From the NCBI GenBank assembly GCA_965250285.1, contig OZ252299.1, positions 2,944,001-3,008,000 of the forward strand: a stretch of 64,000 bases of DNA, read 5' to 3'. Below the pieces are notes generated by a model. The model saw nothing but the letters and a program-made list of their open reading frames with translations, did no database searches and had not been told where the DNA came from. The number at the start of each line of letters is the position of its first letter. Within the stretch, counting starts at the first letter, position 1. Of this stretch, positions 1-64,000 are shown piece by piece. The translations under genes were made by a program, and so were the position numbers. The stretch comes from Myxococcota bacterium (GTDB lineage: Bacteria; Myxococcota_A; UBA9160; UBA4427).

Positions 1-1346
1 ATCGGCCGCAGCGCGCCATCCGGGGCGAGCGCCCCCGCCTCGTCGATCATCCACTCGTGGAGATTCGGCATGGCCATACAGAACGCCGTCAAGCCGACCA
101 GCACAATCACCTCGTTCGGCGCGAAGCCCGCCCCGAGACCGCGCAGGCCGAGCATGCCCTCGTAGATCACCACGGCATCCCCCACGTGTTCGGCCCGAAA
201 GAGCACCCAACCGAAGACGACCGCCAGAAACGTGAGCAGGCGTCCCACCGCCCGCCCGGCGAGCGAAGGCGCGCGCGCCCCCCGCAGCGCGCGCCAGCCG
301 TGGTTCACGAGCAGATACACGCCGTGCAGGGCACCCCACGCGAGAAACGTGAACCCCGCCCCGTGCCACAGGCCGCCGAGGACCATGGTGATCAGCAGAT
401 TCGCGTAGCGACGCGCGACGCCGTGGCGATTGCCGCCGAGCGGGATGTAGACCTGCTCCTTCAAGAACCGCGAGAGCGTCATGTGCCAGCAGCGCCAGAA
501 CTCGATCATGCTCGTCGCGCGATACGGCGAGGCGAAGTTGAGCGGCAGACGCACGCCGAAGAGCAGGCCGAGCCCCACCGCCATGTCGCTGTAGCCCGAG
601 AAGTCGAAGTACAGCTGGAACGTGTAGGCGAGCGCAGCCGTCCACGACTCGGCGGCCGCGGGGAGCGCGCCGAGGGCGACCTGCTCGAAGACCGGCGTCG
701 ACCACGTCGCCACGCCATCGGCGATCGCGACCTTCTTGAACAAGCCGAGAAAGAAGATCGTGAGTCCGACGTCGAGATGCCGCCGCGACGGCCGGCCTGC
801 GCGCAGCTGCTCGAACTGCGGAAGCATCTCGCGGTGGTGAACGATCGGGCCCGCGATCAGCTGCGGAAAGAAGGTGACGAAGAGCGTGTACTGCAGCGGG
901 TCGCGCTCGGCCGTGCCCGAACGCCAGGCGTCGACGAGATAGGCGATCTGCTGGAACGTGAAGAAAGAGATCGCGAGTGGCAGCACGATCGTGTCGAGCT
1001 GCACCTGCCAGCCGGCGACCCGCACCAGCGTGTCCGTGAAGAAGTTCGCGTACTTGAACCACCCGAGCGCCGCGAGGTTCGCGGCGACGCCGAGCGCCAG
1101 CCCCGCGCGCCCGCCCTGCCCCGCCGCACGGCGCCGCGCCAGCCATCCGCCGACGACGAAGTTGAAGGCCACCGAAGCCCCGAGCAGGCCGAGGTAGCGC
1201 GGGTTCCACCAGCCGTAGAAGACGAGCGAGGCCGCGACCAGCCAGACGCGAGCGGGCCGCTCGCCGACGAATCGCCCCAGCAGGACGAACCCGAGCCACG
1301 TGAGCGGCAAGAACCCCAGGATGAACACGTACGAGTTGAAGAGCAT
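1..1346 (-). CDS. MBOAT family O-acyltransferase (AlgI/PatA-like), 3' end runs off the window
   Basis: Absent from the ORF track because there is no stop in the window. Manual reverse translation from ATG 1346 gives MLFNSYVFILGFLP..., LPLAISFFTFQQIAYLVD, FFPQLIAGPI, YFDFSGYSDMA, FWRCWHMTLSRFL, GLWHGA, all AlgI-type motifs. Confidence 0.93.
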   Translation of the reverse strand, partial: MLFNSYVFILGFLPLTWLGFVLLGRFVGERPARVWLVAASLVFYGWWNPRYLGLLGASVAFNFVVGGWLARRRAAGQGGRAGLALGVAANLAALGWFKYANFFTDTLVRVAGWQVQLDTIVLPLAISFFTFQQIAYLVDAWRSGTAERDPLQYTLFVTFFPQLIAGPIVHHREMLPQFEQLRAGRPSRRHLDVGLTIFFLGLFKKVAIADGVATWSTPVFEQVALGALPAAAESWTAALAYTFQLYFDFSGYSDMAVGLGLLFGVRLPLNFASPYRATSMIEFWRCWHMTLSRFLKEQVYIPLGGNRHGVARRYANLLITMVLGGLWHGAGFTFLAWGALHGVYLLVNHGWRALRGARAPSLAGRAVGRLLTFLAVVFGWVLFRAEHVGDAVVIYEGMLGLRGLGAGFAPNEVIVLVGLTAFCMAMPNLHEWMIDEAGALAPDGALRP

Positions 1347-1402
1347 CGACGGCCTGGGTTCGAGTCACCGCATCGACGCGACGGACATGCGCGCGCCGAC
1401 GT

Positions 1403-2173
1403 TCAGAGGAACGGCAGCCAGCCGCGCTGTTCGAGCTCGGCTCGGCAGCCAGCATACTGCGCCTCGTAGCGGCGGGCGCGGGCCTCGACGCGGCGGGCCG
1501 TGGCCTCGAGCCACGCCTTGCCCTCGTGGTCGCCGCGCACGAAGCCCGTCGGCCCTTCGTGATAGGCGAGGTACAGGTCGCCCACGGCGTCGGGCGCGAT
1601 CCCGGCCACGCGCCGACTGCGCGCGCCGTACCAGCCGACGAAATCGAGCACGTCGTCGATGCGATCGCGGCGGGCGCCTGGCCGGGCGCCGGCGGCCAGG
1701 TAGTCCTGCCACGTCGAGTCGAGCACCTGACCGAAGCCGTAGGCCGACGACACGCGAAAGCCGGGCAGTACGCCGAGCCAGACCCGACGCGGCGGCCGCG
1801 CATCGGCGCGAAAGCTCGACTCCTGAAACACGATCGCGAGCTGCGCCGCTTCGGAGACACCCCAGCGATCGGCCGAGGCACGCGCCGCGGCGTGCCAGCG
1901 CGGCTTCTCGCGAAACACGGCGCACAGGTCTTCGGGATCACGCGGCGGTGCGTCCGACGCGACGACGAGCCACGCCACCGCGACGACGAAGCAGATGCAG
2001 AGGGCCACTGCGCCCGCCCGCTCGACGCGCTCACGCAGGCGCTTCAGCAGCGGTCCGCGCCGCCCACGACGGACGCGAGCGCGCGCCGGCCCGGCCCGCT
2101 TGCGCGCCGCGGCCTTGCGTCGGCCCGCCGCCCGCGCGGCCGACGGCCTACGTCGGCCCCGCTTCGAAGCCAC
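1403..2173 (-). CDS. Membrane-anchored lytic-transglycosylase-like (SLT-type) protein
   Basis: TM segment, then AIVFQESSFRADARPP, SSAYGFGQ...TW..Y and LYLAYHEG. Start uncertain; GTG 2173 chosen inside ORF 1403..2290. Confidence 0.75.
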   Translation of the reverse strand: MASKRGRRRPSAARAAGRRKAAARKRAGPARARVRRGRRGPLLKRLRERVERAGAVALCICFVVAVAWLVVASDAPPRDPEDLCAVFREKPRWHAAARASADRWGVSEAAQLAIVFQESSFRADARPPRRVWLGVLPGFRVSSAYGFGQVLDSTWQDYLAAGARPGARRDRIDDVLDFVGWYGARSRRVAGIAPDAVGDLYLAYHEGPTGFVRGDHEGKAWLEATARRVEARARRYEAQYAGCRAELEQRGWLPFL

Positions 2174-3053
2174 CGATGCGCTCCCCCATGCGCACGGGAT
2201 GTCCCGGGTCTCGTGGTTCGAGCGCGACGCTCCCCGGAGCCGCCAACACGATGATCGTCGAGCCGAACTCGAAGCGCCCCAGCTCGTCACCCGCTGCGAG
2301 ACGGGCCTCGCCGTGCTCGTAGACGCACGACGCGCGGGCCCCCCGGCGCACGTTGGTCTCGAGTGAAGAGAACGTCAGCTTGGTCTTGCCCACCATCGTC
2401 GCGCCAACGGCGACGAGGCCAATCGAGCCCTCGGGCCCGCGCGGCAAGCCCGAAGTCGTGAGCGGCGACAGATGCGTGCACAACCGTTCGTTCTCGGCGA
2501 ACAGGCCAGGTACGCCCTCGAGACCGATGCGATTGACCGGCCAGAGACGCCCCGGCACGTAGTCGACGCGCTCGACCTCGGCCGTGCACGGGGCGTGAAA
2601 GCGGTGGTAGTCGCGCGGCGAGAGGTAGAGCGTCGCGAACCATCCGCCCTCGAAGGCCTTCGCCCGTTCGGCTGAAGCGATCAGATCGGCGAGCGCATAC
2701 GGGCTGCCCTTCACCTGGAGCAGGCGCCCGCCTTCGATCCGGCCGGTGGCACCCCAAGCGCCGTCGCACGGCGAGACGAATGCGTCGGAGCCGGGATCGA
2801 GGGGTCGCGCACCATCGCGCAGCGCGCGCACGAAGAACGACTGAACCGACTCGAAGCGTTCGATCGGATCGCGCGCCTCGCTGACGTCGGCCCCCACGGC
2901 CCGCGCAAAGCCAGCGACGATCGGGCGGGCGAGACCGAAGGGCCAACGAATCGAGACCACGCGGCCGGCGAGCCGGCTGATTGCGTTCTTCGGCACGACG
3001 CGCAGCAGCTGCAGCAGGAGCCACGCGGCGCCCGACAGGCTGCCCTTCGACAT
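2148..3053 (-). CDS. psd: Phosphatidylserine decarboxylase proenzyme
   Basis: FFVRALR, SPCDG, QVKG, YLSPRDYHRFHAP, LFAENER, VGATMVG and self-cleavage motif FEFGST. Confidence 0.93.
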   Translation of the reverse strand: MSKGSLSGAAWLLLQLLRVVPKNAISRLAGRVVSIRWPFGLARPIVAGFARAVGADVSEARDPIERFESVQSFFVRALRDGARPLDPGSDAFVSPCDGAWGATGRIEGGRLLQVKGSPYALADLIASAERAKAFEGGWFATLYLSPRDYHRFHAPCTAEVERVDYVPGRLWPVNRIGLEGVPGLFAENERLCTHLSPLTTSGLPRGPEGSIGLVAVGATMVGKTKLTFSSLETNVRRGARASCVYEHGEARLAAGDELGRFEFGSTIIVLAAPGSVALEPRDPGHPVRMGERIGGFEAGPT

Positions 3054-3329
3054 CTCGGTCCTCTCTACTCCGACGCGTCGGGCCTGCTCGGCCCGGCGCG
3101 CCGAAGACGTTGGGCGTTGCTTTCAGCGACGCGTCGGCCGTTCGGCCGGCGACGCCTGCATCCGCGCGGCGGGCCGTCCGGCCCGGCGCGTCGGCTTCGT
3201 GGGCCTGCGATTCGAGTCGCTCGCTTCACAAGTGTCCGCCGCACAGCGCAGGGTTGCCACCACCGCGTGCGGTCGCGTCAGAGGCGCAGCCCTCGCCACG
3301 ATGCGCTGCGTAGGGCATCGTCGGGCGGG

Positions 3330-5165
3330 ATGAGCCTCGCCGGACCCGACACGCTGCTGGGCCAGACCCTCCTCGGTCGATATCGCGTCGAAGCGACGCT
3401 CGGCCACGGCGGCATGGGGACGGTCTATCGCGCCTTCGACGAGAGGCTCGGACGACCGGTCGTGGTGAAGGTGCCGCGGGTCGAGGTGCTGGTCGACGAA
3501 CGGTTGCGCGAGCGCTTCCTCACCGAGGTGCGCGACCTCTCGGCGCACGAACACCCCCACATCCTCGGGATCCTCGACTTCGGCGAGCATGAAGGCGTGC
3601 CGTTTGCGGTGTTGCAGCACCTCGGCGGTGGCGACCTCTCGGTCCGCCTCGACGAAGGCGTTCAGAGCCCGGCGGAGGTGCTCGCCTGGTTGACTCCCCT
3701 CGCGTCGGCCCTCGACTACGTCCATGAGAAAGGCTGCCTGCACCGCGATGTGAAGCCGGGCAACATTCTCTTCGACGAGATGGGCCACCCGTTCCTGGCC
3801 GACTTCGGCATCGCGACCGTGCTCGATCACGTCGTGCGAGACGAGACGGCGCCGCGCCGCGGTCTGACGGCGACGGGCGGCATCGTCGGGTCGGGCGCGT
3901 ACTCTCCGCCCGAAGCCGTCGATCGTCAGTTCTCGCCGGCGTTCGATCAGTACAGCCTGGCCACCGTCGTCTATCTCGCCCTGGCCGGCGATCTGCCCTT
4001 CGAGGGCGACACCGCCGAAGCGCTCCTGATCGCGAAGTACTCGGGCACGCCGCGTTCCCTCGAAACCCTCGAGCGCGCGCCGGCCATCGACCCGCGCCTC
4101 GCCGCGGTCGTCGCGCGCGGCCTCGCCCGCGAACCGGACGACCGCTTCGAGAGCTGTCGCGCGTTCGCCTCGGCCTTCGCCACGGCGGCCCACGATGCCG
4201 GCACGCTCACAGGCGAAGAGGTCACACACCCGGGCTCGGCCATCGCCGCGCGCACGAGATCGCCCTCGCCCGGTGCGCGTCCGCGCATCGGTCTGCTGGT
4301 GGCGGCCGGGCTCGCGCTGGCCGCGGCGGCGGCCGGCGGCCTCTACTACGCCGACCGGCCGGCCAGCGAGCCATCGCGCGACGGCCCCGTGCGCGCGGTG
4401 GTCGGGAGCCGACCGCACGAGATCGCCGAAGCGATGCAGCTCTGCATCAACCACGGCGGCGCCTGCACGCCGAACGACTTTGCGGGTGAGGAGCTGCGAA
4501 CGGTCTGGCTCGCGGACGGCACGCTCGACCCGACCGAGGTGCGGCAGATCGATTTCGCGAAGTGGGTCGACGCGCGTGGGCGCCCCACCTACGCGGAGCG
4601 CGAGGGCGCGAGCTACGACGGTCCACTGCGGGTGCCCGGCCTTCACTTCAGGGCGCCGCTTCGCACGAGCGGAGCGACCGCGATGGCCGTGCCGGACGAC
4701 CACCCGGTCGTGCACGTCTCGCTCGACGAAGCGAAGGCCTACTGCGAGAGCCGCGGCGCGAGGTTGCCCACGGCCGACGAGTGGGAGTTCCATGCCCGCG
4801 GCGAGGCGCGGCGGATCTTTCCGTGGGGCGACGCCTGGGACGAGGCGCGCCTCGATTCGGCGCTCGACGGCTCGACCGGGCCCGGTGCGGTCGGACGCCA
4901 TCCGCGCGGCGCCACGCCCGAGGGCCTGCTCGACCTGGCGGGCAACGTCTGGGAGTGGACGTCGACGCGCACCGACGAAGGGCACGTGATCAAGGGCGGC
5001 TCGTGGGACGACGACGTGCCGACGTATTTTCGCGGTGCCGCGATCGGCGTCGTCGACGCCGACTACACGAGCAGCGATCTCGGCTTTCGCTGCTTCACGC
5101 CCGCGCCGGCCTCCGCGCCCGACCCCGCGCCCGCCGCCGACCCGGCGAGCGACGCCGGCAGCTAG
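3330..5165 (+). CDS. Hanks-type Ser/Thr kinase with TM helix and C-terminal FGE-sulfatase-like domain
   Basis: LGHGGMGTVY, HRDVKPGN, DFG, YSPPE; TM (IGLLVAAGLALAAAAAGGLYY); HPVVHVS, RLPTADEWE, DLAGNVWEW, GFRC. ATG 3330 chosen within ORF 3117..5165. Confidence 0.92.
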   Translation: MSLAGPDTLLGQTLLGRYRVEATLGHGGMGTVYRAFDERLGRPVVVKVPRVEVLVDERLRERFLTEVRDLSAHEHPHILGILDFGEHEGVPFAVLQHLGGGDLSVRLDEGVQSPAEVLAWLTPLASALDYVHEKGCLHRDVKPGNILFDEMGHPFLADFGIATVLDHVVRDETAPRRGLTATGGIVGSGAYSPPEAVDRQFSPAFDQYSLATVVYLALAGDLPFEGDTAEALLIAKYSGTPRSLETLERAPAIDPRLAAVVARGLAREPDDRFESCRAFASAFATAAHDAGTLTGEEVTHPGSAIAARTRSPSPGARPRIGLLVAAGLALAAAAAGGLYYADRPASEPSRDGPVRAVVGSRPHEIAEAMQLCINHGGACTPNDFAGEELRTVWLADGTLDPTEVRQIDFAKWVDARGRPTYAEREGASYDGPLRVPGLHFRAPLRTSGATAMAVPDDHPVVHVSLDEAKAYCESRGARLPTADEWEFHARGEARRIFPWGDAWDEARLDSALDGSTGPGAVGRHPRGATPEGLLDLAGNVWEWTSTRTDEGHVIKGGSWDDDVPTYFRGAAIGVVDADYTSSDLGFRCFTPAPASAPDPAPAADPASDAGS

Positions 5166-5171
5166 CCGCCG

Positions 5172-6206
5172 CTACGACGCGCGAATCAGCTCGAACTCGA
5201 CGCGGCGGTTCATCTGCCGACCTTCGGGTGTGTCGTTCGACTCGACCGGTCGTCGCTCTCCATAGTGCGCGACCTCGATGCGCTCCGAAGCGATCCCCCC
5301 GACCTCGATCAGGTACCGCGCGACCGACTCGGCCCGCGCAATCGAGAGCGAGTCGTTGTAGGCGTGCTCGCCCACGGCGTCGGTGTGTCCGGCGATCCGA
5401 AAGCGGGCATCGGCCAATCGACGATCCGCGAGCGCCTGGGCGACCTGGTCGAGGTTGCGACGGGCGATGGCGTCGAGCTCGGCCGAGCCAGTCTCGAAGT
5501 GCACGTGCAGATCGAGCCGCGGACGCTGAATGGCACGCGCGCGCGTATCGAAGTACGCGACGACCTCTTCGGCGAGCATCTCGGGCCCTTCGTCGCGCGC
5601 GAGCACGCGCTGCTCGACGAGCGTCGTGCTCCATGCGTCGCCTTCGCGCGCGGCCAGCGCCTCGCGGATGCGCGCCACGAGCACGGCGACGTCCGACGCT
5701 TCGACGATCGCGAACGGCCGCGCCTCATCGAACTCGAGACCGAGCGCGGCCCCGTCGAGCGGCTCGGCCGTCGCGACGACGAGCAACGCTTCGCGGCCGA
5801 TGGGGGGTTCAGCGGCCAGGCTGAAGCCCGTATCCTCGGCGGGCCACGTCACGGCTTGCCCCGCGCGCGCTTCGGGCGGTGCACCGAGCCCGTTCGGCGA
5901 GAGCAAGGTCCCGACCCCTTGCGCGTCGACGTGCAGCAGCAGCAGCGCGGCATCGCGCTCGCTCTCGACGCGGTACGCGACCGGTGCCCCCAGCGGCAGC
6001 TCGGCCGTCGGCGCAGCGAGCTCGGCTGCGACCGCGAAGCCGTCGCCTTCGGCAGCGAGCGACGCGACCGCCGCCCTCGCCTCGGCTCCGATCTCGGCGG
6101 CCCAGACGGGTGATGCGACCGCGCACGAGAGCGCGGCCACCACCCATGCGAGCCACCCGATGCCGAACGACGCAGGGAGGCGCGAACCGTGCTGCGATCG
6201 ACTCAT
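5172..6206 (-). CDS. Exported DUF4384-like + OmpA C-terminal peptidoglycan-binding domain protein
   Basis: Signal peptide ending VWA; LLHVDAQG..TLL.PN and EPPIGRE (DUF4384-like); VHFETGS, IAGHTD, YNDSLSIARA, NRRVE (OmpA_C). GGAG precedes ATG 6206. Confidence 0.85.
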   Translation of the reverse strand: MSRSQHGSRLPASFGIGWLAWVVAALSCAVASPVWAAEIGAEARAAVASLAAEGDGFAVAAELAAPTAELPLGAPVAYRVESERDAALLLLHVDAQGVGTLLSPNGLGAPPEARAGQAVTWPAEDTGFSLAAEPPIGREALLVVATAEPLDGAALGLEFDEARPFAIVEASDVAVLVARIREALAAREGDAWSTTLVEQRVLARDEGPEMLAEEVVAYFDTRARAIQRPRLDLHVHFETGSAELDAIARRNLDQVAQALADRRLADARFRIAGHTDAVGEHAYNDSLSIARAESVARYLIEVGGIASERIEVAHYGERRPVESNDTPEGRQMNRRVEFELIRAS

Positions 6207-6481
6207 CGAAGACACTCCTTGCTCGAATCCCGACCCGCGTACGGGCCCGTTGTCACCGCAGCGTTCCACACGACCCGCTGCGCGCGCCCGGATGATCCAT
6301 GCCGGGTTTCGTTCAACTCGAAGCCGTTTCCCCTCAACTCGTTGAATCACGTGGGGAAACCCCTCTCCATGCCCGACGCCGTCTCTCCGAAATCGAGGCC
6401 GGGTGACGCGAGTCACTGATCGAACCGAGCGGAAACCGGATAAACCCGGTGCAGCCCGCCCCGGACCAAGGAGGACCGATC

Positions 6482-6634
6482 GTGAGCGACATGGCCAGCA
6501 TTCTCGGCTTGATCCTTGTCGCGTTCACCTGGCTCGCACTCCGTGGGATGGGGAACGAAGACAAGCCGCGCCGCGCGCGCCGACGAGGGGGCTCGAACGG
6601 AGCCGCCCGGCCCAGCCACCACCCAGCACGCTAG
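6482..6634 (+). CDS. Small single-TM protein (~50 aa)
   Basis: AAGGAGG 7 nt before GTG 6482; hydrophobic ILGLILVAFTWLAL followed by a basic tail. Confidence 0.5.
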   Translation: MSDMASILGLILVAFTWLALRGMGNEDKPRRARRRGGSNGAARPSHHPAR

Positions 6635-6743
6635 TCCCGAACGCCGCGATCCGAGTGCAGACGACCCCACCGGCCTCGGCCGGCACGGTTCTCTGCGCCC
6701 GGGCGTCGAGGCGCGCCGGCTTCGTGAGACGCTCCGCCGCGGG

Positions 6744-7901
6744 TCAGGGCTCGACGATCGAGAGCTTGATCTGCGAAGGTCGCACACCGACCACGCGCAC
6801 GTCGTCGGGATGCACGACCTGGTCGGTGCCGATCTGGAATGTGCGCCGACCGAGCTGCACGAGCCACGCGTCGACCTCGACCGCCACCGATTCGGCGCTC
6901 GCGAGCACGAGGTCGCGACGCTTGCCCTCGAGCTGCACTTCGATCACGGGCGGATCGACGCCCTCGACGAGGTAGCCCTCGGGCAGGTTCTCGACCCGAA
7001 TCGAGACCTCGCGCGTGACCATCCCGATGTCGGCGCCGGGGATCGCGACCGACCAGAGCACGAAGGCGGCGGCCGCAGCGGCGAGCCCCTCGCGCCAGCG
7101 GCGGCCGATGCGCCGGGTGCGTCCCCAGAAGCCGCGCTCGGCACTCGAGCGGCGGCCATCGGCGAGGAAGCCGCGCAGCGCGCGCATCAATGCATCGGGC
7201 TCGTCGACGACGCGCAGCTCGCCCTCGAACGCGATCGAGACCTGGCCGCGCTCTTCCGAGACGACGAGACACAGCGCATCGCTTCGCTCCGATAGCCCGA
7301 GCCCGGCGGCGTGGCGAGTGCCGCCCCCCGCGAGCGTCGACCAGTCGGTCGAGAGCGGGAGATGACACGCGAAGCGCGTCACGCGATCGCCGTGCACGAC
7401 GACCGCGCCGTCGTGCCCATCGCTGCCAGGGTCGAAGAGGCTCTCGAGCAGCTCTTCGGAGAGCTGCCCGTCGAGCGAGACGCCGCCTTCCATGTGGCGC
7501 GCGAGCGGCTCCTTGCCCGGCAGCACGATGAGCGCCCCGACCTTGTCTCGCGCGAGCGCAAAGCAGGTGCGCACGAGAACGTCTTGAGCGCGCCGCGTCG
7601 GCCGCGGCGTGCCCCGCCGAAGTCCCCAGACCGCGATGCGTTCGAAGAGCCGTCGCAGGTCGTCCTGGAAGACGACCACGAGCACGATCGCGCCGACCGC
7701 GAAGAAGCCCTGCAGCAGCCAGGTCGTGAGCCGGAGGTCGAAGCCGCGGGCCGAGAGATAAAGCGCACCGAGGGCGGCGAGACCGACGAGCGCGAGCCGC
7801 GCACGCGAGTGTCTCAGCCAGGTGATGCCCACCCACAGCAGCCCGGCGACGATGGTCATGTCGACCACGTCGCTGAGCCTCAGCTCGGCGAGAAACGGCA
7901 C
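6744..7901 (-). CDS. cdaA: Diadenylate cyclase (CdaA/DacA type) fused to a TM + YbbR/CdaR-like domain
   Basis: Three N-terminal TMs, VVFQDDLRR, GALIV, HDGAVV, GTRHAAG, VSEERG; then a TM and a YbbR-like segment VSIRVENLPEGY...IEVQLEG. Confidence 0.85.
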   Translation of the reverse strand: MPFLAELRLSDVVDMTIVAGLLWVGITWLRHSRARLALVGLAALGALYLSARGFDLRLTTWLLQGFFAVGAIVLVVVFQDDLRRLFERIAVWGLRRGTPRPTRRAQDVLVRTCFALARDKVGALIVLPGKEPLARHMEGGVSLDGQLSEELLESLFDPGSDGHDGAVVVHGDRVTRFACHLPLSTDWSTLAGGGTRHAAGLGLSERSDALCLVVSEERGQVSIAFEGELRVVDEPDALMRALRGFLADGRRSSAERGFWGRTRRIGRRWREGLAAAAAAFVLWSVAIPGADIGMVTREVSIRVENLPEGYLVEGVDPPVIEVQLEGKRRDLVLASAESVAVEVDAWLVQLGRRTFQIGTDQVVHPDDVRVVGVRPSQIKLSIVEP

Positions 7902-8269
7902 GCTCCCCCACCCCCCTGTCCGACCGGGTGCAGCCGCGAAGCGGCTGGGGGGGGTGCCGACGCCGGTGCGGAACGCGACGGAGCGTACCGCGCCGAACCG
8001 GCTCGGGCATCGGGGCTTCGCCCATCAGGCCGGGTCGGCCCCCACCACGAGCGATCGGGACCGCAAATCGTGCGGAACCTCCGCCGGCCCGCGGGTCCTC
8101 AAGATACGTTCGGCGCCCCCCACGCCGCGATGCGACGAGACCCGAAGCGGCGATCCGGGGGCGAGCAACGGTAGAATCGATGATCCGGCAGCCGGATCGC
8201 CGCGCAGCGAATGGGCCGCTTCGACCGCGCGCCCTGCGTCCGGATGCACCCTTGGAGGGGGAGAGCCCG

Positions 8270-10417
8270 ATGCCGCGAACGAGATCGCCGATCGCGCGCG
8301 CCCCGAGTGCCCTGCTGGCCTTGACCCTCACCATCTCACTCGCGTGCGCCGGCGGCCGCACGCCCTCGGTGCGAAGCGCCGCCAAACGCGGCGACGTGGC
8401 TCGGCTCGAGGCCGCGCTCGCCGGGGGCGCCAGCCCCGAAGGCCGCGACCGCGACGAGCGGCCGCTGCACCGCGCGGCCGAGAAGGGCCATATCGACGCC
8501 GTCGAGGTGCTGCTCGCCTACGGCGCCCGCGTCGATCCCCGGGACGACCACGGCGAGACCCCGCTGTTCGTGGCCGCCGAAGAAGGCCACCTGCGCATCG
8601 TCGAGATCCTGCTCGCGGCCGGCGCCTCGCCGGGTCTCTCCGATGAGAAGGGCCGCACGCCGCTGATCATCGCGGCCGACGAGGGCCACGCGCGGGTGGT
8701 CGAGGCTCTGCTCGCGAGTGGCGCGAGCGCTGACGTGCGCGACGACGAGCGCCGCACCGCGCTCTGGCATGCGATCGACGAGCGCGACCTCGAGGTCGCC
8801 GACGCCCTGCTCGACCACGGTGCCGATCCGAACCGGCTCGATGAAGACGGGCAGACGCCGCTCGGCCTCGCCATCGAGGAGAACGACCGCGAGATGGTGC
8901 GGCTGCTGCTCGAGCATGGCGCCAACGCGAGCCAGCGAACGCGGTCGGGCAACTCGCCGCTGGTCGAGTCGCTCATGCGCAACCGCGGCGACCTCGCTGC
9001 CCTGCTGCTGAACGCCGGCGCCAACCCCACCGCCTCGGTGTCGGATGAAGTGCCCCCGATCATCATCGCCGCGCGCAACAACGACACGGCGGCGGCGCTC
9101 ATGCTGATCGAGGCGGGCGCCGACCCGGGCGTCCAGGATCTGACCGGCGCGACGCCGCTCGGGTGGGCCGTCGATCACGGCAACCGCACGCTCGTCGAGC
9201 ACTACCTCGAGGCCGGCGCCGACCCGAACGCGTGGGGCGCGGGCGGACGCACGCCGCTCTTCGTCGCGGTCGAGCGCCGCCGCCTCGACGTGGCGAAGCT
9301 GCTGCTCGACGGCGGGGCCGAGGCCGACCGCCTCAATCGCAACGGCGCCCGTCCGATGGTGGTGGCGGTGCACCAGCAGGACGGTCCGATGGTCGAGCTG
9401 CTCGCCGAGCACGGCGCCAAGCGCACCACGCCGAGCGAGCTGATGGGCGACATGCCGGGCTTCGCGCAGAAGTACGGGTACGGCGCCGTGCTGCAGGCCG
9501 CGCTGGCGGCGGCCTCGGAGGCACGCCAGCAGGCGATGGGCGGCGACGCCCGCCGCAATGAATCGGGCAGCGCCGGCAGCTCGAGTCGGCCCGCGCCGCG
9601 CCCCTCGCAGCCGTCGCCCGACGTGGCGCCCGCGCCGACACCGATGCCCGTGACCACCGGCGAGCTGTACAGCAAGCGCGTCGCCGTGGTGGTGGGCATC
9701 GATCGGTATCGCGCGTGGCCGCCGCTCGAAGGCGCCCGCCGCGACGGTCGACACGTCGCGAAGACCCTGCGCCAGATGGGCTTCGACGAGGTCATCGAGG
9801 TCTACGACGAGAAGGCGACGCGCACCGAGCTGCTGCGCGTGCTCGGGACCGAGCTGCCCGAGAAGACCGACTCGAACGCGATGGCGATGATCTACTTCGC
9901 AGGGCATGGCCAGACCGAGACGCTGTCGGACGGCGACAAGCGAGGCTACGTGATCCCCGTCGATGCCGTGCCGGATCAGACGTTCGCGACCGCGATCTCG
10001 ATGGATACGCTGCGCGAGATCTCGGCCCGGCTCCCCGCCAAGCAGGTCTACTACGCGATGGACTCGTGCTACTCGGGCCTCGGCCTCGTGCGCGGCATCT
10101 CGATCGAGCCCGAGGGCGGCGGAGCGTTCATCGAGAAGGTGACGTCGCTGCGCGCCGTGCAGATGATCACCGCAGGGAGCGAGGGCGAGCAGGCCCTCGA
10201 ATCGGGCGGTCAGGGTCTCTTCACGCGCTACTTCCTGCGCGCGCTCGAGGGCGAGGCCGACTTCGACCACGACGGCTTCGTCACAGCGAGCGAGATCGGA
10301 ACCTACGTGCGACCTCAGGTGACCATGGCCTCGAAGCGAAGGCAGACGCCCCAGTTCGGCACGCTCGAGGGCTCGGGCGAGGTGGCATTCCACGTGCTGC
10401 GCTCAGACGCTCCCTGA
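8270..10417 (+). CDS. Lipoprotein with ankyrin repeats and C-terminal caspase-family (peptidase C14) domain
   Basis: Lipobox-like ISLAC; about 11 G-x-T-P-L ankyrin repeats; VVVGIDRY, YFAGHG (His), MDSCYSG (Cys), GLFTRYFLRAL, QTPQ. ATG 8270 follows GGAG-rich sequence. Confidence 0.9.
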   Translation: MPRTRSPIARAPSALLALTLTISLACAGGRTPSVRSAAKRGDVARLEAALAGGASPEGRDRDERPLHRAAEKGHIDAVEVLLAYGARVDPRDDHGETPLFVAAEEGHLRIVEILLAAGASPGLSDEKGRTPLIIAADEGHARVVEALLASGASADVRDDERRTALWHAIDERDLEVADALLDHGADPNRLDEDGQTPLGLAIEENDREMVRLLLEHGANASQRTRSGNSPLVESLMRNRGDLAALLLNAGANPTASVSDEVPPIIIAARNNDTAAALMLIEAGADPGVQDLTGATPLGWAVDHGNRTLVEHYLEAGADPNAWGAGGRTPLFVAVERRRLDVAKLLLDGGAEADRLNRNGARPMVVAVHQQDGPMVELLAEHGAKRTTPSELMGDMPGFAQKYGYGAVLQAALAAASEARQQAMGGDARRNESGSAGSSSRPAPRPSQPSPDVAPAPTPMPVTTGELYSKRVAVVVGIDRYRAWPPLEGARRDGRHVAKTLRQMGFDEVIEVYDEKATRTELLRVLGTELPEKTDSNAMAMIYFAGHGQTETLSDGDKRGYVIPVDAVPDQTFATAISMDTLREISARLPAKQVYYAMDSCYSGLGLVRGISIEPEGGGAFIEKVTSLRAVQMITAGSEGEQALESGGQGLFTRYFLRALEGEADFDHDGFVTASEIGTYVRPQVTMASKRRQTPQFGTLEGSGEVAFHVLRSDAP

Positions 10418-10473
10418 CCCCGATCCTTTCGGTACCCTCGGCGGCGACGCCAGCTGACCGAAAGGATGCCCGC

Positions 10474-10893
10474 ATGAAGTACCTGCACACGATGGTGCGC
10501 GTCACCGACATCGACGCCTCACTCGCCTTCTACTGCGACGCGCTCGGCCTCGAAGAGGTGCGGCGGATCGACGTCGAGGCGGGTCGCTTCACGCTGGTCT
10601 TCCTCGCAGCACCCGGCGATCACGAGGCCCAGGTCGAGCTGACCCACAACTGGGATCCCGAGGCCTACGACGGCGGCCGCAACTTCGGCCACCTGGCCTA
10701 CGAGGTCGAGGACATCTACGCGGCCTGTCAGCGCCTCGCGGACCAGGGCGTCACGATCAACCGCCCGCCCCGCGATGGACACATGGCCTTCGTGCGCTCG
10801 CCCGACGGCATCTCGGTCGAGCTCCTGCAGAAGGGCGGCTCGCTGCCCGCGCAAGAGCCGTGGGCCTCGATGGAGAACACCGGCGAGTGGTAG
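10474..10893 (+). CDS. gloA: Lactoylglutathione lyase (glyoxalase I, VOC family)
   Basis: MKYLHTMVRV, ELTHNWD, NFGHLAY, AFVRSPDGISVEL; AAGGA upstream. Confidence 0.9.
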   Translation: MKYLHTMVRVTDIDASLAFYCDALGLEEVRRIDVEAGRFTLVFLAAPGDHEAQVELTHNWDPEAYDGGRNFGHLAYEVEDIYAACQRLADQGVTINRPPRDGHMAFVRSPDGISVELLQKGGSLPAQEPWASMENTGEW

Positions 10894-10957
10894 CCCGGCG
10901 GGCCGCCCGCGGCCCGCGAGCGGCGTGAGGTGCTCCTCAGCGCTTTCTCACGCGATT

Positions 10958-10989
10958 TGATTGACAAATATTCAATCATGACAAATGAT
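10958..10989 (+). promoter_or_regulatory. Sigma70-type promoter overlapped by an inverted-repeat operator (likely TetR autoregulation)
   Basis: TTGACA 10961-10966, 17 nt, AATGAT 10984-10989; perfect IR TGATTGA-N7-TCAATCA at 10958-10978. Confidence 0.7.
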
Positions 10990-10995
10990 CAGCGC

Positions 10996-11697
10996 ATGGC
11001 GATGGAGACCCCCGCGCGCGATCCCGCTGCCGCACCGGCCCAGACCGGCGATGCGCCGCCGTCGCCGCGCGCGACGACGACGGCCCCCGACCGACGCGCG
11101 CGACGCCGGGCCGAGACACGCGCGCGTCTGCTGGCGGCCGCCCGCGACCTCTTCATCCACCAGGGCTATCACGCGACGCGACCGCAGGACATCGCGCGCG
11201 CGGCCGACGTCGCCGTCGGCACCTTCTACACGTACTTCGACGACAAGCGCGACGCGTTCATCGCGTTCACCCGCCAGGTCGGCGACGAGCTGATGGCCGA
11301 GCTCGCGCGCTCCGGCCGAGGCCCGGCCGAGGGGTTCGAGTCGGCGCTGGCCGGGGTGCTCGAGGCGCTGCTCGACTACTCGGACACGCATCCCGGCGTA
11401 CTCGGGGTCGCCTTCGGCGAGGCCGTGATCGCGCGATCGAGCGGCGACGTCGATGCAGCCGACACGCCGCAGGCGGCGTCGCTGCGCGACCGCCTCGCAG
11501 CCGCGCTCGCCGAAGGCCTGCGCACGGGCATGAAGGCCGGCCGCATCCATGCCGACTACGACGCCGACCTCGTGGCCGACGCGATGGTCGGCCTGATTCA
11601 TCAGGGGCTCGTGCACGGCCACGCCCTGCCCCGCGCTCAGGTCATCTCGAACATCACCCGGTTCTGCGCCCGCGCCCTCGTCACCGACGAGCGCTGA
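10996..11697 (+). CDS. TetR/AcrR family transcriptional regulator
   Basis: TRARLLAAARDLF..QGYHAT...DIARAADVAVGTFYTYFDDK helix-turn-helix; start at 10996 or 11002. Confidence 0.9.
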   Translation: MAMETPARDPAAAPAQTGDAPPSPRATTTAPDRRARRRAETRARLLAAARDLFIHQGYHATRPQDIARAADVAVGTFYTYFDDKRDAFIAFTRQVGDELMAELARSGRGPAEGFESALAGVLEALLDYSDTHPGVLGVAFGEAVIARSSGDVDAADTPQAASLRDRLAAALAEGLRTGMKAGRIHADYDADLVADAMVGLIHQGLVHGHALPRAQVISNITRFCARALVTDER

Positions 11698-11733
11698 GAC
11701 CCCTGCCCGGCGCCGACGCCGAGAGGAGCCCCC

Positions 11734-12759
11734 ATGCCCCAGCTTCGCTTCACCGAAGAAGAGCTCATGCGCTCGCACGACTACAGCGCGCCCCAGGTCG
11801 AGGCCGGTCAGCGCCTGCACGGCGGCTTCGACGAGAGCGGCACGTACGTGCCGCCGCGCACGCTCCTGCGCGAGCCCGCCGTCGACGCGTGGACGGACGC
11901 GCTGCGCGCACGCGGCGGCGAGCCCATGTCGGCCGACAGCTCGCTGCTCGCGGGCATCCGCTACCCGAGCCCGCCGCAGCTCAAGCTGCTGCTCCAGGAG
12001 GGGCTCGGTCAGAGCTTCTACAACACGCTGACCATCACCGGAAAGATCGAGGCGCGCGGCCGCGTCCTTGCCGACATGCAGTTCCCCGACTTTCAGCCGA
12101 TCGTCGTCGAGGACATCTCCGAGACGATGCTGGGCCACTTGAATACCGGCATGCTGAAGGCCCACGGCCTCGACGAAGGGGGGGAGCCCGAAGCCGGCAT
12201 CGGCGGCCACGACGTGATGTGGTTCGCGCTGCGCGATCTGGTGCTGGGCGACGGGGGCTACCCCGACGTCGATCCGCCCGAGAACATCGCGCGCCCCGAG
12301 AACGATCTGCGCAAGACACCGCCGATCAGCGAGCCGCACATGCGGCTCGTCTACTTTCTGCTCAACCTGCTGCTGATCGAGTTCCGCGCCGAGCGCGGCT
12401 TCTCGATGACCGAGGAGCTGCTGGTCGACCCCGATCTATTCACCGATCGGCGCGACGCGGCCGAGCGAGCGGCGGAGATCGTGCGGCGCATTCGCCGCGA
12501 CGAGGAGATCCACGTGACCTCGCTGCGCCTCGTGCTGGGCGAGATCCGCCACCTCACGTTCAAGACGCTCGACGGGGGCACCATGAAGGGCGCCGAGATC
12601 GTCGACGACTTCTGGAACGAGATCGTGCACTGGGCGACGGTCGAGCAGCCGAAGCTCGCCGCCGAGCAGCAGCGCGAGATCTTCCGCGAGCGCATCGCCG
12701 CCCATCCCGAGGCCGATCGGGTGCAGGCCGCGTTCGACGCGCTCGAAGACCGCGAGTAG
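11734..12759 (+). CDS. Ferritin-like / diiron carboxylate protein of unknown function
   Basis: KIEARG, DE...H, LIEFRAE, RRDEEIH pattern; GAGGAG RBS. Confidence 0.65.
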   Translation: MPQLRFTEEELMRSHDYSAPQVEAGQRLHGGFDESGTYVPPRTLLREPAVDAWTDALRARGGEPMSADSSLLAGIRYPSPPQLKLLLQEGLGQSFYNTLTITGKIEARGRVLADMQFPDFQPIVVEDISETMLGHLNTGMLKAHGLDEGGEPEAGIGGHDVMWFALRDLVLGDGGYPDVDPPENIARPENDLRKTPPISEPHMRLVYFLLNLLLIEFRAERGFSMTEELLVDPDLFTDRRDAAERAAEIVRRIRRDEEIHVTSLRLVLGEIRHLTFKTLDGGTMKGAEIVDDFWNEIVHWATVEQPKLAAEQQREIFRERIAAHPEADRVQAAFDALEDRE

Positions 12760-12808
12760 CGAGCGCCCCACAGCCGCCGGGTCGGCCCTGAGCCTCACCA
12801 CGCCGAAG

Positions 12809-12826
12809 TGTGCTTTATGAAGCACA
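12809..12826. promoter_or_regulatory. Palindromic candidate regulator site upstream of amtB
   Basis: TGTGCTT-TATG-AAGCACA, perfect 7-bp arms, AT-rich in a GC-rich background. Confidence 0.45.
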
Positions 12827-13007
12827 TCCGGTTGGTGGAGGCGCGCCTGGGCGCCTCCGCGCGTTGACGCGGTCGTCACAATCGCGCAATAAAGAGCCCA
12901 CTCGGGCGTCGCTTTGCGCGACGTCCTTCCGAATCCGTCGCCGGGCACCCGTCGACGCGCCCGCCTCACCTCGATGCCTGGCCCGGACCGCCAGGAGGAG
13001 CCCGTTC

Positions 13008-14333
13008 ATGAACTGCGTTCGCCTTCCCCTTCGCAGGGCCGCCGCACCGCTCGCCACGGCGATGACGCTGGTGCTCGTTCCCCGACTCGTGCTCGCGCAA
13101 GACGAGATCGAAGTCGCCGACTCGGGCGATACCGCCTGGATGCTCACCAGCTCGCTGCTCGTGCTGATGATGACGCTGCCGGGTCTCGCGCTCTTCTACG
13201 GCGGACTCGTGCGCGTGAAGAACATCCTGTCGGTGTTGATGCAGTGTCTGATCTCGGCGGGTCTGATGGGCGTGCTCTGGGTCTTCGCCGGCTACAGCCT
13301 CGCCTTTGGCGAAGGCAGCGGCGCAACGCAGCCGTTCATCGGCGACCTGTCGATGGTGATGCTGAGCGGCATCACGCCCGACAGCGTCTCGGGCACGATC
13401 CCGACCTATGTGTTCGTGATGTTCCAGGGCATGTTCGCGATCATCACGCCGGCGCTGATGCTGGGCGCCTTCGCCGAACGCATGCGCTTCAGCGCATACC
13501 TCGCGTTCTGCACGATCTGGCTCTTCGTGGTCTACATCCCGCTCGCGCACATGGTGTGGGGCGGCGGCTGGCTCGGCGCGCACGGCGCCCTCGACTTCGC
13601 CGGCGGCCTGGTCGTGCACATGTCGAGCGGCTATTCGGCGCTCGTCGCCTGCCTGTTCATCGGGGCGCGCCGCGGCTACGGCCGCGAGCCGATGCCGCCC
13701 AACAGCCTGCCGCTCACCGTCATCGGTGCATCGCTGCTGTGGGTCGGCTGGTTCGGCTTCAATGCCGGCAGTGAGCTCGCTGCCGACGGGGTCGCGGGTC
13801 TCGCGTTCCTGACGACCCAGACCGCGACGGCCACGGCCGTGCTCTTCTGGGTGATCATCGAGTGGGTGCACAACGGCAAGCCCACGGTGCTGGGCGCCGC
13901 GACCGGCGCGGTCGCCGGCCTCGTTGCAATCACCCCCGCCTGCGCCTTCGTCGGCCCGGGCGGCGCCATCGCGATCGGCTTCGGCGCCGCGGTCATCTGC
14001 TACGTCGCCGTCGCGATCGTGAAGCCGAAGCTCGGCTACGACGACAGCCTCGACGTCTTCGGCGTGCACGGCGTCGGCGGCACCTGGGGCGCACTGGCCA
14101 CCGGCCTCTTCATCGCACCGTGGGCCCTCGGCGACGGCATGAGCTGGGGCGAGCAGGTCTGGCTGCAGGTGCAGTCGATCGTCTTCACGCTCGTCTACGC
14201 GGGCGTGCTTTCATGGATCATCCTCATGGTGCTCAAGGCTGTGATGGGCGACCTGCGCGTCGACGCAGAGGCCGAGCACGAAGGTCTCGATCTCTCGGAG
14301 CACCAGGAGACGGCCTACGGCGACGCGGCCTGA
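13008..14333 (+). CDS. amtB: Ammonium transporter
   Basis: GDTAWML, PGLALFYGG, FQGMFAIIT, LDFAGGLVVH, LWVGWFGFNAGS, DDSLDVFGVHG; AGGAGG before ATG 13008. Confidence 0.96.
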   Translation: MNCVRLPLRRAAAPLATAMTLVLVPRLVLAQDEIEVADSGDTAWMLTSSLLVLMMTLPGLALFYGGLVRVKNILSVLMQCLISAGLMGVLWVFAGYSLAFGEGSGATQPFIGDLSMVMLSGITPDSVSGTIPTYVFVMFQGMFAIITPALMLGAFAERMRFSAYLAFCTIWLFVVYIPLAHMVWGGGWLGAHGALDFAGGLVVHMSSGYSALVACLFIGARRGYGREPMPPNSLPLTVIGASLLWVGWFGFNAGSELAADGVAGLAFLTTQTATATAVLFWVIIEWVHNGKPTVLGAATGAVAGLVAITPACAFVGPGGAIAIGFGAAVICYVAVAIVKPKLGYDDSLDVFGVHGVGGTWGALATGLFIAPWALGDGMSWGEQVWLQVQSIVFTLVYAGVLSWIILMVLKAVMGDLRVDAEAEHEGLDLSEHQETAYGDAA

Positions 14334-14355
14334 TCCCGCGCGCCGACCGCGAACC

Positions 14356-14394
14356 CGGGGCCCCGAGCAGCCGCTCGGGGCCCCGCTTCGTTTC
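14356..14394 (+). terminator. Intrinsic terminator-like hairpin after amtB
   Basis: 13-bp perfect stem CGGGGCCCCGAGC/GCTCGGGGCCCCG, 4-nt loop, followed by CTTCGTTTC. Confidence 0.7.
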
Positions 14395-14396
14395 GG

Positions 14397-14530
14397 GCCC
14401 TCAGACCGTGTCCGCGAATCGCACGCTTCGGGCCCTCAGATCGTGTCCGCGCATCGCACGCGCCGCGCCCTCAGATCGTGTCCGCGAATCGCACGCGCCG
14501 CGCCCTCAAACCGTGTACGCGAATCGGACG
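14397..14530. repeat. Tandem repeat, 35-bp unit x ~4; last copy is the 3' end of the OsmC gene
   Basis: GCCCTCAGA(C/T)CGTGTCCGCGAATCGCACG... with TCA at 14401, 14436, 14471 and 14506. Confidence 0.9.
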
Positions 14531-14913
14531 TCGAGCTCGATGTCGGGGTGGATGCTCTGCTTGACCGGGCAGGCCCACGCGATCGCCTCGAGCGTTTCGC
14601 GTGTCTTCACGTCGAGGGCCGCCGGCAGGTCGAGCTCGACCACGAGCTTCACCACGCGGCGCGGTCCGGCGGCCATGTGCTTCTCGGTGCGCGCCCGCGT
14701 GCCGGCGAAGGGCCAGCCCTCGTCTTCGGCGCGGATGCCCATGGTCGTGACCATGCAGGAGGCCAGCGCCGTCGCGAGCAGATCGGTGGGCGAGAACGAC
14801 TCGCCGCGACCGCGATTGTCCACCGGTGCATCGGTATGGAGTCGAGTGCCCGACGGCGCGTGATCACACGCCGTGCGCAGCCCGCCCTCATACGTGGTGT
14901 GGATCTCGACCAT
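14506..14913 (-). CDS. OsmC/Ohr family protein
   Basis: TDAPVDNRGRGESFSPTDLLATALASCM...ACPVKQS with two Cys; ATG 14913 after GGGAG. Confidence 0.88.
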   Translation of the reverse strand: MVEIHTTYEGGLRTACDHAPSGTRLHTDAPVDNRGRGESFSPTDLLATALASCMVTTMGIRAEDEGWPFAGTRARTEKHMAAGPRRVVKLVVELDLPAALDVKTRETLEAIAWACPVKQSIHPDIELDVRFAYTV

Positions 14914-15048
14914 CTGGCGTCTCCCTCTGTCGGTCCCGTTTGAAGGACGCGCGTCAACGCAGCGAGCGTCGCGCATCATGCCGTGAACCGCTGCGACGCA
15001 TCGGCCAGCGCAAGTCAACCGGGGCGCGCTGCAGGGGGACGGGGTACC

Positions 15049-17049
15049 GTGCAGCCACCTCGGTCCTTCTGGCTGGAGCCAGCCCGCTTGTCGCTCTTCG
15101 ACCCCTCGCAACACCCCGAAACCCGTCGCGAGGCGGCTGATCCCGCCGATCTGCAGGCCGGCCTCGAACGGCTCGGCCACAGTACGTTTCGCCCGGGCCA
15201 GCGCGAGGCCATCGAGACCCTGCTCGACGAGGGACGCATGCTGCTCGTCGCGCCCACGGGCGGCGGCAAGAGCCTGACGTACCAGCTGCCCGCGCTGCTG
15301 CTCGAAGGCACGACGCTCGTCATCTCACCGCTGATCGCGCTGATGCAGGATCAGGTGCAGGCGCTCGAAGCGCTCGGCATCCGCGCGACGTATCTCGCGT
15401 CGACGCTCGACTCGGGCGAGCTCGAGGCGCGGCTCGAGGGGCTGATGCGCGGCGAGTGGCAGCTCTGCTACGTGGCTCCCGAACGGCTCGGCGCGCCGGG
15501 TTTTCGCGCCCGGCTGCGCACGCTCGACTGCCCGCTCGTCGCGATCGACGAGGCGCACTGCATCAGCGAGTGGGGCCACGACTTTCGGCCCGAGTACATG
15601 CAGATCGGCGAGGTGCTGAAAGATCTGCCGCGCGCCCGGGTCATGGCGTGCACGGCGACCGCGACCCCGATCGTGCGAGACGAGATCCTCGAGCGGCTCG
15701 GGCTCGACCCATCGACGCCGCAGCTCGTCCGCGGCTTCGCGCGGCCGAACCTCTCGCTGCGCGTCGCAGACATCGCCGGCAAGGCCGAGCGCATTCGGCT
15801 CGTCGACGGTGCGCTCGACGAGGCGCTCGGCGCCCCCGAGTCGCCCCGGGGCAGCGCCATCGTCTACTCGCCCACGCGCAAGATGACCGAAGAAGAGGCA
15901 CGCCGCCTCGCAGCCCGGGGCTACCGGACCGACGCCTATCACGCCGGCCTCGATGGCCCGACGCGCGACGCGGTCCACCGCGCATTCACCGAGGGCAGCG
16001 TCGACGTCATCGTGGCGACGAATGCGTTTGGCATGGGCATCGACCGGGCCGACGTGCGCGCGGTGATCCACCTCGCGCCGCCCGGCTCGATCGAGGCCTA
16101 CTACCAGGAGGTCGGTCGCGCGGGCCGCGACGGCGCCGACGCGCTCGGGCTCATGCTCGTGTCGGCCAACGACTGGCCGAGGCGCCGTGCGCTGATCGAG
16201 AGCGATCTCGACGGCCTCGCCCCTGATTCCGAGGTCGTGCGCCACAAGTGGAACCTGTTCCTCGAGCTGATGCGCTTCGCCGAAGGCGGCAGCTGCCGAC
16301 ACGACTCGGTGCTTCGCTACTTCGATGACGAGGCCGAGACGCTGCACGGGTGCGGGCGCTGCGACGTCTGCCGACAGCTCGCCCTCGGTGTCGATCTCTC
16401 GCTCGACGTCGACGAAGCGAACGCCACCCTGATCGTGCGCAAGGCGCTCGCAGGCGTCGCGCGCGTACACGGTCGGTTCGGCCTCGGTGCTGCGGTGGCG
16501 CTGCTGCGCGGCGTGCGCGACCCACGGCTCTCTCGGGACGGTCTCGACCGCACGACGACCTTCGGTGTGCTCGAGGACTTCACCGACGACTGGCTGACTC
16601 GACTGCTGCGCCGCTGCGTCACGGCCGGCTGGGTCGACTACTGGGGCGGTGATCGCCCGGTGGTGATCCTCACCGAAGAAGGCGCTGAAGTCATGCGCGG
16701 CGAGCGGCCGGCTCGGCTGCTGCTCCCGCCGCTCAAGCGCCCGAAGGCCTCGGCCACCGCGAGTCGCGGTGGCGGAAGTCGGTCTTCGGGTTCGAACGCC
16801 GGGCCCAGCCTCGACGAGCTCGACGAAGCCGGCCGCGAACTCTTCGAGCAGCTGCGCGCCCATCGCATGGACATCGCCCGGGCCGAGGGCGTGCCGCCCT
16901 ATGTCGTCGCGAGCGACCGCACGCTGCGCGACGTCGCCGCCCTGCGGCCAACCACGCTCTCCGACCTGCAGCTCGCGCATGGCATCGGCCCCGCGAAGGC
17001 CGAGAAGTACGGGCCGGGCCTGCTCGCCGTCGTCGCCGGCGCGGTCTGA
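15049..17049 (+). CDS. recQ: ATP-dependent DNA helicase RecQ
   Basis: APTGGGKS, DEAHCISEWGHDFRP, TATAT, YHAGL, YYQEVGRAGRDG, Zn motif CR...CGRCDVC, RQC and HRDC domains; start uncertain. Confidence 0.95.
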   Translation: MQPPRSFWLEPARLSLFDPSQHPETRREAADPADLQAGLERLGHSTFRPGQREAIETLLDEGRMLLVAPTGGGKSLTYQLPALLLEGTTLVISPLIALMQDQVQALEALGIRATYLASTLDSGELEARLEGLMRGEWQLCYVAPERLGAPGFRARLRTLDCPLVAIDEAHCISEWGHDFRPEYMQIGEVLKDLPRARVMACTATATPIVRDEILERLGLDPSTPQLVRGFARPNLSLRVADIAGKAERIRLVDGALDEALGAPESPRGSAIVYSPTRKMTEEEARRLAARGYRTDAYHAGLDGPTRDAVHRAFTEGSVDVIVATNAFGMGIDRADVRAVIHLAPPGSIEAYYQEVGRAGRDGADALGLMLVSANDWPRRRALIESDLDGLAPDSEVVRHKWNLFLELMRFAEGGSCRHDSVLRYFDDEAETLHGCGRCDVCRQLALGVDLSLDVDEANATLIVRKALAGVARVHGRFGLGAAVALLRGVRDPRLSRDGLDRTTTFGVLEDFTDDWLTRLLRRCVTAGWVDYWGGDRPVVILTEEGAEVMRGERPARLLLPPLKRPKASATASRGGGSRSSGSNAGPSLDELDEAGRELFEQLRAHRMDIARAEGVPPYVVASDRTLRDVAALRPTTLSDLQLAHGIGPAKAEKYGPGLLAVVAGAV

Positions 17050-17059
17050 ACCCGGCCCC

Positions 17060-17731
17060 ATGGCGCTGCCCTGGCAGACCCTCGACACGGCCGACACTCC
17101 CGACGGCCGCCTCGAGCTGCGGCAACGCGGCGACGACTTCCTGATCCTGATCGACGGCCGCGTCCTGATGAACAGCCGCCAGAACCGCAGCGAGATCGCG
17201 GTGGCCGAGCGGCCCTGTCGTGCGCTCGCCGACCATCCCGCTCCGCTGGTCCTGATCGGCGGACTCGGCATGGGTTGCACGCTGCGTGCGGCCCTCGATG
17301 CGTTGCCCGCGGCGGCGCAGGTGATCGTGGCGGAGCTGAACGAGGTCATCGTCGAGTGGTGCCGAGGCCCCCTCGCCCCCGTGCACGCAGGTGCGCTCGA
17401 CGATCCGCGCGTCCGCGTCGAGCTCACCGACGTCGCCGCGTTGATCCGCGCCCACGGCACGAAGGCAGCGCCCCGCTTCGACGCGATCGTGCTCGACCTC
17501 TACGAGGGGCCGCACGCCCAGACCGACGCCGTCGGCGATCCGCTCTACGGCCGGCGCGCCCTCGAGCGTACGCGCCGGGCGCTGCGGCCCGGTGGCTTCT
17601 TCTCGGTCTGGAGTGAGGCGGCCGACGCGGGCTTCGCCAAGCGCCTGCACGCGGCCGGGCTCGAGAGCGAAAGAGCCCGCCCCGGGAAGGGCGGGCTCCG
17701 TCACGTGGTCTACCTCGCGCGTCGGCGCTGA
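17060..17731 (+). CDS. Spermidine-synthase-like SAM-dependent methyltransferase
   Basis: VLMNSR, VLIGGLGMG, VAEL, FDAIVLDLYEGP. Confidence 0.8.
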   Translation: MALPWQTLDTADTPDGRLELRQRGDDFLILIDGRVLMNSRQNRSEIAVAERPCRALADHPAPLVLIGGLGMGCTLRAALDALPAAAQVIVAELNEVIVEWCRGPLAPVHAGALDDPRVRVELTDVAALIRAHGTKAAPRFDAIVLDLYEGPHAQTDAVGDPLYGRRALERTRRALRPGGFFSVWSEAADAGFAKRLHAAGLESERARPGKGGLRHVVYLARRR

Positions 17732-17747
17732 GTCGATCTCACTCGAC

Positions 17748-19217
17748 TCAGTTCGCGGCGCCGCCCGCCGCCAGCAGCTTGACGCGGTGGTCGCCGAGCG
17801 CCGCGACCTCGGGGTGGCGCGTCTCGAGCGTCGCGAAGAAGTCGTACGAGTCGTACCAGTAGCCCCGCCGAGCGAGCTCGTGGCCTCGTTCGGCCAGGCC
17901 CACCTCGTCGATCGCATTCGTCTCGGCGTCGTTCGAGGCGAGGCGCTTGATCGAGCCTGCCGACACCGGGTTGCGCGACGGCCGGTCGGGATCGTTCACG
18001 AGCGTCACGAACCAGCGGTACTCGATGCCCGGCTCGAGCGACACGCCCTCGTCGGCGAGCGAGATCGATGCGAGGCCCGCGGCGTGCGGTCCGGCGAGGG
18101 TCAGCTCGAGCACCGGATCGATCTCGCGATCATCCACCACCGTCACCACGATCGCCTGCTCGGTCGGCTCGGACACGGACCACCAGAGTCGGGGCGAAGC
18201 CTCGCGGGTGAGACCCACATGGTCGGGTGCATGGGCCGTCACGCGCGGTGCCGAGCCATCGCCCCGCACGCCGCGCACCGAGCCGAACTGGTGCATCCAG
18301 GCCAGCTCCGTCGAACCAGAGGGCGCCGCGTAGTCGGGCGGGGCCATCTGCGAGAGCGAAGCGAGCAGGATCTCTTCGCCGGCCACGAGGTCGCCGGCGG
18401 GCGCCGCGTCGCGGGCCGACGGCTCTTCGTCGCGGTCGATGGCCGGCACCGCGGCGCCGCCCGGTCCGCCCTGTGCCTCGGCAAGCTGCACGACCTCGGG
18501 CTCGATCGACGGGGTCGGCGCCGGGGCCGGCGCCGCCGACTCGCTCAGCACGGGCTCGGGCACCGCCGCGCGATCCGCCGCCGCCAAACGCGACGGATCA
18601 CTCGGCGCCGGAACAGGCACCGGCTGCGGCGGGATGGCGCTCGGCTCGGGCTCGGCCGTCGGCGCCGACCGCTCGGCCAGTCGCTGCGGTGCGCGCGCGC
18701 CGCCCCCGCCCTCGCCGATCGTCACCCAGGTGCCGATCGCCGCGATCGCGACGAGCAGCGCGCCGGCCGCGGCCCAGCGCGGCGGTCGATCGAGACCGAG
18801 CCAGCCGGCGATGCGCTCGATGGCGCTCGGCGCCGCAGCCGCAGGGGCTTCGGCCGCCGCGCCCCAGGGCGCGCCGACCACCTCGGCGAAGTCGAAGGTC
18901 TGGAGGGCCTGCCACTCGGTCCGGCAGGTCGCGCACGCGTCGAGGTGTCGTTGCATCTTCATCTGCTCCGGCCCGGCCGTCGCGCCGCCGCCCGCGTAGC
19001 GGGCGAGCGCCTCGACGTCCGGGTGCCAGGGGCCGTCATCAGCCCCCTCTGCTTGCGAAGGCTCGGCGAGGGTCGACTCGATGCCGGTCCAGAGGGCCAG
19101 CTCGGCCGAGCACACCGCGCAGTCGGGATAGTGCGCGCGGAATGCCTCGAACTCGCTCGCCGACGGATCCGTCAGGTAGCGGGCCAGGTCGATCTCCTCA
19201 CGGAACCGGCAGATCAT
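17748..19217 (-). CDS. Anti-sigma factor: two HxxxCxxC zinc motifs, TM, Pro/Ala linker, exported DUF928-like domain
   Basis: HYPDCAVC (19110-19133), HLDACATC (18924-18947), TM WAAAGALLVAIAAIGTWVTI; C-terminal GLT....P.LWW, LEPGIEYRW, GSIKR, A..GYWYD; directly downstream of an ECF sigma gene. Confidence 0.8.
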   Translation of the reverse strand: MICRFREEIDLARYLTDPSASEFEAFRAHYPDCAVCSAELALWTGIESTLAEPSQAEGADDGPWHPDVEALARYAGGGATAGPEQMKMQRHLDACATCRTEWQALQTFDFAEVVGAPWGAAAEAPAAAAPSAIERIAGWLGLDRPPRWAAAGALLVAIAAIGTWVTIGEGGGGARAPQRLAERSAPTAEPEPSAIPPQPVPVPAPSDPSRLAAADRAAVPEPVLSESAAPAPAPTPSIEPEVVQLAEAQGGPGGAAVPAIDRDEEPSARDAAPAGDLVAGEEILLASLSQMAPPDYAAPSGSTELAWMHQFGSVRGVRGDGSAPRVTAHAPDHVGLTREASPRLWWSVSEPTEQAIVVTVVDDREIDPVLELTLAGPHAAGLASISLADEGVSLEPGIEYRWFVTLVNDPDRPSRNPVSAGSIKRLASNDAETNAIDEVGLAERGHELARRGYWYDSYDFFATLETRHPEVAALGDHRVKLLAAGGAAN

Positions 19218-19360
19218 CTCACCCTGCCTCCTCGCTCGCCGAAGCCCCTGCCTCGGCGTTCACAGGATGGATCGCTGAAGCCCCTGAAATCGGATCACCC
19301 GCCGAGCCCATTTCTCCACGGTTCGACCATTTTGCTGCTCTCGTCGCCCTCAGTGCGCGC

Positions 19361-19939
19361 TCAGCCATCCGCCAGCTCCGCGCGCAGGGCCGCGAGCCCC
19401 TCCCGCAGCGCGCGCTTGAGGGTGCCGAGCGGCAGCCGGGTCTGCTCGGCGGCCTCTTCATAGGTGCGGCCGCGCATGTAGACCTCGACGACGGCCTCGC
19501 GTGCGCGGTCGGGCAAGCGCTCGAGCGCCTCCCAGAGCGCCACCTGGTGATCGGCCGACAGGCCCCCTTCGCCACCGGGCGGCCAGGGCGAGGCCCCCTG
19601 CTCGGTCAGCTCTTGGGCATCGTGGTCGGGGGCCTGGCGCTCGAGCGCGCGCAGCCGGTCGACGAACTTGAAGCGGGCCGTCTGCTTGAGAAAGCCCGCG
19701 ACGGCGCCCGCGTTCTCGAGGCGGCCGTCGCGGTGGGCTTCGCAGACGGCGAGGACGACGTCCTGCACCATGTCGTCCCAGTCGTCGCGAAAGTCGAAGG
19801 CCCTCCAGCGCGACAGAAAGCCGGTGACGAAGCGCGCGAGGGTCACGAACGCGACGCGGTCGCCCTGCCGCACCCGACCGACGACGGCGTGCCAATCGGT
19901 CCTCGCCCCTCTGGCGCTCGTCTGGGTCGGCTCGGACAC
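19361..19939 (-). CDS. ECF-type RNA polymerase sigma factor
   Basis: Region 2 (GDRVAF...DDMVQDV...ARFKFVDRLR) and region 4 (ALERLP..AREAV...GRTYEEAA....LPLGTLK). Confidence 0.9.
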   Translation of the reverse strand: MSEPTQTSARGARTDWHAVVGRVRQGDRVAFVTLARFVTGFLSRWRAFDFRDDWDDMVQDVVLAVCEAHRDGRLENAGAVAGFLKQTARFKFVDRLRALERQAPDHDAQELTEQGASPWPPGGEGGLSADHQVALWEALERLPDRAREAVVEVYMRGRTYEEAAEQTRLPLGTLKRALREGLAALRAELADG

Positions 19940-20041
19940 CCGCGAAGGCTAACCGACCCGGGTCACGAGAATCGAGTGGCCGCGGCGCCTTCGGGGTCGG
20001 GGCACCCGCAGACGGCCGCGACCGCGTATTCTCGGTGGCCG

Positions 20042-22279
20042 ATGGCCGACCCCAATCAAGAAGAGCACGACGCGCCCAGCGAGAGCTGGATCGCCGAGTT
20101 TCGCCGGCGCACGGTCTTCCGGGTCACGGCGGCGTACGTGGTCGTCGCCTGGGTGCTCATGCAGGGCGCCGAGATCGTCTTTCCGGCCTTCGAGCTCTCG
20201 AACGCGGCGCTGCGGCTCTTGATTCTGGTCCTGGCGGGCGGGCTGCCGATCGCCGTGATCCTCGCGTGGCTGCTCGAGGTCACCCCGACCGGGGTGCGGC
20301 TGACCAACCGTCTGCGTGCGGGCGGCGCGACCGGTGAAGGGCGCGAGCAGACGACGGCCTTCGGGCGCGTCATCGAGATCGTCGTGCTCGGGGCGTGCAT
20401 CCCGGCCATCGCGTTCGTCGCCGTCCTGCTGATGTCGACGCCGATCGACCTGACGGACGCGTCCGACGAAGCCACGCAAGCCGAGGGAGCGACCCCGGGG
20501 TTTGCGCCGATCGAGGGCCGGAGCCTCGCGGTGCTGCCGTTCGAGGATCTGACCGCGACGCCCGAGGGTTCGGGCTTCTTCGCCCGCGGCGTGCACGAGG
20601 ATCTGCTGACCCGGGTCGCTGGCCTGCCCGACCTGCGCGTGGTCGCGCGCACGACGGTACTCGCCTACCTCGACCGCCCCGATGGCCTGCAGGCGATGAC
20701 CCGCGAGCTCGGCATCGCGCACGTGCTGCAGGGCAGCATCCGCCGCAGTCCATCGCTGATCCGGGTGACGGCCCAGCTGACCGGCACCGAGACCGGCGAG
20801 CTCGTGTGGGCCGAGACGTTCGAGGCCGAGCCCGAAGACGTGCTGCGCGTGCAGGCCGACCTCGCCGCTCGCATCGGTCGCGCCCTCGAGGACGAGCTGT
20901 CGGGCGAGGGCTCGAGCGGCGGCGAGATCCCGGTTGCGGTCGTGACGTCGCCGATCGTCGACGAGGCGTCTGCGCCCCGGCGCGTCGTGCCGGCGGCGTT
21001 CGACGCCTACCTCGAAGCGCGCGACCTGCACCGCAGCCTCGATGCCGAGAACCGCGAAGACCTCGCCCGCGCCCGCGCACTCTACGAGACGGCGGTGCGC
21101 CTCGACCCCGAGCTCGGCGCGGCCTGGGCGCAGCTCGGCATCCTGCACGCCGAGGCCGACTGGTTCGGCTTCGACCGCAGCGGGGCCCGCTGCGACCGCG
21201 CGCGCGAAGCCATCGAACGCGCGGGCGCGGTCGAGCCGGGTCTCGACCTGCTGCCCCTCGCAGCCGGCATCGAGGCGTACTACTGCGACGGCGACTTCGA
21301 GCGCGCCGAGGTGCTCTTCGCAGAGGCCGCCGAAGCGATGCCCGGCGACACCCAGGCGCTCTTCTACCGCGCCATGGTGCTGCGCCGCCTCGGTCGTCTA
21401 GAAGAGGCGCTGGCGCTTCAGCGCCGGGCGCTCGCGATCGACCCGCTCAACCTGGGCGAGCGCGACGAGCTGCCGCTCACGCTGGCGTTCCTCGGCCGGC
21501 TCGAGGAGGCGCGCCGCGAGACCGACGTGTTGCTCTCGCTCGATCCCGACCGGATCCGCGCGCGCTTCTACGGCTGGCACCTCGACCTCGAGCTCGACGG
21601 CCGGCCCGAGATCGTGCTCGACGAGATCCTCGCGGCCCCCCGCTCGCAGTTCGGCTTTCAGCACCTCGGCCTGCTCGAGCGCGTGGCCGTGCTCGCCGAC
21701 CGGCCCGACGACGCGATTGCGCTGATCGAGTCGCTGCCCGAGGACGCACCCGACCCGGGCTTTCGAGACTTTCGCCTGGCGCGGCTGCAGGGCTGGGCGG
21801 GGCGGGCCGACGAGCGGGCCCGTCTGCTCGCCCGGTCGCGGGCGAAGTGGGATGCGATCGTCGCCGCCGTCGGCGACGCGCTCAGCCCGACCGAGCGCAA
21901 CGTGGCCGAGGCGCTGTTGGCGGCGGCCGAGGGCGACCTGCCCCGCGCGATCGTGCTGCAGGGCGAGATCGTCGAGGCCCAGCCGATCGAGGTCGACCTG
22001 ATCACGGGCAGCCCGCCCCTCGCGCAGCTGATCCACTTCAACGTACTCGCCGGTCGCACCGGCGAGGCCGAGGCCCTGCTCGACCGCCTCGAGGCGCGCG
22101 GCGCGTTCGGCGCCGTGCTCTTTCACGGCTGGTACCACCTGCTGCACTGGCCCGGCTATACCCCGGCGCTGCAGGATCCGGCCTTCCGGTCGGCCCTCGA
22201 GCGCCGGCTGCCGCCCTACGTCGAGCGCTGGCTCTCGGAGCGCGCCGGCGGCGGCGCCCAGATCCCGGTCGCCTCCTGA
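20042..22279 (+). CDS. Three-TM membrane protein with TolB-N/FlgO-like domain and TPR repeats
   Basis: EFRRRTVFRV.AAY...AW, SLAVLPF, GVHEDLL..., LRVVARTT, LQGSIRR, WAETF, AFDAYLEA and multiple TPRs. ATG 20042 chosen within ORF 18227..22279. Confidence 0.85.
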   Translation: MADPNQEEHDAPSESWIAEFRRRTVFRVTAAYVVVAWVLMQGAEIVFPAFELSNAALRLLILVLAGGLPIAVILAWLLEVTPTGVRLTNRLRAGGATGEGREQTTAFGRVIEIVVLGACIPAIAFVAVLLMSTPIDLTDASDEATQAEGATPGFAPIEGRSLAVLPFEDLTATPEGSGFFARGVHEDLLTRVAGLPDLRVVARTTVLAYLDRPDGLQAMTRELGIAHVLQGSIRRSPSLIRVTAQLTGTETGELVWAETFEAEPEDVLRVQADLAARIGRALEDELSGEGSSGGEIPVAVVTSPIVDEASAPRRVVPAAFDAYLEARDLHRSLDAENREDLARARALYETAVRLDPELGAAWAQLGILHAEADWFGFDRSGARCDRAREAIERAGAVEPGLDLLPLAAGIEAYYCDGDFERAEVLFAEAAEAMPGDTQALFYRAMVLRRLGRLEEALALQRRALAIDPLNLGERDELPLTLAFLGRLEEARRETDVLLSLDPDRIRARFYGWHLDLELDGRPEIVLDEILAAPRSQFGFQHLGLLERVAVLADRPDDAIALIESLPEDAPDPGFRDFRLARLQGWAGRADERARLLARSRAKWDAIVAAVGDALSPTERNVAEALLAAAEGDLPRAIVLQGEIVEAQPIEVDLITGSPPLAQLIHFNVLAGRTGEAEALLDRLEARGAFGAVLFHGWYHLLHWPGYTPALQDPAFRSALERRLPPYVERWLSERAGGGAQIPVAS

Positions 22280-22413
22280 GCCGATCCGCGCGGGACGGAC
22301 ACCCCGGAACCCCTCGGAAAATCTCGATTATTACGAATCACTCGAAAATCTTTTTGTTTTCGTGATCCGATTGGCCGCCCGTCACCGATCCATCCCACGA
22401 AGGAGGAGGTGAC

Positions 22414-22887
22414 ATGCTCTACCGATTCGAGACTTTCGAGGTGGCCGAACAGACGCGCGAGCTGCGCTGCCAGGGCCAACAGGTGCACTGCCAGCCCAAG
22501 GTGTTCGACCTGCTCGTGCTGCTTCTTCAGCAGCGCCACCGCGTGGTGTCGCGCGAGATGATCCTGCGCGAGATCTGGCCGAGCGTATGCGTCTCGGGCG
22601 CGTCGGTGAATCGCCTGGTCAAGGAGACACGCCGCACCCTGGGCTCGGCCTGTGACCCGAACGGCCACATCCAGACCAGCCGCGGCCGCGGCTACCGGTT
22701 CGTGGGACACGTCGAGTGCGTGCGTGAGGCCGGCGAAGCCAGCGAAGAGGACGCCATCGTCGCCCGCGCGCGCCGCGCGCTCGAGGCCTCGATGGAAGAG
22801 GGCTTCCAGGATTTCAAGCTGCGCCTCGACGAGTTCGTGTCGACCTGCCACCTCGCGATCGAGGCGGCGCGGAGCCAGGCGCAGTGA
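22414..22887 (+). CDS. Stand-alone OmpR/CadC-type winged-helix DNA-binding protein
   Basis: YRFETFE, PKVFDLL..L.....RVVSR, IQTSRGRGYRF; strong RBS AAGGAGGAGGT; AT-rich upstream tract 22318-22362. Confidence 0.88.
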   Translation: MLYRFETFEVAEQTRELRCQGQQVHCQPKVFDLLVLLLQQRHRVVSREMILREIWPSVCVSGASVNRLVKETRRTLGSACDPNGHIQTSRGRGYRFVGHVECVREAGEASEEDAIVARARRALEASMEEGFQDFKLRLDEFVSTCHLAIEAARSQAQ

Positions 22888-23069
22888 CTGCCGCCTTCGA
22901 CGACACGCCGCGCCTGCGGACGAAGCTCACGCGCGTCGGGCGACCCGACGGTGCTCTTGGCCGCCCGGTTGCGTGTGGGTTGCCGGTGGATCGAAGACCG
23001 AGCGCAGATCGGATCGCCGCCGGCGCGACACCGACGCGCAGCCCCGAGGCCGCCCCGACGAACACGAAA

Positions 23070-23085
23070 TGGCACGAGGTCAGCT
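23070..23085 (+). promoter_or_regulatory. Possible sigma54 (-24/-12) promoter upstream of the PEP-CTERM/TPS/CHAT operon
   Basis: TGGCACG-AGGT-CAGC: consensus -24 box with GG-N10-GC spacing, imperfect -12 box. Confidence 0.35.
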
Positions 23086-23277
23086 TCGCATCACGAAAAG
23101 ACGCACAGCGAGCCCAATCAAGTGACCCAACCCATCCCTGACAGCGGATCGTCGTGCACGTCGAATTCGCGAACGCGACGCTGGCCGCTTCCGGTATGCT
23201 GGCCCGAACCCCAGCCGCGTCGGCACCCCGGGATTCATCCGGCCGCAAACCCGAGTCGACGCGACCACGAGAAGCGC

Positions 23278-26121
23278 ATGTGCCACCGAAGCCCCCGCCT
23301 CGAGTTCCGAATCGCGCTGTGCGTGATCAGCTGGCTGTGCGCAGCCGGCCTGGCGAGCGCGACCGAGCCCGTCGTCTTTCACAGCCCGACCGATGATGGC
23401 GCCGGCGCTCCGGGCTTCGTCCTCACCGCCCCGAATGCGACGCTCAACCTCTGGCTTCGCCCCGGCGACGTGCCCAGCGAGTCGAGCCAGATCGTCTGCG
23501 TCAACGGCAACGGTGACGAGATCTGCGGTTTCGACCTCGTGCTTCTCGCGAGCGGCAGCTTTCGGTTGAGCTCGTTCGAGCCCGACTCGGAGAACGACGT
23601 GGTCGCGGGCCCCGTTTCAGCGACTGATCTACGGCTGAATCGCGTTGCCGGCCTGAACCCCGACTCGGCGCCCGTGCGCATCGGGACGCTCAGCGTCTTT
23701 CGCTTGAGTGATGACCCCGGTGAGCTCCGCGTCTCGCCCGAGAGCCTGGCGGTCGATGCGTCGGGGGAGCTCATCTCGATCTCGGACGAAGAGGCGATCG
23801 CCCTGCCCGAGCCGTCCGGCGCTCTGGGTCTCGTTGCGGGCGCGTGCACGCTGGTCGCGCTCAGGCGTCGACGGCAGCGCGCGACGATGCTGCTGCTGGC
23901 GCTCGTGTCCCTGCTCTTCGTCCCGACGGGCGCCAACGCCGACTCGACGAGCTTCGAGACCGGGTACGCCGAAGGCGATCTCGTCACCACGGTCGACTTC
24001 CCGACCAATCGGGTTCGGATCCAGGGCCAGGGCCAGATCCGGATCGGTGAGATCGGGCTGCCGACCGTGGCCTTCGAGCCCAACGACACGCATCAATTCG
24101 CCGACCCCTTGAATCAGCGGTTCTTCATCTACGACACCACGGGTCAGACGACCGGCGGGCCTCGGGACGGCTACGTCTTCGAGTTCGAGAAGCCGGTCGA
24201 GTCGTTCGGCATCGTTCTGCTCGACTTCAACCAGGAGGCAGGCCCCCCGGCCGTGCCGCTCGGGGCCACCGCGCGGATGCGGGCGTATGGTGACTATGCC
24301 CGCACCCAGCTGCTGAGCGAGCAGACCGCCACGACGAACTCGAGTCAGCCCGACGGCAGCGCGTTCATCTATCCGGCGGCGCCGGTGACGTCCGAGATTC
24401 GCGCTGTCACCCTCGAGTTCGATCAGAGCGAAACCACCACCGGCATCTCGGGCATGATCTTCGAGACGGTCACCGACACCGACTTCGACGGCGTCTTCGA
24501 TCCGTTCGACAATTGCCCCGACTTCTACAACCCGCAGCAGGAGGACGGCGACGGCGACGACGTCGGCGACTTCTGCGACAACTGCCGCTACACCTCGAAC
24601 CCGGCGCAGACCGACACCGACCAGGACGGCGAGGGAGACCTCTGCCAGCCCGCGACGATCATCGGTGAGGTGCAAGGCGACCAGAGCGGCCCCAAGCAGT
24701 TCCAGGTGTTCCTGCAGTGCAACGCGCGGCCGATCCGCACGATGTCGTTCGGCGTGCTCGTGCCCTTCGGCTCGAGCGTCGAAGAGAGCGGCGTGCTCTT
24801 CGGCGACTGCGGCCTGCCCCCGAACCCGCCGCCGGGCGTGCCCGCCGGCGGCGGCTGTACCGGCACCCTCGGCCCCACGGTTTCGCCGGGCGATTCGGGC
24901 GTCTGGTCGTCGAACGTCGGCGTCGGCCCGCCGTGGCACCAACGCGCGGTCTACCTCACCGTCAGCGGCACGGGCAAGGAAGGCGCGCTCTGCGAGCCCT
25001 TCGAAGGGCCGGTGCCGATCGCACAGTTCTTCTACGAGTTCGACGTCAACTTCGAGGGCCAGTCGGGCTTCGTGGTCGACGGCTTCGCCGACCAGGGCGA
25101 GCCGGTTCTCGAGACGATCGAGGGTGAGCCGTCCGAGTACGAAACGGTGTCGTACTTCATCGTCTCCGATCCGGTCCCCCCGCCGCAGCTCGAGCTGCTG
25201 CTGCAGCCGGCAGCCGGGGAGCCCGCCGGCTTCGAGACGCGCTGGAACCTCTGCATGTCGAGCGACCTGGGCAACCTGATGAAGCGGGTCAGCGTGGGGG
25301 TGCACGTCGAAGACTCGACCATCAACGACATTCGCGTGATCGGCTGCGACACGCCGGACGTCGGCGAGTTCAAGCGTGAGTGCACCAGCACCGTGGGGCC
25401 GCACGTCGACTTCTCGAAGTCGTTCACCCAGGGGCCGTTTCCGAGCGACATGGCACCGCTCGGCGCGGACACGCTCTACATCGCGCTCGAGGGTTCGACG
25501 CCGACGTTCGACGGCCCGACGCTCAACCCCTCGCCCACCGCCGAGACGTGTGTCGCGACGATCGAGATCGATATCCCGCCCGGCGCGGAGGGGGTGCAGC
25601 CGACGCTCGTCAACGCGGGGGTCGACACGCTCCCGTTCGACGATGGCGAGGCCGAGGGCTACCTGCGCTCGACCCTGAGCCCCACGCCCGACCCGATCTC
25701 ACTGTTCGAGGTCTATCTGGCCAATGGGCTCGACGTCGGCGAGGACTACGACAACGACGGCCACCTCGATTCGGCCGACAACTGCGTCTTCCGCGCGAAC
25801 GACCTGCAGAACAACGGCGATTTCATGAGCGCCACGCCGAACTTCGACGACGACGGCGACGCCTGCGAATGCTCCGACACGAACGGCACGGGAGCGATCT
25901 TCGACGAGAGCACCCCCGACCCGGTGACGGGCGCTCCCTCCGACCTCGCGAAGATGCGAGACTATCTGGCGGGTCGCGATCTGAGCGAGAACATCGCCCA
26001 GACGTGCAGCGTCGCGGGGAGTCCCGAATGCGACATTCAAGATGCCGTCGTGCTGCAGCGCGCGCTGGCGGGCGCACTGCCGGGGATCGAGACGCGCTGT
26101 GATGCTGCGCTCCCCGACTGA
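23278..26121 (+). CDS. Exported acidic protein: signal peptide, ~147-aa beta domain, internal PEP-CTERM, second signal peptide, TSP3 Ca-binding repeats, duplicated beta domain, dockerin-like C-terminus
   Basis: Signal peptide ending ASA; LPEP-TM-RRRRQR at 23803-23880; h-region plus ANA|DS at 23881-23946; DxDxDG..D..DNC repeats from 24475 and 25744; SDTNGTG...DLAKMRDYLAG and DIQDAVVLQRALAG. Confidence 0.8.
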   Translation: MCHRSPRLEFRIALCVISWLCAAGLASATEPVVFHSPTDDGAGAPGFVLTAPNATLNLWLRPGDVPSESSQIVCVNGNGDEICGFDLVLLASGSFRLSSFEPDSENDVVAGPVSATDLRLNRVAGLNPDSAPVRIGTLSVFRLSDDPGELRVSPESLAVDASGELISISDEEAIALPEPSGALGLVAGACTLVALRRRRQRATMLLLALVSLLFVPTGANADSTSFETGYAEGDLVTTVDFPTNRVRIQGQGQIRIGEIGLPTVAFEPNDTHQFADPLNQRFFIYDTTGQTTGGPRDGYVFEFEKPVESFGIVLLDFNQEAGPPAVPLGATARMRAYGDYARTQLLSEQTATTNSSQPDGSAFIYPAAPVTSEIRAVTLEFDQSETTTGISGMIFETVTDTDFDGVFDPFDNCPDFYNPQQEDGDGDDVGDFCDNCRYTSNPAQTDTDQDGEGDLCQPATIIGEVQGDQSGPKQFQVFLQCNARPIRTMSFGVLVPFGSSVEESGVLFGDCGLPPNPPPGVPAGGGCTGTLGPTVSPGDSGVWSSNVGVGPPWHQRAVYLTVSGTGKEGALCEPFEGPVPIAQFFYEFDVNFEGQSGFVVDGFADQGEPVLETIEGEPSEYETVSYFIVSDPVPPPQLELLLQPAAGEPAGFETRWNLCMSSDLGNLMKRVSVGVHVEDSTINDIRVIGCDTPDVGEFKRECTSTVGPHVDFSKSFTQGPFPSDMAPLGADTLYIALEGSTPTFDGPTLNPSPTAETCVATIEIDIPPGAEGVQPTLVNAGVDTLPFDDGEAEGYLRSTLSPTPDPISLFEVYLANGLDVGEDYDNDGHLDSADNCVFRANDLQNNGDFMSATPNFDDDGDACECSDTNGTGAIFDESTPDPVTGAPSDLAKMRDYLAGRDLSENIAQTCSVAGSPECDIQDAVVLQRALAGALPGIETRCDAALPD

Positions 26122-26133
26122 GTCGGTCGCCAC

Positions 26134-28806
26134 ATGAAGCAGTGGGCGGTGCTCGTCGGAGCACTGTGCGGATCGCTCGCGCTGCTGGGCCCACAGGCCG
26201 AGCTCGCCCGGGCCGACGTCGTCTTCGACGGAACGCTCGGGGCCCCCGGACCCGCGCCGACGCGCCCGCTCGACGGGCGCACCGACTTCATGATCGAGCA
26301 GAGCCGCGGCCTGCGCATCGCGTCGGGCGGCCGGGCGAACCTGTTCCACAGCTTCTCGACGTTCGACCTCGCCGCCGATCAGAGCGCGAGCTTCATGGCG
26401 ACCGACCCGGTCGACACGATCCTCGCTCGCGTGACGGGCGGCGACCCGACGACCATCGCCGGCCTGATCCGATCCGAGGTGCCCGGCGCCGATCTGTTCC
26501 TGATCAATCCGATGGGCATCACGCTCACCGAGACGGCGTCGCTCGATCTGCCCGCCTCGTTCATCGCCACCTCGGCCGACTTCATCGAGCTCGACGACGG
26601 CAGCGTCTTCCCCTCGACCGCGACCGTGCCGACCGTGACCGCCGCGGCGCCGAGCGCGTTCGGGTTTCTCGGCGGCGACGTCGCGGGAGCCCTCGTCATC
26701 GAGGGCGAACGCGCGCTGACGCTCGAGCGCGGCTCGACGTTCGCGCTGGTCGGCGGCGATGTGGGCGTGCGGGACGGATCTCGGGTGTTTGCGAGTGGCG
26801 GTCGCATCGACGTGGCCGCGGTGGGGAGCGCGGCCGTGGTCGTGCCCCTGAACGTGGGCGACTGGCATCCGCGGGCCGACGGCACGGCCGGGCTCGGCGA
26901 GGTGCGCGTCGATGGCTTCGAGGCCGAGCTGCACGCCTTCGACCTCGCCAACCCCAGCTCGAATCAGGGGCAGATCGTGGTCCGGGGCGGGGTCTTCGTC
27001 CTCGAGACGAGCTTTCTCCGGGCAGGAGGCGATGGCCCGGCCACGACCGCGATCGACATCGAGACCACCACCGGCGTCGAGGTCGACAACGCCGGGGTCC
27101 AGACCTTCGGCGCCGGCGCGGCCGGCGTCGGCGGCATCCGCGTCGACACCGACACGCTCTCGGTGTCGCAGGGATCGGTCTCGGGCATCGCGAGCCGCAA
27201 CGTCGGCACGGGCGCCGCCGGTCCCATCGAGATCACGGCGGGTCGCGTCGAAGTCCGCGCCGCCGGCCAGATCCAGAGCGATGCCGACGGCCCCGGGGAC
27301 GGCGCGCCCATCGTGATTCTGGCCGACGTGATCGAGCTCGATGGCGGCGCCGCGATCCAGACCGACACGACGAACGCCGGCCGGAGCGGCAGCGTCACGA
27401 TCGTCGCCGATCAGATCATCGCGACCGACCTGAGCGAGATCTCGAGCCGCACCGACGGGCTGGGCTTCGTCGGCAACGATGCGGGCGACGTCTCGATCAC
27501 CGCGCGGACGATGGAGCTGCGCTCCGGTGCGCGCGTCTCGGGCACGACGGACGGCAGCGGACGCGGCGCAGACATCGATCTCGACATCGAGGAGAGCCTG
27601 CTGCTCGATGGCGACTTCGTGATCGGCGGAGGCCCGGTGCTGCCGTCGGGCGTGTTTGCGCGCTCGGGCGTCGACGCCGGATCACCTGCGACCGGGGACG
27701 GCGGCGACGTGACCATCGACGCCGGTACGATGACGATCTCGAACGGCGCGCAGATCGCCGCGAGCCCGCGCGGTGAGGGCAACGCCGGCGCGATCACGAT
27801 CACGGTCGACGACACGTTCCAGATCTTCGGCGAGGGCCAGCTCCAATCGGGCGTCTTTGCGCAGGCCGTCGAGGGCGATGGCGGCGCGATCACCGTGACC
27901 GCGGACACGCTGTTGCTGAACGACGGCGCGCGCATCGAGTCGGCCGCGCTCTCGACGGGCAACGCGGGCGACATCACGCTCGTCGGCGAGACCATCGTCC
28001 TCGACGGCGACGTGCAGGTGAACGCGCGGTCCGAGTTCGAGGGTGCGGCCGGCGACGTCACGCTCCGGGGCGACACGATCCGAGTCGCCAACGGCGCGCG
28101 GATCCTGTCACTGACCGAAGCAGATGGCGCGGCCGGCAACATCAACTTCGAACAGGGCGACGTCGTCCTGGAGAGCGGCGCGACGGTCGACGCCGAGTCG
28201 CTCGGGACGCAGCCGGCCGGCAACGTCAGCTTCAACGCGGCGTCGGTGCGCATCGGCGACGCGGCGCGGGTGTCGACGCAGTCGGTGGTCAGCCAGGGCG
28301 GCAACGTCGACGTCGACGTGAGCGGGACCTTCGCCGTCGATCCCGGCGGCGTGGTCATCACCGACGTGCGCGGCCCCACCGGCGGCGGCGGAGACGTCAT
28401 CGTGCGCGCCGAGTCGGTCGTGATCAACGATGCCACCGTGACGGCGAACGCCAACGCCGTCGACGCCGAGGCCGGCAACCTCTTCTTCCAGGTGCGCGGC
28501 GGCTATTTCGAGTCGACGAACGCGACGGTCACGGCGAACAACCCGCAGGGCGTCGACGGCACGGTGGTCATCGATGGTCCGGTCGACCAGGTCGTCGGCG
28601 ACCTCGTCTCGCTCGACGGCGACTTCTCGGACGCCTCGGACCAGCTCGAGACACCCTGCGTCGCCCGAGGTAGCGCGAGCGGCAGCTTCTCGGTGCAGCG
28701 CGAGCGCGCGCCGCCGCCCCCACCCGACCAGCACCTCGACCCGGCCGCGCCGTCGAGCGGCCCCGAGTTCGACCCGGGTCAGGGCCGCTGCGAGACCGCG
28801 CGATGA
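26134..28806 (+). CDS. Filamentous-haemagglutinin-type TpsA exoprotein (TPS domain + beta-helix repeats)
   Basis: Signal peptide; NLFHSFSTF, ILARVTGG, LFLINPMGI (NPNG-like); repeated G.GG.I.I.A units. Confidence 0.9.
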   Translation: MKQWAVLVGALCGSLALLGPQAELARADVVFDGTLGAPGPAPTRPLDGRTDFMIEQSRGLRIASGGRANLFHSFSTFDLAADQSASFMATDPVDTILARVTGGDPTTIAGLIRSEVPGADLFLINPMGITLTETASLDLPASFIATSADFIELDDGSVFPSTATVPTVTAAAPSAFGFLGGDVAGALVIEGERALTLERGSTFALVGGDVGVRDGSRVFASGGRIDVAAVGSAAVVVPLNVGDWHPRADGTAGLGEVRVDGFEAELHAFDLANPSSNQGQIVVRGGVFVLETSFLRAGGDGPATTAIDIETTTGVEVDNAGVQTFGAGAAGVGGIRVDTDTLSVSQGSVSGIASRNVGTGAAGPIEITAGRVEVRAAGQIQSDADGPGDGAPIVILADVIELDGGAAIQTDTTNAGRSGSVTIVADQIIATDLSEISSRTDGLGFVGNDAGDVSITARTMELRSGARVSGTTDGSGRGADIDLDIEESLLLDGDFVIGGGPVLPSGVFARSGVDAGSPATGDGGDVTIDAGTMTISNGAQIAASPRGEGNAGAITITVDDTFQIFGEGQLQSGVFAQAVEGDGGAITVTADTLLLNDGARIESAALSTGNAGDITLVGETIVLDGDVQVNARSEFEGAAGDVTLRGDTIRVANGARILSLTEADGAAGNINFEQGDVVLESGATVDAESLGTQPAGNVSFNAASVRIGDAARVSTQSVVSQGGNVDVDVSGTFAVDPGGVVITDVRGPTGGGGDVIVRAESVVINDATVTANANAVDAEAGNLFFQVRGGYFESTNATVTANNPQGVDGTVVIDGPVDQVVGDLVSLDGDFSDASDQLETPCVARGSASGSFSVQRERAPPPPPDQHLDPAAPSSGPEFDPGQGRCETAR

Positions 28807-30506
28807 GCGCGCATCGCCTCACCCGATGCTCGGCCGGATGGGCGGCGATCGCGCTGCTCGTGCTCGCCCCGTCGCCGGCGTCGGCGCAGGATCTGGGCGT
28901 CGATCCGGGCGAGGTCCGCCCCACCCTGCCCGCGCCGCAGGCGCCGGGCGAGACCGACCTCACCCTGCCCCCCCTCGAACAGGGGCCCGTCGATCGGCCG
29001 GGCGAGCTCGCCGTGCCCATCGAGCGCGTCGTCGTCACCGGGAGCACGGTCTTCAGCGACGCCGAGATCGCCCGCGCGCTCGAGCCCTTCGTCGGCCGCC
29101 CGATGACGTCGGCCGATCTCACCGCGGCGCGCGATGCGCTCACCCACCTCTATGTCGATCACGGCTACGTGACCTCGGGCGCCGTCGTGCCCGATCAGCA
29201 GATCACCGCCGGCACGCTCACCCTTCACGTCATCGAAGGCGCCGTGAGTGAGATCGAGATCGAAGGCAACGACCGCATCCGCGATGCGTACCTTGCGCCC
29301 AGGCTGCGCGCGGCGACCCGCGCACCGGTGCAGCTCGGTCGCGTGCGCGAGACGCTTCGAAGACTGCAGAACAATCGCTACATCGAACGGATCGATGCAC
29401 ACCTCGAGCCGGGCGCACGACGCGGCGAGAGCAGACTCGTCGTCACGGTGCACGAAGCGGCTCAGTGGGCGCTCGCCCTCGAAGTCGCGAATGACCGGTC
29501 GCCCACCGTCGGCAGCACCGGCATCGCGGGCGACGGGACGATCGCGAACGTGATCGGCGTCAACGACGTCTGGCGGCTGCGCGTGCAGGCGACGCGGGGT
29601 GTCCTCGACATCGACGCGCGCTTCGAGGTTCCGATCACGCGGTTCGACACGATCTTTCGCTTCGAGCTGCGAGATACACACATCGAAGTCGTCGAAGACC
29701 CGTTCGACGTGCTCGACATCGAAGCCGAGGGCCGTCGCTACGGCCTCTCGATCTTCCATCCGCTCCTCCGCCGAGGCGATCACTCGCTGTGGCTCCAGCT
29801 GACGGGTGAGTACGAGCAGCAATCGTCGACGGTGCTCGGCCTGCCCTTCTGCTTCGAGCTCTTCCTCGAAGACTGCGACGAGCCGACCATCGCCGCGCTG
29901 CGCGGGGGGCTGCAGTACACGTGGACCACACAGCGCAACGTCGTCTCGGCCCGCGCGCTGTTCTCGGGCGGGCTGCCGATCCTCGGCGCAACGACCGGCG
30001 TGCCAAAAGATCGCCCCGATGGCCAGTTCTTCGTCTGGCTCGGACAGACCCAGTGGGCCCACGTGCTCCCCGACGCCGCTCTGCGCTCGACGCTCCTGCT
30101 TCGCGGTGACCTGCAGCTCGCCAACGATGCGCTGCTCGGCCTCGAGAAGATCGCGATCGGGGGGCGCCGCACCGTGCGGGGCCACCGAGAGAACCAGCTG
30201 GTTCGCGACAACGGCGCCGTGTTGTCGGGCGAGGTCCGCGTGCCCGTCTGGCGCACCTCGCTCGATCGACCCGTGCTCGAGCTCGTGCCGTTCATCGACT
30301 GGGGCTATGCGTGGAACAACGGCATCGACCCGCCGCAGAATCAGCTCTGGAGCATCGGCGCGGGGTTCCGCTTCATGCCGTGGAAGGGGACGCTCGGCGA
30401 GTTCTACTGGGGCAGCCACATCGACACGAAGCGTGACCGAAAGACGGACCTGCAGGATTACGGGATCTCGTTCAGGGTGAGGATCGATGCGCCTGAAGTG
30501 TTCTAG
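28803..30506 (+). CDS. TpsB outer-membrane transporter (ShlB/FhaC/HecB family)
   Basis: POTRA motifs (YVDHGYVTSGA, VIEG), IGGRRTVRGHRENQLVRDNG (VRGY-like loop), C-terminal Phe; ATGA overlap with tpsA. Confidence 0.92.
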   Translation: MSAHRLTRCSAGWAAIALLVLAPSPASAQDLGVDPGEVRPTLPAPQAPGETDLTLPPLEQGPVDRPGELAVPIERVVVTGSTVFSDAEIARALEPFVGRPMTSADLTAARDALTHLYVDHGYVTSGAVVPDQQITAGTLTLHVIEGAVSEIEIEGNDRIRDAYLAPRLRAATRAPVQLGRVRETLRRLQNNRYIERIDAHLEPGARRGESRLVVTVHEAAQWALALEVANDRSPTVGSTGIAGDGTIANVIGVNDVWRLRVQATRGVLDIDARFEVPITRFDTIFRFELRDTHIEVVEDPFDVLDIEAEGRRYGLSIFHPLLRRGDHSLWLQLTGEYEQQSSTVLGLPFCFELFLEDCDEPTIAALRGGLQYTWTTQRNVVSARALFSGGLPILGATTGVPKDRPDGQFFVWLGQTQWAHVLPDAALRSTLLLRGDLQLANDALLGLEKIAIGGRRTVRGHRENQLVRDNGAVLSGEVRVPVWRTSLDRPVLELVPFIDWGYAWNNGIDPPQNQLWSIGAGFRFMPWKGTLGEFYWGSHIDTKRDRKTDLQDYGISFRVRIDAPEVF

Positions 30507-32388
30507 CTGCGCCTTGGCCACGACCGGCGCGTTGGCGTTCCTGCTGGGAGCGGCCGGCGGCGCGTACGCCCAGGACGCGGCCGCGACCGATGCCGAAGTC
30601 GCGATCGAACGCAGCGAGCGCACGGCGGCCCCGGCCGAACCGGATTCGGCAGCGGCACGCACCGCGCTCTACGACGAAGCCAACGCGGTGCGAGACCGCA
30701 TCGAAGCGAACCAGGTCGAGGGCGCGCAGGCGACGCTCGGAGCGCTCGCCGAACGCATCGACACCCTCGCCCGCCTGAGCGACCGAGCCCACGTCGCGAT
30801 CCATCTCGGCCGCAGCGAGATCGAGCTCGGCGATCGCCAGCCAGCCGCCGCGCGCGATCAGAGCCGCCTGCGCGCAGCCCGCCTCTTCGCCCGCGCCGCG
30901 GCCGACGCCGAAGAGTGTGACGATGCCCGCCTCGCCGCCTATGCCTGGGGCTACCTCGCCGAACCCTATCTCGACGCGGGGCGGATGGGCGACGCCCGCG
31001 TCGCCACCGAGCGGGCCATCGAGTACGCCGCCCTCGCGGCCGCCCCGGATGCCGAGTACCGATTTCTCGCTCAGCTGGGGGCGATCTTTCGCCGCGAGGG
31101 CGACCTCGACGCCGCGATCGCGGCCGACCGGCGCGCGGTCGCCATCGTGGCGCGGCTGAGCGAAGACCTCGCGTCCGACTCGTTGGCCGCTTCGTTTGCC
31201 TTCCGCGAGCAGGTCGAGCCGGTGTACACGTCGCTCGTCGACGCCCTGCTCGCGCGCGCGGCCCAGTCGACGCCCGAGACGGCGCAGCCGCTGCTGCGCG
31301 AAGCGCGCGACACGCTCGAAGCGCTGAAGACGGCCGAGCTGCGCGATCACTACGGCGACGACTGCCTGGCTTCGCAGCAGCGCGTCGCGACCGACGATCT
31401 GCCCGGGGCGGTCGTGCTCTACCCGGTGATCCTCCCCGACCGGGTCGAGCTGATCGTCGGGGCGGACGGCGTGCTGAGCCTGCACCGATCGCCGATGCCG
31501 CCCGACGCGCTCGACGCACAGGTGGGCCAGATGCGCCGCTTCGTCGCCTCGGCCATGACCCGCCGCTACCTGCGACCGGCGGCGGCGCTCTACGCCGGGC
31601 TGATCGCCCCCATTGCCGACCGACTCGACGACGCCGACGTGCTCGTGGTCGTGCCCGGTGGCGCGCTGCGGACGATCCCCTTCAGCGCGCTCTACGACGA
31701 AGCCCGCTCGGCGCACTTGATCGAGGACATCGCGGTCGTCACGAGCCCGGGGCTCTCGCTCACCGAGCCGCGCCCCTTCAGCGGCAAGGACACGCCGGTG
31801 CTCGCGGCCGGGCTCAGCGAGGCGCGCCTCGGCTTCAGCGCCCTTCCGAGCGTCGACACCGAGATCGAAGGCATCGCGGCGAGCTTCCCGACCACCGAGC
31901 TGATGAACAGCGCGCTCACCGGCGAGCGGCTCGACGGTGAGGTGGCGAGCCAGGCCGTGGGGGTCGTGCACATCGCGACCCACGCCGAGTTCGACGCCGA
32001 CGCCTCGCAGAGCTTCATCGTGACGTGGGACGAGAAGCTGCCGATGGACGCCTTCGCCGCGACCATCGCGCGCACCGCACGGCGCAACGCCGCCCCGCTC
32101 GAGCTGCTCGTGCTCTCGGCGTGCGAGACCGCGGCCGGAGACGAGCAGGCCGCACTCGGGCTCGCCGGCATCGCGATTCAATCCGGGGCGCGCAGCGCCG
32201 TCGCGTCGCTGTGGAGCGTGAACGACCGGGCCACCCAGCAGCTGATCGACCGCTTCTACCGTCAGCTCGCCACCGGCCAGTCCCGGGCCGAATCGCTTCG
32301 CAGCGCGCAGCGCGCGCTCATCGCCGACGACACGTTCTCGCATCCAGCCTTCTGGTCGTCGTTCCTGCTGATCAGCAGCTGGCTCTGA
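30487..32388 (+). CDS. Exported TPR-CHAT (clan CD, caspase-related) protease
   Basis: Signal peptide ending AYA|Q; TPR region; VVPGGAL..IPF.AL, HIATHA (His 31981), LVLSACETA (Cys 32122), ASLWSVND, HPAFWSSF. Confidence 0.92.
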   Translation: MRLKCSSCALATTGALAFLLGAAGGAYAQDAAATDAEVAIERSERTAAPAEPDSAAARTALYDEANAVRDRIEANQVEGAQATLGALAERIDTLARLSDRAHVAIHLGRSEIELGDRQPAAARDQSRLRAARLFARAAADAEECDDARLAAYAWGYLAEPYLDAGRMGDARVATERAIEYAALAAAPDAEYRFLAQLGAIFRREGDLDAAIAADRRAVAIVARLSEDLASDSLAASFAFREQVEPVYTSLVDALLARAAQSTPETAQPLLREARDTLEALKTAELRDHYGDDCLASQQRVATDDLPGAVVLYPVILPDRVELIVGADGVLSLHRSPMPPDALDAQVGQMRRFVASAMTRRYLRPAAALYAGLIAPIADRLDDADVLVVVPGGALRTIPFSALYDEARSAHLIEDIAVVTSPGLSLTEPRPFSGKDTPVLAAGLSEARLGFSALPSVDTEIEGIAASFPTTELMNSALTGERLDGEVASQAVGVVHIATHAEFDADASQSFIVTWDEKLPMDAFAATIARTARRNAAPLELLVLSACETAAGDEQAALGLAGIAIQSGARSAVASLWSVNDRATQQLIDRFYRQLATGQSRAESLRSAQRALIADDTFSHPAFWSSFLLISSWL

Positions 32389-32433
32389 GTCGCCATCCAG
32401 CGCGACCCCCTCGGGGCAAGGGCGGCTGGGCCG

Positions 32434-32462
32434 TCGACAGATACGATACGGATCGTTACGTT
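32434..32462 (+). promoter_or_regulatory. Sigma70-like promoter with operator copy 1, upstream of the ipdA operon
   Basis: TCGACA-17nt-TACGTT; ACGATACG-GAT-CGTTACGT at 32443-32461. Confidence 0.6.
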
Positions 32463-32709
32463 ATTCGGCGGCGTCTCGGTCGACCGAGGTGCCTCTCGAG
32501 CCGACGAGATCCCCCCGGTCGTCCAGATTCTGGATCCGCCGATCTCGCGGGCCCGAGCGCAACGCCCCCATGCCCGCCGGCCACCCTGCCCCCTACGCTT
32601 CGCTTGGCGAGGGGAGCCGAGGCCGCCGCGCCCGAGCCTCCGCACCCGGCGGATCCGCCGCACCGGCGGACCGACCGTGCGTCGGCGGTCTGCCATAGAG
32701 GAAGCACGA

Positions 32710-33558
32710 GTGGACAAGCGCACGACCGAGCGCGACGCGGTCGCCGAGCTGCGTGATGGGATGACCATCGGCATCGGCGGCTGGGGCTCGCGGCGAAAGC
32801 CGATGAGCATCGTTCGCGAGATCCTCCGCACCGATCTCAAGGACCTGACCGTCGTGACCTACGGCGGCCCCGATGCCGGCCTGCTCTGCGCGTTCGGCCG
32901 CGTGAAGAAGCTGATCTACGGCTTCGTCTCGCTCGACTCGATCCCGCTCGAGCCCCACTTTCGAAAGGCCCGCCAAGCCGGCAGCTTCGAAGCGGCCGAG
33001 CTCGACGAGGGCATGCTGCAGTGGGGCCTGCTCGCGGCCGCCCACCGCCTGCCCTTCCTGCCCACGCGCGCCGGCCTCGGCAGCGACGTGCCCGCGATCA
33101 ATTCGGTGCTGAAGACGGTGACCTCACCCTACGACGACGGCGAAGAGCTGCTGGCGATGCCCGCCCTCGATCTCGACGTGGCGTTCATCCACATGAACCG
33201 CGCCGACGAGAAGGGCAACGGCCAGTTCCTCGGCCCCGACCTGTACTTCGACGACCTGTTCTGTCTCGCCGCCGAGAAGCGCTTCATGACGTGCGAGGAG
33301 ATCATCCCGACCGAAGACTTCGCGAAGCACGGCTCGATCCACACGATGAAGATCAATCGCATGATGATCGACGGCGTGATCGAGGCACCCGGCGGCGCGC
33401 ATTTCACCGAGTGCCCGCCCGACTACGCGCGCGACGAGAAGTTCCAGAAGGAGTACGCCGCGACGGCCAAGGACGAGGCCGCGTGGGACGCCTTCGTGAA
33501 GACGTACCTGCAGTGCGCCGACGAGTTCGAGTACCAGAAGGTGGTGAAGGCCCGATGA
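32710..33558 (+). CDS. ipdA: CoA-transferase-fold steroid ring-C hydrolase, alpha subunit
   Basis: GMTIGIGGWGSRRKPM, YGGPD.GLLC, YGFVSLDS, LPFLPTRAGLGSD, GPDLYFDDLF; GTG 32710. Confidence 0.88.
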   Translation: MDKRTTERDAVAELRDGMTIGIGGWGSRRKPMSIVREILRTDLKDLTVVTYGGPDAGLLCAFGRVKKLIYGFVSLDSIPLEPHFRKARQAGSFEAAELDEGMLQWGLLAAAHRLPFLPTRAGLGSDVPAINSVLKTVTSPYDDGEELLAMPALDLDVAFIHMNRADEKGNGQFLGPDLYFDDLFCLAAEKRFMTCEEIIPTEDFAKHGSIHTMKINRMMIDGVIEAPGGAHFTECPPDYARDEKFQKEYAATAKDEAAWDAFVKTYLQCADEFEYQKVVKAR

Positions 33559-34313
33559 GCGAAGCAACCCGAGCAGAAGTGTGTGCGGTGGCGGTCGCGG
33601 AGGCCTTTCGCGGCGACGGCGAGATTCTGGCGAGCTCGTTCGGCACGGTTCCGGCGGTCGGAGCGCGGCTCGCGCGCATGACGTTCGAGCCCGATCTGCT
33701 GATGACCGACGGCATCGCGACGGTGCTCGAGAGCGTCGACCCCGTGTCGGGGCCGAAGCCCGAGCCGGTCTACGGCGCGTGGATGAACTTTCGCACCGTG
33801 TTCGACGTGGTGTGGTCGGGCACCCGGCATGTCGTCATGATCGCGAGCCAGATCGATCGCTTCGGCAATCAGAATTTCGCCTGCATCGGCCCGCACGCGA
33901 AGCCGAAGGCCCAGCTCCTCGGCATGCGCGGTGCGCCGGGCAACACGATCAACCACAAGACCAGCTACTGGGTGCCGAACCACAGCGTCAAGACGTTCGT
34001 CGAAAAGGTCGACTGCGTGTCGGGCGTCGGCAACGATCGCGCGAAGGCGCTCGGCGACGCCGGCTCGCGCTTCCACGACCTGCGATACGTCGTGTCGAAC
34101 CTCGGCGTATTCGACTTCGACACGCCGGGGGGCGCGATGCGGCTCGTGTCGGTGCACCCCGGCGTGACCGTCGAAGAGGTCGTCGAGCAGACCGGCTTCG
34201 AGCTGGCGATGGCCGACGAGATCAAGGAGAGCCGTCTGCCGACGGAAGAAGAGCTGAAGATCATGCGCGACTTCCTCGACCCCGAGTCGACGATGGCGCG
34301 CGAAGTCAGCTAG
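33555..34313 (+). CDS. ipdB: Steroid ring-C hydrolase, beta subunit
   Basis: ATRAEVC..A.AEAFRGDGEILAS, QLLGMRGAPGNTINH.TSYWVPNH; ATGA overlap with ipdA. Confidence 0.88.
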   Translation: MSEATRAEVCAVAVAEAFRGDGEILASSFGTVPAVGARLARMTFEPDLLMTDGIATVLESVDPVSGPKPEPVYGAWMNFRTVFDVVWSGTRHVVMIASQIDRFGNQNFACIGPHAKPKAQLLGMRGAPGNTINHKTSYWVPNHSVKTFVEKVDCVSGVGNDRAKALGDAGSRFHDLRYVVSNLGVFDFDTPGGAMRLVSVHPGVTVEEVVEQTGFELAMADEIKESRLPTEEELKIMRDFLDPESTMAREVS

Positions 34314-34322
34314 AGGGCCGCC

Positions 34323-35381
34323 GTGCACGACGCGCTGCATACCCGCATCTGTGACCTGCTCGGGATCGAATACCCGATCATCCAGACCGGCATGGGCTGG
34401 GTGGCCGAGCCCGAGCTCGTCGCCGCGGTCAGCAACGCCGGCGCGATCGGCTTTCTCGCCGCCGCGACGATCCCACCCGACGAGGTCGAGGCGGCGATCG
34501 AGCGGGTCAAAGCCCTCACCGACCGCCCCTTCGGCGTGAACTTCCTGATGGACGCGCCCGGCGCCGACGTGATCACCGAGGCGATCCTGCGCCAGGGCGT
34601 GCGCGCAGCCGGCTACAACCGTGCGCCCTCGGCCGAGCTCATCGGCAAGTTGAAGGACGGCGGCGTCGTCTGCGTGCCGACCTGCGGCGCCGTCAAGCAC
34701 GCCGTGAAGGCCGAGAAGCTCGGCGCAGACATCATCATCGTGCAGGGCGGCGAAGGCGGGGGCCACACCGGCAGCGTCCCCACCTCGCTGCTCGTGCCTG
34801 GCGCCGTCGACGCGGTGAACGTGCCCATCGTCGGGGCGGGCGGGTTCTTCGACGGTCGCGGGCTCGTCTCGGCGCTCGCGTATGGCGCCGCCGGCGTCGC
34901 GATGGGCACCCGCTTCCTGCTGACGGCCGAGAGTCCGGTGCCCGATGTGACCACCGACCGCTACCTCGCGGCCGACGTCAGCGACGTGTTCGTCACGAGC
35001 GAGGTCGACGGCATGCCCCAGCGCGTCGTCGGCAACGAGCTCGTGCGCAAGCTCGAGACGCGCGGGCCCCTGGGCCGACTGGTCTTCGCGCTCGGCAACG
35101 CGATGGAGCTGCGCAAGACGACGGGGGCGACGATCCCCGAGCTGCTGCGCAGCGGCCTCGCGATGCGCAAGAACGAGCGGCTCACGCGATCGCAGCTGCT
35201 GATGGCGGCGAATGCCCCGATGCTCGCGAAGAAGGCGATGAACGACGGCGACCCGGTGAATGGCTACCTGCCGAGCGGCTCGGTGGCGGGGGCGATCGGC
35301 GACCGACCGCCGGCGGGCGACGTCGTCGAGCGCATCGTCGCCGAGGCCGAAGAGACCCTCGCACGCCTCGACGCCCGCTGA
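34323..35381 (+). CDS. ipdC: Nitronate-monooxygenase-family flavoprotein (IpdC-like)
   Basis: PIIQTGMGWVA, QGGEGGGHTG, AGGFFDGRGL, QLLMAANAPML; operon context. Confidence 0.82.
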   Translation: MHDALHTRICDLLGIEYPIIQTGMGWVAEPELVAAVSNAGAIGFLAAATIPPDEVEAAIERVKALTDRPFGVNFLMDAPGADVITEAILRQGVRAAGYNRAPSAELIGKLKDGGVVCVPTCGAVKHAVKAEKLGADIIIVQGGEGGGHTGSVPTSLLVPGAVDAVNVPIVGAGGFFDGRGLVSALAYGAAGVAMGTRFLLTAESPVPDVTTDRYLAADVSDVFVTSEVDGMPQRVVGNELVRKLETRGPLGRLVFALGNAMELRKTTGATIPELLRSGLAMRKNERLTRSQLLMAANAPMLAKKAMNDGDPVNGYLPSGSVAGAIGDRPPAGDVVERIVAEAEETLARLDAR

Positions 35382-35417
35382 CCCGAACAGGACGACTCGT
35401 CGTCCACGGAGTGCCCC

Positions 35418-36170
35418 ATGGCCATCGAAACGAACATCGAAGACGGCGTCGGCGAGGTGGTGATCAACAACCCCCCCGTGAACGCCCTCGACAGCCGGGG
35501 CTGGTTCGACTTCGCGGCCGCGGTGCGCGAGATGGGCGAGCGGGGCGACGTGCACTGCGTCGTGGTGCGCGCCGAGGGCAAGGGCTTTCAGGCCGGCGTC
35601 GACATCAAGGAGCTGGCCGCCGACGGTACGAAGATCGTCGACGTGAACCGCGGCTGCTACGACAGCTTCGCCGCCGTCTACGACTGTCCGGTGCCGGTGA
35701 TCTCGGCGGTGAACGGCTTCTGCCTCGGCGGCGGCATCGGCATCAGCGGCGCGAGCGACATCGTGATCGCGGCCGACGACGCGACGTTCTCGCTGCCCGA
35801 GATCGACCGTGGGGCCCTCGGCGCAGCGACCCACCTGATGCGCCTCTTCGGCATGCAGAAGACCCGCTACATGCTCTACACCGGCGAGGCGATCGACGCC
35901 GAAGAGGCGCTGCGCCTCGGCGGCATCGAGCGCATCGTGCCCCGCGCCGAGCTGCGCGACGAGGCGATGAAGATGGCGCGCGTCATCGCGAGCAAGAGCC
36001 CGAAGGCGCTTCGCCTGGCCAAGTGGTCGCTCAACGGCATCGAGCTGCTCGACATCAAGAAGAGCTACCGGTTCGAGCAGGGCTTCACGCTCGAGCTCTA
36101 CACGTCGCCCGACAGCCAGGAAGCGCGTGACGCCTTCGTCGAGAAGCGCGACGCGAGCTTCGACGGCTGA
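35418..36170 (+). CDS. echA20: Enoyl-CoA hydratase, steroid ring D (EchA20-like)
   Basis: PPVNAL...GW, GVDIKE, LPEIDRGALGAATHL, SYRFEQGFT.EL. Confidence 0.85.
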   Translation: MAIETNIEDGVGEVVINNPPVNALDSRGWFDFAAAVREMGERGDVHCVVVRAEGKGFQAGVDIKELAADGTKIVDVNRGCYDSFAAVYDCPVPVISAVNGFCLGGGIGISGASDIVIAADDATFSLPEIDRGALGAATHLMRLFGMQKTRYMLYTGEAIDAEEALRLGGIERIVPRAELRDEAMKMARVIASKSPKALRLAKWSLNGIELLDIKKSYRFEQGFTLELYTSPDSQEARDAFVEKRDASFDG

Positions 36171-36205
36171 ACGCCCCCTCCCCTTCCAACACGCGGAACC
36201 CGAAC

Positions 36206-37375
36206 ATGGATCTCTCTTACACGTCGAAGCACGACGCCTTTCGCAAAGAGGCGCGCGCCTGGCTCGAGGCGAACGTGCCCTCCGAGCCCCTCGAGACCTT
36301 CGACAAGAAGGACGGCTTCGAAGCCCACCGCGCGTGGGAGAAGAAGCTGAACGAAGGCGGCTGGGCCATGGTGCCGTGGCCGGTCGAGTACGGGGGCCGC
36401 GGCGCCGATCTGCTCGAGTGGCTGATCTTCGAGGAGGAGTACTACCGCGTCGGCGCGCCGGGGCGCGTGAACCAGAACGGCATCTTCCTGCTCGGCCCGA
36501 CGATCATGGAGTACGGCACGCCCGAGCAGAAGAAGCAGTTCCTGCCGACGATGGCGTCGTCGGAGACCGTCTGGGCCCAGGGCTGGAGCGAGCCCAACGC
36601 GGGCAGCGACATGGCCAACATCCAGACGACGGCCGTGCGGGATGGCGATCACTATGTCGTCAACGGGCAGAAGACCTGGGCGAGCCGCGGCGCGTATGCG
36701 CACTGGCTCTTCGGGCTCTTCCGGACCGACCCCGAGTCGAGCCGACACAAGGGCCTCACCTTCGTGCTGTGCCCGCTCGACGCGCCGGGCGTGACGGTGC
36801 GGCCGATCGAGAAGATCAACGGCAAGGCCGCGTTCGCCGAGGTCTTCTTCGACAACGCGAAGGTGCCGGTCGAGAACACGCTCGGCGGCGTGGGCGAGGG
36901 TTGGAACGTCGCGATGGCGACGGCCGGCTTCGAGCGCGGCCTCATGCTGCGCAGCCCGGCCCGGTTCCAGAGCACGGCTCAACGACTCGCCGACCTCTAC
37001 AAGCGCACGGTCAAGGAAGGGGGCGACGTCGACCCCGCTCTGCGCGACCGGGTCACTCGCTGCTGGGTGGCCGCTGAAGCGTACGCGCTCAACACCTACC
37101 AGACGGTGTCGCGGCTGCTCGCAGGCGGCAAGATCGGCGCCGAGGCCAGCCTCAACAAGATCTTCTGGAGCGAGCTCGACATCGAGATGCACGAGTGCGC
37201 GCTCGCGCTGCTGGGTGTACGCGGTGAGCTGGTGCCCGGCTCTCCCGGTGCCGGCGACGTCGGCCAGTGGCTCGACGGCTTCATCTTCGCGCTCTCGGGG
37301 CCCATCTACGCTGGCACCAACGAGATCCAGCGCAACATCATCGCCGAGCGCATCCTCGGCCTGCCGCGGAAATAG
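36206..37375 (+). CDS. fadE31: Acyl-CoA dehydrogenase (FadE31-like)
   Basis: EWLIFEEEYY..GAPGRVNQNGIFLL, WAQGWSEP, SGPIYAGTNEIQRN. Confidence 0.75.
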   Translation: MDLSYTSKHDAFRKEARAWLEANVPSEPLETFDKKDGFEAHRAWEKKLNEGGWAMVPWPVEYGGRGADLLEWLIFEEEYYRVGAPGRVNQNGIFLLGPTIMEYGTPEQKKQFLPTMASSETVWAQGWSEPNAGSDMANIQTTAVRDGDHYVVNGQKTWASRGAYAHWLFGLFRTDPESSRHKGLTFVLCPLDAPGVTVRPIEKINGKAAFAEVFFDNAKVPVENTLGGVGEGWNVAMATAGFERGLMLRSPARFQSTAQRLADLYKRTVKEGGDVDPALRDRVTRCWVAAEAYALNTYQTVSRLLAGGKIGAEASLNKIFWSELDIEMHECALALLGVRGELVPGSPGAGDVGQWLDGFIFALSGPIYAGTNEIQRNIIAERILGLPRK

Positions 37376-37389
37376 GGACGGACGTCGAC

Positions 37390-38448
37390 ATGCAGTTTCT
37401 GTTCAGCGAAGACCAGGAGATGCTCGCGCAGACGATCCGCGACTTTCTCGCGGGCGAATGCACCGCCGAGCACGTGCGCGCGCTGTGGGAGACCGAGACC
37501 GGACGATCGCCCGCGTTCTGGCAGCAGCTCACCGAGATCGGCCTGCCCGGGCTGCTCGTGCCCGAGGAGCACGGCGGCCTCGGCATGAGCGAGGTGGACG
37601 CGACGCTGGTGTTCGAGGAGACCGGCCGCGCGGCGCTCGCCGAGCCCTTGATCTCGACCGCCGCCGTCGCAGCGCCCCTGCTGCGTGAGATCGGCGGTGA
37701 CCTGGCGGCGACCTGGCTGCCGAAGATCGCGGCGGGCGAGGCCATCGTGGCCGTCGGACACGCGCAGAGCCCCTTCGTGGCGGACGCGCATGTCGCGCAG
37801 CTCCTGCTGCTCCCCGATGGCGACGATCTGCACGCCGTCGATCCGGCGAACGTCACGCTCACGGCGCAGACGAGCAACGACCAGAGCCAGCGCCTGTTCA
37901 GCGTCGAGTGGACGCCGTCGGGCGACACGCTCGTCGCCGAGAAGACGGTCGGCGCCGCGCTGCAGGCCGCCGCGCTCGACCGCGGCGCCCTCGCCAGCGC
38001 CTCCGAACAGCTGGGCGTGTGCTCGACGCTCATCGAGATGGGCGCCCTCTACGCGACCCAGCGCAAGCAGTTCGGCGTCGCGATCGGCACGTTCCAGGCG
38101 GTCAAGCACCGGTTGGCCAACGCCAAGGTCCAGCTCGAGTACGCACGCTCGGTCGTCTACCGCGCCGCACACTCGGTCGCCGTCGCCGCACCGACGAGGG
38201 CCGTCGACGTCTCGATGGCGAAGGTGACTTCGAGCGACGCCGCGACATTCGCGGCGAAGGAGTCGCTCCAGGTGCACGGCGCCATCGGTTACACCTACGA
38301 GCAGGACCTCCACGTGTGGATGAAACGCGCGTGGTCGCACGACCTCGCTTGGGGCACCAACGCATGGCACCGCGGTCGCCTCGCGGCCGCCCTGCTCGAC
38401 GACGACGGCCCGATCGCCGCCTTCGGCTTCCAGCCCCGGGCGGCCTGA
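37390..38448 (+). CDS. fadE32: Acyl-CoA dehydrogenase partner subunit (FadE32-like)
   Basis: RKQFG..IGTFQAVKH, LQVHGAIGYT.E.DLH.W; follows the fadE31-like gene. Confidence 0.7.
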   Translation: MQFLFSEDQEMLAQTIRDFLAGECTAEHVRALWETETGRSPAFWQQLTEIGLPGLLVPEEHGGLGMSEVDATLVFEETGRAALAEPLISTAAVAAPLLREIGGDLAATWLPKIAAGEAIVAVGHAQSPFVADAHVAQLLLLPDGDDLHAVDPANVTLTAQTSNDQSQRLFSVEWTPSGDTLVAEKTVGAALQAAALDRGALASASEQLGVCSTLIEMGALYATQRKQFGVAIGTFQAVKHRLANAKVQLEYARSVVYRAAHSVAVAAPTRAVDVSMAKVTSSDAATFAAKESLQVHGAIGYTYEQDLHVWMKRAWSHDLAWGTNAWHRGRLAAALLDDDGPIAAFGFQPRAA

Positions 38449-38523
38449 CGCCGACGCCCCTCCCTCATCGGGTATCTTTCCCGGCCCTTCGGGCGGGCAG
38501 CCCGAAGCCTCAAGGAGCCCCCC

Positions 38524-38955
38524 ATGTCGACCCCCCAAGCCCCGGCCATCGAGGGCTGGTTCTCGAACGACCCCGAGCCGCACCTGATCGGCACGCGCTG
38601 CAAGGTCTGCGGGACGTACTACTTCCCCGGCCAGCGCGACTTCTGCCGCAATCCCGACTGCTTCTCGACCGAGTTCGAAGAGGTGCGCCTCTCGCGCACG
38701 GGCAAGGTGTGGTCGTACACGAAGCACTTCTATCAGCCGCCCGACCCGTACATCGTCGATGGCGAGTTCGAGCCGTACACGATCGTCGGCGTCGAGCTCG
38801 AAGAAGAGAAGATGATGGTGCTCGGTCAGCTCGCCTCGGACGCCGACGAGAGCGTCCTCACGGCGGGCCTCGAGATGGAGCTCGTCATCGAGAAGCTCTA
38901 TCACCAGGACGGCACCGACTACACCGTGTGGAAGTGGAAGCCCCTCGCAGGCTGA
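38524..38955 (+). CDS. Zn-ribbon + OB-fold (DUF35) protein
   Basis: CKVC...YFP...CRNPDC, GKVWSYT; precedes a thiolase-fold gene. Confidence 0.88.
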   Translation: MSTPQAPAIEGWFSNDPEPHLIGTRCKVCGTYYFPGQRDFCRNPDCFSTEFEEVRLSRTGKVWSYTKHFYQPPDPYIVDGEFEPYTIVGVELEEEKMMVLGQLASDADESVLTAGLEMELVIEKLYHQDGTDYTVWKWKPLAG

Positions 38956-39022
38956 GCCACCGCCGGTCCACCACGCTCACGCATCTCGCGCGCGAAGCGC
39001 GCACCCTGAAGGAGAACCCATC

Positions 39023-40210
39023 ATGGGCCACGAAGTCGCAGTGCTCGGTGTCGGCATGCACCAATGGGGCAAGTGGGGCAAGAACTTCGTCGAGTACGGC
39101 GTGAAGGCCGCGCAGGACGCGCTCAAGGATGCCGGCCTCGACTGGCGCGACATCCAGCTGATCGCCGGCGCCGAGACGGTGCGCAACGGCTACCCCGGCT
39201 ACGTCGCGGGTGCGACGTTCGCCGAGGCGATGGGCTGGACGGGCGCTCGCATCTCGAGCTCGTACGCGGCCTGCGCATCGGGCGCCCAGGCGATCAACGA
39301 CGCTCGGGCCCAGATCCTTGCCGGCTTCTGTGACGTCGCGCTGGTGATCGGCGCCGACACGACGCCCAAGGGCTTCCTCGCCCCGAACGCGGGCGAGCGC
39401 TGGACCGACCCCGACTGGCTGCGCTTCCGCCTGATGGGCTGCACGAACCCCACCTACTTCGCACTCGCGGCACGCCGGCGCATGGACGTCTACGGCGCGA
39501 CCGAAGAGGATTTCGCGGCGGTGAAGGTCAAGAACGCCAAGCACGGCATGGCGAACCCCTACGCGCGGTATCACAAGGAGTTCACCATGCAGCAGGTGCT
39601 CGAGTCGCCCATGGTGGCCGACCCGCTGCGCCTGTTCGAGATCTGCGCGACGAGCGACGGCGCTGCGGCGTGCATCCTGACCAGCATGGAGTTCGCCAAG
39701 AGCCGCAACATCGATCCGATCAAGGTGAAGGCGGTGGCAACGACGACGCCGACGTTCCCCTGCACGACGCTCGAGATGCCGAACATCTCGACCGACTCGG
39801 CTGTCGCGGTCGAAGAGCCGCTGCGGCCCTTCAAGGCCAGCATCGCGCACGACGCATACGAAGAGGCCGGGCTCGGCCCCGAAGACATGTCGATCGCCGA
39901 GGTCTACGACCTCAGCTCGGCCCTCGAGCTCGACTGGTACGAGAACCTCGGCCTGTGTGGCGAGGGCGAGGCCGAGAAGCTGCTGCGCGACGGCGCCACG
40001 AAGATCGGCGGGCGCATCCCGGTCAACACGAGCGGGGGCCTCGCCTGCTTCGGCGAGGCCGTTCCGGCCCAGGCCGTCGCCCAGGTCTGCGAGTTGACCT
40101 GGCAGCTGCGCGGCGACGCGGGCGCCCGCCAGGTCGAGGGCGCGAAGGCCGGCATCACGGCGAACATCGGCCTGTTCGGCCACGGCTCGTCGGTCATCTG
40201 CACCAAGTAG
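39023..40210 (+). CDS. Thiolase-fold 'lipid-transfer protein' (SCP-x/Ltp-like)
   Basis: GMHQWGKWG, YAACASG, ICATSDG, EVYDL, VNTSGGL..FGEA. Confidence 0.85.
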   Translation: MGHEVAVLGVGMHQWGKWGKNFVEYGVKAAQDALKDAGLDWRDIQLIAGAETVRNGYPGYVAGATFAEAMGWTGARISSSYAACASGAQAINDARAQILAGFCDVALVIGADTTPKGFLAPNAGERWTDPDWLRFRLMGCTNPTYFALAARRRMDVYGATEEDFAAVKVKNAKHGMANPYARYHKEFTMQQVLESPMVADPLRLFEICATSDGAAACILTSMEFAKSRNIDPIKVKAVATTTPTFPCTTLEMPNISTDSAVAVEEPLRPFKASIAHDAYEEAGLGPEDMSIAEVYDLSSALELDWYENLGLCGEGEAEKLLRDGATKIGGRIPVNTSGGLACFGEAVPAQAVAQVCELTWQLRGDAGARQVEGAKAGITANIGLFGHGSSVICTK

Positions 40211-40249
40211 AAGCAACCGGCGCGCGGCGCGCGCCGACGGAGAATCGAA

Positions 40250-41401
40250 ATGCCCGAAGCCTATATCGTCGACGCGCTGCGCACGCCGGTCGGTCGCAAG
40301 AAGGGGAGCCTCTCGCAGGTCCACCCCGCCGACCTCGGCGCCCACAGCCTGAAGGCGCTGATGGACCGCACCGACATGGACGCCGGCGCCGTCGAGGACG
40401 TCGTCTTCGGCTGCGTCGACACGATCGGCCCCCAGGCCGGCGACATCGCCCGCACCTGCTGGCTGGCGGCCGGCCTCCCCGAGCACGTGCCCGGCACCAC
40501 CGTCGATCGCCAGTGCGGCAGCGCCCAGCAGGCGATCCACTTCGCGGCCCAGGCCGTCATGAGCGGCACGATGGACGTCGTCGTCGCGGGCGGCGTGCAG
40601 GCGATGAACCTGATCCCGATCTCGGCCGCGATGTACGCCGGCCAGGAGTACGGCTTCGAGAACCCGTTCACCGGCAGCCCCGGCTGGGTCGAGCGCTACG
40701 GCGACGGTGAGGTCTCGCAGTTCAACTCGGCCGACATGATCGCGAAGAAGTGGGACATCTCGCGTGAAGACATGGAGCGCTTCGGCCTGCAGAGCAACGA
40801 ACGGGCGCTCAAGGCCATCGCCGACGGTCGTTTCGAGCGTGAGATCGTGCCGGTGGGCGACTTCGCCGTCGACGAGCCGCCGCGCGAATCGAGCCTCGCG
40901 AAGATGGCGACGCTCAAGACCCTCCAGGAGGGCGGCCGCGTCACCGCAGCCGTGTCGAGCCAGATCGCCGATGCGTCGGCGGCGCTGCTGATCGTGAGCG
41001 AGCAGGGTCTGAAGGATCACGGCCTCACGCCGCGCGCGCGCATCCACCACATGTCGGTGCGCGCCGACGATCCCGTGTGGATGCTCACCGCGCCCATCCC
41101 GGCCACGGAGCACGCCTTCAAGAAGACCGGCATGACGAAGAACGACATCGATCTCGTCGAGATCAACGAGGCGTTCGCCTCGGTCGTGATCGCCTGGCAG
41201 AAAGAGTCGGGCTTCGAGGACGAGAAGGTCAACGTGAACGGCGGCGCGATCGCCCTCGGTCACCCGCTCGGCGCGACCGGCGCACGGCTCATGACCACCC
41301 TGCTCCACGAGCTCGAGCGCACCGGCGGCCGCTACGGCCTGCAGACCATGTGCGAGGGCGGCGGTCAGGCGAACGTCACCATCATCGAGCGACTCGGCTA
41401 G
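40250..41401 (+). CDS. fadA6: Acetyl-CoA acyltransferase (FadA6-like thiolase)
   Basis: DRQCGS, IPISAAM, NEAFA, GHPLGATG, MCEGGG; HIP-operon context. Confidence 0.8.
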   Translation: MPEAYIVDALRTPVGRKKGSLSQVHPADLGAHSLKALMDRTDMDAGAVEDVVFGCVDTIGPQAGDIARTCWLAAGLPEHVPGTTVDRQCGSAQQAIHFAAQAVMSGTMDVVVAGGVQAMNLIPISAAMYAGQEYGFENPFTGSPGWVERYGDGEVSQFNSADMIAKKWDISREDMERFGLQSNERALKAIADGRFEREIVPVGDFAVDEPPRESSLAKMATLKTLQEGGRVTAAVSSQIADASAALLIVSEQGLKDHGLTPRARIHHMSVRADDPVWMLTAPIPATEHAFKKTGMTKNDIDLVEINEAFASVVIAWQKESGFEDEKVNVNGGAIALGHPLGATGARLMTTLLHELERTGGRYGLQTMCEGGGQANVTIIERLG

Positions 41402-41503
41402 CCGCAGCGACACGCGTCGTCGGCGGCGGCCCACGGCCAGCCGAAACACACCGGATTCGACGCGATCGGGCGAAGAGCCCGATGGCGTCGAAGGAGAGAG
41501 AAC

Positions 41504-42403
41504 ATGATCTGTGAGGGACGCGTCGTCATCGTGACCGGCGCAGGCGGCGGCATCGGCCGCGCCCACGCCATCGCCTTTGCGGCCGAAGGCGCGAAGGTCG
41601 TCGTAAACGACCTCGGCACCAGCAACCACGGCGAGGGCGAGAGCGCCGGCCCCGCCGAGCAGGTCGCCGAAGAGATTCGCGCGATGGGGGGCGAGGCCGT
41701 GGCCAACGGCGCCGACGTGGCCGACTTCGCCGAAACCAAGCAGCTCGTCGAGCAGGCGATCGACACGTTTGGTGGCCTCGACGTCGTGGTCAACAATGCG
41801 GGCTTCCTGCGCGACCGAATGTTCATGTCGACCAGCGAAGACGAGTGGGACGCCGTGGTCCGGGTTCACATGAAGGGCCACTTCTGCACGTCGCGGCACG
41901 CCGCCGAGTACTGGCGCGGCCGCAGCAAGGCCGGCGAGACCGTCGACGCCCGCATCATCAACACCAGCTCGGGCGCCGGTCTGCAGGGCAGCGTCGGCCA
42001 GGCCACCTACTCGGCGGCCAAGGGCGGCATCGCGACCCTCACCCTGGTGCAGGCCGCCGAGCTCGGCCGCTACGGCGTGACGGCCAACGCGATCGCCCCG
42101 GCGGCGCGCACGCGCATGACCGAGGCGATCTTCACCGACATGGCGGCGCCGGAGGACGGCGCATTCGACGAGAACGCGCCCGAGAACATCTCGCCGCTCG
42201 TCGTCTGGCTCGGCTCGGCCGAGAGCCGCGACGTCACGGGCCGCGTCTTCGAGGTGAAGGGCGGCCTCATTGGCACGAGCGTCGGCTGGCATGACGGCCC
42301 GATCGTCGACAAGGGCAGCCGCTGGGCGCCCGACGAGGTCGGTGCGGCCGTGCACGAGGTCATCGAGAAGAGCCCCGCGCCCCAGAAGGTCTTCGGCACC
42401 TGA
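41504..42403 (+). CDS. SDR family oxidoreductase
   Basis: TGAGGGIG, NNAG.LRDRM, YSAAK. Confidence 0.9.
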   Translation: MICEGRVVIVTGAGGGIGRAHAIAFAAEGAKVVVNDLGTSNHGEGESAGPAEQVAEEIRAMGGEAVANGADVADFAETKQLVEQAIDTFGGLDVVVNNAGFLRDRMFMSTSEDEWDAVVRVHMKGHFCTSRHAAEYWRGRSKAGETVDARIINTSSGAGLQGSVGQATYSAAKGGIATLTLVQAAELGRYGVTANAIAPAARTRMTEAIFTDMAAPEDGAFDENAPENISPLVVWLGSAESRDVTGRVFEVKGGLIGTSVGWHDGPIVDKGSRWAPDEVGAAVHEVIEKSPAPQKVFGT

Positions 42404-42461
42404 GCCCCGGCGGCGAAGCCGAACTGCCCCTCCCCGCAAGCGCCCCACCGAGGCAAGACCG

Positions 42462-43601
42462 ATGGATCTGAAGTTCAACGAAGAGCAGCTCGAGCTGCGC
42501 GCCATGGCCGAGAGCTTCCTCGAAGAGCACTCGGGCAGCGAGCAGGTTCGCGCGGCCGCCGAGAGCGAGCTTGGCTACGACGAGAAGGTCTGGGAGCAGG
42601 TGGCGACCGAGCTCGGCTGGGCGGCGGTCCACATCCCCGAAGCCTACGGCGGCCTCGGCCTCGAGTACGCCGATCTCGTGGCGCTCGTCGAAGTGATGGG
42701 AGGCGCCCTCTTCTGCAGCCCCTTCTTCGGCACCGTCGCGCTCGGCGCCAACGCCCTGCTCGTCGGCGGCGACGAGGCACAGAAGCAGCAGTGGCTGCCC
42801 GGCATCGCCGAGGGAACGACCCGAGCCACGCTCGCGGTCGCCGAAGAGAATGGACTCGCGGGGGCAGAAGGCGTCGAGGCCAGCTTCACGCGGGAGGGCG
42901 ACGATTTCGTACTGCGCGGCGCCAAGCGCTACGTGGTCGACGGTCACGTCGCTGACCTGATCATCGTCGCGGCGCGCGCCGAGGGCACGACGGGGCGCGA
43001 GGGCATCGGCCTCTTTCTCGTGCCGGCCGACTCGCCCGGCGTCGAGCGCCGCGCGCTGCCCACGCTCGACCAGACCCGACGCCTCGCCGAGGTCGTGCTC
43101 GACGGCGTGCGTGTCGGCGCCAACGCCTCGCTCGGCACGGCCGGCCAGGCCGCGCCGATGCTCGAGAAGACGCTGCACCTCGCGGCCATCGCCCTGGCCG
43201 CCGAGCAGGTCGGAGGCGCCGAGCGGTGCCTGCAGATGGCGGTGGCGTACGCCCAGGAGCGCGAGCAGTTCGGACGTGTGATCGGGTCGTTCCAGGCGAT
43301 CAAGCACAAGTGCGCCGACATGATGGTGCTCGTCGAGGCAGCGCGGTCGGCGGTGTACTACGCCGCGTGCGCAGCCACGGACGACACCGACGAGCTGCCG
43401 GCGGTGGCCTCGCTCGCGAAGGCATACTGCTCCGACGCCTACTTCCAGTGCGCCGCCGACAACATCCAGATTCACGGCGGCGTCGGCTTCACCTGGGAGT
43501 ACGACTGCCACCTGCACTTCAAGCGCGCCAAGTCGAGCGAGAGCCTGCTCGGCGATCCGCCCCACCATCGCGAGCAGGTCGCGCAGGCGATCGGGCTCTA
43601 G
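42462..43601 (+). CDS. Acyl-CoA dehydrogenase (FadE33-like partner subunit)
   Basis: REQFGR.IGSFQAIKHKCADM, IQIHGGVGFTWE..CHL.FKRA. Confidence 0.85.
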   Translation: MDLKFNEEQLELRAMAESFLEEHSGSEQVRAAAESELGYDEKVWEQVATELGWAAVHIPEAYGGLGLEYADLVALVEVMGGALFCSPFFGTVALGANALLVGGDEAQKQQWLPGIAEGTTRATLAVAEENGLAGAEGVEASFTREGDDFVLRGAKRYVVDGHVADLIIVAARAEGTTGREGIGLFLVPADSPGVERRALPTLDQTRRLAEVVLDGVRVGANASLGTAGQAAPMLEKTLHLAAIALAAEQVGGAERCLQMAVAYAQEREQFGRVIGSFQAIKHKCADMMVLVEAARSAVYYAACAATDDTDELPAVASLAKAYCSDAYFQCAADNIQIHGGVGFTWEYDCHLHFKRAKSSESLLGDPPHHREQVAQAIGL

Positions 43602-43603
43602 CG

Positions 43604-44380
43604 GTGGACGCCCTCGACTTCTCGGGCAAGGCCGTCATCGTCACCGGCGGCACGAAGGGCGTCGGGCGCGGCATCACGACGCGCTTCCTCGAGCAGGGCG
43701 CCGACGTCGTCGTCTGCGGGCGCAGCGAGCCCGATGCGCCGATCCAGGCGGGCGGACGCGAGGCCCGGTTCATCGCCGCAGACGTGCGCGACGTCGAGCA
43801 GGTGCAAACGGTCGTCGACTTCGCGAAGGAACGATGCGGACGGCTCGACGTGCTCGTGAACAACGCGGGCGGGGCACCCGAGGCCGATGCCGCGACCGCC
43901 TCGCCTCGATTCACCGAAGCGATCGTCCGCCTCAACATGCTCGCGCCGATCAACTTCGCGCAGGCGGCGAACGCGGTGATGCAGAGCCAGGACGAGGGCG
44001 GCTCCATCGTGAACATCGCGAGCGTATCGGGCGTGCGCCCCTCACCCGGCACTGCCGCCTATGGCGCGGCCAAGGCAGGCCTTCTGTCGTTCACGACGAC
44101 GGTCGCTGTCGAGTGGGCACCCAAGGTGCGCGTCAACGCCGTGACGGCGGGCATGATCCGAACGGAGCAGGCTCACCTGCACTACGGTGACGAAGAGGGC
44201 ATCGCAGCGGTCGGCGCGACCGTGCCGCTCGGCCGCATGGGCGAGCCCGACGACGTCGGCGACACCTGCCTCTATCTCGCGTCCCCCCTCGCCCGCTACG
44301 TGAGCGGCGCGAACGTGCTGCTGCACGGCGGGGGCGAAGCGCCGGCGTTCCTCGCGGCGGCGAAGAACAAGAGCGCCTGA
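43604..44380 (+). CDS. SDR family oxidoreductase
   Basis: TGGTKGVG, NNAGG, RPSPGTAAYGAAK, EWAPKVRVN; GTG 43604. Confidence 0.9.
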   Translation: MDALDFSGKAVIVTGGTKGVGRGITTRFLEQGADVVVCGRSEPDAPIQAGGREARFIAADVRDVEQVQTVVDFAKERCGRLDVLVNNAGGAPEADAATASPRFTEAIVRLNMLAPINFAQAANAVMQSQDEGGSIVNIASVSGVRPSPGTAAYGAAKAGLLSFTTTVAVEWAPKVRVNAVTAGMIRTEQAHLHYGDEEGIAAVGATVPLGRMGEPDDVGDTCLYLASPLARYVSGANVLLHGGGEAPAFLAAAKNKSA

Positions 44381-44403
44381 ACTGCGACCACAAGGAGCCC
44401 CCG

Positions 44404-44865
44404 ATGGCCACCGTCTTCGAATCACCCAAAGACCTGATCGGCAAGGAAGGCACCGAGCTCGGCGTGAGCGACTGGCTCGAGATCGACCAGGAGCGCATCA
44501 ACACGTTCGCCGACGCGACGGGCGACCATCAGTGGATCCACGTCGATCCCGAGCGCGCGAAGCAGGGCCCGTTCGGCGCGCCCATCGCGCACGGCTACCT
44601 CACGATGTCGCTCGTGAACAAGTTCCTGCCCGAGACGGTCGAGGTGCGCGGCATCTCGATGGGCGTCAACTACGGCTCGGACAAGCTTCGCTTTCCCGCG
44701 CCGGTCCCGGTCGGCTCGCGCATCCGCGGTCGGTCGGAGCTGATCAAGGTCGAAGAGGTGAAGGGCGGCGCCATCCAGGCGACGATCCGCGTGACCGTCG
44801 AGATCGACGGCGGCGAACGCCCCGCCTGCGTGGTCGACACGATCAGCCGCTACGTCCCCGCCTGA
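44404..44865 (+). CDS. MaoC family (R)-hydratase
   Basis: FADATGDHQWIHVD, IAHG, VNYG...RF. Confidence 0.9.
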   Translation: MATVFESPKDLIGKEGTELGVSDWLEIDQERINTFADATGDHQWIHVDPERAKQGPFGAPIAHGYLTMSLVNKFLPETVEVRGISMGVNYGSDKLRFPAPVPVGSRIRGRSELIKVEEVKGGAIQATIRVTVEIDGGERPACVVDTISRYVPA

Positions 44866-45791
44866 TCCGACCGCGCGGCCCCAGCGCCTGCGTCAGGCCG
44901 CCGGCCCTTTCGAGACGCCGCCGGCCCTTTCGAGACCACGGCTCGAGGCGGTGCGGGCACCGCGGTCGCCGCGCGTGCGCCGATGAAGAGCGCGTCGCGT
45001 TCGGCCTGGGGCACGAACGAACCGGCCCAGCCGACGCGCTGCCGGGCCGCGCGCAGCCGCTGGGCATCGTCGACGAAGAACGCCTTCAGCGTCTCGATCG
45101 ACGCCTGCACCTCGGCGCGATCGAGTCGGGCACCGCGCTGCTCGAGCAACGCGTCGAAGAGCCTGGCCAGCAGTGCATCCGACTCCCCATCGAGATAGCT
45201 TCGAATCGGTTCGAGCCAGCCCCGACCCAGGCGGCGCACGGCGACGAACCGCGTGCCCTTGGCCGCCGGCAGCTCGGGCAAGCGGCTCTTCGGCTCGAGG
45301 TGACCGATGTGCCCGCACAGCGCGACCAGCGCATCGAACGCCTCCCGGGCGCGCCAGCGCGGCCGAAAGCAGCCGTGCCATCGCAGGTCGAGATGTGCGT
45401 AGGCATCGAGCTGAGAGGCGATGCAGAGCCAGGTCTGGCCCTCGACCTCACCGGTCCCGATCGCCGGGTAGAGAAAGTCGTACGCGCCATCGACGTTGTA
45501 CTCGGGCCGGAGCTCGCGGATCAGCTCGTTCTCGCGCAACAGCGCGCTCGTCTCGGTGTCGCAGGGCCGCACCTCGAGGGTGTGGGCGACGCGCACGAGC
45601 TCGCGCATCTTGCGGTGGGCCTTTCGGCGGCTGGCATTGCGGTACTGCGCCAGGCGTCTGCGCACGTTCTTGGCCTTGCCGACGTAGAGCACCGCGCCCT
45701 GCTCGTCTCGAAACAGGTAGACGGCCGGTGCCTCGGGCAGACTCCGAAGCAGATCGACGCCGAACTTTCGGTCGAAGCGACGCAGCCCCAT
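44850..45791 (-). CDS. GIY-YIG nuclease (UvrC N-terminal-like) with unrecognised C-terminal part
   Basis: LPEAPAVYLF, LYVGKAKNVRRRL, ALLRE..LI....PEYN. Confidence 0.8.
   Translation of the reverse strand: MGLRRFDRKFGVDLLRSLPEAPAVYLFRDEQGAVLYVGKAKNVRRRLAQYRNASRRKAHRKMRELVRVAHTLEVRPCDTETSALLRENELIRELRPEYNVDGAYDFLYPAIGTGEVEGQTWLCIASQLDAYAHLDLRWHGCFRPRWRAREAFDALVALCGHIGHLEPKSRLPELPAAKGTRFVAVRRLGRGWLEPIRSYLDGESDALLARLFDALLEQRGARLDRAEVQASIETLKAFFVDDAQRLRAARQRVGWAGSFVPQAERDALFIGARAATAVPAPPRAVVSKGPAASRKGRRPDAGAGAARSDQAGT
44897..44936. repeat. Perfect 20-bp tandem duplication
   Basis: GCCGCCGGCCCTTTCGAGAC x2. Confidence 0.95.
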
Positions 45792-45830
45792 CGATCGGCA
45801 GCGTAGGCGATCGTCGACCTCTGCGCGCCC

Positions 45831-47030
45831 TCAGGGCTGCATCTGGCGCAGGAGCCCTTCGATCTCAGCGGCGCCGAAGTACTTCGGAGCCGGGTAGTTC
45901 AGGTGCGCCTCGGCGGCGGCCTGTGCCGCGATCGCCGGCACATCGGTCGGCTGCAGCACGTCGAGTGTGGACGGGATGTCGATCTTCGACATCAGATCGC
46001 GGACGGCGGCAATGAAGCCATCGGCGAGTGCGGCGTCGCCGTGCCCTTCGACCCCGATCAAGCGACCGAGCGCCGCGAGCTGCGGGCCGGCCTTCTCCTT
46101 CGACGCTTCGAGCACGTGGGGGAGCGCGATGGCGTTCGCCAGACCGTGGGGTGTGCCGTAGAACGCGCCGAAGGTGTGTGCGATCGCATGGACGTAGCCC
46201 ACGCTCGTCCGCGTGAAGGCGAGCCCCGCGTAGTACGAGGCGAGCGCCATGGCCTTGCGCGCCGCGAGATCGTCCCCGCGATGCACCGCGGTCGGCAGGT
46301 GTTCGAAGATGAGCCGAACGGCATCGGACGCCCAGGCTTCGGTCTGGGGGTTCGACATGCGCGAGAGGGTCGACTCGACCGCGTGCGTGAGCGCATCCAT
46401 GCCGGTGGCGGCGGTGATCTTCGGGGGGAGCCCCGTCATGAGCGTCGGGTCGAGGGCCGCCATGCGCGGCAGGAGCTTCGGATCGACGAAGAACTTCTTC
46501 GCGTGCGACTGCGGATCGGATACGACGGCCGCGAGCGTCACCTCGCTGCCCGTCCCCGCCGTCGTCGGCAATGCATACAGCGGCGCGGTCGCTTCGCGCA
46601 CCTTCATGCTGCCTTCGAGCTGCGCGAGCGGGCCGCGGTTCGTCGCCATCGCGGCGATCACCTTCGCGGCATCGATCGAAGACCCACCGCCGACGGCGAG
46701 GATCGCGTCGCAGCCATCGGCGTCGTACAGCGCGAGACCGGCTTCGACCTGATCGAAGACCGGATCGGGCTCGACCCCCGAGTAGACCGACACCGCGAGG
46801 TTCGAAGCCGCGAGCGTCGACTCGACGCGGCCCACGATGCCGACGCGAACCAGCCCGGCATCGGTGACGATGAGGACGCGCGTGGCGCCGCCTTGACCGA
46901 TCGCCTCGCACAGCTCGCGGGTGGCGTCGCTGCCGACGAACGTGACCGGCACCCGATCGGGGATGAACCGCACCATCATGCTGCCGAGCGGCAGAACGGC
47001 GTGGTGGACCATCTTCTTGAATCGCGACAT
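45831..47030 (-). CDS. Iron-containing alcohol dehydrogenase
   Basis: GGGSSIDAAK, PTTAGTGSE, DALTHAVE, GYVHAIAH, HGLANA. Confidence 0.93.
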   Translation of the reverse strand: MSRFKKMVHHAVLPLGSMMVRFIPDRVPVTFVGSDATRELCEAIGQGGATRVLIVTDAGLVRVGIVGRVESTLAASNLAVSVYSGVEPDPVFDQVEAGLALYDADGCDAILAVGGGSSIDAAKVIAAMATNRGPLAQLEGSMKVREATAPLYALPTTAGTGSEVTLAAVVSDPQSHAKKFFVDPKLLPRMAALDPTLMTGLPPKITAATGMDALTHAVESTLSRMSNPQTEAWASDAVRLIFEHLPTAVHRGDDLAARKAMALASYYAGLAFTRTSVGYVHAIAHTFGAFYGTPHGLANAIALPHVLEASKEKAGPQLAALGRLIGVEGHGDAALADGFIAAVRDLMSKIDIPSTLDVLQPTDVPAIAAQAAAEAHLNYPAPKYFGAAEIEGLLRQMQP

Positions 47031-47213
47031 GGCTCGGCGCCTTTTCCTCTGTGGTCTGGACCCGGCGAAGCTAGCAGAGCGCCGGGGGGAGGAAGCCTCA
47101 CGGTGCTGGCCTCGCGCGGGCAGCCACGGCCGACGTCGACGCGGCTCGCGCGCACGGGATCGAGTCTGCTAGAACCAGGGAGACGTTCTTGCACGTCGAA
47201 GGAGGAGCCCCAC

Positions 47214-47384
47214 ATGATCATCGTGAAGCTGATCTTCGCGTTCCTGCTCCCGCCAGTGACCGCGTACCTGCAGGTCGGGATCACGACACACTTCTGGATC
47301 AACCTGGCGCTCACGATCCTCGGCGGCCTGCCCGGGATCCTCCACGCACTCTGGCTCGTCTTCAGCGACCGGCAGCCCGACTAG
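47214..47384 (+). CDS. YqaE/Pmp3 family small membrane protein
   Basis: AFLLPPV...FWINL.LT.LG..PG.LHALW; RBS AAGGAGG. Confidence 0.88.
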   Translation: MIIVKLIFAFLLPPVTAYLQVGITTHFWINLALTILGGLPGILHALWLVFSDRQPD

Positions 47385-47404
47385 GCGGTGGGCTACACGC
47401 CGCC

Positions 47405-48388
47405 ATGGAGCTCGTCGTCAGCTACGACATGCGCGCGCCCGACTTCGGCGCGCCGGCCACCGATCTCTACGCCGCGGCCCTCGACCAGGCCGCGTGGGCC
47501 GACGAGCTCGGTTTCGACCTGATCGGCCTCGGCGAGCATCACGCGAGCCCCGACGGATACAACCCTTCGCCCCTCATTCTCGCCGCAGCTATGGGCGCGC
47601 GAACGCGACGCATTCGCCTGCGCACGTCGGTGCTGCTCGCGCCGCTCTACGACCCGGTGAAGCTGGCCGAAGACGCGGCCGTCACCCAGATCGCGACGGG
47701 CGGACGCCTGCTGCTGGGCGTCGGCGGCGGCTACCGGCCCGCCGAGTTCGAGCTCTTCGACAAGCGCCTCGAAGATCGCTGGAAGGCGATCGGAGACACG
47801 ATCGCCTTCCTTCGGCTGGCGTTCACCGGCGAGCCCTTCGAGTGGCAGGGGCGCACCTGCCACGTCACCCCGAAGCCCGATCCCCCGCCGCCGATCCTGC
47901 TCGGCGGCAGCTCGGCCGCCGCGGCCCGTCGAGCCGCTCGCATCGCCGACGGCTGGTTCCCGCCGCTCGAGCCAAAGCTCTGGCCGCCGTACCGCGATGC
48001 GTGCATCGAGCTCGGCAAGGCCGATCCGGGTCCCTATCCGGCGCATGGCCCGATCTTTCTCTGGATCGCGAAGGACGTCGAAGCCGCGTGGCAGCGCATC
48101 CTCCCGCACGCGCTGCATCAGCTCCGCTCGTATGCGAGCTGGACGGCCGAGTCGTTCGGCAAGCCGGCCGGACCGTATGCCGCCGGCGTCACCGAAGCGA
48201 CGGTGCGGGAGGGAGGCGCGTACCGCGTCGCGACCCCCGAAGAGGCGATCGAGCTCGCCGAGTCACTCGGCTCCGATGGCGTGTTCTACCTGAATCCGCT
48301 GCTCGCCGGCATCGCACCCGACGAGTCGTGGGCGATGCTGCGCCTCTACGAACGCGAGGTGCACCCGTACGTGCGCCCGGCGGGCTAG
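47405..48388 (+). CDS. LLM-class flavin-dependent oxidoreductase
   Basis: GEHH, PSPL...AA..ART, KLAED, GGYR..EF, RAAR..DG. Confidence 0.88.
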   Translation: MELVVSYDMRAPDFGAPATDLYAAALDQAAWADELGFDLIGLGEHHASPDGYNPSPLILAAAMGARTRRIRLRTSVLLAPLYDPVKLAEDAAVTQIATGGRLLLGVGGGYRPAEFELFDKRLEDRWKAIGDTIAFLRLAFTGEPFEWQGRTCHVTPKPDPPPPILLGGSSAAAARRAARIADGWFPPLEPKLWPPYRDACIELGKADPGPYPAHGPIFLWIAKDVEAAWQRILPHALHQLRSYASWTAESFGKPAGPYAAGVTEATVREGGAYRVATPEEAIELAESLGSDGVFYLNPLLAGIAPDESWAMLRLYEREVHPYVRPAG

Positions 48389-49092
48389 GGTGCGCCGGGC
48401 CCTGCGCCGGCCGGCTTGCGAAAGATCACCACGTGCTGTCGCGGCAGCGCCCCGTCCGTGCGCTCCCAGGCGAGACCCAGGCGTTCGATCTCGCGCCGAA
48501 CCTGAGCCTCACTCATCTTGTGCAGCGGTTTGATCGGGACCGAAGGATCTTCTTCGCGATACTCGACGAGCACGAGCCGGCCGCCCGGGCGAAGCGCGCG
48601 CACCATCGCTGCGCCCATCTCCGCCGGATGCGAGAACTCGTGATATGCGTCGACGATGAGGATCAGGTCGACGCCGGCCTCGGGTAGGCCCGGATCGCGC
48701 GTCTGCCCGAGAATCGTCCGAACGTTCTCGACCCCGCGCTCGCGCTTGCGCACCTCGATGATCGCCAGCATCTCGGGCTGGATGTCGACCGCGAGCACGC
48801 TGCCGCGCGAAACGCGCTCGGCCATCGGGAAAGCGAAGAAGCCGGTGCCGGCGCCGATGTCGGCGACGACGTCGTCCGGCTCGACGGGCAGGATCTCGAC
48901 GAGCTTCGACGTGCCTTCCTCGCGGTCGCGGCTCGAGCGCTCGAGCCAGCCGGCGCCGCGGTGGCCCATCACCTGGGCGATCTCGCGCCCCATGTAGAAT
49001 CGACCGGTTCCGTCGCGACTCGCGCGCCGGGTCTCATAGAGCGCACCGCTGCCCGCGGCCGCCACCGACAGCAACGCGAGCAAGGCGAGCAC
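48385..49092 (-). CDS. Class I SAM-dependent methyltransferase with N-terminal signal
   Basis: YMGREIAQVMG, VADIGAGTG, VDAYHEF, IKPLHKM. Confidence 0.85.
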   Translation of the reverse strand: MLALLALLSVAAAGSGALYETRRASRDGTGRFYMGREIAQVMGHRGAGWLERSSRDREEGTSKLVEILPVEPDDVVADIGAGTGFFAFPMAERVSRGSVLAVDIQPEMLAIIEVRKRERGVENVRTILGQTRDPGLPEAGVDLILIVDAYHEFSHPAEMGAAMVRALRPGGRLVLVEYREEDPSVPIKPLHKMSEAQVRREIERLGLAWERTDGALPRQHVVIFRKPAGAGPGAP

Positions 49093-49148
49093 GAAGGCGC
49101 GCCGCGCACGCGCCGCGCACGGTCTCGGGATGGGCCGATCGTTCGGGC

Positions 49149-49469
49149 TCAGACTTCGAATTCGTCGCCCGACGGATGATGCTGGTCGTAGAGGCGCTGG
49201 TACTCGTCGAGACTCGTGACGCCGTCGCCATCGAGGTCGCTGTCTGCGAACGAGACACCGTACTCCTGCAGACCGGCTCCCTCGTACTCGGCCTGGGTCA
49301 GCGCGCCGTCGCCGTCCTCGTCGGCCTTGTCGAAGATGTGCTGCACCATCGACGTAGCGCCGCAGCCCGGTCCCGCCCAGGCGGCGGTGCCGAAGAAGCT
49401 GGCGATCGCGATCAGAATCGAAAGAATCAGTGTGCGTCGCATGCGGTGGATCCTCGCTTGAGAGTTCAT
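49149..49469 (-). CDS. Small exported EF-hand protein
   Basis: Signal peptide ending AWA; DEDGDGALTQAE and DLDGDGVTSLDE loops; start 49469 or 49442. Confidence 0.8.
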   Translation of the reverse strand: MNSQARIHRMRRTLILSILIAIASFFGTAAWAGPGCGATSMVQHIFDKADEDGDGALTQAEYEGAGLQEYGVSFADSDLDGDGVTSLDEYQRLYDQHHPSGDEFEV

Positions 49470-49671
49470 CGTTTCGATGCCCCGACGCGCGAAGCCGTCA
49501 CCGCCGACCGACACGACCCCGGGGACCCGTGCCGACGCTGACGCACGTCGCCGGCGCTGTCCAGATTCGCACCGCCACACCTTGCGGCTTCCCACTCCCA
49601 GGCCGAGCCCATATGCTCGGCCTCTCGGCGGTCGCCCCCGGCCGCCGCGCGCGCCCCGGTCGGGATCTGCC

Positions 49672-50223
49672 TTGGACACCGCAGCCGCCCTCCTCCTGGT
49701 CGTCTACCTCGTGCCCTTCGCCGTCGCGGAGGCCTATGGGCACCGGCATCGTTACGCGGTGCTCGCACTGAACATGCTGACGGGCTGGACTGGCGTCGGA
49801 TGGGTCGCCGCGCTCGTGTGGGCGCTGCGCGCGCGGCCTCGCCCCGCGCCCCCGCCGCCCCAGCTGTACGTCGTCGGGCAGCCGCCGCCCGTCGAGCTGC
49901 CCGGTTTCTGGCGCACGACCTGGCCCGCGACGTGGATGGCGATCGCGGTCTGCGCAGCGGGTGCCGGGCTCTTCCTGCTGCCGGCCACCCCGCCCGAGCG
50001 CGTCGAGGTCTCGACCCGCGCCGGTCTGGCGGTCGAGCGCACCGAGCTGCGCGCCGGCCCGAGCGACGCCTGGCCGCGCGACGGTGTCCTCGAGCAACCC
50101 TGTCAGCTGCACGTGAGCGCGCGCCAGGGTGACTGGCGGCGGGTGTGGCCCCTCTCGCCGTGCGGCGGAGACAGCGCGAGCAGCGCCGGATGGCTGCGCG
50201 CCAGCGACCTCACCGCACACTGA
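49672..50223 (+). CDS. Superinfection-immunity (T4 Imm-like) domain fused to a TM and an SH3b-like domain
   Basis: YLVPF.VA....H.......LN.LTGWTG.GW.AAL.WA; later LRAGPS...GDW.RV...GWL; TTG start 49672 inferred. Confidence 0.7.
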   Translation: MDTAAALLLVVYLVPFAVAEAYGHRHRYAVLALNMLTGWTGVGWVAALVWALRARPRPAPPPPQLYVVGQPPPVELPGFWRTTWPATWMAIAVCAAGAGLFLLPATPPERVEVSTRAGLAVERTELRAGPSDAWPRDGVLEQPCQLHVSARQGDWRRVWPLSPCGGDSASSAGWLRASDLTAH

Positions 50224-50232
50224 GGCCGCACC

Positions 50233-51519
50233 TCAGCCGCCGACGACCGCCCCCGGTGTGAATCGACAGGGCATGCGCTTGATGCCGTGGACGAAGTTCG
50301 ACACGAGCCGCTCGGGGTCGCCGGTGATCTCGAGATCGGGCATGCGGTCGAAGATCTGCCGAAACATCACGCGGATCTCGCGCCGCGCGAGGTTCGCCCC
50401 CATGCAGTAGTGCGGTCCGGGTCCACCGAAGCCAACGTGTTCGTTCGGCGTGCGCAACACGTCGAACGCGTAGGGATCGTCGAAGACGGCGGCGTCGCGG
50501 TTGGCCGACGCGTACCAGAGGGCGAGCTTGTCGCCGGCCTTCAGCGGCACGCCCGAGAGCTCGGTGTCCTGCGTACAGGTGCGGCGCATGTGGATCACGG
50601 GGCTCGCCCACCGCACGATCTCGTCGACCGCCGTGCCCGCGTGCCCTTCGAAATCGTCGGCCCAGATCCGGCGCTGATCCGGGTAGTCGCAGAGCGCCTT
50701 CATCCCGTGGCTGATGGCGTTGCGCGTCGTCTCGTTGCCGGCGACGACGAGCAGGATGAAGAACGAAGAGAGCTCTGCGTCGGTCATCACTTCGTCGTCT
50801 TCGGCCGCGGTGATGATCGCCGTCGTGAGGTCTTCGGTCGGGTTCTTGCGGCGGTCGGCCGCCATGTCCTTCATCAGCGCGTCGAGCTGTCCGCCCGCCT
50901 CCATCGCTGCCGCGATCGGGTTGTTGCCCGGCGTGACGTAGTCGGGATCGGCGAGACCGAGGATCACGTTCGACTTCTCGAAGACCATCTCGCGCTGGCT
51001 GTCGGGGATCCCCATCATGTCGCAGATGATCTCGAGCGGGAGCGGTGCGGCGATGTCGGCGACGAAGTCGCATTCTCCCTTCTCGATGATGCGGTCGACG
51101 ATCTTCGAGGCGAGCGCGTCGATGCCCGACTCGATGCGACCGAGAGCGCGGGGCGTGAAGCCGCGCGAAACGATGCGCCGCTGCTTGCCGTGGCGAGGAT
51201 CATCGAGGTTGATCATGCCGCCGAAGAACTCGAGCATCATCGGCGGCAGGTCCATGATCGAGGTCGCGCCCTTGCCCGAGCAGTAGATCTCGGGGTTTCG
51301 GCTGATCTCGAGGATGTCGGCGTGCCGCGTGACGCTGTAGAAGCCGGGTCCCTTCGGCAGCGGGATGTCGGGCGGCGGCTCGAGCTCCTCCATGAACCGA
51401 ATCGGATCTTCGTTGCGCAGGGTCTCGAAGCCGCCCTCCCGCTCTTCGATGGACGCCGTCCAGAAGTCCTCGCCCATCAGATCGATCTCTTCGAGCGCCC
51501 AGCGCTTCACCGGCTTCAT
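50233..51519 (-). CDS. Cytochrome P450 (resembles the CYP124/125/142 group)
   Basis: VVAGNETTRN, EIVRWASPV, SANRD, heme motif GFGGPGPHYCMG. Confidence 0.93.
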   Translation of the reverse strand: MKPVKRWALEEIDLMGEDFWTASIEEREGGFETLRNEDPIRFMEELEPPPDIPLPKGPGFYSVTRHADILEISRNPEIYCSGKGATSIMDLPPMMLEFFGGMINLDDPRHGKQRRIVSRGFTPRALGRIESGIDALASKIVDRIIEKGECDFVADIAAPLPLEIICDMMGIPDSQREMVFEKSNVILGLADPDYVTPGNNPIAAAMEAGGQLDALMKDMAADRRKNPTEDLTTAIITAAEDDEVMTDAELSSFFILLVVAGNETTRNAISHGMKALCDYPDQRRIWADDFEGHAGTAVDEIVRWASPVIHMRRTCTQDTELSGVPLKAGDKLALWYASANRDAAVFDDPYAFDVLRTPNEHVGFGGPGPHYCMGANLARREIRVMFRQIFDRMPDLEITGDPERLVSNFVHGIKRMPCRFTPGAVVGG

Positions 51520-51776
51520 CTCTCGGCTCCCCATTTCGGCCGACCGCTTCAGGCGCCCGGTTCGTCGGAGTATCCACGCCTCTCGCCAGCGCGCGAGCCG
51601 CGGCGCAACACACGATTCGCGATCGCCCAACCCCCCGAATCCGTTGATGTTCCCGCCGGCGCACCGCACCGGCGGCCGGTCTGCGACTCGTGCCGAAGCG
51701 GCGAATGACCGATGAGCCTCGACGGACGCATGCAGCCGACCGGCTGGTATCATGCGGCCCGCAACCGGGGGGTTCG

Positions 51777-52514
51777 ATGCAGCTTCATTCTCAGCGCGCT
51801 CGTCGCGCCGGCCGGACGGCCCGCGTGGTCGGCGGGGTCGCCGCCGTGGTGTTCGCCCTGTCGAGCCCGGCGGCCGCGCAGCCCGAGGAGCAGGACGCCG
51901 AGAGCGCGACCCCCGCCCCGCCCCCGACGCAGCCCATCGACACCTCGAAGCACGGCACGGTCGAAGCCGAGATCCCGCCCAATCGCGAGAGCACCACCGG
52001 CGTGCCCAACCGCGAGCAGGTGAAGGACCGCCTCACCGAGCCGCGCTGGGATCGAGGCGGCTACTTCCTGGGGCTCGGCGGTCACTACGCGATCGAGTTC
52101 ACGGAGCAGATCGGCGGCAGCGACGCGTTCGCGAGTGGCGGCGGGGTGTCGATGCGTGTCGGGCTCAAGCACAACCGGTTCTGGCAGACCGAATTCACCG
52201 GCATGTACACGTCGAAGTTCAAGCAGGACGGCGTCGACTTCTTCGCCTGGGGTGTGCACTTCGGCGAGCGCTTCTATCTGACGAAGACGCGGCTCCAGCC
52301 CTACGTCGGGGCGCATGTCGGGTTCTTGCAATACCGCGGCACGAACTACCGGGGCGGTGACTTCGGCTTCGTGCCCAAGTTCAACGCTGGGCTGAACTTC
52401 TATCAGCGACAGACGTTCAACTGGGAGCTCGACATCTCGTACTACCTGGGCGAGATCGGATCGGCCCGAGACGGCAGCTTCGCGACGGCCACGTTCGGCT
52501 TCACCTGGTTCTGA
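51777..52514 (+). CDS. Small outer-membrane beta-barrel protein
   Basis: Signal peptide ending AAA|Q, alternating aromatic strands, LQPYVG, terminal FGFTWF. Confidence 0.75.
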   Translation: MQLHSQRARRAGRTARVVGGVAAVVFALSSPAAAQPEEQDAESATPAPPPTQPIDTSKHGTVEAEIPPNRESTTGVPNREQVKDRLTEPRWDRGGYFLGLGGHYAIEFTEQIGGSDAFASGGGVSMRVGLKHNRFWQTEFTGMYTSKFKQDGVDFFAWGVHFGERFYLTKTRLQPYVGAHVGFLQYRGTNYRGGDFGFVPKFNAGLNFYQRQTFNWELDISYYLGEIGSARDGSFATATFGFTWF

Positions 52515-52570
52515 GCGGCGGATCCCGCCGCCGCCACCGGCGCTATGCTGCGCCCCTCTCGCGAGGGTGC

Positions 52571-53854
52571 ATGCAGGGCCAGGCTTCTCTCTTCACACGC
52601 ATTCAGACCGGCCTGGGTGACCTGCGCGGTCGCGCGCTCTGGGTCGTGTTCGGCTGCCTCGTCTGTCAGATCGGGCTCGGCTATGGCTACGTGTTGGGTC
52701 CCCTCGCCGGCGACATCATCGGCGACCTCGGCTGGACGCGAGCGATGTACTCGGGGGCGCGGGCTCCCCAGCTGATCGTCGCCTCGTTGACGAGCCCGAT
52801 CGTCGGTTGGCTGGTGATCCGACAGGGCTCTCGCCGGATCCTGCTCGCCTCGATCGTCGTGCTCGCCGCGGCGTTCCTGCTGCTCGCGCACATGCAGTCG
52901 CTCTGGCAGCTCTACGTGCTGATCATGGTGCAGGGGCTGGCGGTGACCGGGCTCGGCGACATCACCGTCGGCCAGCTCGCGAGCGAGTGGGTGCAGCGCG
53001 GGCGGGGTCTCGCGCTCGGCATCGTCTACACCGGGTCGAACATCGGCGGCTACCTGATGGTCGCGCTCGCCGGCTGGATCACCGAGCTCTGGAGCTGGCG
53101 AGAGGCGTTCACGGTGATGGGCATCGGGGCGCTCGGCGTGATGCTGCCGATCGCCTGGGCCACGGCGCGCCGTCCCGATCGCGCGATCGAGCATCACCCC
53201 ATCGAGGCGAGCCCTCAGTCGACCGAGGCCGCAGCCGAAGCGGCGACGGCCGAGCCCGAGGCCTCGATGTCGGGCCCCGAGGCGATGCGTACGCGCAGCT
53301 TCTGGATCCTCGCGTTCTCGCTCTTCACGTTCTTCTTCTACTTCCTCGGCATCCTCGAACACCTCGTGCTCTTTCTCACCGACAACGGGATGGAGCGCGG
53401 CGAGGCCTTCGGCTACTTCCGCACTGCGCTTGCGCTGGGCATCGTGAGCAAGGTCGTGCTCGGGGCGCTGGCCGATCGAATCCCGCATGAGCGCGCGATC
53501 CAGGTCGACTACGCCCTGCTGGCCACGAGCTCGATCTTCCTCGTGCTGCTGCCCGAGCGCATCTGGCTCTGGCCCTTCGTGCTGAGCTACGGCGTCGCGA
53601 CGGCTGCGCGCGACGTCGTCTATCCCCTGGTGATCACGCGTTGCTTCGGGCTCGCCCACATGGCCGAGATCTACGGGTTGATCATGCTCGGCCTGCTGGT
53701 CGGGGGCACGACGGGGCCGGTCTTCGCCGCTGCGATCCACGACCACTTCGGCAGCTACGACCTCGCCTTTCGCACGTTCGCCGCCCTGAACGTCCTCTCG
53801 ACGATCGCGCTGCTCTTCGTCCGCAACGAGCGGCCCATGCAGACGGCAACGTGA
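52571..53854 (+). CDS. MFS transporter
   Basis: About 12 hydrophobic segments, RGLALGI, G.LADRI, GPV.A..IHD..GSY. Confidence 0.9.
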   Translation: MQGQASLFTRIQTGLGDLRGRALWVVFGCLVCQIGLGYGYVLGPLAGDIIGDLGWTRAMYSGARAPQLIVASLTSPIVGWLVIRQGSRRILLASIVVLAAAFLLLAHMQSLWQLYVLIMVQGLAVTGLGDITVGQLASEWVQRGRGLALGIVYTGSNIGGYLMVALAGWITELWSWREAFTVMGIGALGVMLPIAWATARRPDRAIEHHPIEASPQSTEAAAEAATAEPEASMSGPEAMRTRSFWILAFSLFTFFFYFLGILEHLVLFLTDNGMERGEAFGYFRTALALGIVSKVVLGALADRIPHERAIQVDYALLATSSIFLVLLPERIWLWPFVLSYGVATAARDVVYPLVITRCFGLAHMAEIYGLIMLGLLVGGTTGPVFAAAIHDHFGSYDLAFRTFAALNVLSTIALLFVRNERPMQTAT

Positions 53855-53951
53855 CACCCAGCTGGGCGGCGTTGTCGCCGCCGCCGATCTCGGCTTAACT
53901 TCGCCCGACGCTGCGGGCGAGTCGCCCGACGCGGCAGCGAGGAATCCCGCC

Positions 53952-54041
53952 ATGACGTTCTTCACGGTGCGGGTCCGTGGCCTCCGCGAGGCGCCCGAGA
54001 CGGGCGCGCACGACGAGGCTCGGTCAGCACTTCCTTCATAG
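53952..54041 (+). promoter_or_regulatory. Candidate leader-peptide ORF (29 aa, MTFFTVRVRG...) overlapping the erm-like start
   Basis: GAGGA 8 nt before ATG 53952; TAG 54039-54041; R-V-R at codons 7-9. Confidence 0.35.
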
Positions 54042-54825
54042 ACCCGAGCGCTGTGCCCAGCTCGTCGCCACGGCGGGCCTGAGTGAGACCGACTGCGTCG
54101 TCGAGATCGGTGCCGGGCGAGGTGCGCTCACGGGGCTCCTGGCCGAGCGCGCCCGCCGCGTGATCGCGGTCGAGTTCGATCCGGGGTGCGTGCGCGCACT
54201 TCGCGCCGCGTTCGGCCGCTCGCGTCGGATCGACGTCGTCGAGGCCGACTTTCTGCAGTGGCCGCTCCCACGTGGGCCCTACAAGGTCTTCGCCAACCCA
54301 CCCTTCGGTCACACCGCCGCGATCGTACGGCGGCTGACCGAGAGCGATCGGCCTCCCGAAGAGGCCTGGCTCGTGCTCGAAGACGCGGCCGCCCGTCGTT
54401 TCACCGGCGCTCCGTGGGCGCCCGAAACCCTGCGCTCGCTGCTCCTCAAGCCCGCGTGGCACCTCGAGCTGCGCGCCGAGCTCGGCCCGGGCGACTTCTC
54501 ACCGCCAGCCGCCCGCCGGTGCGCCCTGCTCTGGATGAGCCGGCGACAGCACGCGCTCATCGCCCCCGACCGGCGCGCGCTCTGGAACGATTTCGTCGCG
54601 CACGCGTTCGGTCGACATGGCAACGTGCTCGAACGTTGCCTGCAGGGCGTGCTCACCAGAGAGCAGGTGCGCCGCTGCGCACGATCGCTCCGCTTCGACG
54701 CGCAGGCCGCGCCGTCGGCGCTGGGTTTCGAGCAGTGGCTCGGGCTGTTTCGATGCTTCGAAGAGCGAGCGGGTCGGAGCGCCAGACGGCGCGTGCGCGG
54801 CGCCCTCGAACGGCTCCCCCGCTAG
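53977..54825 (+). CDS. rRNA adenine N6-methyltransferase, Erm-like
   Basis: LGQHFL, VVEIGAGRGALT, ADFL, VFANPPF, F.P, C-terminal L.FEQWL.LF. Confidence 0.78.
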   Translation: MASARRPRRARTTRLGQHFLHRPERCAQLVATAGLSETDCVVEIGAGRGALTGLLAERARRVIAVEFDPGCVRALRAAFGRSRRIDVVEADFLQWPLPRGPYKVFANPPFGHTAAIVRRLTESDRPPEEAWLVLEDAAARRFTGAPWAPETLRSLLLKPAWHLELRAELGPGDFSPPAARRCALLWMSRRQHALIAPDRRALWNDFVAHAFGRHGNVLERCLQGVLTREQVRRCARSLRFDAQAAPSALGFEQWLGLFRCFEERAGRSARRRVRGALERLPR

Positions 54826-55157
54826 AGATGCTCTGCAGAACTCGCCCCCCGCCGCGGGCCGCTCTACGGGATGAACTCGATCGCTGATCAGCAGACGTTC
54901 GCAGGCGACGCTTGGAAGCGGAAGGGTCAGGGGACGCGCCGCGAGCGCTCCCACGCCAGGAGCGCCGCGCTGTGACGGAAGCGTCCCGAGGCCGGGGCAG
55001 GCGGGGGGACCGCGCGCAGTTCGCAGGCGCGACGGGCGCAACAAACGAGCTTCCCAGGCAGGTCGCGCCGAGCATGTCTGAGCACGGTGCCCCCGCCTGC
55101 CCCGGCCCTGGCACCGCCGACTGTGCAGAGGTTCCCTGGCGCCGAGAGCGCGCCGGG

Positions 55158-55940
55158 CTACGCGCGCTGGCTCGAGACCGCGACGACCTCGCCCGTCATG
55201 TAGCTCGAGTAGTCGCTCGCGAGAAAAGCCATCACGCGCGCGATCTCGTCGGGCTGGGCGCCGCGGCCATAGGCCTCGGCCGCCTCGAGCGCTTCGAGCT
55301 GATCCTTGGGTGTGGTCTTCTCGAGGAACGGATGCGTCGCGAAGCTCGGCGACACCGCATTCACGCGGATGCCGTTCGGCGCCTCTTCGAGCGCGACGCA
55401 GCGCGTGAGCGCCATGACGCCCGCCTTGGCGGCGGCGTAGTGGCTCTGACCCGCCTGGGCTCGCCACCCGAGCACCGAGGCGTTGTTGACGATCACGCCG
55501 CTCTGACGCGACTGCATGTGCGGCAGCATCGCGCGGGTCATCCGAAAGACGCTGTTGAGCGTGACGTCGAGGACGCTGAGCCACTGGTCGTCGGTCATCT
55601 CGGCGAGGTGAGTCGTGCCGCCGAGCCCGGCATTGTTGATCAGCACGTCGACGTGACCGAGGTCTTCGATCGCCGCGGCGACGAGTGCCTGAACCTCTTG
55701 CTCGTCGGTCACATTGCAGAGCCGATGGCCGACCGGCCGACCACCGACCTCGGCCAGGTTCTCGGCCGCGGCGCCCAGCCGCTTCTCGTGCAGATCGCTG
55801 ATGAAGACCCGGGCGCCCTCGTCGACGCAGCGCTTCGCCGCGGCGAAGCCGATGCCTGCGCCGGCCGCGGCCGTGATCAGCACGGTGCGACCTTCGAGCA
55901 GACCGTGGCCGGCGACCTCGGGCGCGGGGGAGTGGCTCAT
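55158..55940 (-). CDS. ipdF: SDR oxidoreductase (IpdF-like)
   Basis: GHGLL.G...LITAAAG.GIG, NNASVLGWRAQ, YAAAK, HPFLEK. Confidence 0.82.
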   Translation of the reverse strand: MSHSPAPEVAGHGLLEGRTVLITAAAGAGIGFAAAKRCVDEGARVFISDLHEKRLGAAAENLAEVGGRPVGHRLCNVTDEQEVQALVAAAIEDLGHVDVLINNAGLGGTTHLAEMTDDQWLSVLDVTLNSVFRMTRAMLPHMQSRQSGVIVNNASVLGWRAQAGQSHYAAAKAGVMALTRCVALEEAPNGIRVNAVSPSFATHPFLEKTTPKDQLEALEAAEAYGRGAQPDEIARVMAFLASDYSSYMTGEVVAVSSQRA

Positions 55941-57121
55941 GCCGGGCGCGGCTCCTTGGGCAGGCCGAGGGCCCGCTCGCTGATGATGTTGCGCTGAATC
56001 TGGTTCGAGCCGGCGTAGATCGTGTCGCTGCGCGTGAACAGGTACATGCGCTGGAGCCGCGACAGATCGTAGGGCGCGCCGTTCGCGATCTCGGCCTCGG
56101 GGCCGATCACGTCCATCGCGAGCTTGCCGAGCTCGCGATGCCAGGTGGCCCAGAAGATCTTGGTGATCATCCCCTCACGACCGCCGTCGACGCCCTCGTG
56201 ACTCAGCGTGCGCAGCGCGTTGTAGCGCTGGATCCGCAGCCCGATCCAGGCGTCGGCCAGGCGCTGCCGAATGAGCGGATCCTTGGCTCGGCCGTTGTCC
56301 TTCGCGATCTGGATGATCTCGTCGAGCTCGTTCTGGAAGCTCATCTGCTGGCCGAGCGTCGAGGCGCCCCGCTCGAACGCCAGGGTGCCCATCGCGACCT
56401 TCCAGCCGCCGTTCACGTCGCCCACGATGTTGGCCTCGTCGGCCTTCGCGTCGTTGAAGAACACCTCGCTGAACTCGGCGTCGCCCGTCATCTGCACGAT
56501 CGGCCGCACGTCGACACCCGGCTGGTCCATCTCGCAGAGGATGTACGAGATGCCGCGGTGCTTCGGCTGCGCGTTCGCGTCGGTGCGGCAGACCACGAAG
56601 CACCAGTCGCTCCAGGCCGCGCCGCTCGTCCATACCTTCTGGCCGTTCAGCACCCACTCGCCGTCGACGAGCTCGGCGCGGGTCTGCACGTTGGCGAGAT
56701 CACTGCCGGCGCTGGGCTCGCTGTAGCCCTGGCACCAGATTTCCTCGCCGCTCAGGATGCCGGGCAGAAATCGCTGCTTCTGCTCTTCGGTGCCGAAGTG
56801 GATCACCGTCGGCGCGAGCAGGCCCTCGCCGATGTGCCCCATGCGGCCGGGGCCCTGGGCGCGCGCGTATTCTTCATAGAAGATCACCTGCTGGGTCAGC
56901 GAGAGATCGCGGCCGCCCACGTCCTTCGGCAGCGCGATGCCGATCCAGCCGGCGTCGCCCAGCTTGCGCTCCCAGGCCTTGCGCTCGTCGACGAGCGAGT
57001 GCTCGTCACCCGGGCCACCGCGGCCCTTCACGGCCTTGAACTCGCCGTTCAGGTGCTCGGCGAGCCAGCCGGCGATCTCGCGGCGGAAATCCTCGTCTTC
57101 GTCGCTGAAGCGGGCATGCAT
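55937..57121 (-). CDS. fadE30: Acyl-CoA dehydrogenase (FadE30/IpdE1-like)
   Basis: G.GGPG.EH, QVIFYEEYARA, WCQGYSEP, ERGASTLGQQ, LFTRSDTIYAGSNQIQRN. Confidence 0.8.
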   Translation of the reverse strand: MHARFSDEDEDFRREIAGWLAEHLNGEFKAVKGRGGPGDEHSLVDERKAWERKLGDAGWIGIALPKDVGGRDLSLTQQVIFYEEYARAQGPGRMGHIGEGLLAPTVIHFGTEEQKQRFLPGILSGEEIWCQGYSEPSAGSDLANVQTRAELVDGEWVLNGQKVWTSGAAWSDWCFVVCRTDANAQPKHRGISYILCEMDQPGVDVRPIVQMTGDAEFSEVFFNDAKADEANIVGDVNGGWKVAMGTLAFERGASTLGQQMSFQNELDEIIQIAKDNGRAKDPLIRQRLADAWIGLRIQRYNALRTLSHEGVDGGREGMITKIFWATWHRELGKLAMDVIGPEAEIANGAPYDLSRLQRMYLFTRSDTIYAGSNQIQRNIISERALGLPKEPRPA

Positions 57122-57187
57122 GGGGCGGGGGACCTCGAAACGGGCGATTGGGGAGGATTGGGGACGCCTGGAAGGCCCGAAGAGATT

Positions 57188-57206
57188 ACGATACGCTGCG
57201 ACTCGA
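57188..57206. promoter_or_regulatory. Operator copy 2, in the divergent fadE30/fadD3 intergenic region
   Basis: ACGATACG-CTG-CGACTCGA. Confidence 0.6.
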
Positions 57207-57259
57207 AACAACCCCCGGCGGGGATCCCGCCTTATGCGACCGGCGCACCGGAGAAGCCG

Positions 57260-58816
57260 ATGGAACCGACCACCCCCCAGCTCGTCGAGGGCGCGGCCGC
57301 ACGCTTCGGCAGCGACACCTACATCGAAGACGGCGACGTACAGATCAGCTTCGAGGATCTGGCCGATCGCGTCGTGCGCGCCGGCCGTGCGTTCGCGGCC
57401 GCGGGCGTCGAACCCGGCGACTGCGTCGGTGTCTGGGCGCCGAACTCCTGGCAGTGGATCGTGTCGGCCCTCGGCCTGCAGGCCGCCGGTGCGACCCTCG
57501 TCGCGCTGAACACGCGCTGGAAGGGCGCCGAGGCAGCGTACGCCCTCTCGCGCACGAAGACGAAGCTCGTCGTCACGGCGGGCGACTTCGTGGGCTTCGA
57601 CTACCTCGGCGAGCTGCAGAAGCAGGATCTGCCCGACCTGCAGAAGATCGTCTCGGTCGGCGACGACACGAACCGCGTCGAAGACTTCGATGCCTTCATC
57701 GAGGGCGGTGCGCGCTTCGACGAGGCCGAGCTGCGCAAGCGAGCCGCGGCGGTCGAGGCCGACACAACGAGCGACCTGATCTTCACGAGCGGCACGACCG
57801 GCCAGCCGAAGGCCGTGATGACCGCCCATGAACAGAACATCCGCGCGTTCGATGCCTGGGGCACCGTGGTCGGCCTGCGCCCCGGCGATCGCTACATCCT
57901 GATCAGCCCCTTCTTTCACGCCATGGGCTACAAGGCCGGCTGGCTCGCGTGCCTGATCAAGGGCGCGACCGCCCTGCCCCACGCCGTCTTCGACGCCGAT
58001 GCCATCACCGAGCGCGTCTCGAAGGATCGCATCAGCGTGCTCGTCGGCCCGCCGACGATCTACCAGACGCTGCTCGCCTTGCCCGACATCGCCGAGCGTG
58101 ACGTCGAAGCGCTTCGACTCGCGGTGACCGGCGCCGCCCCGGTGCCGGTCGAGATGATCGCGCGCATGCGCAGCGAGCTCGGCTTCGAGACGATCATTAC
58201 CGGCTACGGGCTGACCGAGTGCTGCGGCATCGTGAGCATGTGTCGCCACGACGACGCGCCCGAAACCATCTCACGGACGAGCGGCCGCGCGATCCCCGAC
58301 GTCGAGGTGAAGTGCGTCGATCGCGAAGGCGTCGAAGTGCCGCGGGGTGAGCCCGGCGAGGTCGTCGTGCGCGGATACAACCTGATGCAGGGCTATCTCG
58401 GGGACCGCGCCGCCACCGACGAGACGATCGACGGGGACGGCTGGCTGCACACCGGCGACATCGCCGTGATGGACGACGCGGGCTACGTCACGATCACCGA
58501 CCGCATCAAGGACATGTACATCTGCGGTGGCTTCAACTGCTACCCGGCCGAGATCGAGAACATCCTCTTCGGTCGCGGCGACATCGCGCAGGTGGCGGTC
58601 GTGGGCACGCCCGACGACCGCATGGGCGAGGTCGGCGTCGCGTTCGTCGTCCCGGGCCCGGGCGCGCGCCTCGATGCCGAAGGGCTCCGCGGGTGGAGCC
58701 GCGACCACATGGCCAACTACAAGGTGCCCCGACGCTTCGAGCTCGTCGACGAGCTGCCGACGAACGCGACGGGCAAGATCGACAAGATCAAGCTGCGTGA
58801 GGTGGCCGCGGGCTGA
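57260..58816 (+). CDS. fadD3: Acyl-CoA ligase (FadD3-like HIP-CoA synthetase)
   Basis: FTSGTTG.PK, PFFH..GYKAGW, GYGLTE, WLHTGD, GGFN.YPAEIE; HIP context. Confidence 0.8.
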   Translation: MEPTTPQLVEGAAARFGSDTYIEDGDVQISFEDLADRVVRAGRAFAAAGVEPGDCVGVWAPNSWQWIVSALGLQAAGATLVALNTRWKGAEAAYALSRTKTKLVVTAGDFVGFDYLGELQKQDLPDLQKIVSVGDDTNRVEDFDAFIEGGARFDEAELRKRAAAVEADTTSDLIFTSGTTGQPKAVMTAHEQNIRAFDAWGTVVGLRPGDRYILISPFFHAMGYKAGWLACLIKGATALPHAVFDADAITERVSKDRISVLVGPPTIYQTLLALPDIAERDVEALRLAVTGAAPVPVEMIARMRSELGFETIITGYGLTECCGIVSMCRHDDAPETISRTSGRAIPDVEVKCVDREGVEVPRGEPGEVVVRGYNLMQGYLGDRAATDETIDGDGWLHTGDIAVMDDAGYVTITDRIKDMYICGGFNCYPAEIENILFGRGDIAQVAVVGTPDDRMGEVGVAFVVPGPGARLDAEGLRGWSRDHMANYKVPRRFELVDELPTNATGKIDKIKLREVAAG

Positions 58817-58867
58817 GCGGGCCAGCGCTGGCCCCTACCCGTTCGCGCCCCACCGAAGAGGATCGAC

Positions 58868-60448
58868 ATGTCTGCGCCCGCGCCGCTGCTCGAGATCCCC
58901 TGCCTGTGGTCGCTGATCGAGGCGCGGGCCGATTCGACGCCCGATGCGCTCTTCGCGGTCGACGAGCAGGAGCGCACCTGGAGCTTCGCCGACTACCGCG
59001 ACGCGAGCCTCCGCTGCGCGGCCGGCCTCGCCGCGCTGGGCGTCGGCGAGGGCACGCGCGTGTCGTGGGTGCTGCCCACCTGGCTCGAAGCGATGGCGCT
59101 CGTCGGGGGCCTCGCGCGCCTCGGCGCGGTGCAGAACCCGATCCTACCGATCTACCGCGAGCGCGAGATCGGCTTCGTGACGCGTCAGATCGAAGCCTCG
59201 CTGCTGGTCGTGCCCGGCACATTCCGGGGCTTCGACTATGCAGCGATGGCGAACGACATCGCCGCGCAGCAGCCGGGCCTCGACGTGCTCGTCGTCGACC
59301 GCGACGCGCCGTCGGGCGACCCCGCGCAGCTCGCCCCGTGGCGGGCGCCCGATGACGATCCGGTGCGCTGGCTCTTCTACACGAGCGGGACGACCGCCGA
59401 TCCGAAGGGAGCGCAGCATACGGACGGCACGCTCAGCGCGTTCTCGCTCGGTCTTTCGCGCTGCGTCGACCTGCAGCCCGACGATCGCGTCGCGCTCGTC
59501 TTTCCCTTCACGCACATCGGGGGCATCGGCTGGCTCTACTGCGGGCTGCAGGCCGGCGCCGGTCACATCGCGGTCGAGGCATTCGACCCGGCGACGACGA
59601 TCCCGCTGCTCGCGAAGCACGGCGTCACCCAGGCGACTGCGGGCACGGCCTTTCATCAGGCGTATCTCGCCGCCCAGCGCGCCCAGCCCGGCGAGACGCT
59701 CTTTGCGCACGTGCGCACGTTCCCGGGCGGCGGCGCACCGAAGCCGCCGCAGCTGCACTACGACGTCAAGAACGAGCTCGGCGGCACGGGCATCGTCTCG
59801 GGCTACGGCATGACCGAGTGCCCGACGATGGCGATGAATCGTGCGGGCGACGACGACGAGAAGCTCGCGCACACCGAGGGTCAGAGATCGCCCGATACGG
59901 TCGAGCTGCGCGTCGTCACGCTCGACGAGCGCGTGGCCGCGGCGGGCGAGGAAGGCGAGATCCGCGTCAAGGCGCCTCAGCTCTGCAAGGGCTACGTCGA
60001 CGCTTCGCTGAACGAAGCGGCCTTCGACGCCGACGGGTTCTTTCGCACCGGCGACCTCGGCCATCTCGATGCCGACGGCTACGTCGTCATCACCGGCCGG
60101 CTGAAGGACGTGATCATTCGCAAGGGCGAGAACATCAGCGCCAAGGAGATCGAGGATCTCCTCTACACGCACCCCGACGTCGAGGACGTCGCGGTGATCG
60201 GTCTCCCCGATGCGAAGACGGGCGAGCGCTGCTGCGCCGTCGTGGTGCCGAAGGCGGGGCGCCCGGCGCTCGATTTCGACGCGATGGCGGCGCATCTGCG
60301 CGCCGCGAAGCTGATGGTGCAGAAGATCCCCGAGCAGCTCGAGATCGTCGACGCGCTGCCGCGCAACCCGACCGGCAAGGTCGTGAAGCACGAGCTGCGC
60401 GATCGGTTCGGCGAACCCGGTGGCGCCGCGCCTCAGAACGAGACGTAG
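58868..60448 (+). CDS. AMP-binding acyl-CoA ligase (cyclohexanecarboxylate-CoA-ligase-like)
   Basis: YTSGTTADPKG, GYGMTE, FRTGDLG, IIRKGENI. Confidence 0.9.
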   Translation: MSAPAPLLEIPCLWSLIEARADSTPDALFAVDEQERTWSFADYRDASLRCAAGLAALGVGEGTRVSWVLPTWLEAMALVGGLARLGAVQNPILPIYREREIGFVTRQIEASLLVVPGTFRGFDYAAMANDIAAQQPGLDVLVVDRDAPSGDPAQLAPWRAPDDDPVRWLFYTSGTTADPKGAQHTDGTLSAFSLGLSRCVDLQPDDRVALVFPFTHIGGIGWLYCGLQAGAGHIAVEAFDPATTIPLLAKHGVTQATAGTAFHQAYLAAQRAQPGETLFAHVRTFPGGGAPKPPQLHYDVKNELGGTGIVSGYGMTECPTMAMNRAGDDDEKLAHTEGQRSPDTVELRVVTLDERVAAAGEEGEIRVKAPQLCKGYVDASLNEAAFDADGFFRTGDLGHLDADGYVVITGRLKDVIIRKGENISAKEIEDLLYTHPDVEDVAVIGLPDAKTGERCCAVVVPKAGRPALDFDAMAAHLRAAKLMVQKIPEQLEIVDALPRNPTGKVVKHELRDRFGEPGGAAPQNET

Positions 60449-61140
60449 AGCCCACCCGTCACGTCGCCCTGCGAGAGCACGGTGGTGTTGTCGAGCGACA
60501 CACCGCAGGTCAGCCCCCCCGATGAGGCGCAGAACCAGGACGCGTCACTGTTGATCACCGTGCCGAGGTAGCGAATCTGCGCCTTGATCCCGACGTGCTT
60601 CACGATCGGGATCTTCAGCCCCCCGATCGCCGAGAACGAAAAGAACCAGTCGGTGCTGGCGCTGGTGTTGATCGGCGTGATGTGTGTGGCGCCGATGCCG
60701 AGGCCGATGAACGGCACGAGGTGCTTCTGCATCGGCAGGTCGAGCTCTCCGCCGAGCTGCAGGATGCCGATGTCGACGTCGAAGCTGGTCGAAGGCGGTA
60801 CGCCCGTCGCCGAGTCGAAGTGCGCCGTCGTGGCCTGACGCGAGTAGCTGACGAAGGCAAAGCCGTCTTCCTGCACGCGCAGCCCGGCCTGCACCGTCCA
60901 CGCCTGGGCCGGGTCGATGTCGATGTTGCCCTCTTCGAGGTTCAGCGAGCCGCCGAACTGGATGCCGTAGAGGCCGGTGATCTGCACCTTGCCCGGATCG
61001 ATGATCTCGGGCTTCGGTCGAGAGCCCTGGGCGAGCGCGGACTCGCCCACGAGGAGCGCGCACGCGGCGAGCAGCCCGGCGGCGGCGCGCAGCTGTCGGC
61101 GGCGGCATCGGCCGAGTCGATGCGGGTGCTTGCGGATCAT
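60433..61140 (-). CDS. Outer-membrane beta-barrel protein
   Basis: Signal peptide ending ALA|Q, LVPFIG.G.G, Cys pair in a loop, terminal GLYVSF. Confidence 0.75.
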   Translation of the reverse strand: MIRKHPHRLGRCRRRQLRAAAGLLAACALLVGESALAQGSRPKPEIIDPGKVQITGLYGIQFGGSLNLEEGNIDIDPAQAWTVQAGLRVQEDGFAFVSYSRQATTAHFDSATGVPPSTSFDVDIGILQLGGELDLPMQKHLVPFIGLGIGATHITPINTSASTDWFFSFSAIGGLKIPIVKHVGIKAQIRYLGTVINSDASWFCASSGGLTCGVSLDNTTVLSQGDVTGGLYVSF

Positions 61141-61281
61141 CCATCCCCCCTCGGCGCCGAGCGCCGTCTGGACGAGCATCGCGCGAATCGACGCGATTCC
61201 AATGGCCTATCGGCATTTCTGCCGATTCATGAAGGGGGATTCGGAGGTAAGGGGGTTCGGAACGCCGGCGGTCGACTCGGG

Positions 61282-61881
61282 CTATCGGCTCGCGAGGATG
61301 CCCGAGAGCGCCAGATCGACCATCGGGCCCACGCTCTTCGCGTTCAGCCGGCCCCCCTTGAAAAAGAGGGTGACTGCGATGGGCCCGACCACCAGATCGG
61401 TGGCCAGGTCGATATCGAGATCGGCGGCAATCTCGCCGCGCTCACGGGCCCGCTCGAACGCTTCGCTGAGCGGCCGACGACGGCCGAGGCTGACCGGCGT
61501 GAAGAGTTCGTCGAGCTCGGGGTTGTGGCTGCGCTCGCCGGCGAGGCTCGGCAGCACGGCTGCGAGCGCCGTCGTGTTGAACGTCTCGATGTAGCTCGTC
61601 AGCATGCGCTTGAGGTCGTCGGCCAGACGCCCGGTATCGCACGCCTCGAAGGCCGGCAGCTGACCGAACGCCTCGACGACGAGGGGCAGCTTCGAGGGCC
61701 AGCGGCGATAGATCGTGGCCTTGCCGACGCCCGCGCGTGTGGCGACCCCCTCGACCGTGAGCGCCGAGAAGCCGACCTCGGCGAGCAGCTCGAGCGTGGC
61801 ATCGAGGATCGCCTTGTGGGCCTCCTCGCTGCGGGGCCGGCCGGTGCTCGCCGCCGTCTCGGTCTTGCCGGGTGCGCTCAT
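61282..61881 (-). CDS. TetR/AcrR family regulator
   Basis: GRPRS...AILDATLELL...G...LTVEGVA.RAGVGKATIYRRWPSK. Confidence 0.93.
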   Translation of the reverse strand: MSAPGKTETAASTGRPRSEEAHKAILDATLELLAEVGFSALTVEGVATRAGVGKATIYRRWPSKLPLVVEAFGQLPAFEACDTGRLADDLKRMLTSYIETFNTTALAAVLPSLAGERSHNPELDELFTPVSLGRRRPLSEAFERARERGEIAADLDIDLATDLVVGPIAVTLFFKGGRLNAKSVGPMVDLALSGILASR

Positions 61882-61973
61882 GATTCCCTTGGGGTGCGGT
61901 CCACTCGTCCCGATGGGGCGGCGTGGAGTCGGTGACGGGCGGGTCCCTGGCGCGCCCGTCCCGCTCGGACATT

Positions 61974-61992
61974 ACGATACTATACGTCTCGA
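61974..61992. promoter_or_regulatory. Operator copy 3, between tetR and the divergent ligase gene
   Basis: ACGATACT-ATA-CGTCTCGA. Confidence 0.65.
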
Positions 61993-62013
61993 TTTGATTC
62001 ATCCGACGCCGCT

Positions 62014-63606
62014 GTGACCCAACCCGCCCCGAACCCGCTCTGCACCCACGTCGCGGCCCACGCCGCCGCGCGACCCGACGCCCTCGCCTACGCCGGCGAG
62101 TGGGGTCGCATCTCGTGGCGAGAGCAGCATGCCCTCGTCGAGCGCATCGCGGGCGTCCTGCACGCACTCGGACTCGAGCGGGGCAGCCGGGTCGCCGTGT
62201 TGCTGCCCGATGGGCCCCACGTGCACGCATGCCTCGTCGCCATCGAGCGCGCCGGACTCGTCGCCATGGGGATCGGGCCGCGCGCCGGCGCTCAGGAGAT
62301 CGAGCACCTGCTGCGCCAGAGCAGCGCACGCGTCTGGATCTCGCGAGACGTGCACGCCGATCGCTCGACGGCCTCGTTCATCGCCGAGCTTCGGGGCGAG
62401 GGCGTCGCGCTCGATCACCACGTCGTGATCGCCAGCGAGCCAACGGCGTCGCCCGAGATCTCCGTCGACGGAACGGCGCCGGTCGGCGAGGCGCCCCCCC
62501 CGGCCGAGACCGCGCGTCGCCCCGGAGAGGTGAGCCTGCTGAACTCGACGTCGGGCACGACGGGCATGCCGAAGTGCGTCGTCCACGATCTCGACCGCTG
62601 GCTGGCGTTTCATGCGCTGGCCGTGCCGCGGGGGCGACTCTCGCCGTCAGACGTCTTCATGAGTGTCGTCCCCGCCCCCTTCGGCTTCGGCCTGTGGACG
62701 AGTCACGTCTCACCGACCCTGTTGGGCGTGCCCTGTATCGTGATGGAACGCTTCGACGCGAGTGCGGCGCTCGATCTGATCGAGTCGCATCGGGTCAGCG
62801 TGCTCACCGCCGTCTCAACGCAGTTCATCATGATGATCGGCGCCCTCGACGAGAAGCCGCGCGATCTGTCGAGCTTGCGCGTGTTGTTCACGGGTGGTGA
62901 GGCCGTGCCATACGATCAGGCGGCCGAGTTCGAAGAGCGCACCGGCGCCACCGTGCTGCAGTTCTACGGCTCGAACGAGACCGGTGCGGTCAGCGGCACG
63001 TCGCTCGACGACGACCGCGACCTGCGCTTTCGCACCGCCGGGCGCGTGATCCCCGAGATGCACGTGCGGCTCTTCGACGAAGCAGGCCGCGACGTGACGT
63101 CGACCGGGCGCGGGCAGCCGGGCTGCCGCGGCCCGACGCTCTCGCGTGGCTACGACGGGCCGGGCAGCGACGCCGCCAACGCCGAGCTGATTCGTGAAGA
63201 CGGTTGGTTCCTGCTGGGTGACATCGTCACGCTCGAGGACGACGTACTGACCGTGGTCGGCCGCACGGACGACTTCATCATACGCGGCGGCAAGAACGTC
63301 AGCGGCCCTGCCGTCGAAGCGCAGGTGATGCAGCACCCGAACGTGCGCCTTGCGGCCGCCGTTTCGATGCCCGACCCGGTCTTCGGCGAGAAGGTCTGTG
63401 TGTACGTCGAGCTCGAACCGGACCAGAGCCTCGACCTCGCCGCGTTGACCGGCTTCCTGGCCGACCGCGACGTGTCGAAGGAGTGGTGGCCCGAGCGGCT
63501 CGAGATCGTCGACGCCCTGCCGCGCGGCACCGGCGGCAAGGTCGCCAAGGCTCGGCTGCGAGACGACGTCCGCGCGAAGCTCGACCGCGAAGCCCAGGGC
63601 GGCTGA
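62014..63606 (+). CDS. AMP-binding acyl-CoA ligase
   Basis: NSTSGTTGMPK, FYGSNETG, GD, IIRGGKN, GGKVAK. Confidence 0.9.
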   Translation: MTQPAPNPLCTHVAAHAAARPDALAYAGEWGRISWREQHALVERIAGVLHALGLERGSRVAVLLPDGPHVHACLVAIERAGLVAMGIGPRAGAQEIEHLLRQSSARVWISRDVHADRSTASFIAELRGEGVALDHHVVIASEPTASPEISVDGTAPVGEAPPPAETARRPGEVSLLNSTSGTTGMPKCVVHDLDRWLAFHALAVPRGRLSPSDVFMSVVPAPFGFGLWTSHVSPTLLGVPCIVMERFDASAALDLIESHRVSVLTAVSTQFIMMIGALDEKPRDLSSLRVLFTGGEAVPYDQAAEFEERTGATVLQFYGSNETGAVSGTSLDDDRDLRFRTAGRVIPEMHVRLFDEAGRDVTSTGRGQPGCRGPTLSRGYDGPGSDAANAELIREDGWFLLGDIVTLEDDVLTVVGRTDDFIIRGGKNVSGPAVEAQVMQHPNVRLAAAVSMPDPVFGEKVCVYVELEPDQSLDLAALTGFLADRDVSKEWWPERLEIVDALPRGTGGKVAKARLRDDVRAKLDREAQGG

Positions 63607-63704
63607 AGCGCGGCACCGCGCGGTTCGCACCCGAGGCTGAGGCGCGGCACCGCGCGGTTCGCACCCGATGGCCGAAAGCGCGGCGCCCTCGCGGTCGGAC
63701 CCGA
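63601..63704. repeat. Tandem repeat, 34-bp unit x 2 plus a degenerate third copy, starting at the ligase stop codon
   Basis: GGCTGA(A/G)GCGCGGCACCGCGCGGTTCGCACCCGA at 63601 and 63635; decayed copy at 63670. Confidence 0.85.
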
Positions 63705-63839
63705 AGGCCCCCCCCGCGGGCGATCGCCCAGGCGTCTCCAGATCGTGCATTTCGGCTGCGCTCCTTCAGCCTGGGTTCAGCATCGCCTGCGTACTCTGCA
63801 GACGTTCGACGGGAATCCACCCGTGAAGGAGGGAACGTC

Positions 63840-64000
63840 ATGCGACAGACCCACATCGTCCTGGCCCTGCTGCTGACCCTGACCGTGGCCACCCCGGCCG
63901 TGGCCGGCGTGCGTCGTCCCGTCGACCGCGAGAGCGATCGCGGCCGCGAGCGCCATGAGGCGATGCACGAGCAGGAGTGGTCCGACCACGCGTCCGATCA
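63840..64000 (+). CDS. Exported protein, N-terminus only (runs off the window)
   Basis: AAGGAGG RBS; MRQTHIVLALLLTLTVATPAVA signal peptide. Confidence 0.65.
   Translation, partial: MRQTHIVLALLLTLTVATPAVAGVRRPVDRESDRGRERHEAMHEQEWSDHASD

Follow-up and report, generated by a model that had tools for sequence, protein, structure and literature searches.

An EdcR-related TetR protein as the predicted regulator of steroid ring-degradation genes in UBA9160-type Myxococcota

The three 19-bp palindromes found in the window (the whole 64,000-nucleotide stretch of DNA analysed) are, judging from sequence comparison, probably operators of the TetR protein encoded beside the third of them, i.e., of an EdcR-related, putative repressor of its own gene, of the HIP (steroid C/D-ring) genes and of edc-like B-ring genes. 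Steroid catabolism has few known regulators, and the literature searched yielded none for C/D-ring genes outside Actinobacteria. The candidate would be an EdcR-type repressor in the place of KstR2, with operators conserved across an order. Since operator class and protein family are both already known, the regulatory finding is solid yet incremental; the missing ring-A-opening step is the more novel lead.

Probable operators and steroid genes in the window

Searching the whole window for ACGATACGNNNCGTATCGT (at most 3 mismatches) yields four matches (32438, 32443, 57188 and 61974), while shuffled sequences give 0.22 matches on average and 0/100 shuffles reach four. The match at 32438 represents the first site (32443) in another register, shifted by 5 bp. 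As the preceding sequence-only reading had described, each of the three 19-mers is intergenic and directly preceded by T. They have the form of an 8-bp inverted repeat ACGA(G/T)ACG with a 3-bp spacer, i.e., that of the Ms6564-type class. Scored with a matrix from other genomes only, the two registers of operator 1 reach 31.7 and 23.0 bits, and operator 3, likely the autoregulatory site of tetR, is the top-scoring site of the whole genome. A second register at -5 scores 23, 24 and 14 bits at 3 of the 8 host-genome sites examined, which is at best a hint, as the matrix is itself periodic.

Operator 1 is located in the spacer of a candidate promoter already pointed out in the sequence-only reading, i.e., TCGACA (32434-32439) and TACGTT (32457-32462) separated by 17 bp. 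A sigma-70 consensus scan of the three operator regions reports 0 promoter-like sites (the ipdA candidate reaches 8/12 at a threshold of 9), so the promoter positions rest on the comparison across genomes. Here, a -35 element (at least 4/6 matches), the 17-bp spacer and TAnnnT flank the site in 22 of the 27 site-bearing ipdA upstream regions.

The features of the window are listed in Table 1. The gene names ipdA and fadD3, proposed before from the letters alone, hold given the structure and family matches reported there; structures 6co6 and 6con we take to be IpdAB. The genes are arranged as ipdB-ipdC-echA20-fadE31-fadE32-fadA6-SDR-fadE33, fadE30 and ipdF lying close by, which is the arrangement in S. 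denitrificans, whose HIP cluster is given in locus-tag order in Table 1 of PMC5380842; the individual fadE names stem from this gene order and not from a family cut-off. At least 5 further relatives (L021, L023, L025, L027, L028) encode a homologue of the ligase divergent from tetR, located on tetR's upstream side.

Table 1. Coordinates of operators and genes within the window.
Feature	Position	Strand	Remark
Operator 1	32438..32461		before ipdAB operon; overlapping 19-bp registers 32438-32456 and 32443-32461
HIP (steroid C/D-ring) operon	32710..44865	+	same order in relatives G031, G033
ipdA	32710-33558	+	6co6 chain A, E 5.6e-103
ipdB	33588-34313	+	6co6 chain B, E 1.9e-74
ipdC-like	34323-35381	+	
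echA20-like	35418-36170	+	
two acyl-CoA dehydrogenases	36206-38448	+	
DUF35/OB protein	38524-38955	+	
thiolase-like	39023-40210	+	
fadA6-like thiolase	40250-41401	+	
SDR	41504-42403	+	
acyl-CoA dehydrogenase	42462-43601	+	
SDR (second in HIP operon)	43604-44380	+	
MaoC	44404-44865	+	
ipdF-like SDR	55158-55940	-	above PRK07831 cut-off
fadE30-like acyl-CoA dehydrogenase	55937-57121	-	
Operator 2	57188..57206		138-bp gap between divergent fadE30 and fadD3; 24.5 bits
fadD3, HIP-CoA ligase family	57260-58816	+	NCBIfam FadD3 691 bits, cut-off 657
second acyl-CoA ligase	58868-60448	+	
tetR (repressor candidate)	61282..61881	-	199 aa, TetR_N + TetR_C_11 (Pfam), EdcR-related
Operator 3	61974..61992		93 bp upstream of tetR, just before divergent ligase; 33.6 bits
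acyl-CoA ligase divergent from tetR	62014..63606	+	

Conservation and genome-wide distribution of the sites

The window TetR has a match at E <= 7e-52 in 32/40 relatives; the compared genomes are related to one another and not independent, and titled loci L043-L062, which partly repeat loci of the genome set, were left out of the counts. Before the tetR orthologues, a site with at most 3 mismatches is present in 23/30 loci compared to 1/600 shuffles. Three more loci have it farther upstream (about 1.43 kb), in front of the preceding gene, and two (L027, L040) show no site in the 3.6 kb examined. We built a matrix from the tetR upstream regions alone and applied it to the ipdA and fadD3 loci. 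It identifies sites upstream of ipdA in 26/30 loci and, at 13 bits or more, at fadD3 in 19/30 loci, where the null maximum is 2.6. Six of the 30 fadD3 loci are without a site, among them those of G029 and G025, both of which encode the TetR.

The pattern also follows the regulator across genomes. The 32 TetR-bearing relatives hold 130 matches (shifted overlaps counted separately), while 0, 1, 0 and 0 are counted in G027, G032, G035 and G036, where the TetR, FadD3 and the edc-type dehydrogenase were all not found. A reversed control pattern has 7 matches over all 41 genomes. In G033 (99% complete), HIP genes are present, the TetR orthologue is absent, and both ipdA and fadD3 are without a site.

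The host genome was scanned with a matrix from which its own sites (G000) and those of G001 were excluded. Nine scan windows (7 distinct sites) reach at least 20 bits, all of them intergenic; each of 10 genome shuffles contains 0. Further sites are found 35-70 kb beyond the window before homologues of edc A/B-ring beta-oxidation genes, with 36-56% identity for the genes downstream of these sites and 36-69% for the edc beta-oxidation homologues in the host genome. The edc-type acyl-CoA dehydrogenase had no part in the training set, and the site before it is kept in 26/29 loci. The predicted regulon covers HIP (C/D-ring) genes plus edc-like B-ring genes. The C/D-ring regulon originally suggested was thus right about the sites over HIP genes but too narrow, as conserved sites also head edc-like A/B-ring operons. 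Peripheral host sites are rarely kept (chsH2 copy 2/30, CoA-transferase 4/30, frdA 1/30 loci), and due to this poor conservation we rejected these genes as core regulon. None of the P450, thiolase and ltp genes examined in the host genome has a site.

One could argue that the sites are chance AT-rich promoter sequences within a GC-rich genome, given that promoter DNA between genes has a higher AT content and that promoter elements and sites overlap. We assign this a negligible probability, considering the shuffle controls for the window, tetR, ipdA/fadD3, genome and edc-dehydrogenase sites. Furthermore, the frdA site is absent in 29/30 loci, and 94 of the 95 host TetR genes score below 14 bits upstream.

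The probable binding protein

Among these 95 TetR genes, only that of the window has a site upstream (33.6 bits); the next-best upstream scores are 13.0, inside a coding region, and 7.6. Being the sole one with its own site, the window TetR is the likely binder, and its earlier nomination as the probable regulator stands. Its recognition segment GVGKATIYRRW (residues 51-61) is identical in 8/8 aligned orthologues. From the autoregulatory site, the co-occurrence across genomes and the recognition helix shared with EdcR, we consider it very likely that this protein binds the sites.

The claim of a new operator has to be dropped. The same 8-3-8 inverted repeat, ACGAGACG-N3-CGTCTCGT, was footprinted for Ms6564 (PMC3273814) and differs from the window consensus by one base per half-site. 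Moreover, 20/59 distant TetR_C_11 genes have this operator within 400 bp, which marks it as subfamily-wide, and 32/59 have it within 2.2 kb, compared to 2/295 shuffles. Consequently, the motif alone cannot single out the window TetR, and the assignment depends on this being the sole TetR with a site upstream. In structural terms, the Ms6564-DNA complex 4jl3 occupies Foldseek ranks 2-4 for the window TetR (fold TM 0.72), with a sequence E-value of 1.7e-14 and 28% identity.

A subfamily-wide operator leaves room for another binder, i.e., the second TetR_C_11 protein of the host (G000:4467162-4467761; above cut-off), a KstR-like protein or a non-TetR factor. We regard this as very improbable. The second TetR_C_11 protein has 5/11 recognition residues in common with the window TetR, scores 3.0 bits upstream and is encoded 1.4 Mb away. 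The KstR-like protein (G000:2075430-2076047, E 9e-22 to KstR), encoded elsewhere in the host, has its own, different box in 25/29 loci, and the motif counts track the window TetR across genomes.

Relation to known steroid regulators

The sequence-only reading had separated the regulator from KstR2, and our data agree: we rejected an identity with KstR2 (Rv3557c), as the window TetR is of the Pfam TetR_C_11 type, has no KstR2 entry among its 46 PDB sequence matches, and uses another operator. The KstR2 ligand domain is presumably of TetR_C_24 type; the host's top TetR_C_24 protein finds KstR2 at rank 4, with an E-value of just 1.6e-10. The KstR2 operator AnCAAGnnCTTGnT has one match in the host genome, inside a coding region, and none at the HIP genes; it is absent from the ipdA/fadD3 contigs of G033, G005 and G020 and absent altogether in G016 and G031. 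KstR, also a TetR-family steroid repressor, matches the window TetR only over the helix-turn-helix (residues 13-74). An identity with KstR was rejected too, since the TetR_C_20 domain and the box, which we take to be TnnAACnnGTTnnA, belong to the KstR-like protein.

The closest described regulator is EdcR of Caenibius tardaugens, with an orthologue in Croceicoccus estronivorus MH-B5 (L076:10001-10552). It has the same TetR_N + TetR_C_11 architecture and the same KATIYRRW helix; the hosts belong to different phyla. EdcR was genetically shown to repress the edc cluster, and the signal it responds to is estrone or estradiol in free form and not a CoA ester; its operator is an in silico proposal, with EMSA absent from the main text of that paper. 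The window TetR is EdcR's top match in the host genome (40% identity), and the EdcR orthologue has 9/11 recognition residues in common with it. In contrast, the ligand-binding domains are only 38/125 identical (30%), so the EdcR effector is not transferable. In a tree without outgroup root, whose taxon sample came from searches with the window TetR and EdcR proteins, 28 rows (11 UBA9160-type, 9 EdcR group, 8 neighbours) are split from 34 other TetR_C_11 rows with support 100/99, and UBA9160-type TetRs and the EdcR group each form a clade of their own. By this placement, the window TetR would be sister to EdcR and outside the EdcR group. The independent recruitment proposed before has to be qualified accordingly, since EdcR is itself a repressor of steroid catabolism known from earlier work.

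The edc cluster of C. estronivorus has operators that reach 26.9, 24.8 and 12.0 bits on the matrix of the window regulon. Targets common to both systems are acyl-CoA dehydrogenases, two MaoC hydratases, an SDR, an HMG-CoA-synthase-like protein and two crotonases. The window TetR's predicted regulon includes the HIP genes, while those of C. tardaugens are located in a separate SD cluster; its autoregulatory site is strong, while EdcR's own is just partly conserved.

Proposed circuit and effector

The window TetR would repress its targets until an intermediate of steroid breakdown releases it. Given binding, we strongly expect repression, since at the promoters of ipdA and the edc-type dehydrogenase the 17 bp separating -35 and -10 are occupied by the site, and since EdcR represses. 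Activation was considered because Ms6564 is described (PMC3273814) as a positive regulator that binds near -35 and acts broadly on DNA-repair and cell-cycle genes. A window-type site between -35 and -10 with a normal spacer, as well as the closer relative EdcR being a repressor, make this highly unlikely. In contrast to the context of the window TetR, the available text on Ms6564 describes no steroid role. The Mycobacterium smegmatis protein (PDB 4jkz, 4jl3) contacts DNA in the form of a dimer of dimers (PMC4150764), a mode that would agree with two registers offset by 5 bp. By this analogy we slightly favor two dimers on opposite DNA faces at such sites.

Side-chain removal and the EdcC-like oxidoreductase would be under a regulator of their own, the KstR-like protein. 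The EdcC-like gene (53% identity to EdcC) has the window-type site directly upstream in 0/28 loci but a KstR-type box in 10/17 orthologous loci, i.e., it is apparently under a KstR-type instead of an EdcR-type box in the host. Together, both regulators would form a two-tier circuit of KstR and EdcR type, replacing KstR plus KstR2. For the effector, we put forward a steroid that is free of its side chain or opened at ring A and still has both C/D rings intact, i.e., the entry substrate of the regulon, as a candidate that falls a little short of being probable. Rivals are HIP-CoA and estrone.

HIP-CoA (or HIP) would be sensed if the protein were a functional KstR2 substitute that mainly regulates C/D-ring genes, with the same binder and repression. 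Such a role would fit the circuit position predicted in silico, which resembles that of KstR2 in its three local operators, autoregulation and KstR-type upper tier. The KstR2 target set of Mycobacterium and Rhodococcus is also the same (ipdAB, ipdC, echA20, fadA6, ipdF, fadE30-33, fadD3), tetR is linked to fadD3 or the neighbouring ligase in many relatives, and KstR2 has HIP-CoA as its effector. Moreover, the operators are placed where actinobacterial KstR2 boxes sit, i.e., between fadE30 and fadD3 and before kstR2 (PMC3068626). We nevertheless consider this reading unlikely. Unlike KstR2, the window TetR has a regulon reaching B-ring genes: the site at the edc-type dehydrogenase operon, whose enzymes would act before HIP, is as conserved as the ipdA site, and the sister EdcR does not respond to a CoA ester.

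Estrone or estradiol would be the signal if the protein were a true EdcR and its hosts estrogen degraders with a regulon extended to HIP genes. The sister position, the shared operator class and the homologues of most edc genes, including EdcC, are in line with this, as are EdcB-like dioxygenases (41-45%) beside VOC and P450 genes in G001, G011 and G023. Still, the EdcR host has edcA (P450) and edcB (4,5-dioxygenase), for neither of which an orthologue was found in the host genome: tblastn at E 1e-4 gives no EdcB, the best TIGR03213 score is 57 bits compared to 238 for EdcB, and the top EdcA match has 34% identity. Furthermore, 32/41 genomes are without an HsaC/EdcB-like match at E 1e-20, the KstR-type box at the EdcC-like gene points to side-chain-bearing sterols, and the exact EdcR consensus TnnCnnTACnAnTnGTAnnGnnA has 0 matches in the host genome (same class, different central bases). 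This makes a true EdcR quite unlikely.

Under the preferred reading of an EdcR-related repressor that joins edc-like and HIP genes, this joint control suggests a wider role for the 'estrogen' B-ring module. Should a seco-steroid or HIP prove to be the effector, the window TetR would provide a new biosensor part.

Ring A and possible sterol degradation

The enzymes known for ring A are not apparent in the host. KstD reaches at best 167 bits at a cut-off of 789 (5 of 9 FAD_binding_2 candidates scanned), HsaA at best 263 at a cut-off of 450, and HsaC has no match at E 1e-20. Among the relatives, KstD exceeds the cut-off in 0/5, with G023 reaching 769 of 789, and HsaC in 0/41, with a generic match in 9/41. 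Five host KshA_C matches hit no NCBIfam family at E 1e-40; the one compared with PDB matches KshA at E 1e-44, such that the host may encode a divergent KshA.

A survey by 9,10-seco marker genes places steroid degradation in Actinobacteria and Proteobacteria only, as far as the available text of PMC5790920 goes; here, an uncultured Myxococcota lineage is tied to it. We tentatively propose, as a scenario on the doubtful side, that UBA9160-type Myxococcota are widespread sterol degraders with a hybrid route. The KstR-like tier would remove the side chain and supply the EdcC-like 2-oxoacid oxidoreductase, a novel reaction would open ring A without KstD/HsaA/HsaC or EdcA/EdcB, and the Edc-like module would strip ring B to HIP under the EdcR-type repressor, which would govern the C/D ring as well. 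If so, the pathway can be traced from the two operator sets, which also indicate where to look for the missing ring-A enzyme. An anaerobic 1-TDH/SRAH route may serve as an alternative ring-A entry. Two molybdenum-hydroxylase large subunits with weak family matches are encoded in the host, outside the steroid island.

Operator sites and matrix scans

We found the three 19-mers of the sequence-only reading at 32443 (before ipdA), 57188 (between fadE30 and fadD3) and 61974 (between tetR and a ligase gene). Allowing for up to 3 mismatches, the consensus has 4 matches in the window vs. 0.22 expected; the fourth (32438) overlaps site 32443, shifted by 5 bp upstream. At most 350 bp upstream of tetR, the motif occurs in 23/30 fetched loci vs. 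1/600 shuffles. A first matrix, trained solely on tetR upstream regions and used with a site threshold of at least 13 bits, identifies ipdA sites in 26/30 loci (null maximum 8.3 bits) and fadD3 sites in 19/30 (null maximum 2.6 bits). A second matrix was built from 49 sites, all from genomes other than the source genome G000 (6.25 Mb, 68.6% GC, single contig, 95% complete) and the relative G001; its consensus is ATTACGATACG-N3-CGTATCGTAAT. Across G000, in which the window spans C1:2944001-3008000, it ranks the window sites 1st, 2nd and 5th. This genome-wide scan, called for by the earlier reading, yields 9 windows (7 distinct sites) with at least 20 bits, all intergenic according to gene calls made in the present analysis, while 10 shuffles yield 0. 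Judged by this conservation, the motif is a conserved predicted operator.

In 22/27 loci, a TTTACA-like -35 and, 17 bp further on, a TAnnnT -10 element enclose the ipdA site, which fills the spacer. A consensus promoter tool called no promoter in any of the three site regions.

Gene content

The genes next to the sites are listed in the table below. IpdA and IpdB match solved chains with E 5.6e-103 and 1.9e-74, respectively, and the crotonase, thiolases and SDRs of the HIP operon pass their NCBIfam cut-offs. The same gene order is given for the S. denitrificans HIP cluster in Table 1 of PMC5380842. Going by the titled relatives of its TetR, G000 likely belongs to class UBA9160, for which a 2026 preprint uses the new name Vahlivitia.

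Features in and beyond the window
Feature	Position	Strand or direction	Basis
HIP (C/D-ring) operon	32710-44865		IpdA/IpdB chain matches, NCBIfam, gene order
fadE30-like and ipdF-like genes	from 57121	leftward	
fadD3	from 57260	rightward	FadD3 family cut-off exceeded
Window TetR	61282-61881	minus	TetR_N + TetR_C_11 domains
KstR-like TetR_C_20 regulator	G000:C1:2075430-2076047 (L010:8433-9047)	minus	E 9e-22 to KstR
Steroid island outside the window	G000:C1:3024000-3092000 (L001-L005)		homologues of most edc genes

The window TetR as putative binder

The predicted structure of the window TetR (pLDDT 89.8) has 2fq4 as nearest fold, followed by the Ms6564-DNA complex 4jl3. Most of its closest titled relatives carry the label Myxococcota or Deltaproteobacteria, and one is titled UBA9160. 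Matches with E of at most 7e-52 are found in 32/40 sampled relatives; the G003 match, at just 52% identity, is possibly a paralogue. Among the 95 TetR_N genes of G000, only the window tetR has a site upstream; the other TetR_C_11 protein has 5/11 recognition residues in common with it and no site.

We also scanned 41 genomes for the pattern, the resulting co-occurrence counts being descriptive since the genomes are kin and not independent. The 32 relatives with the TetR contain 130 matches, while four genomes without detected TetR, FadD3 and edc-type dehydrogenase contain 0, 1, 0 and 0. In three incomplete genomes where steroid genes are present and the TetR is unassembled, there are 3, 2 and 3 matches, and G029, with a partial TetR, shows 0. 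The pattern tracks the window TetR, which is the probable binder of the sites and probable repressor of the genes behind them.

The relative G033 carries a full HIP gene set on contig C85 (L394-L395) and no window-TetR orthologue. Neither an operator at its ipdA or fadD3 nor KstR2 boxes on this contig were found, such that its HIP genes may follow a third regulatory solution, or none.

Relation to known regulators

As the earlier reading had held, the window TetR is not KstR2, an identity we reject based on protein family as well as operator box (KstR2 box from PMC3068626). Its idea of a new operator, on the other hand, has to be given up. Ms6564 was footprinted on ACGAGACG-N3-CGTCTCGT (PMC3273814), with a dimer of dimers as binding mode (PMC4150764), and matrix sites are found at most 400 bp from 20/59 distant TetR_C_11 genes (Actinomycetota, Chloroflexota, others). 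Only one of these 59 loci has a gene of the steroid island, namely the EdcR locus itself. For EdcR of Caenibius tardaugens, a TetR_C_11 repressor with estrone and estradiol as inducers, the operator TnnCnnTACnAnTnGTAnnGnnA has been proposed (PMC8700777). In PMC7793797, the contig of locus L076 is given as that of the MH-B5 edc cluster, and the gene order of the locus agrees; its TetR is therefore taken as the EdcR orthologue. On the UBA9160 matrix, the L076 operators reach 24.8 and 26.9 bits.

In a tree of 62 rows chosen from 221 sequences with long-branch rows excluded, a set made up of UBA9160-type proteins, the EdcR group and 8 neighbours separates from the other 34 rows with support 100/99; the same split has SH-aLRT 99 in a 120-row tree. 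One neighbour (L063, titled Alphaproteobacteria MAG) has an edc-like cluster (EdcA 51%, EdcB 53%, crotonase 55%), with its EdcR-clade TetR between two operators of the same type (19.5 and 27.5 bits).

In the literature covered (UBA9160/Myxococcota steroid degradation, EdcR, KstR2 operators, steroid metagenomics; most subscription journals outside this scope), we found no account of this regulator or its regulon. The observed sites are real, and the predicted system is a variant built of known parts.

A regulon beyond the C/D ring

The regulon had been read as one for the C/D ring. HIP genes do carry sites, but this scope is too narrow. Further G000 sites (3043793, 3048971, 3076490) stand in front of operons encoding the G000 proteins most similar to edc proteins, namely acyl-CoA dehydrogenases (51, 52, 37% identity), two MaoC hydratases (38, 36%), an SDR (56%), an HMG-CoA-synthase-like protein (45%) and two crotonases (47, 40%). 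The same island encodes an EdcC-like oxidoreductase (53%), an Ltp-like protein (49%) and a ChsH2-like protein (38%). The site of the edc-type acyl-CoA dehydrogenase is kept in 26/29 loci. G031, from another family, has a syntenic island with six sites, one preceding SDR-HMGS-thiolase-crotonase genes in an arrangement like that of edc OpA. Going by its predicted sites, the regulon extends past the C/D ring, and the pathway it outlines is a more striking lead than the regulator itself.

Sites before a chsH2-chsH1-ltp2 copy (2/30 loci), a CoA-transferase (4/30) and frdA (1/30) are mostly confined to G000 and G001. The frdA site (G000:C1:3302062, 22.5 bits) lies just 5' of this fumarate-reductase flavoprotein gene; it scores 24.5 bits in G001 and is found in none of the 29 others. 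Succinyl-CoA is reported as a proposed end product of HIP degradation.

The gene divergent from tetR differs between relatives. It encodes a KstD-family flavoprotein (about 306 bits, below cut-off) in G031:C1:3544188-3545828 and G005:C35:66968-68608, and a P450 in four loci (L015, L022, L033, L034); the homologue of this P450 in G000 (315141-316358) is the protein there that matches EdcA best. These genes would have the tetR operator in common.

An intergenic 16.0-bit site at G000:C1:755193 precedes the gene of a 374-aa protein for which Pfam gives nothing at E 1e-6; by eye, the start of this protein resembles two steroid-island proteins (3062247, 3063457).

Proposed mechanism and effector

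The repressor would occupy the promoter spacer and likely block RNA polymerase at ipdAB, fadE30/fadD3, the edc-like operons and tetR itself, possibly as two staggered dimers where registers overlap. Release would come from a steroid intermediate that enters the B-ring module. We tentatively favour a seco- or side-chain-free steroid as effector. HIP or HIP-CoA would fit the sites at HIP genes, but sites also head operons like those of the edc enzymes, which are proposed to convert A-ring-cleaved estrogens to HIP (PMC7793797; PMC8913865); we consider it rather improbable. Estrogens, the inducers of EdcR, are an unlikely choice here.

The missing ring-A step

We found none of KstD, HsaA, HsaC and EdcB in G000, and no EdcB/HsaC-type dioxygenase in the island. 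HsaC/EdcB-like matches are absent in 32/41 genomes and present in nine; in G023, KstD is near the cut-off. The island, which also encodes two P450s, F420-type LLM oxidoreductases, CoA-transferases and a carboxyltransferase, is a candidate home of the ring-A-opening step. Ring-opened steroids may be taken up from other microbes, a divergent KshA may act in G000, or the anaerobic route described in PMC11780191 may be used.

EdcB-like dioxygenases (41-45%) adjoin VOC and P450 or Ltp genes in G001:C244 (L405), G011:C71 (L414) and G023:C12 (L410), the first of which also encodes a second TetR of EdcR type and has a site of just 13.9 bits. In some lineages, these may be genuine cassettes for estrogen entry.

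A KstR-like upper tier

The KstR-like gene has orthologues in 36/41 genomes. In G000, genes for a FadA5-family thiolase and an SDR follow it directly, and two KstR-type boxes lie upstream of it. Using a box pattern that we take to be KstR's, such boxes precede the gene in 25/29 loci vs. 2/580 shuffles. Further G000 boxes are at 2069249, 2196141 and 3099253 (weak: 2060689, 3075369); three acyl-CoA dehydrogenase pairs of G000 are preceded by such a box. For the EdcC-like gene, a box is found in 10/17 orthologous loci vs. 0/11 more distant homologues, the G000 one being weak (13.4 bits). A KstR-type circuit is predicted to exist outside Actinobacteria. The KstR effector is reported to be an early sterol-CoA ester, and sterols are therefore the likelier feed of these bacteria.

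Other genes of the window

A second TetR (10978-11697, plus strand) has a weak TetR_C_11 match and no operator upstream (-9.1 bits). The large genes in series at 19547-32388 (plus), the last encoding a CHAT-domain protein (30487-32388) directly 5' of the ipdA promoter, showed no tie to the regulon in the tests made. Amid the unrelated genes separating the two HIP blocks sits an Erm-like rRNA adenine methyltransferase gene (53977-54825, plus; 191 bits, cut-off 212) with a low codon-model score.
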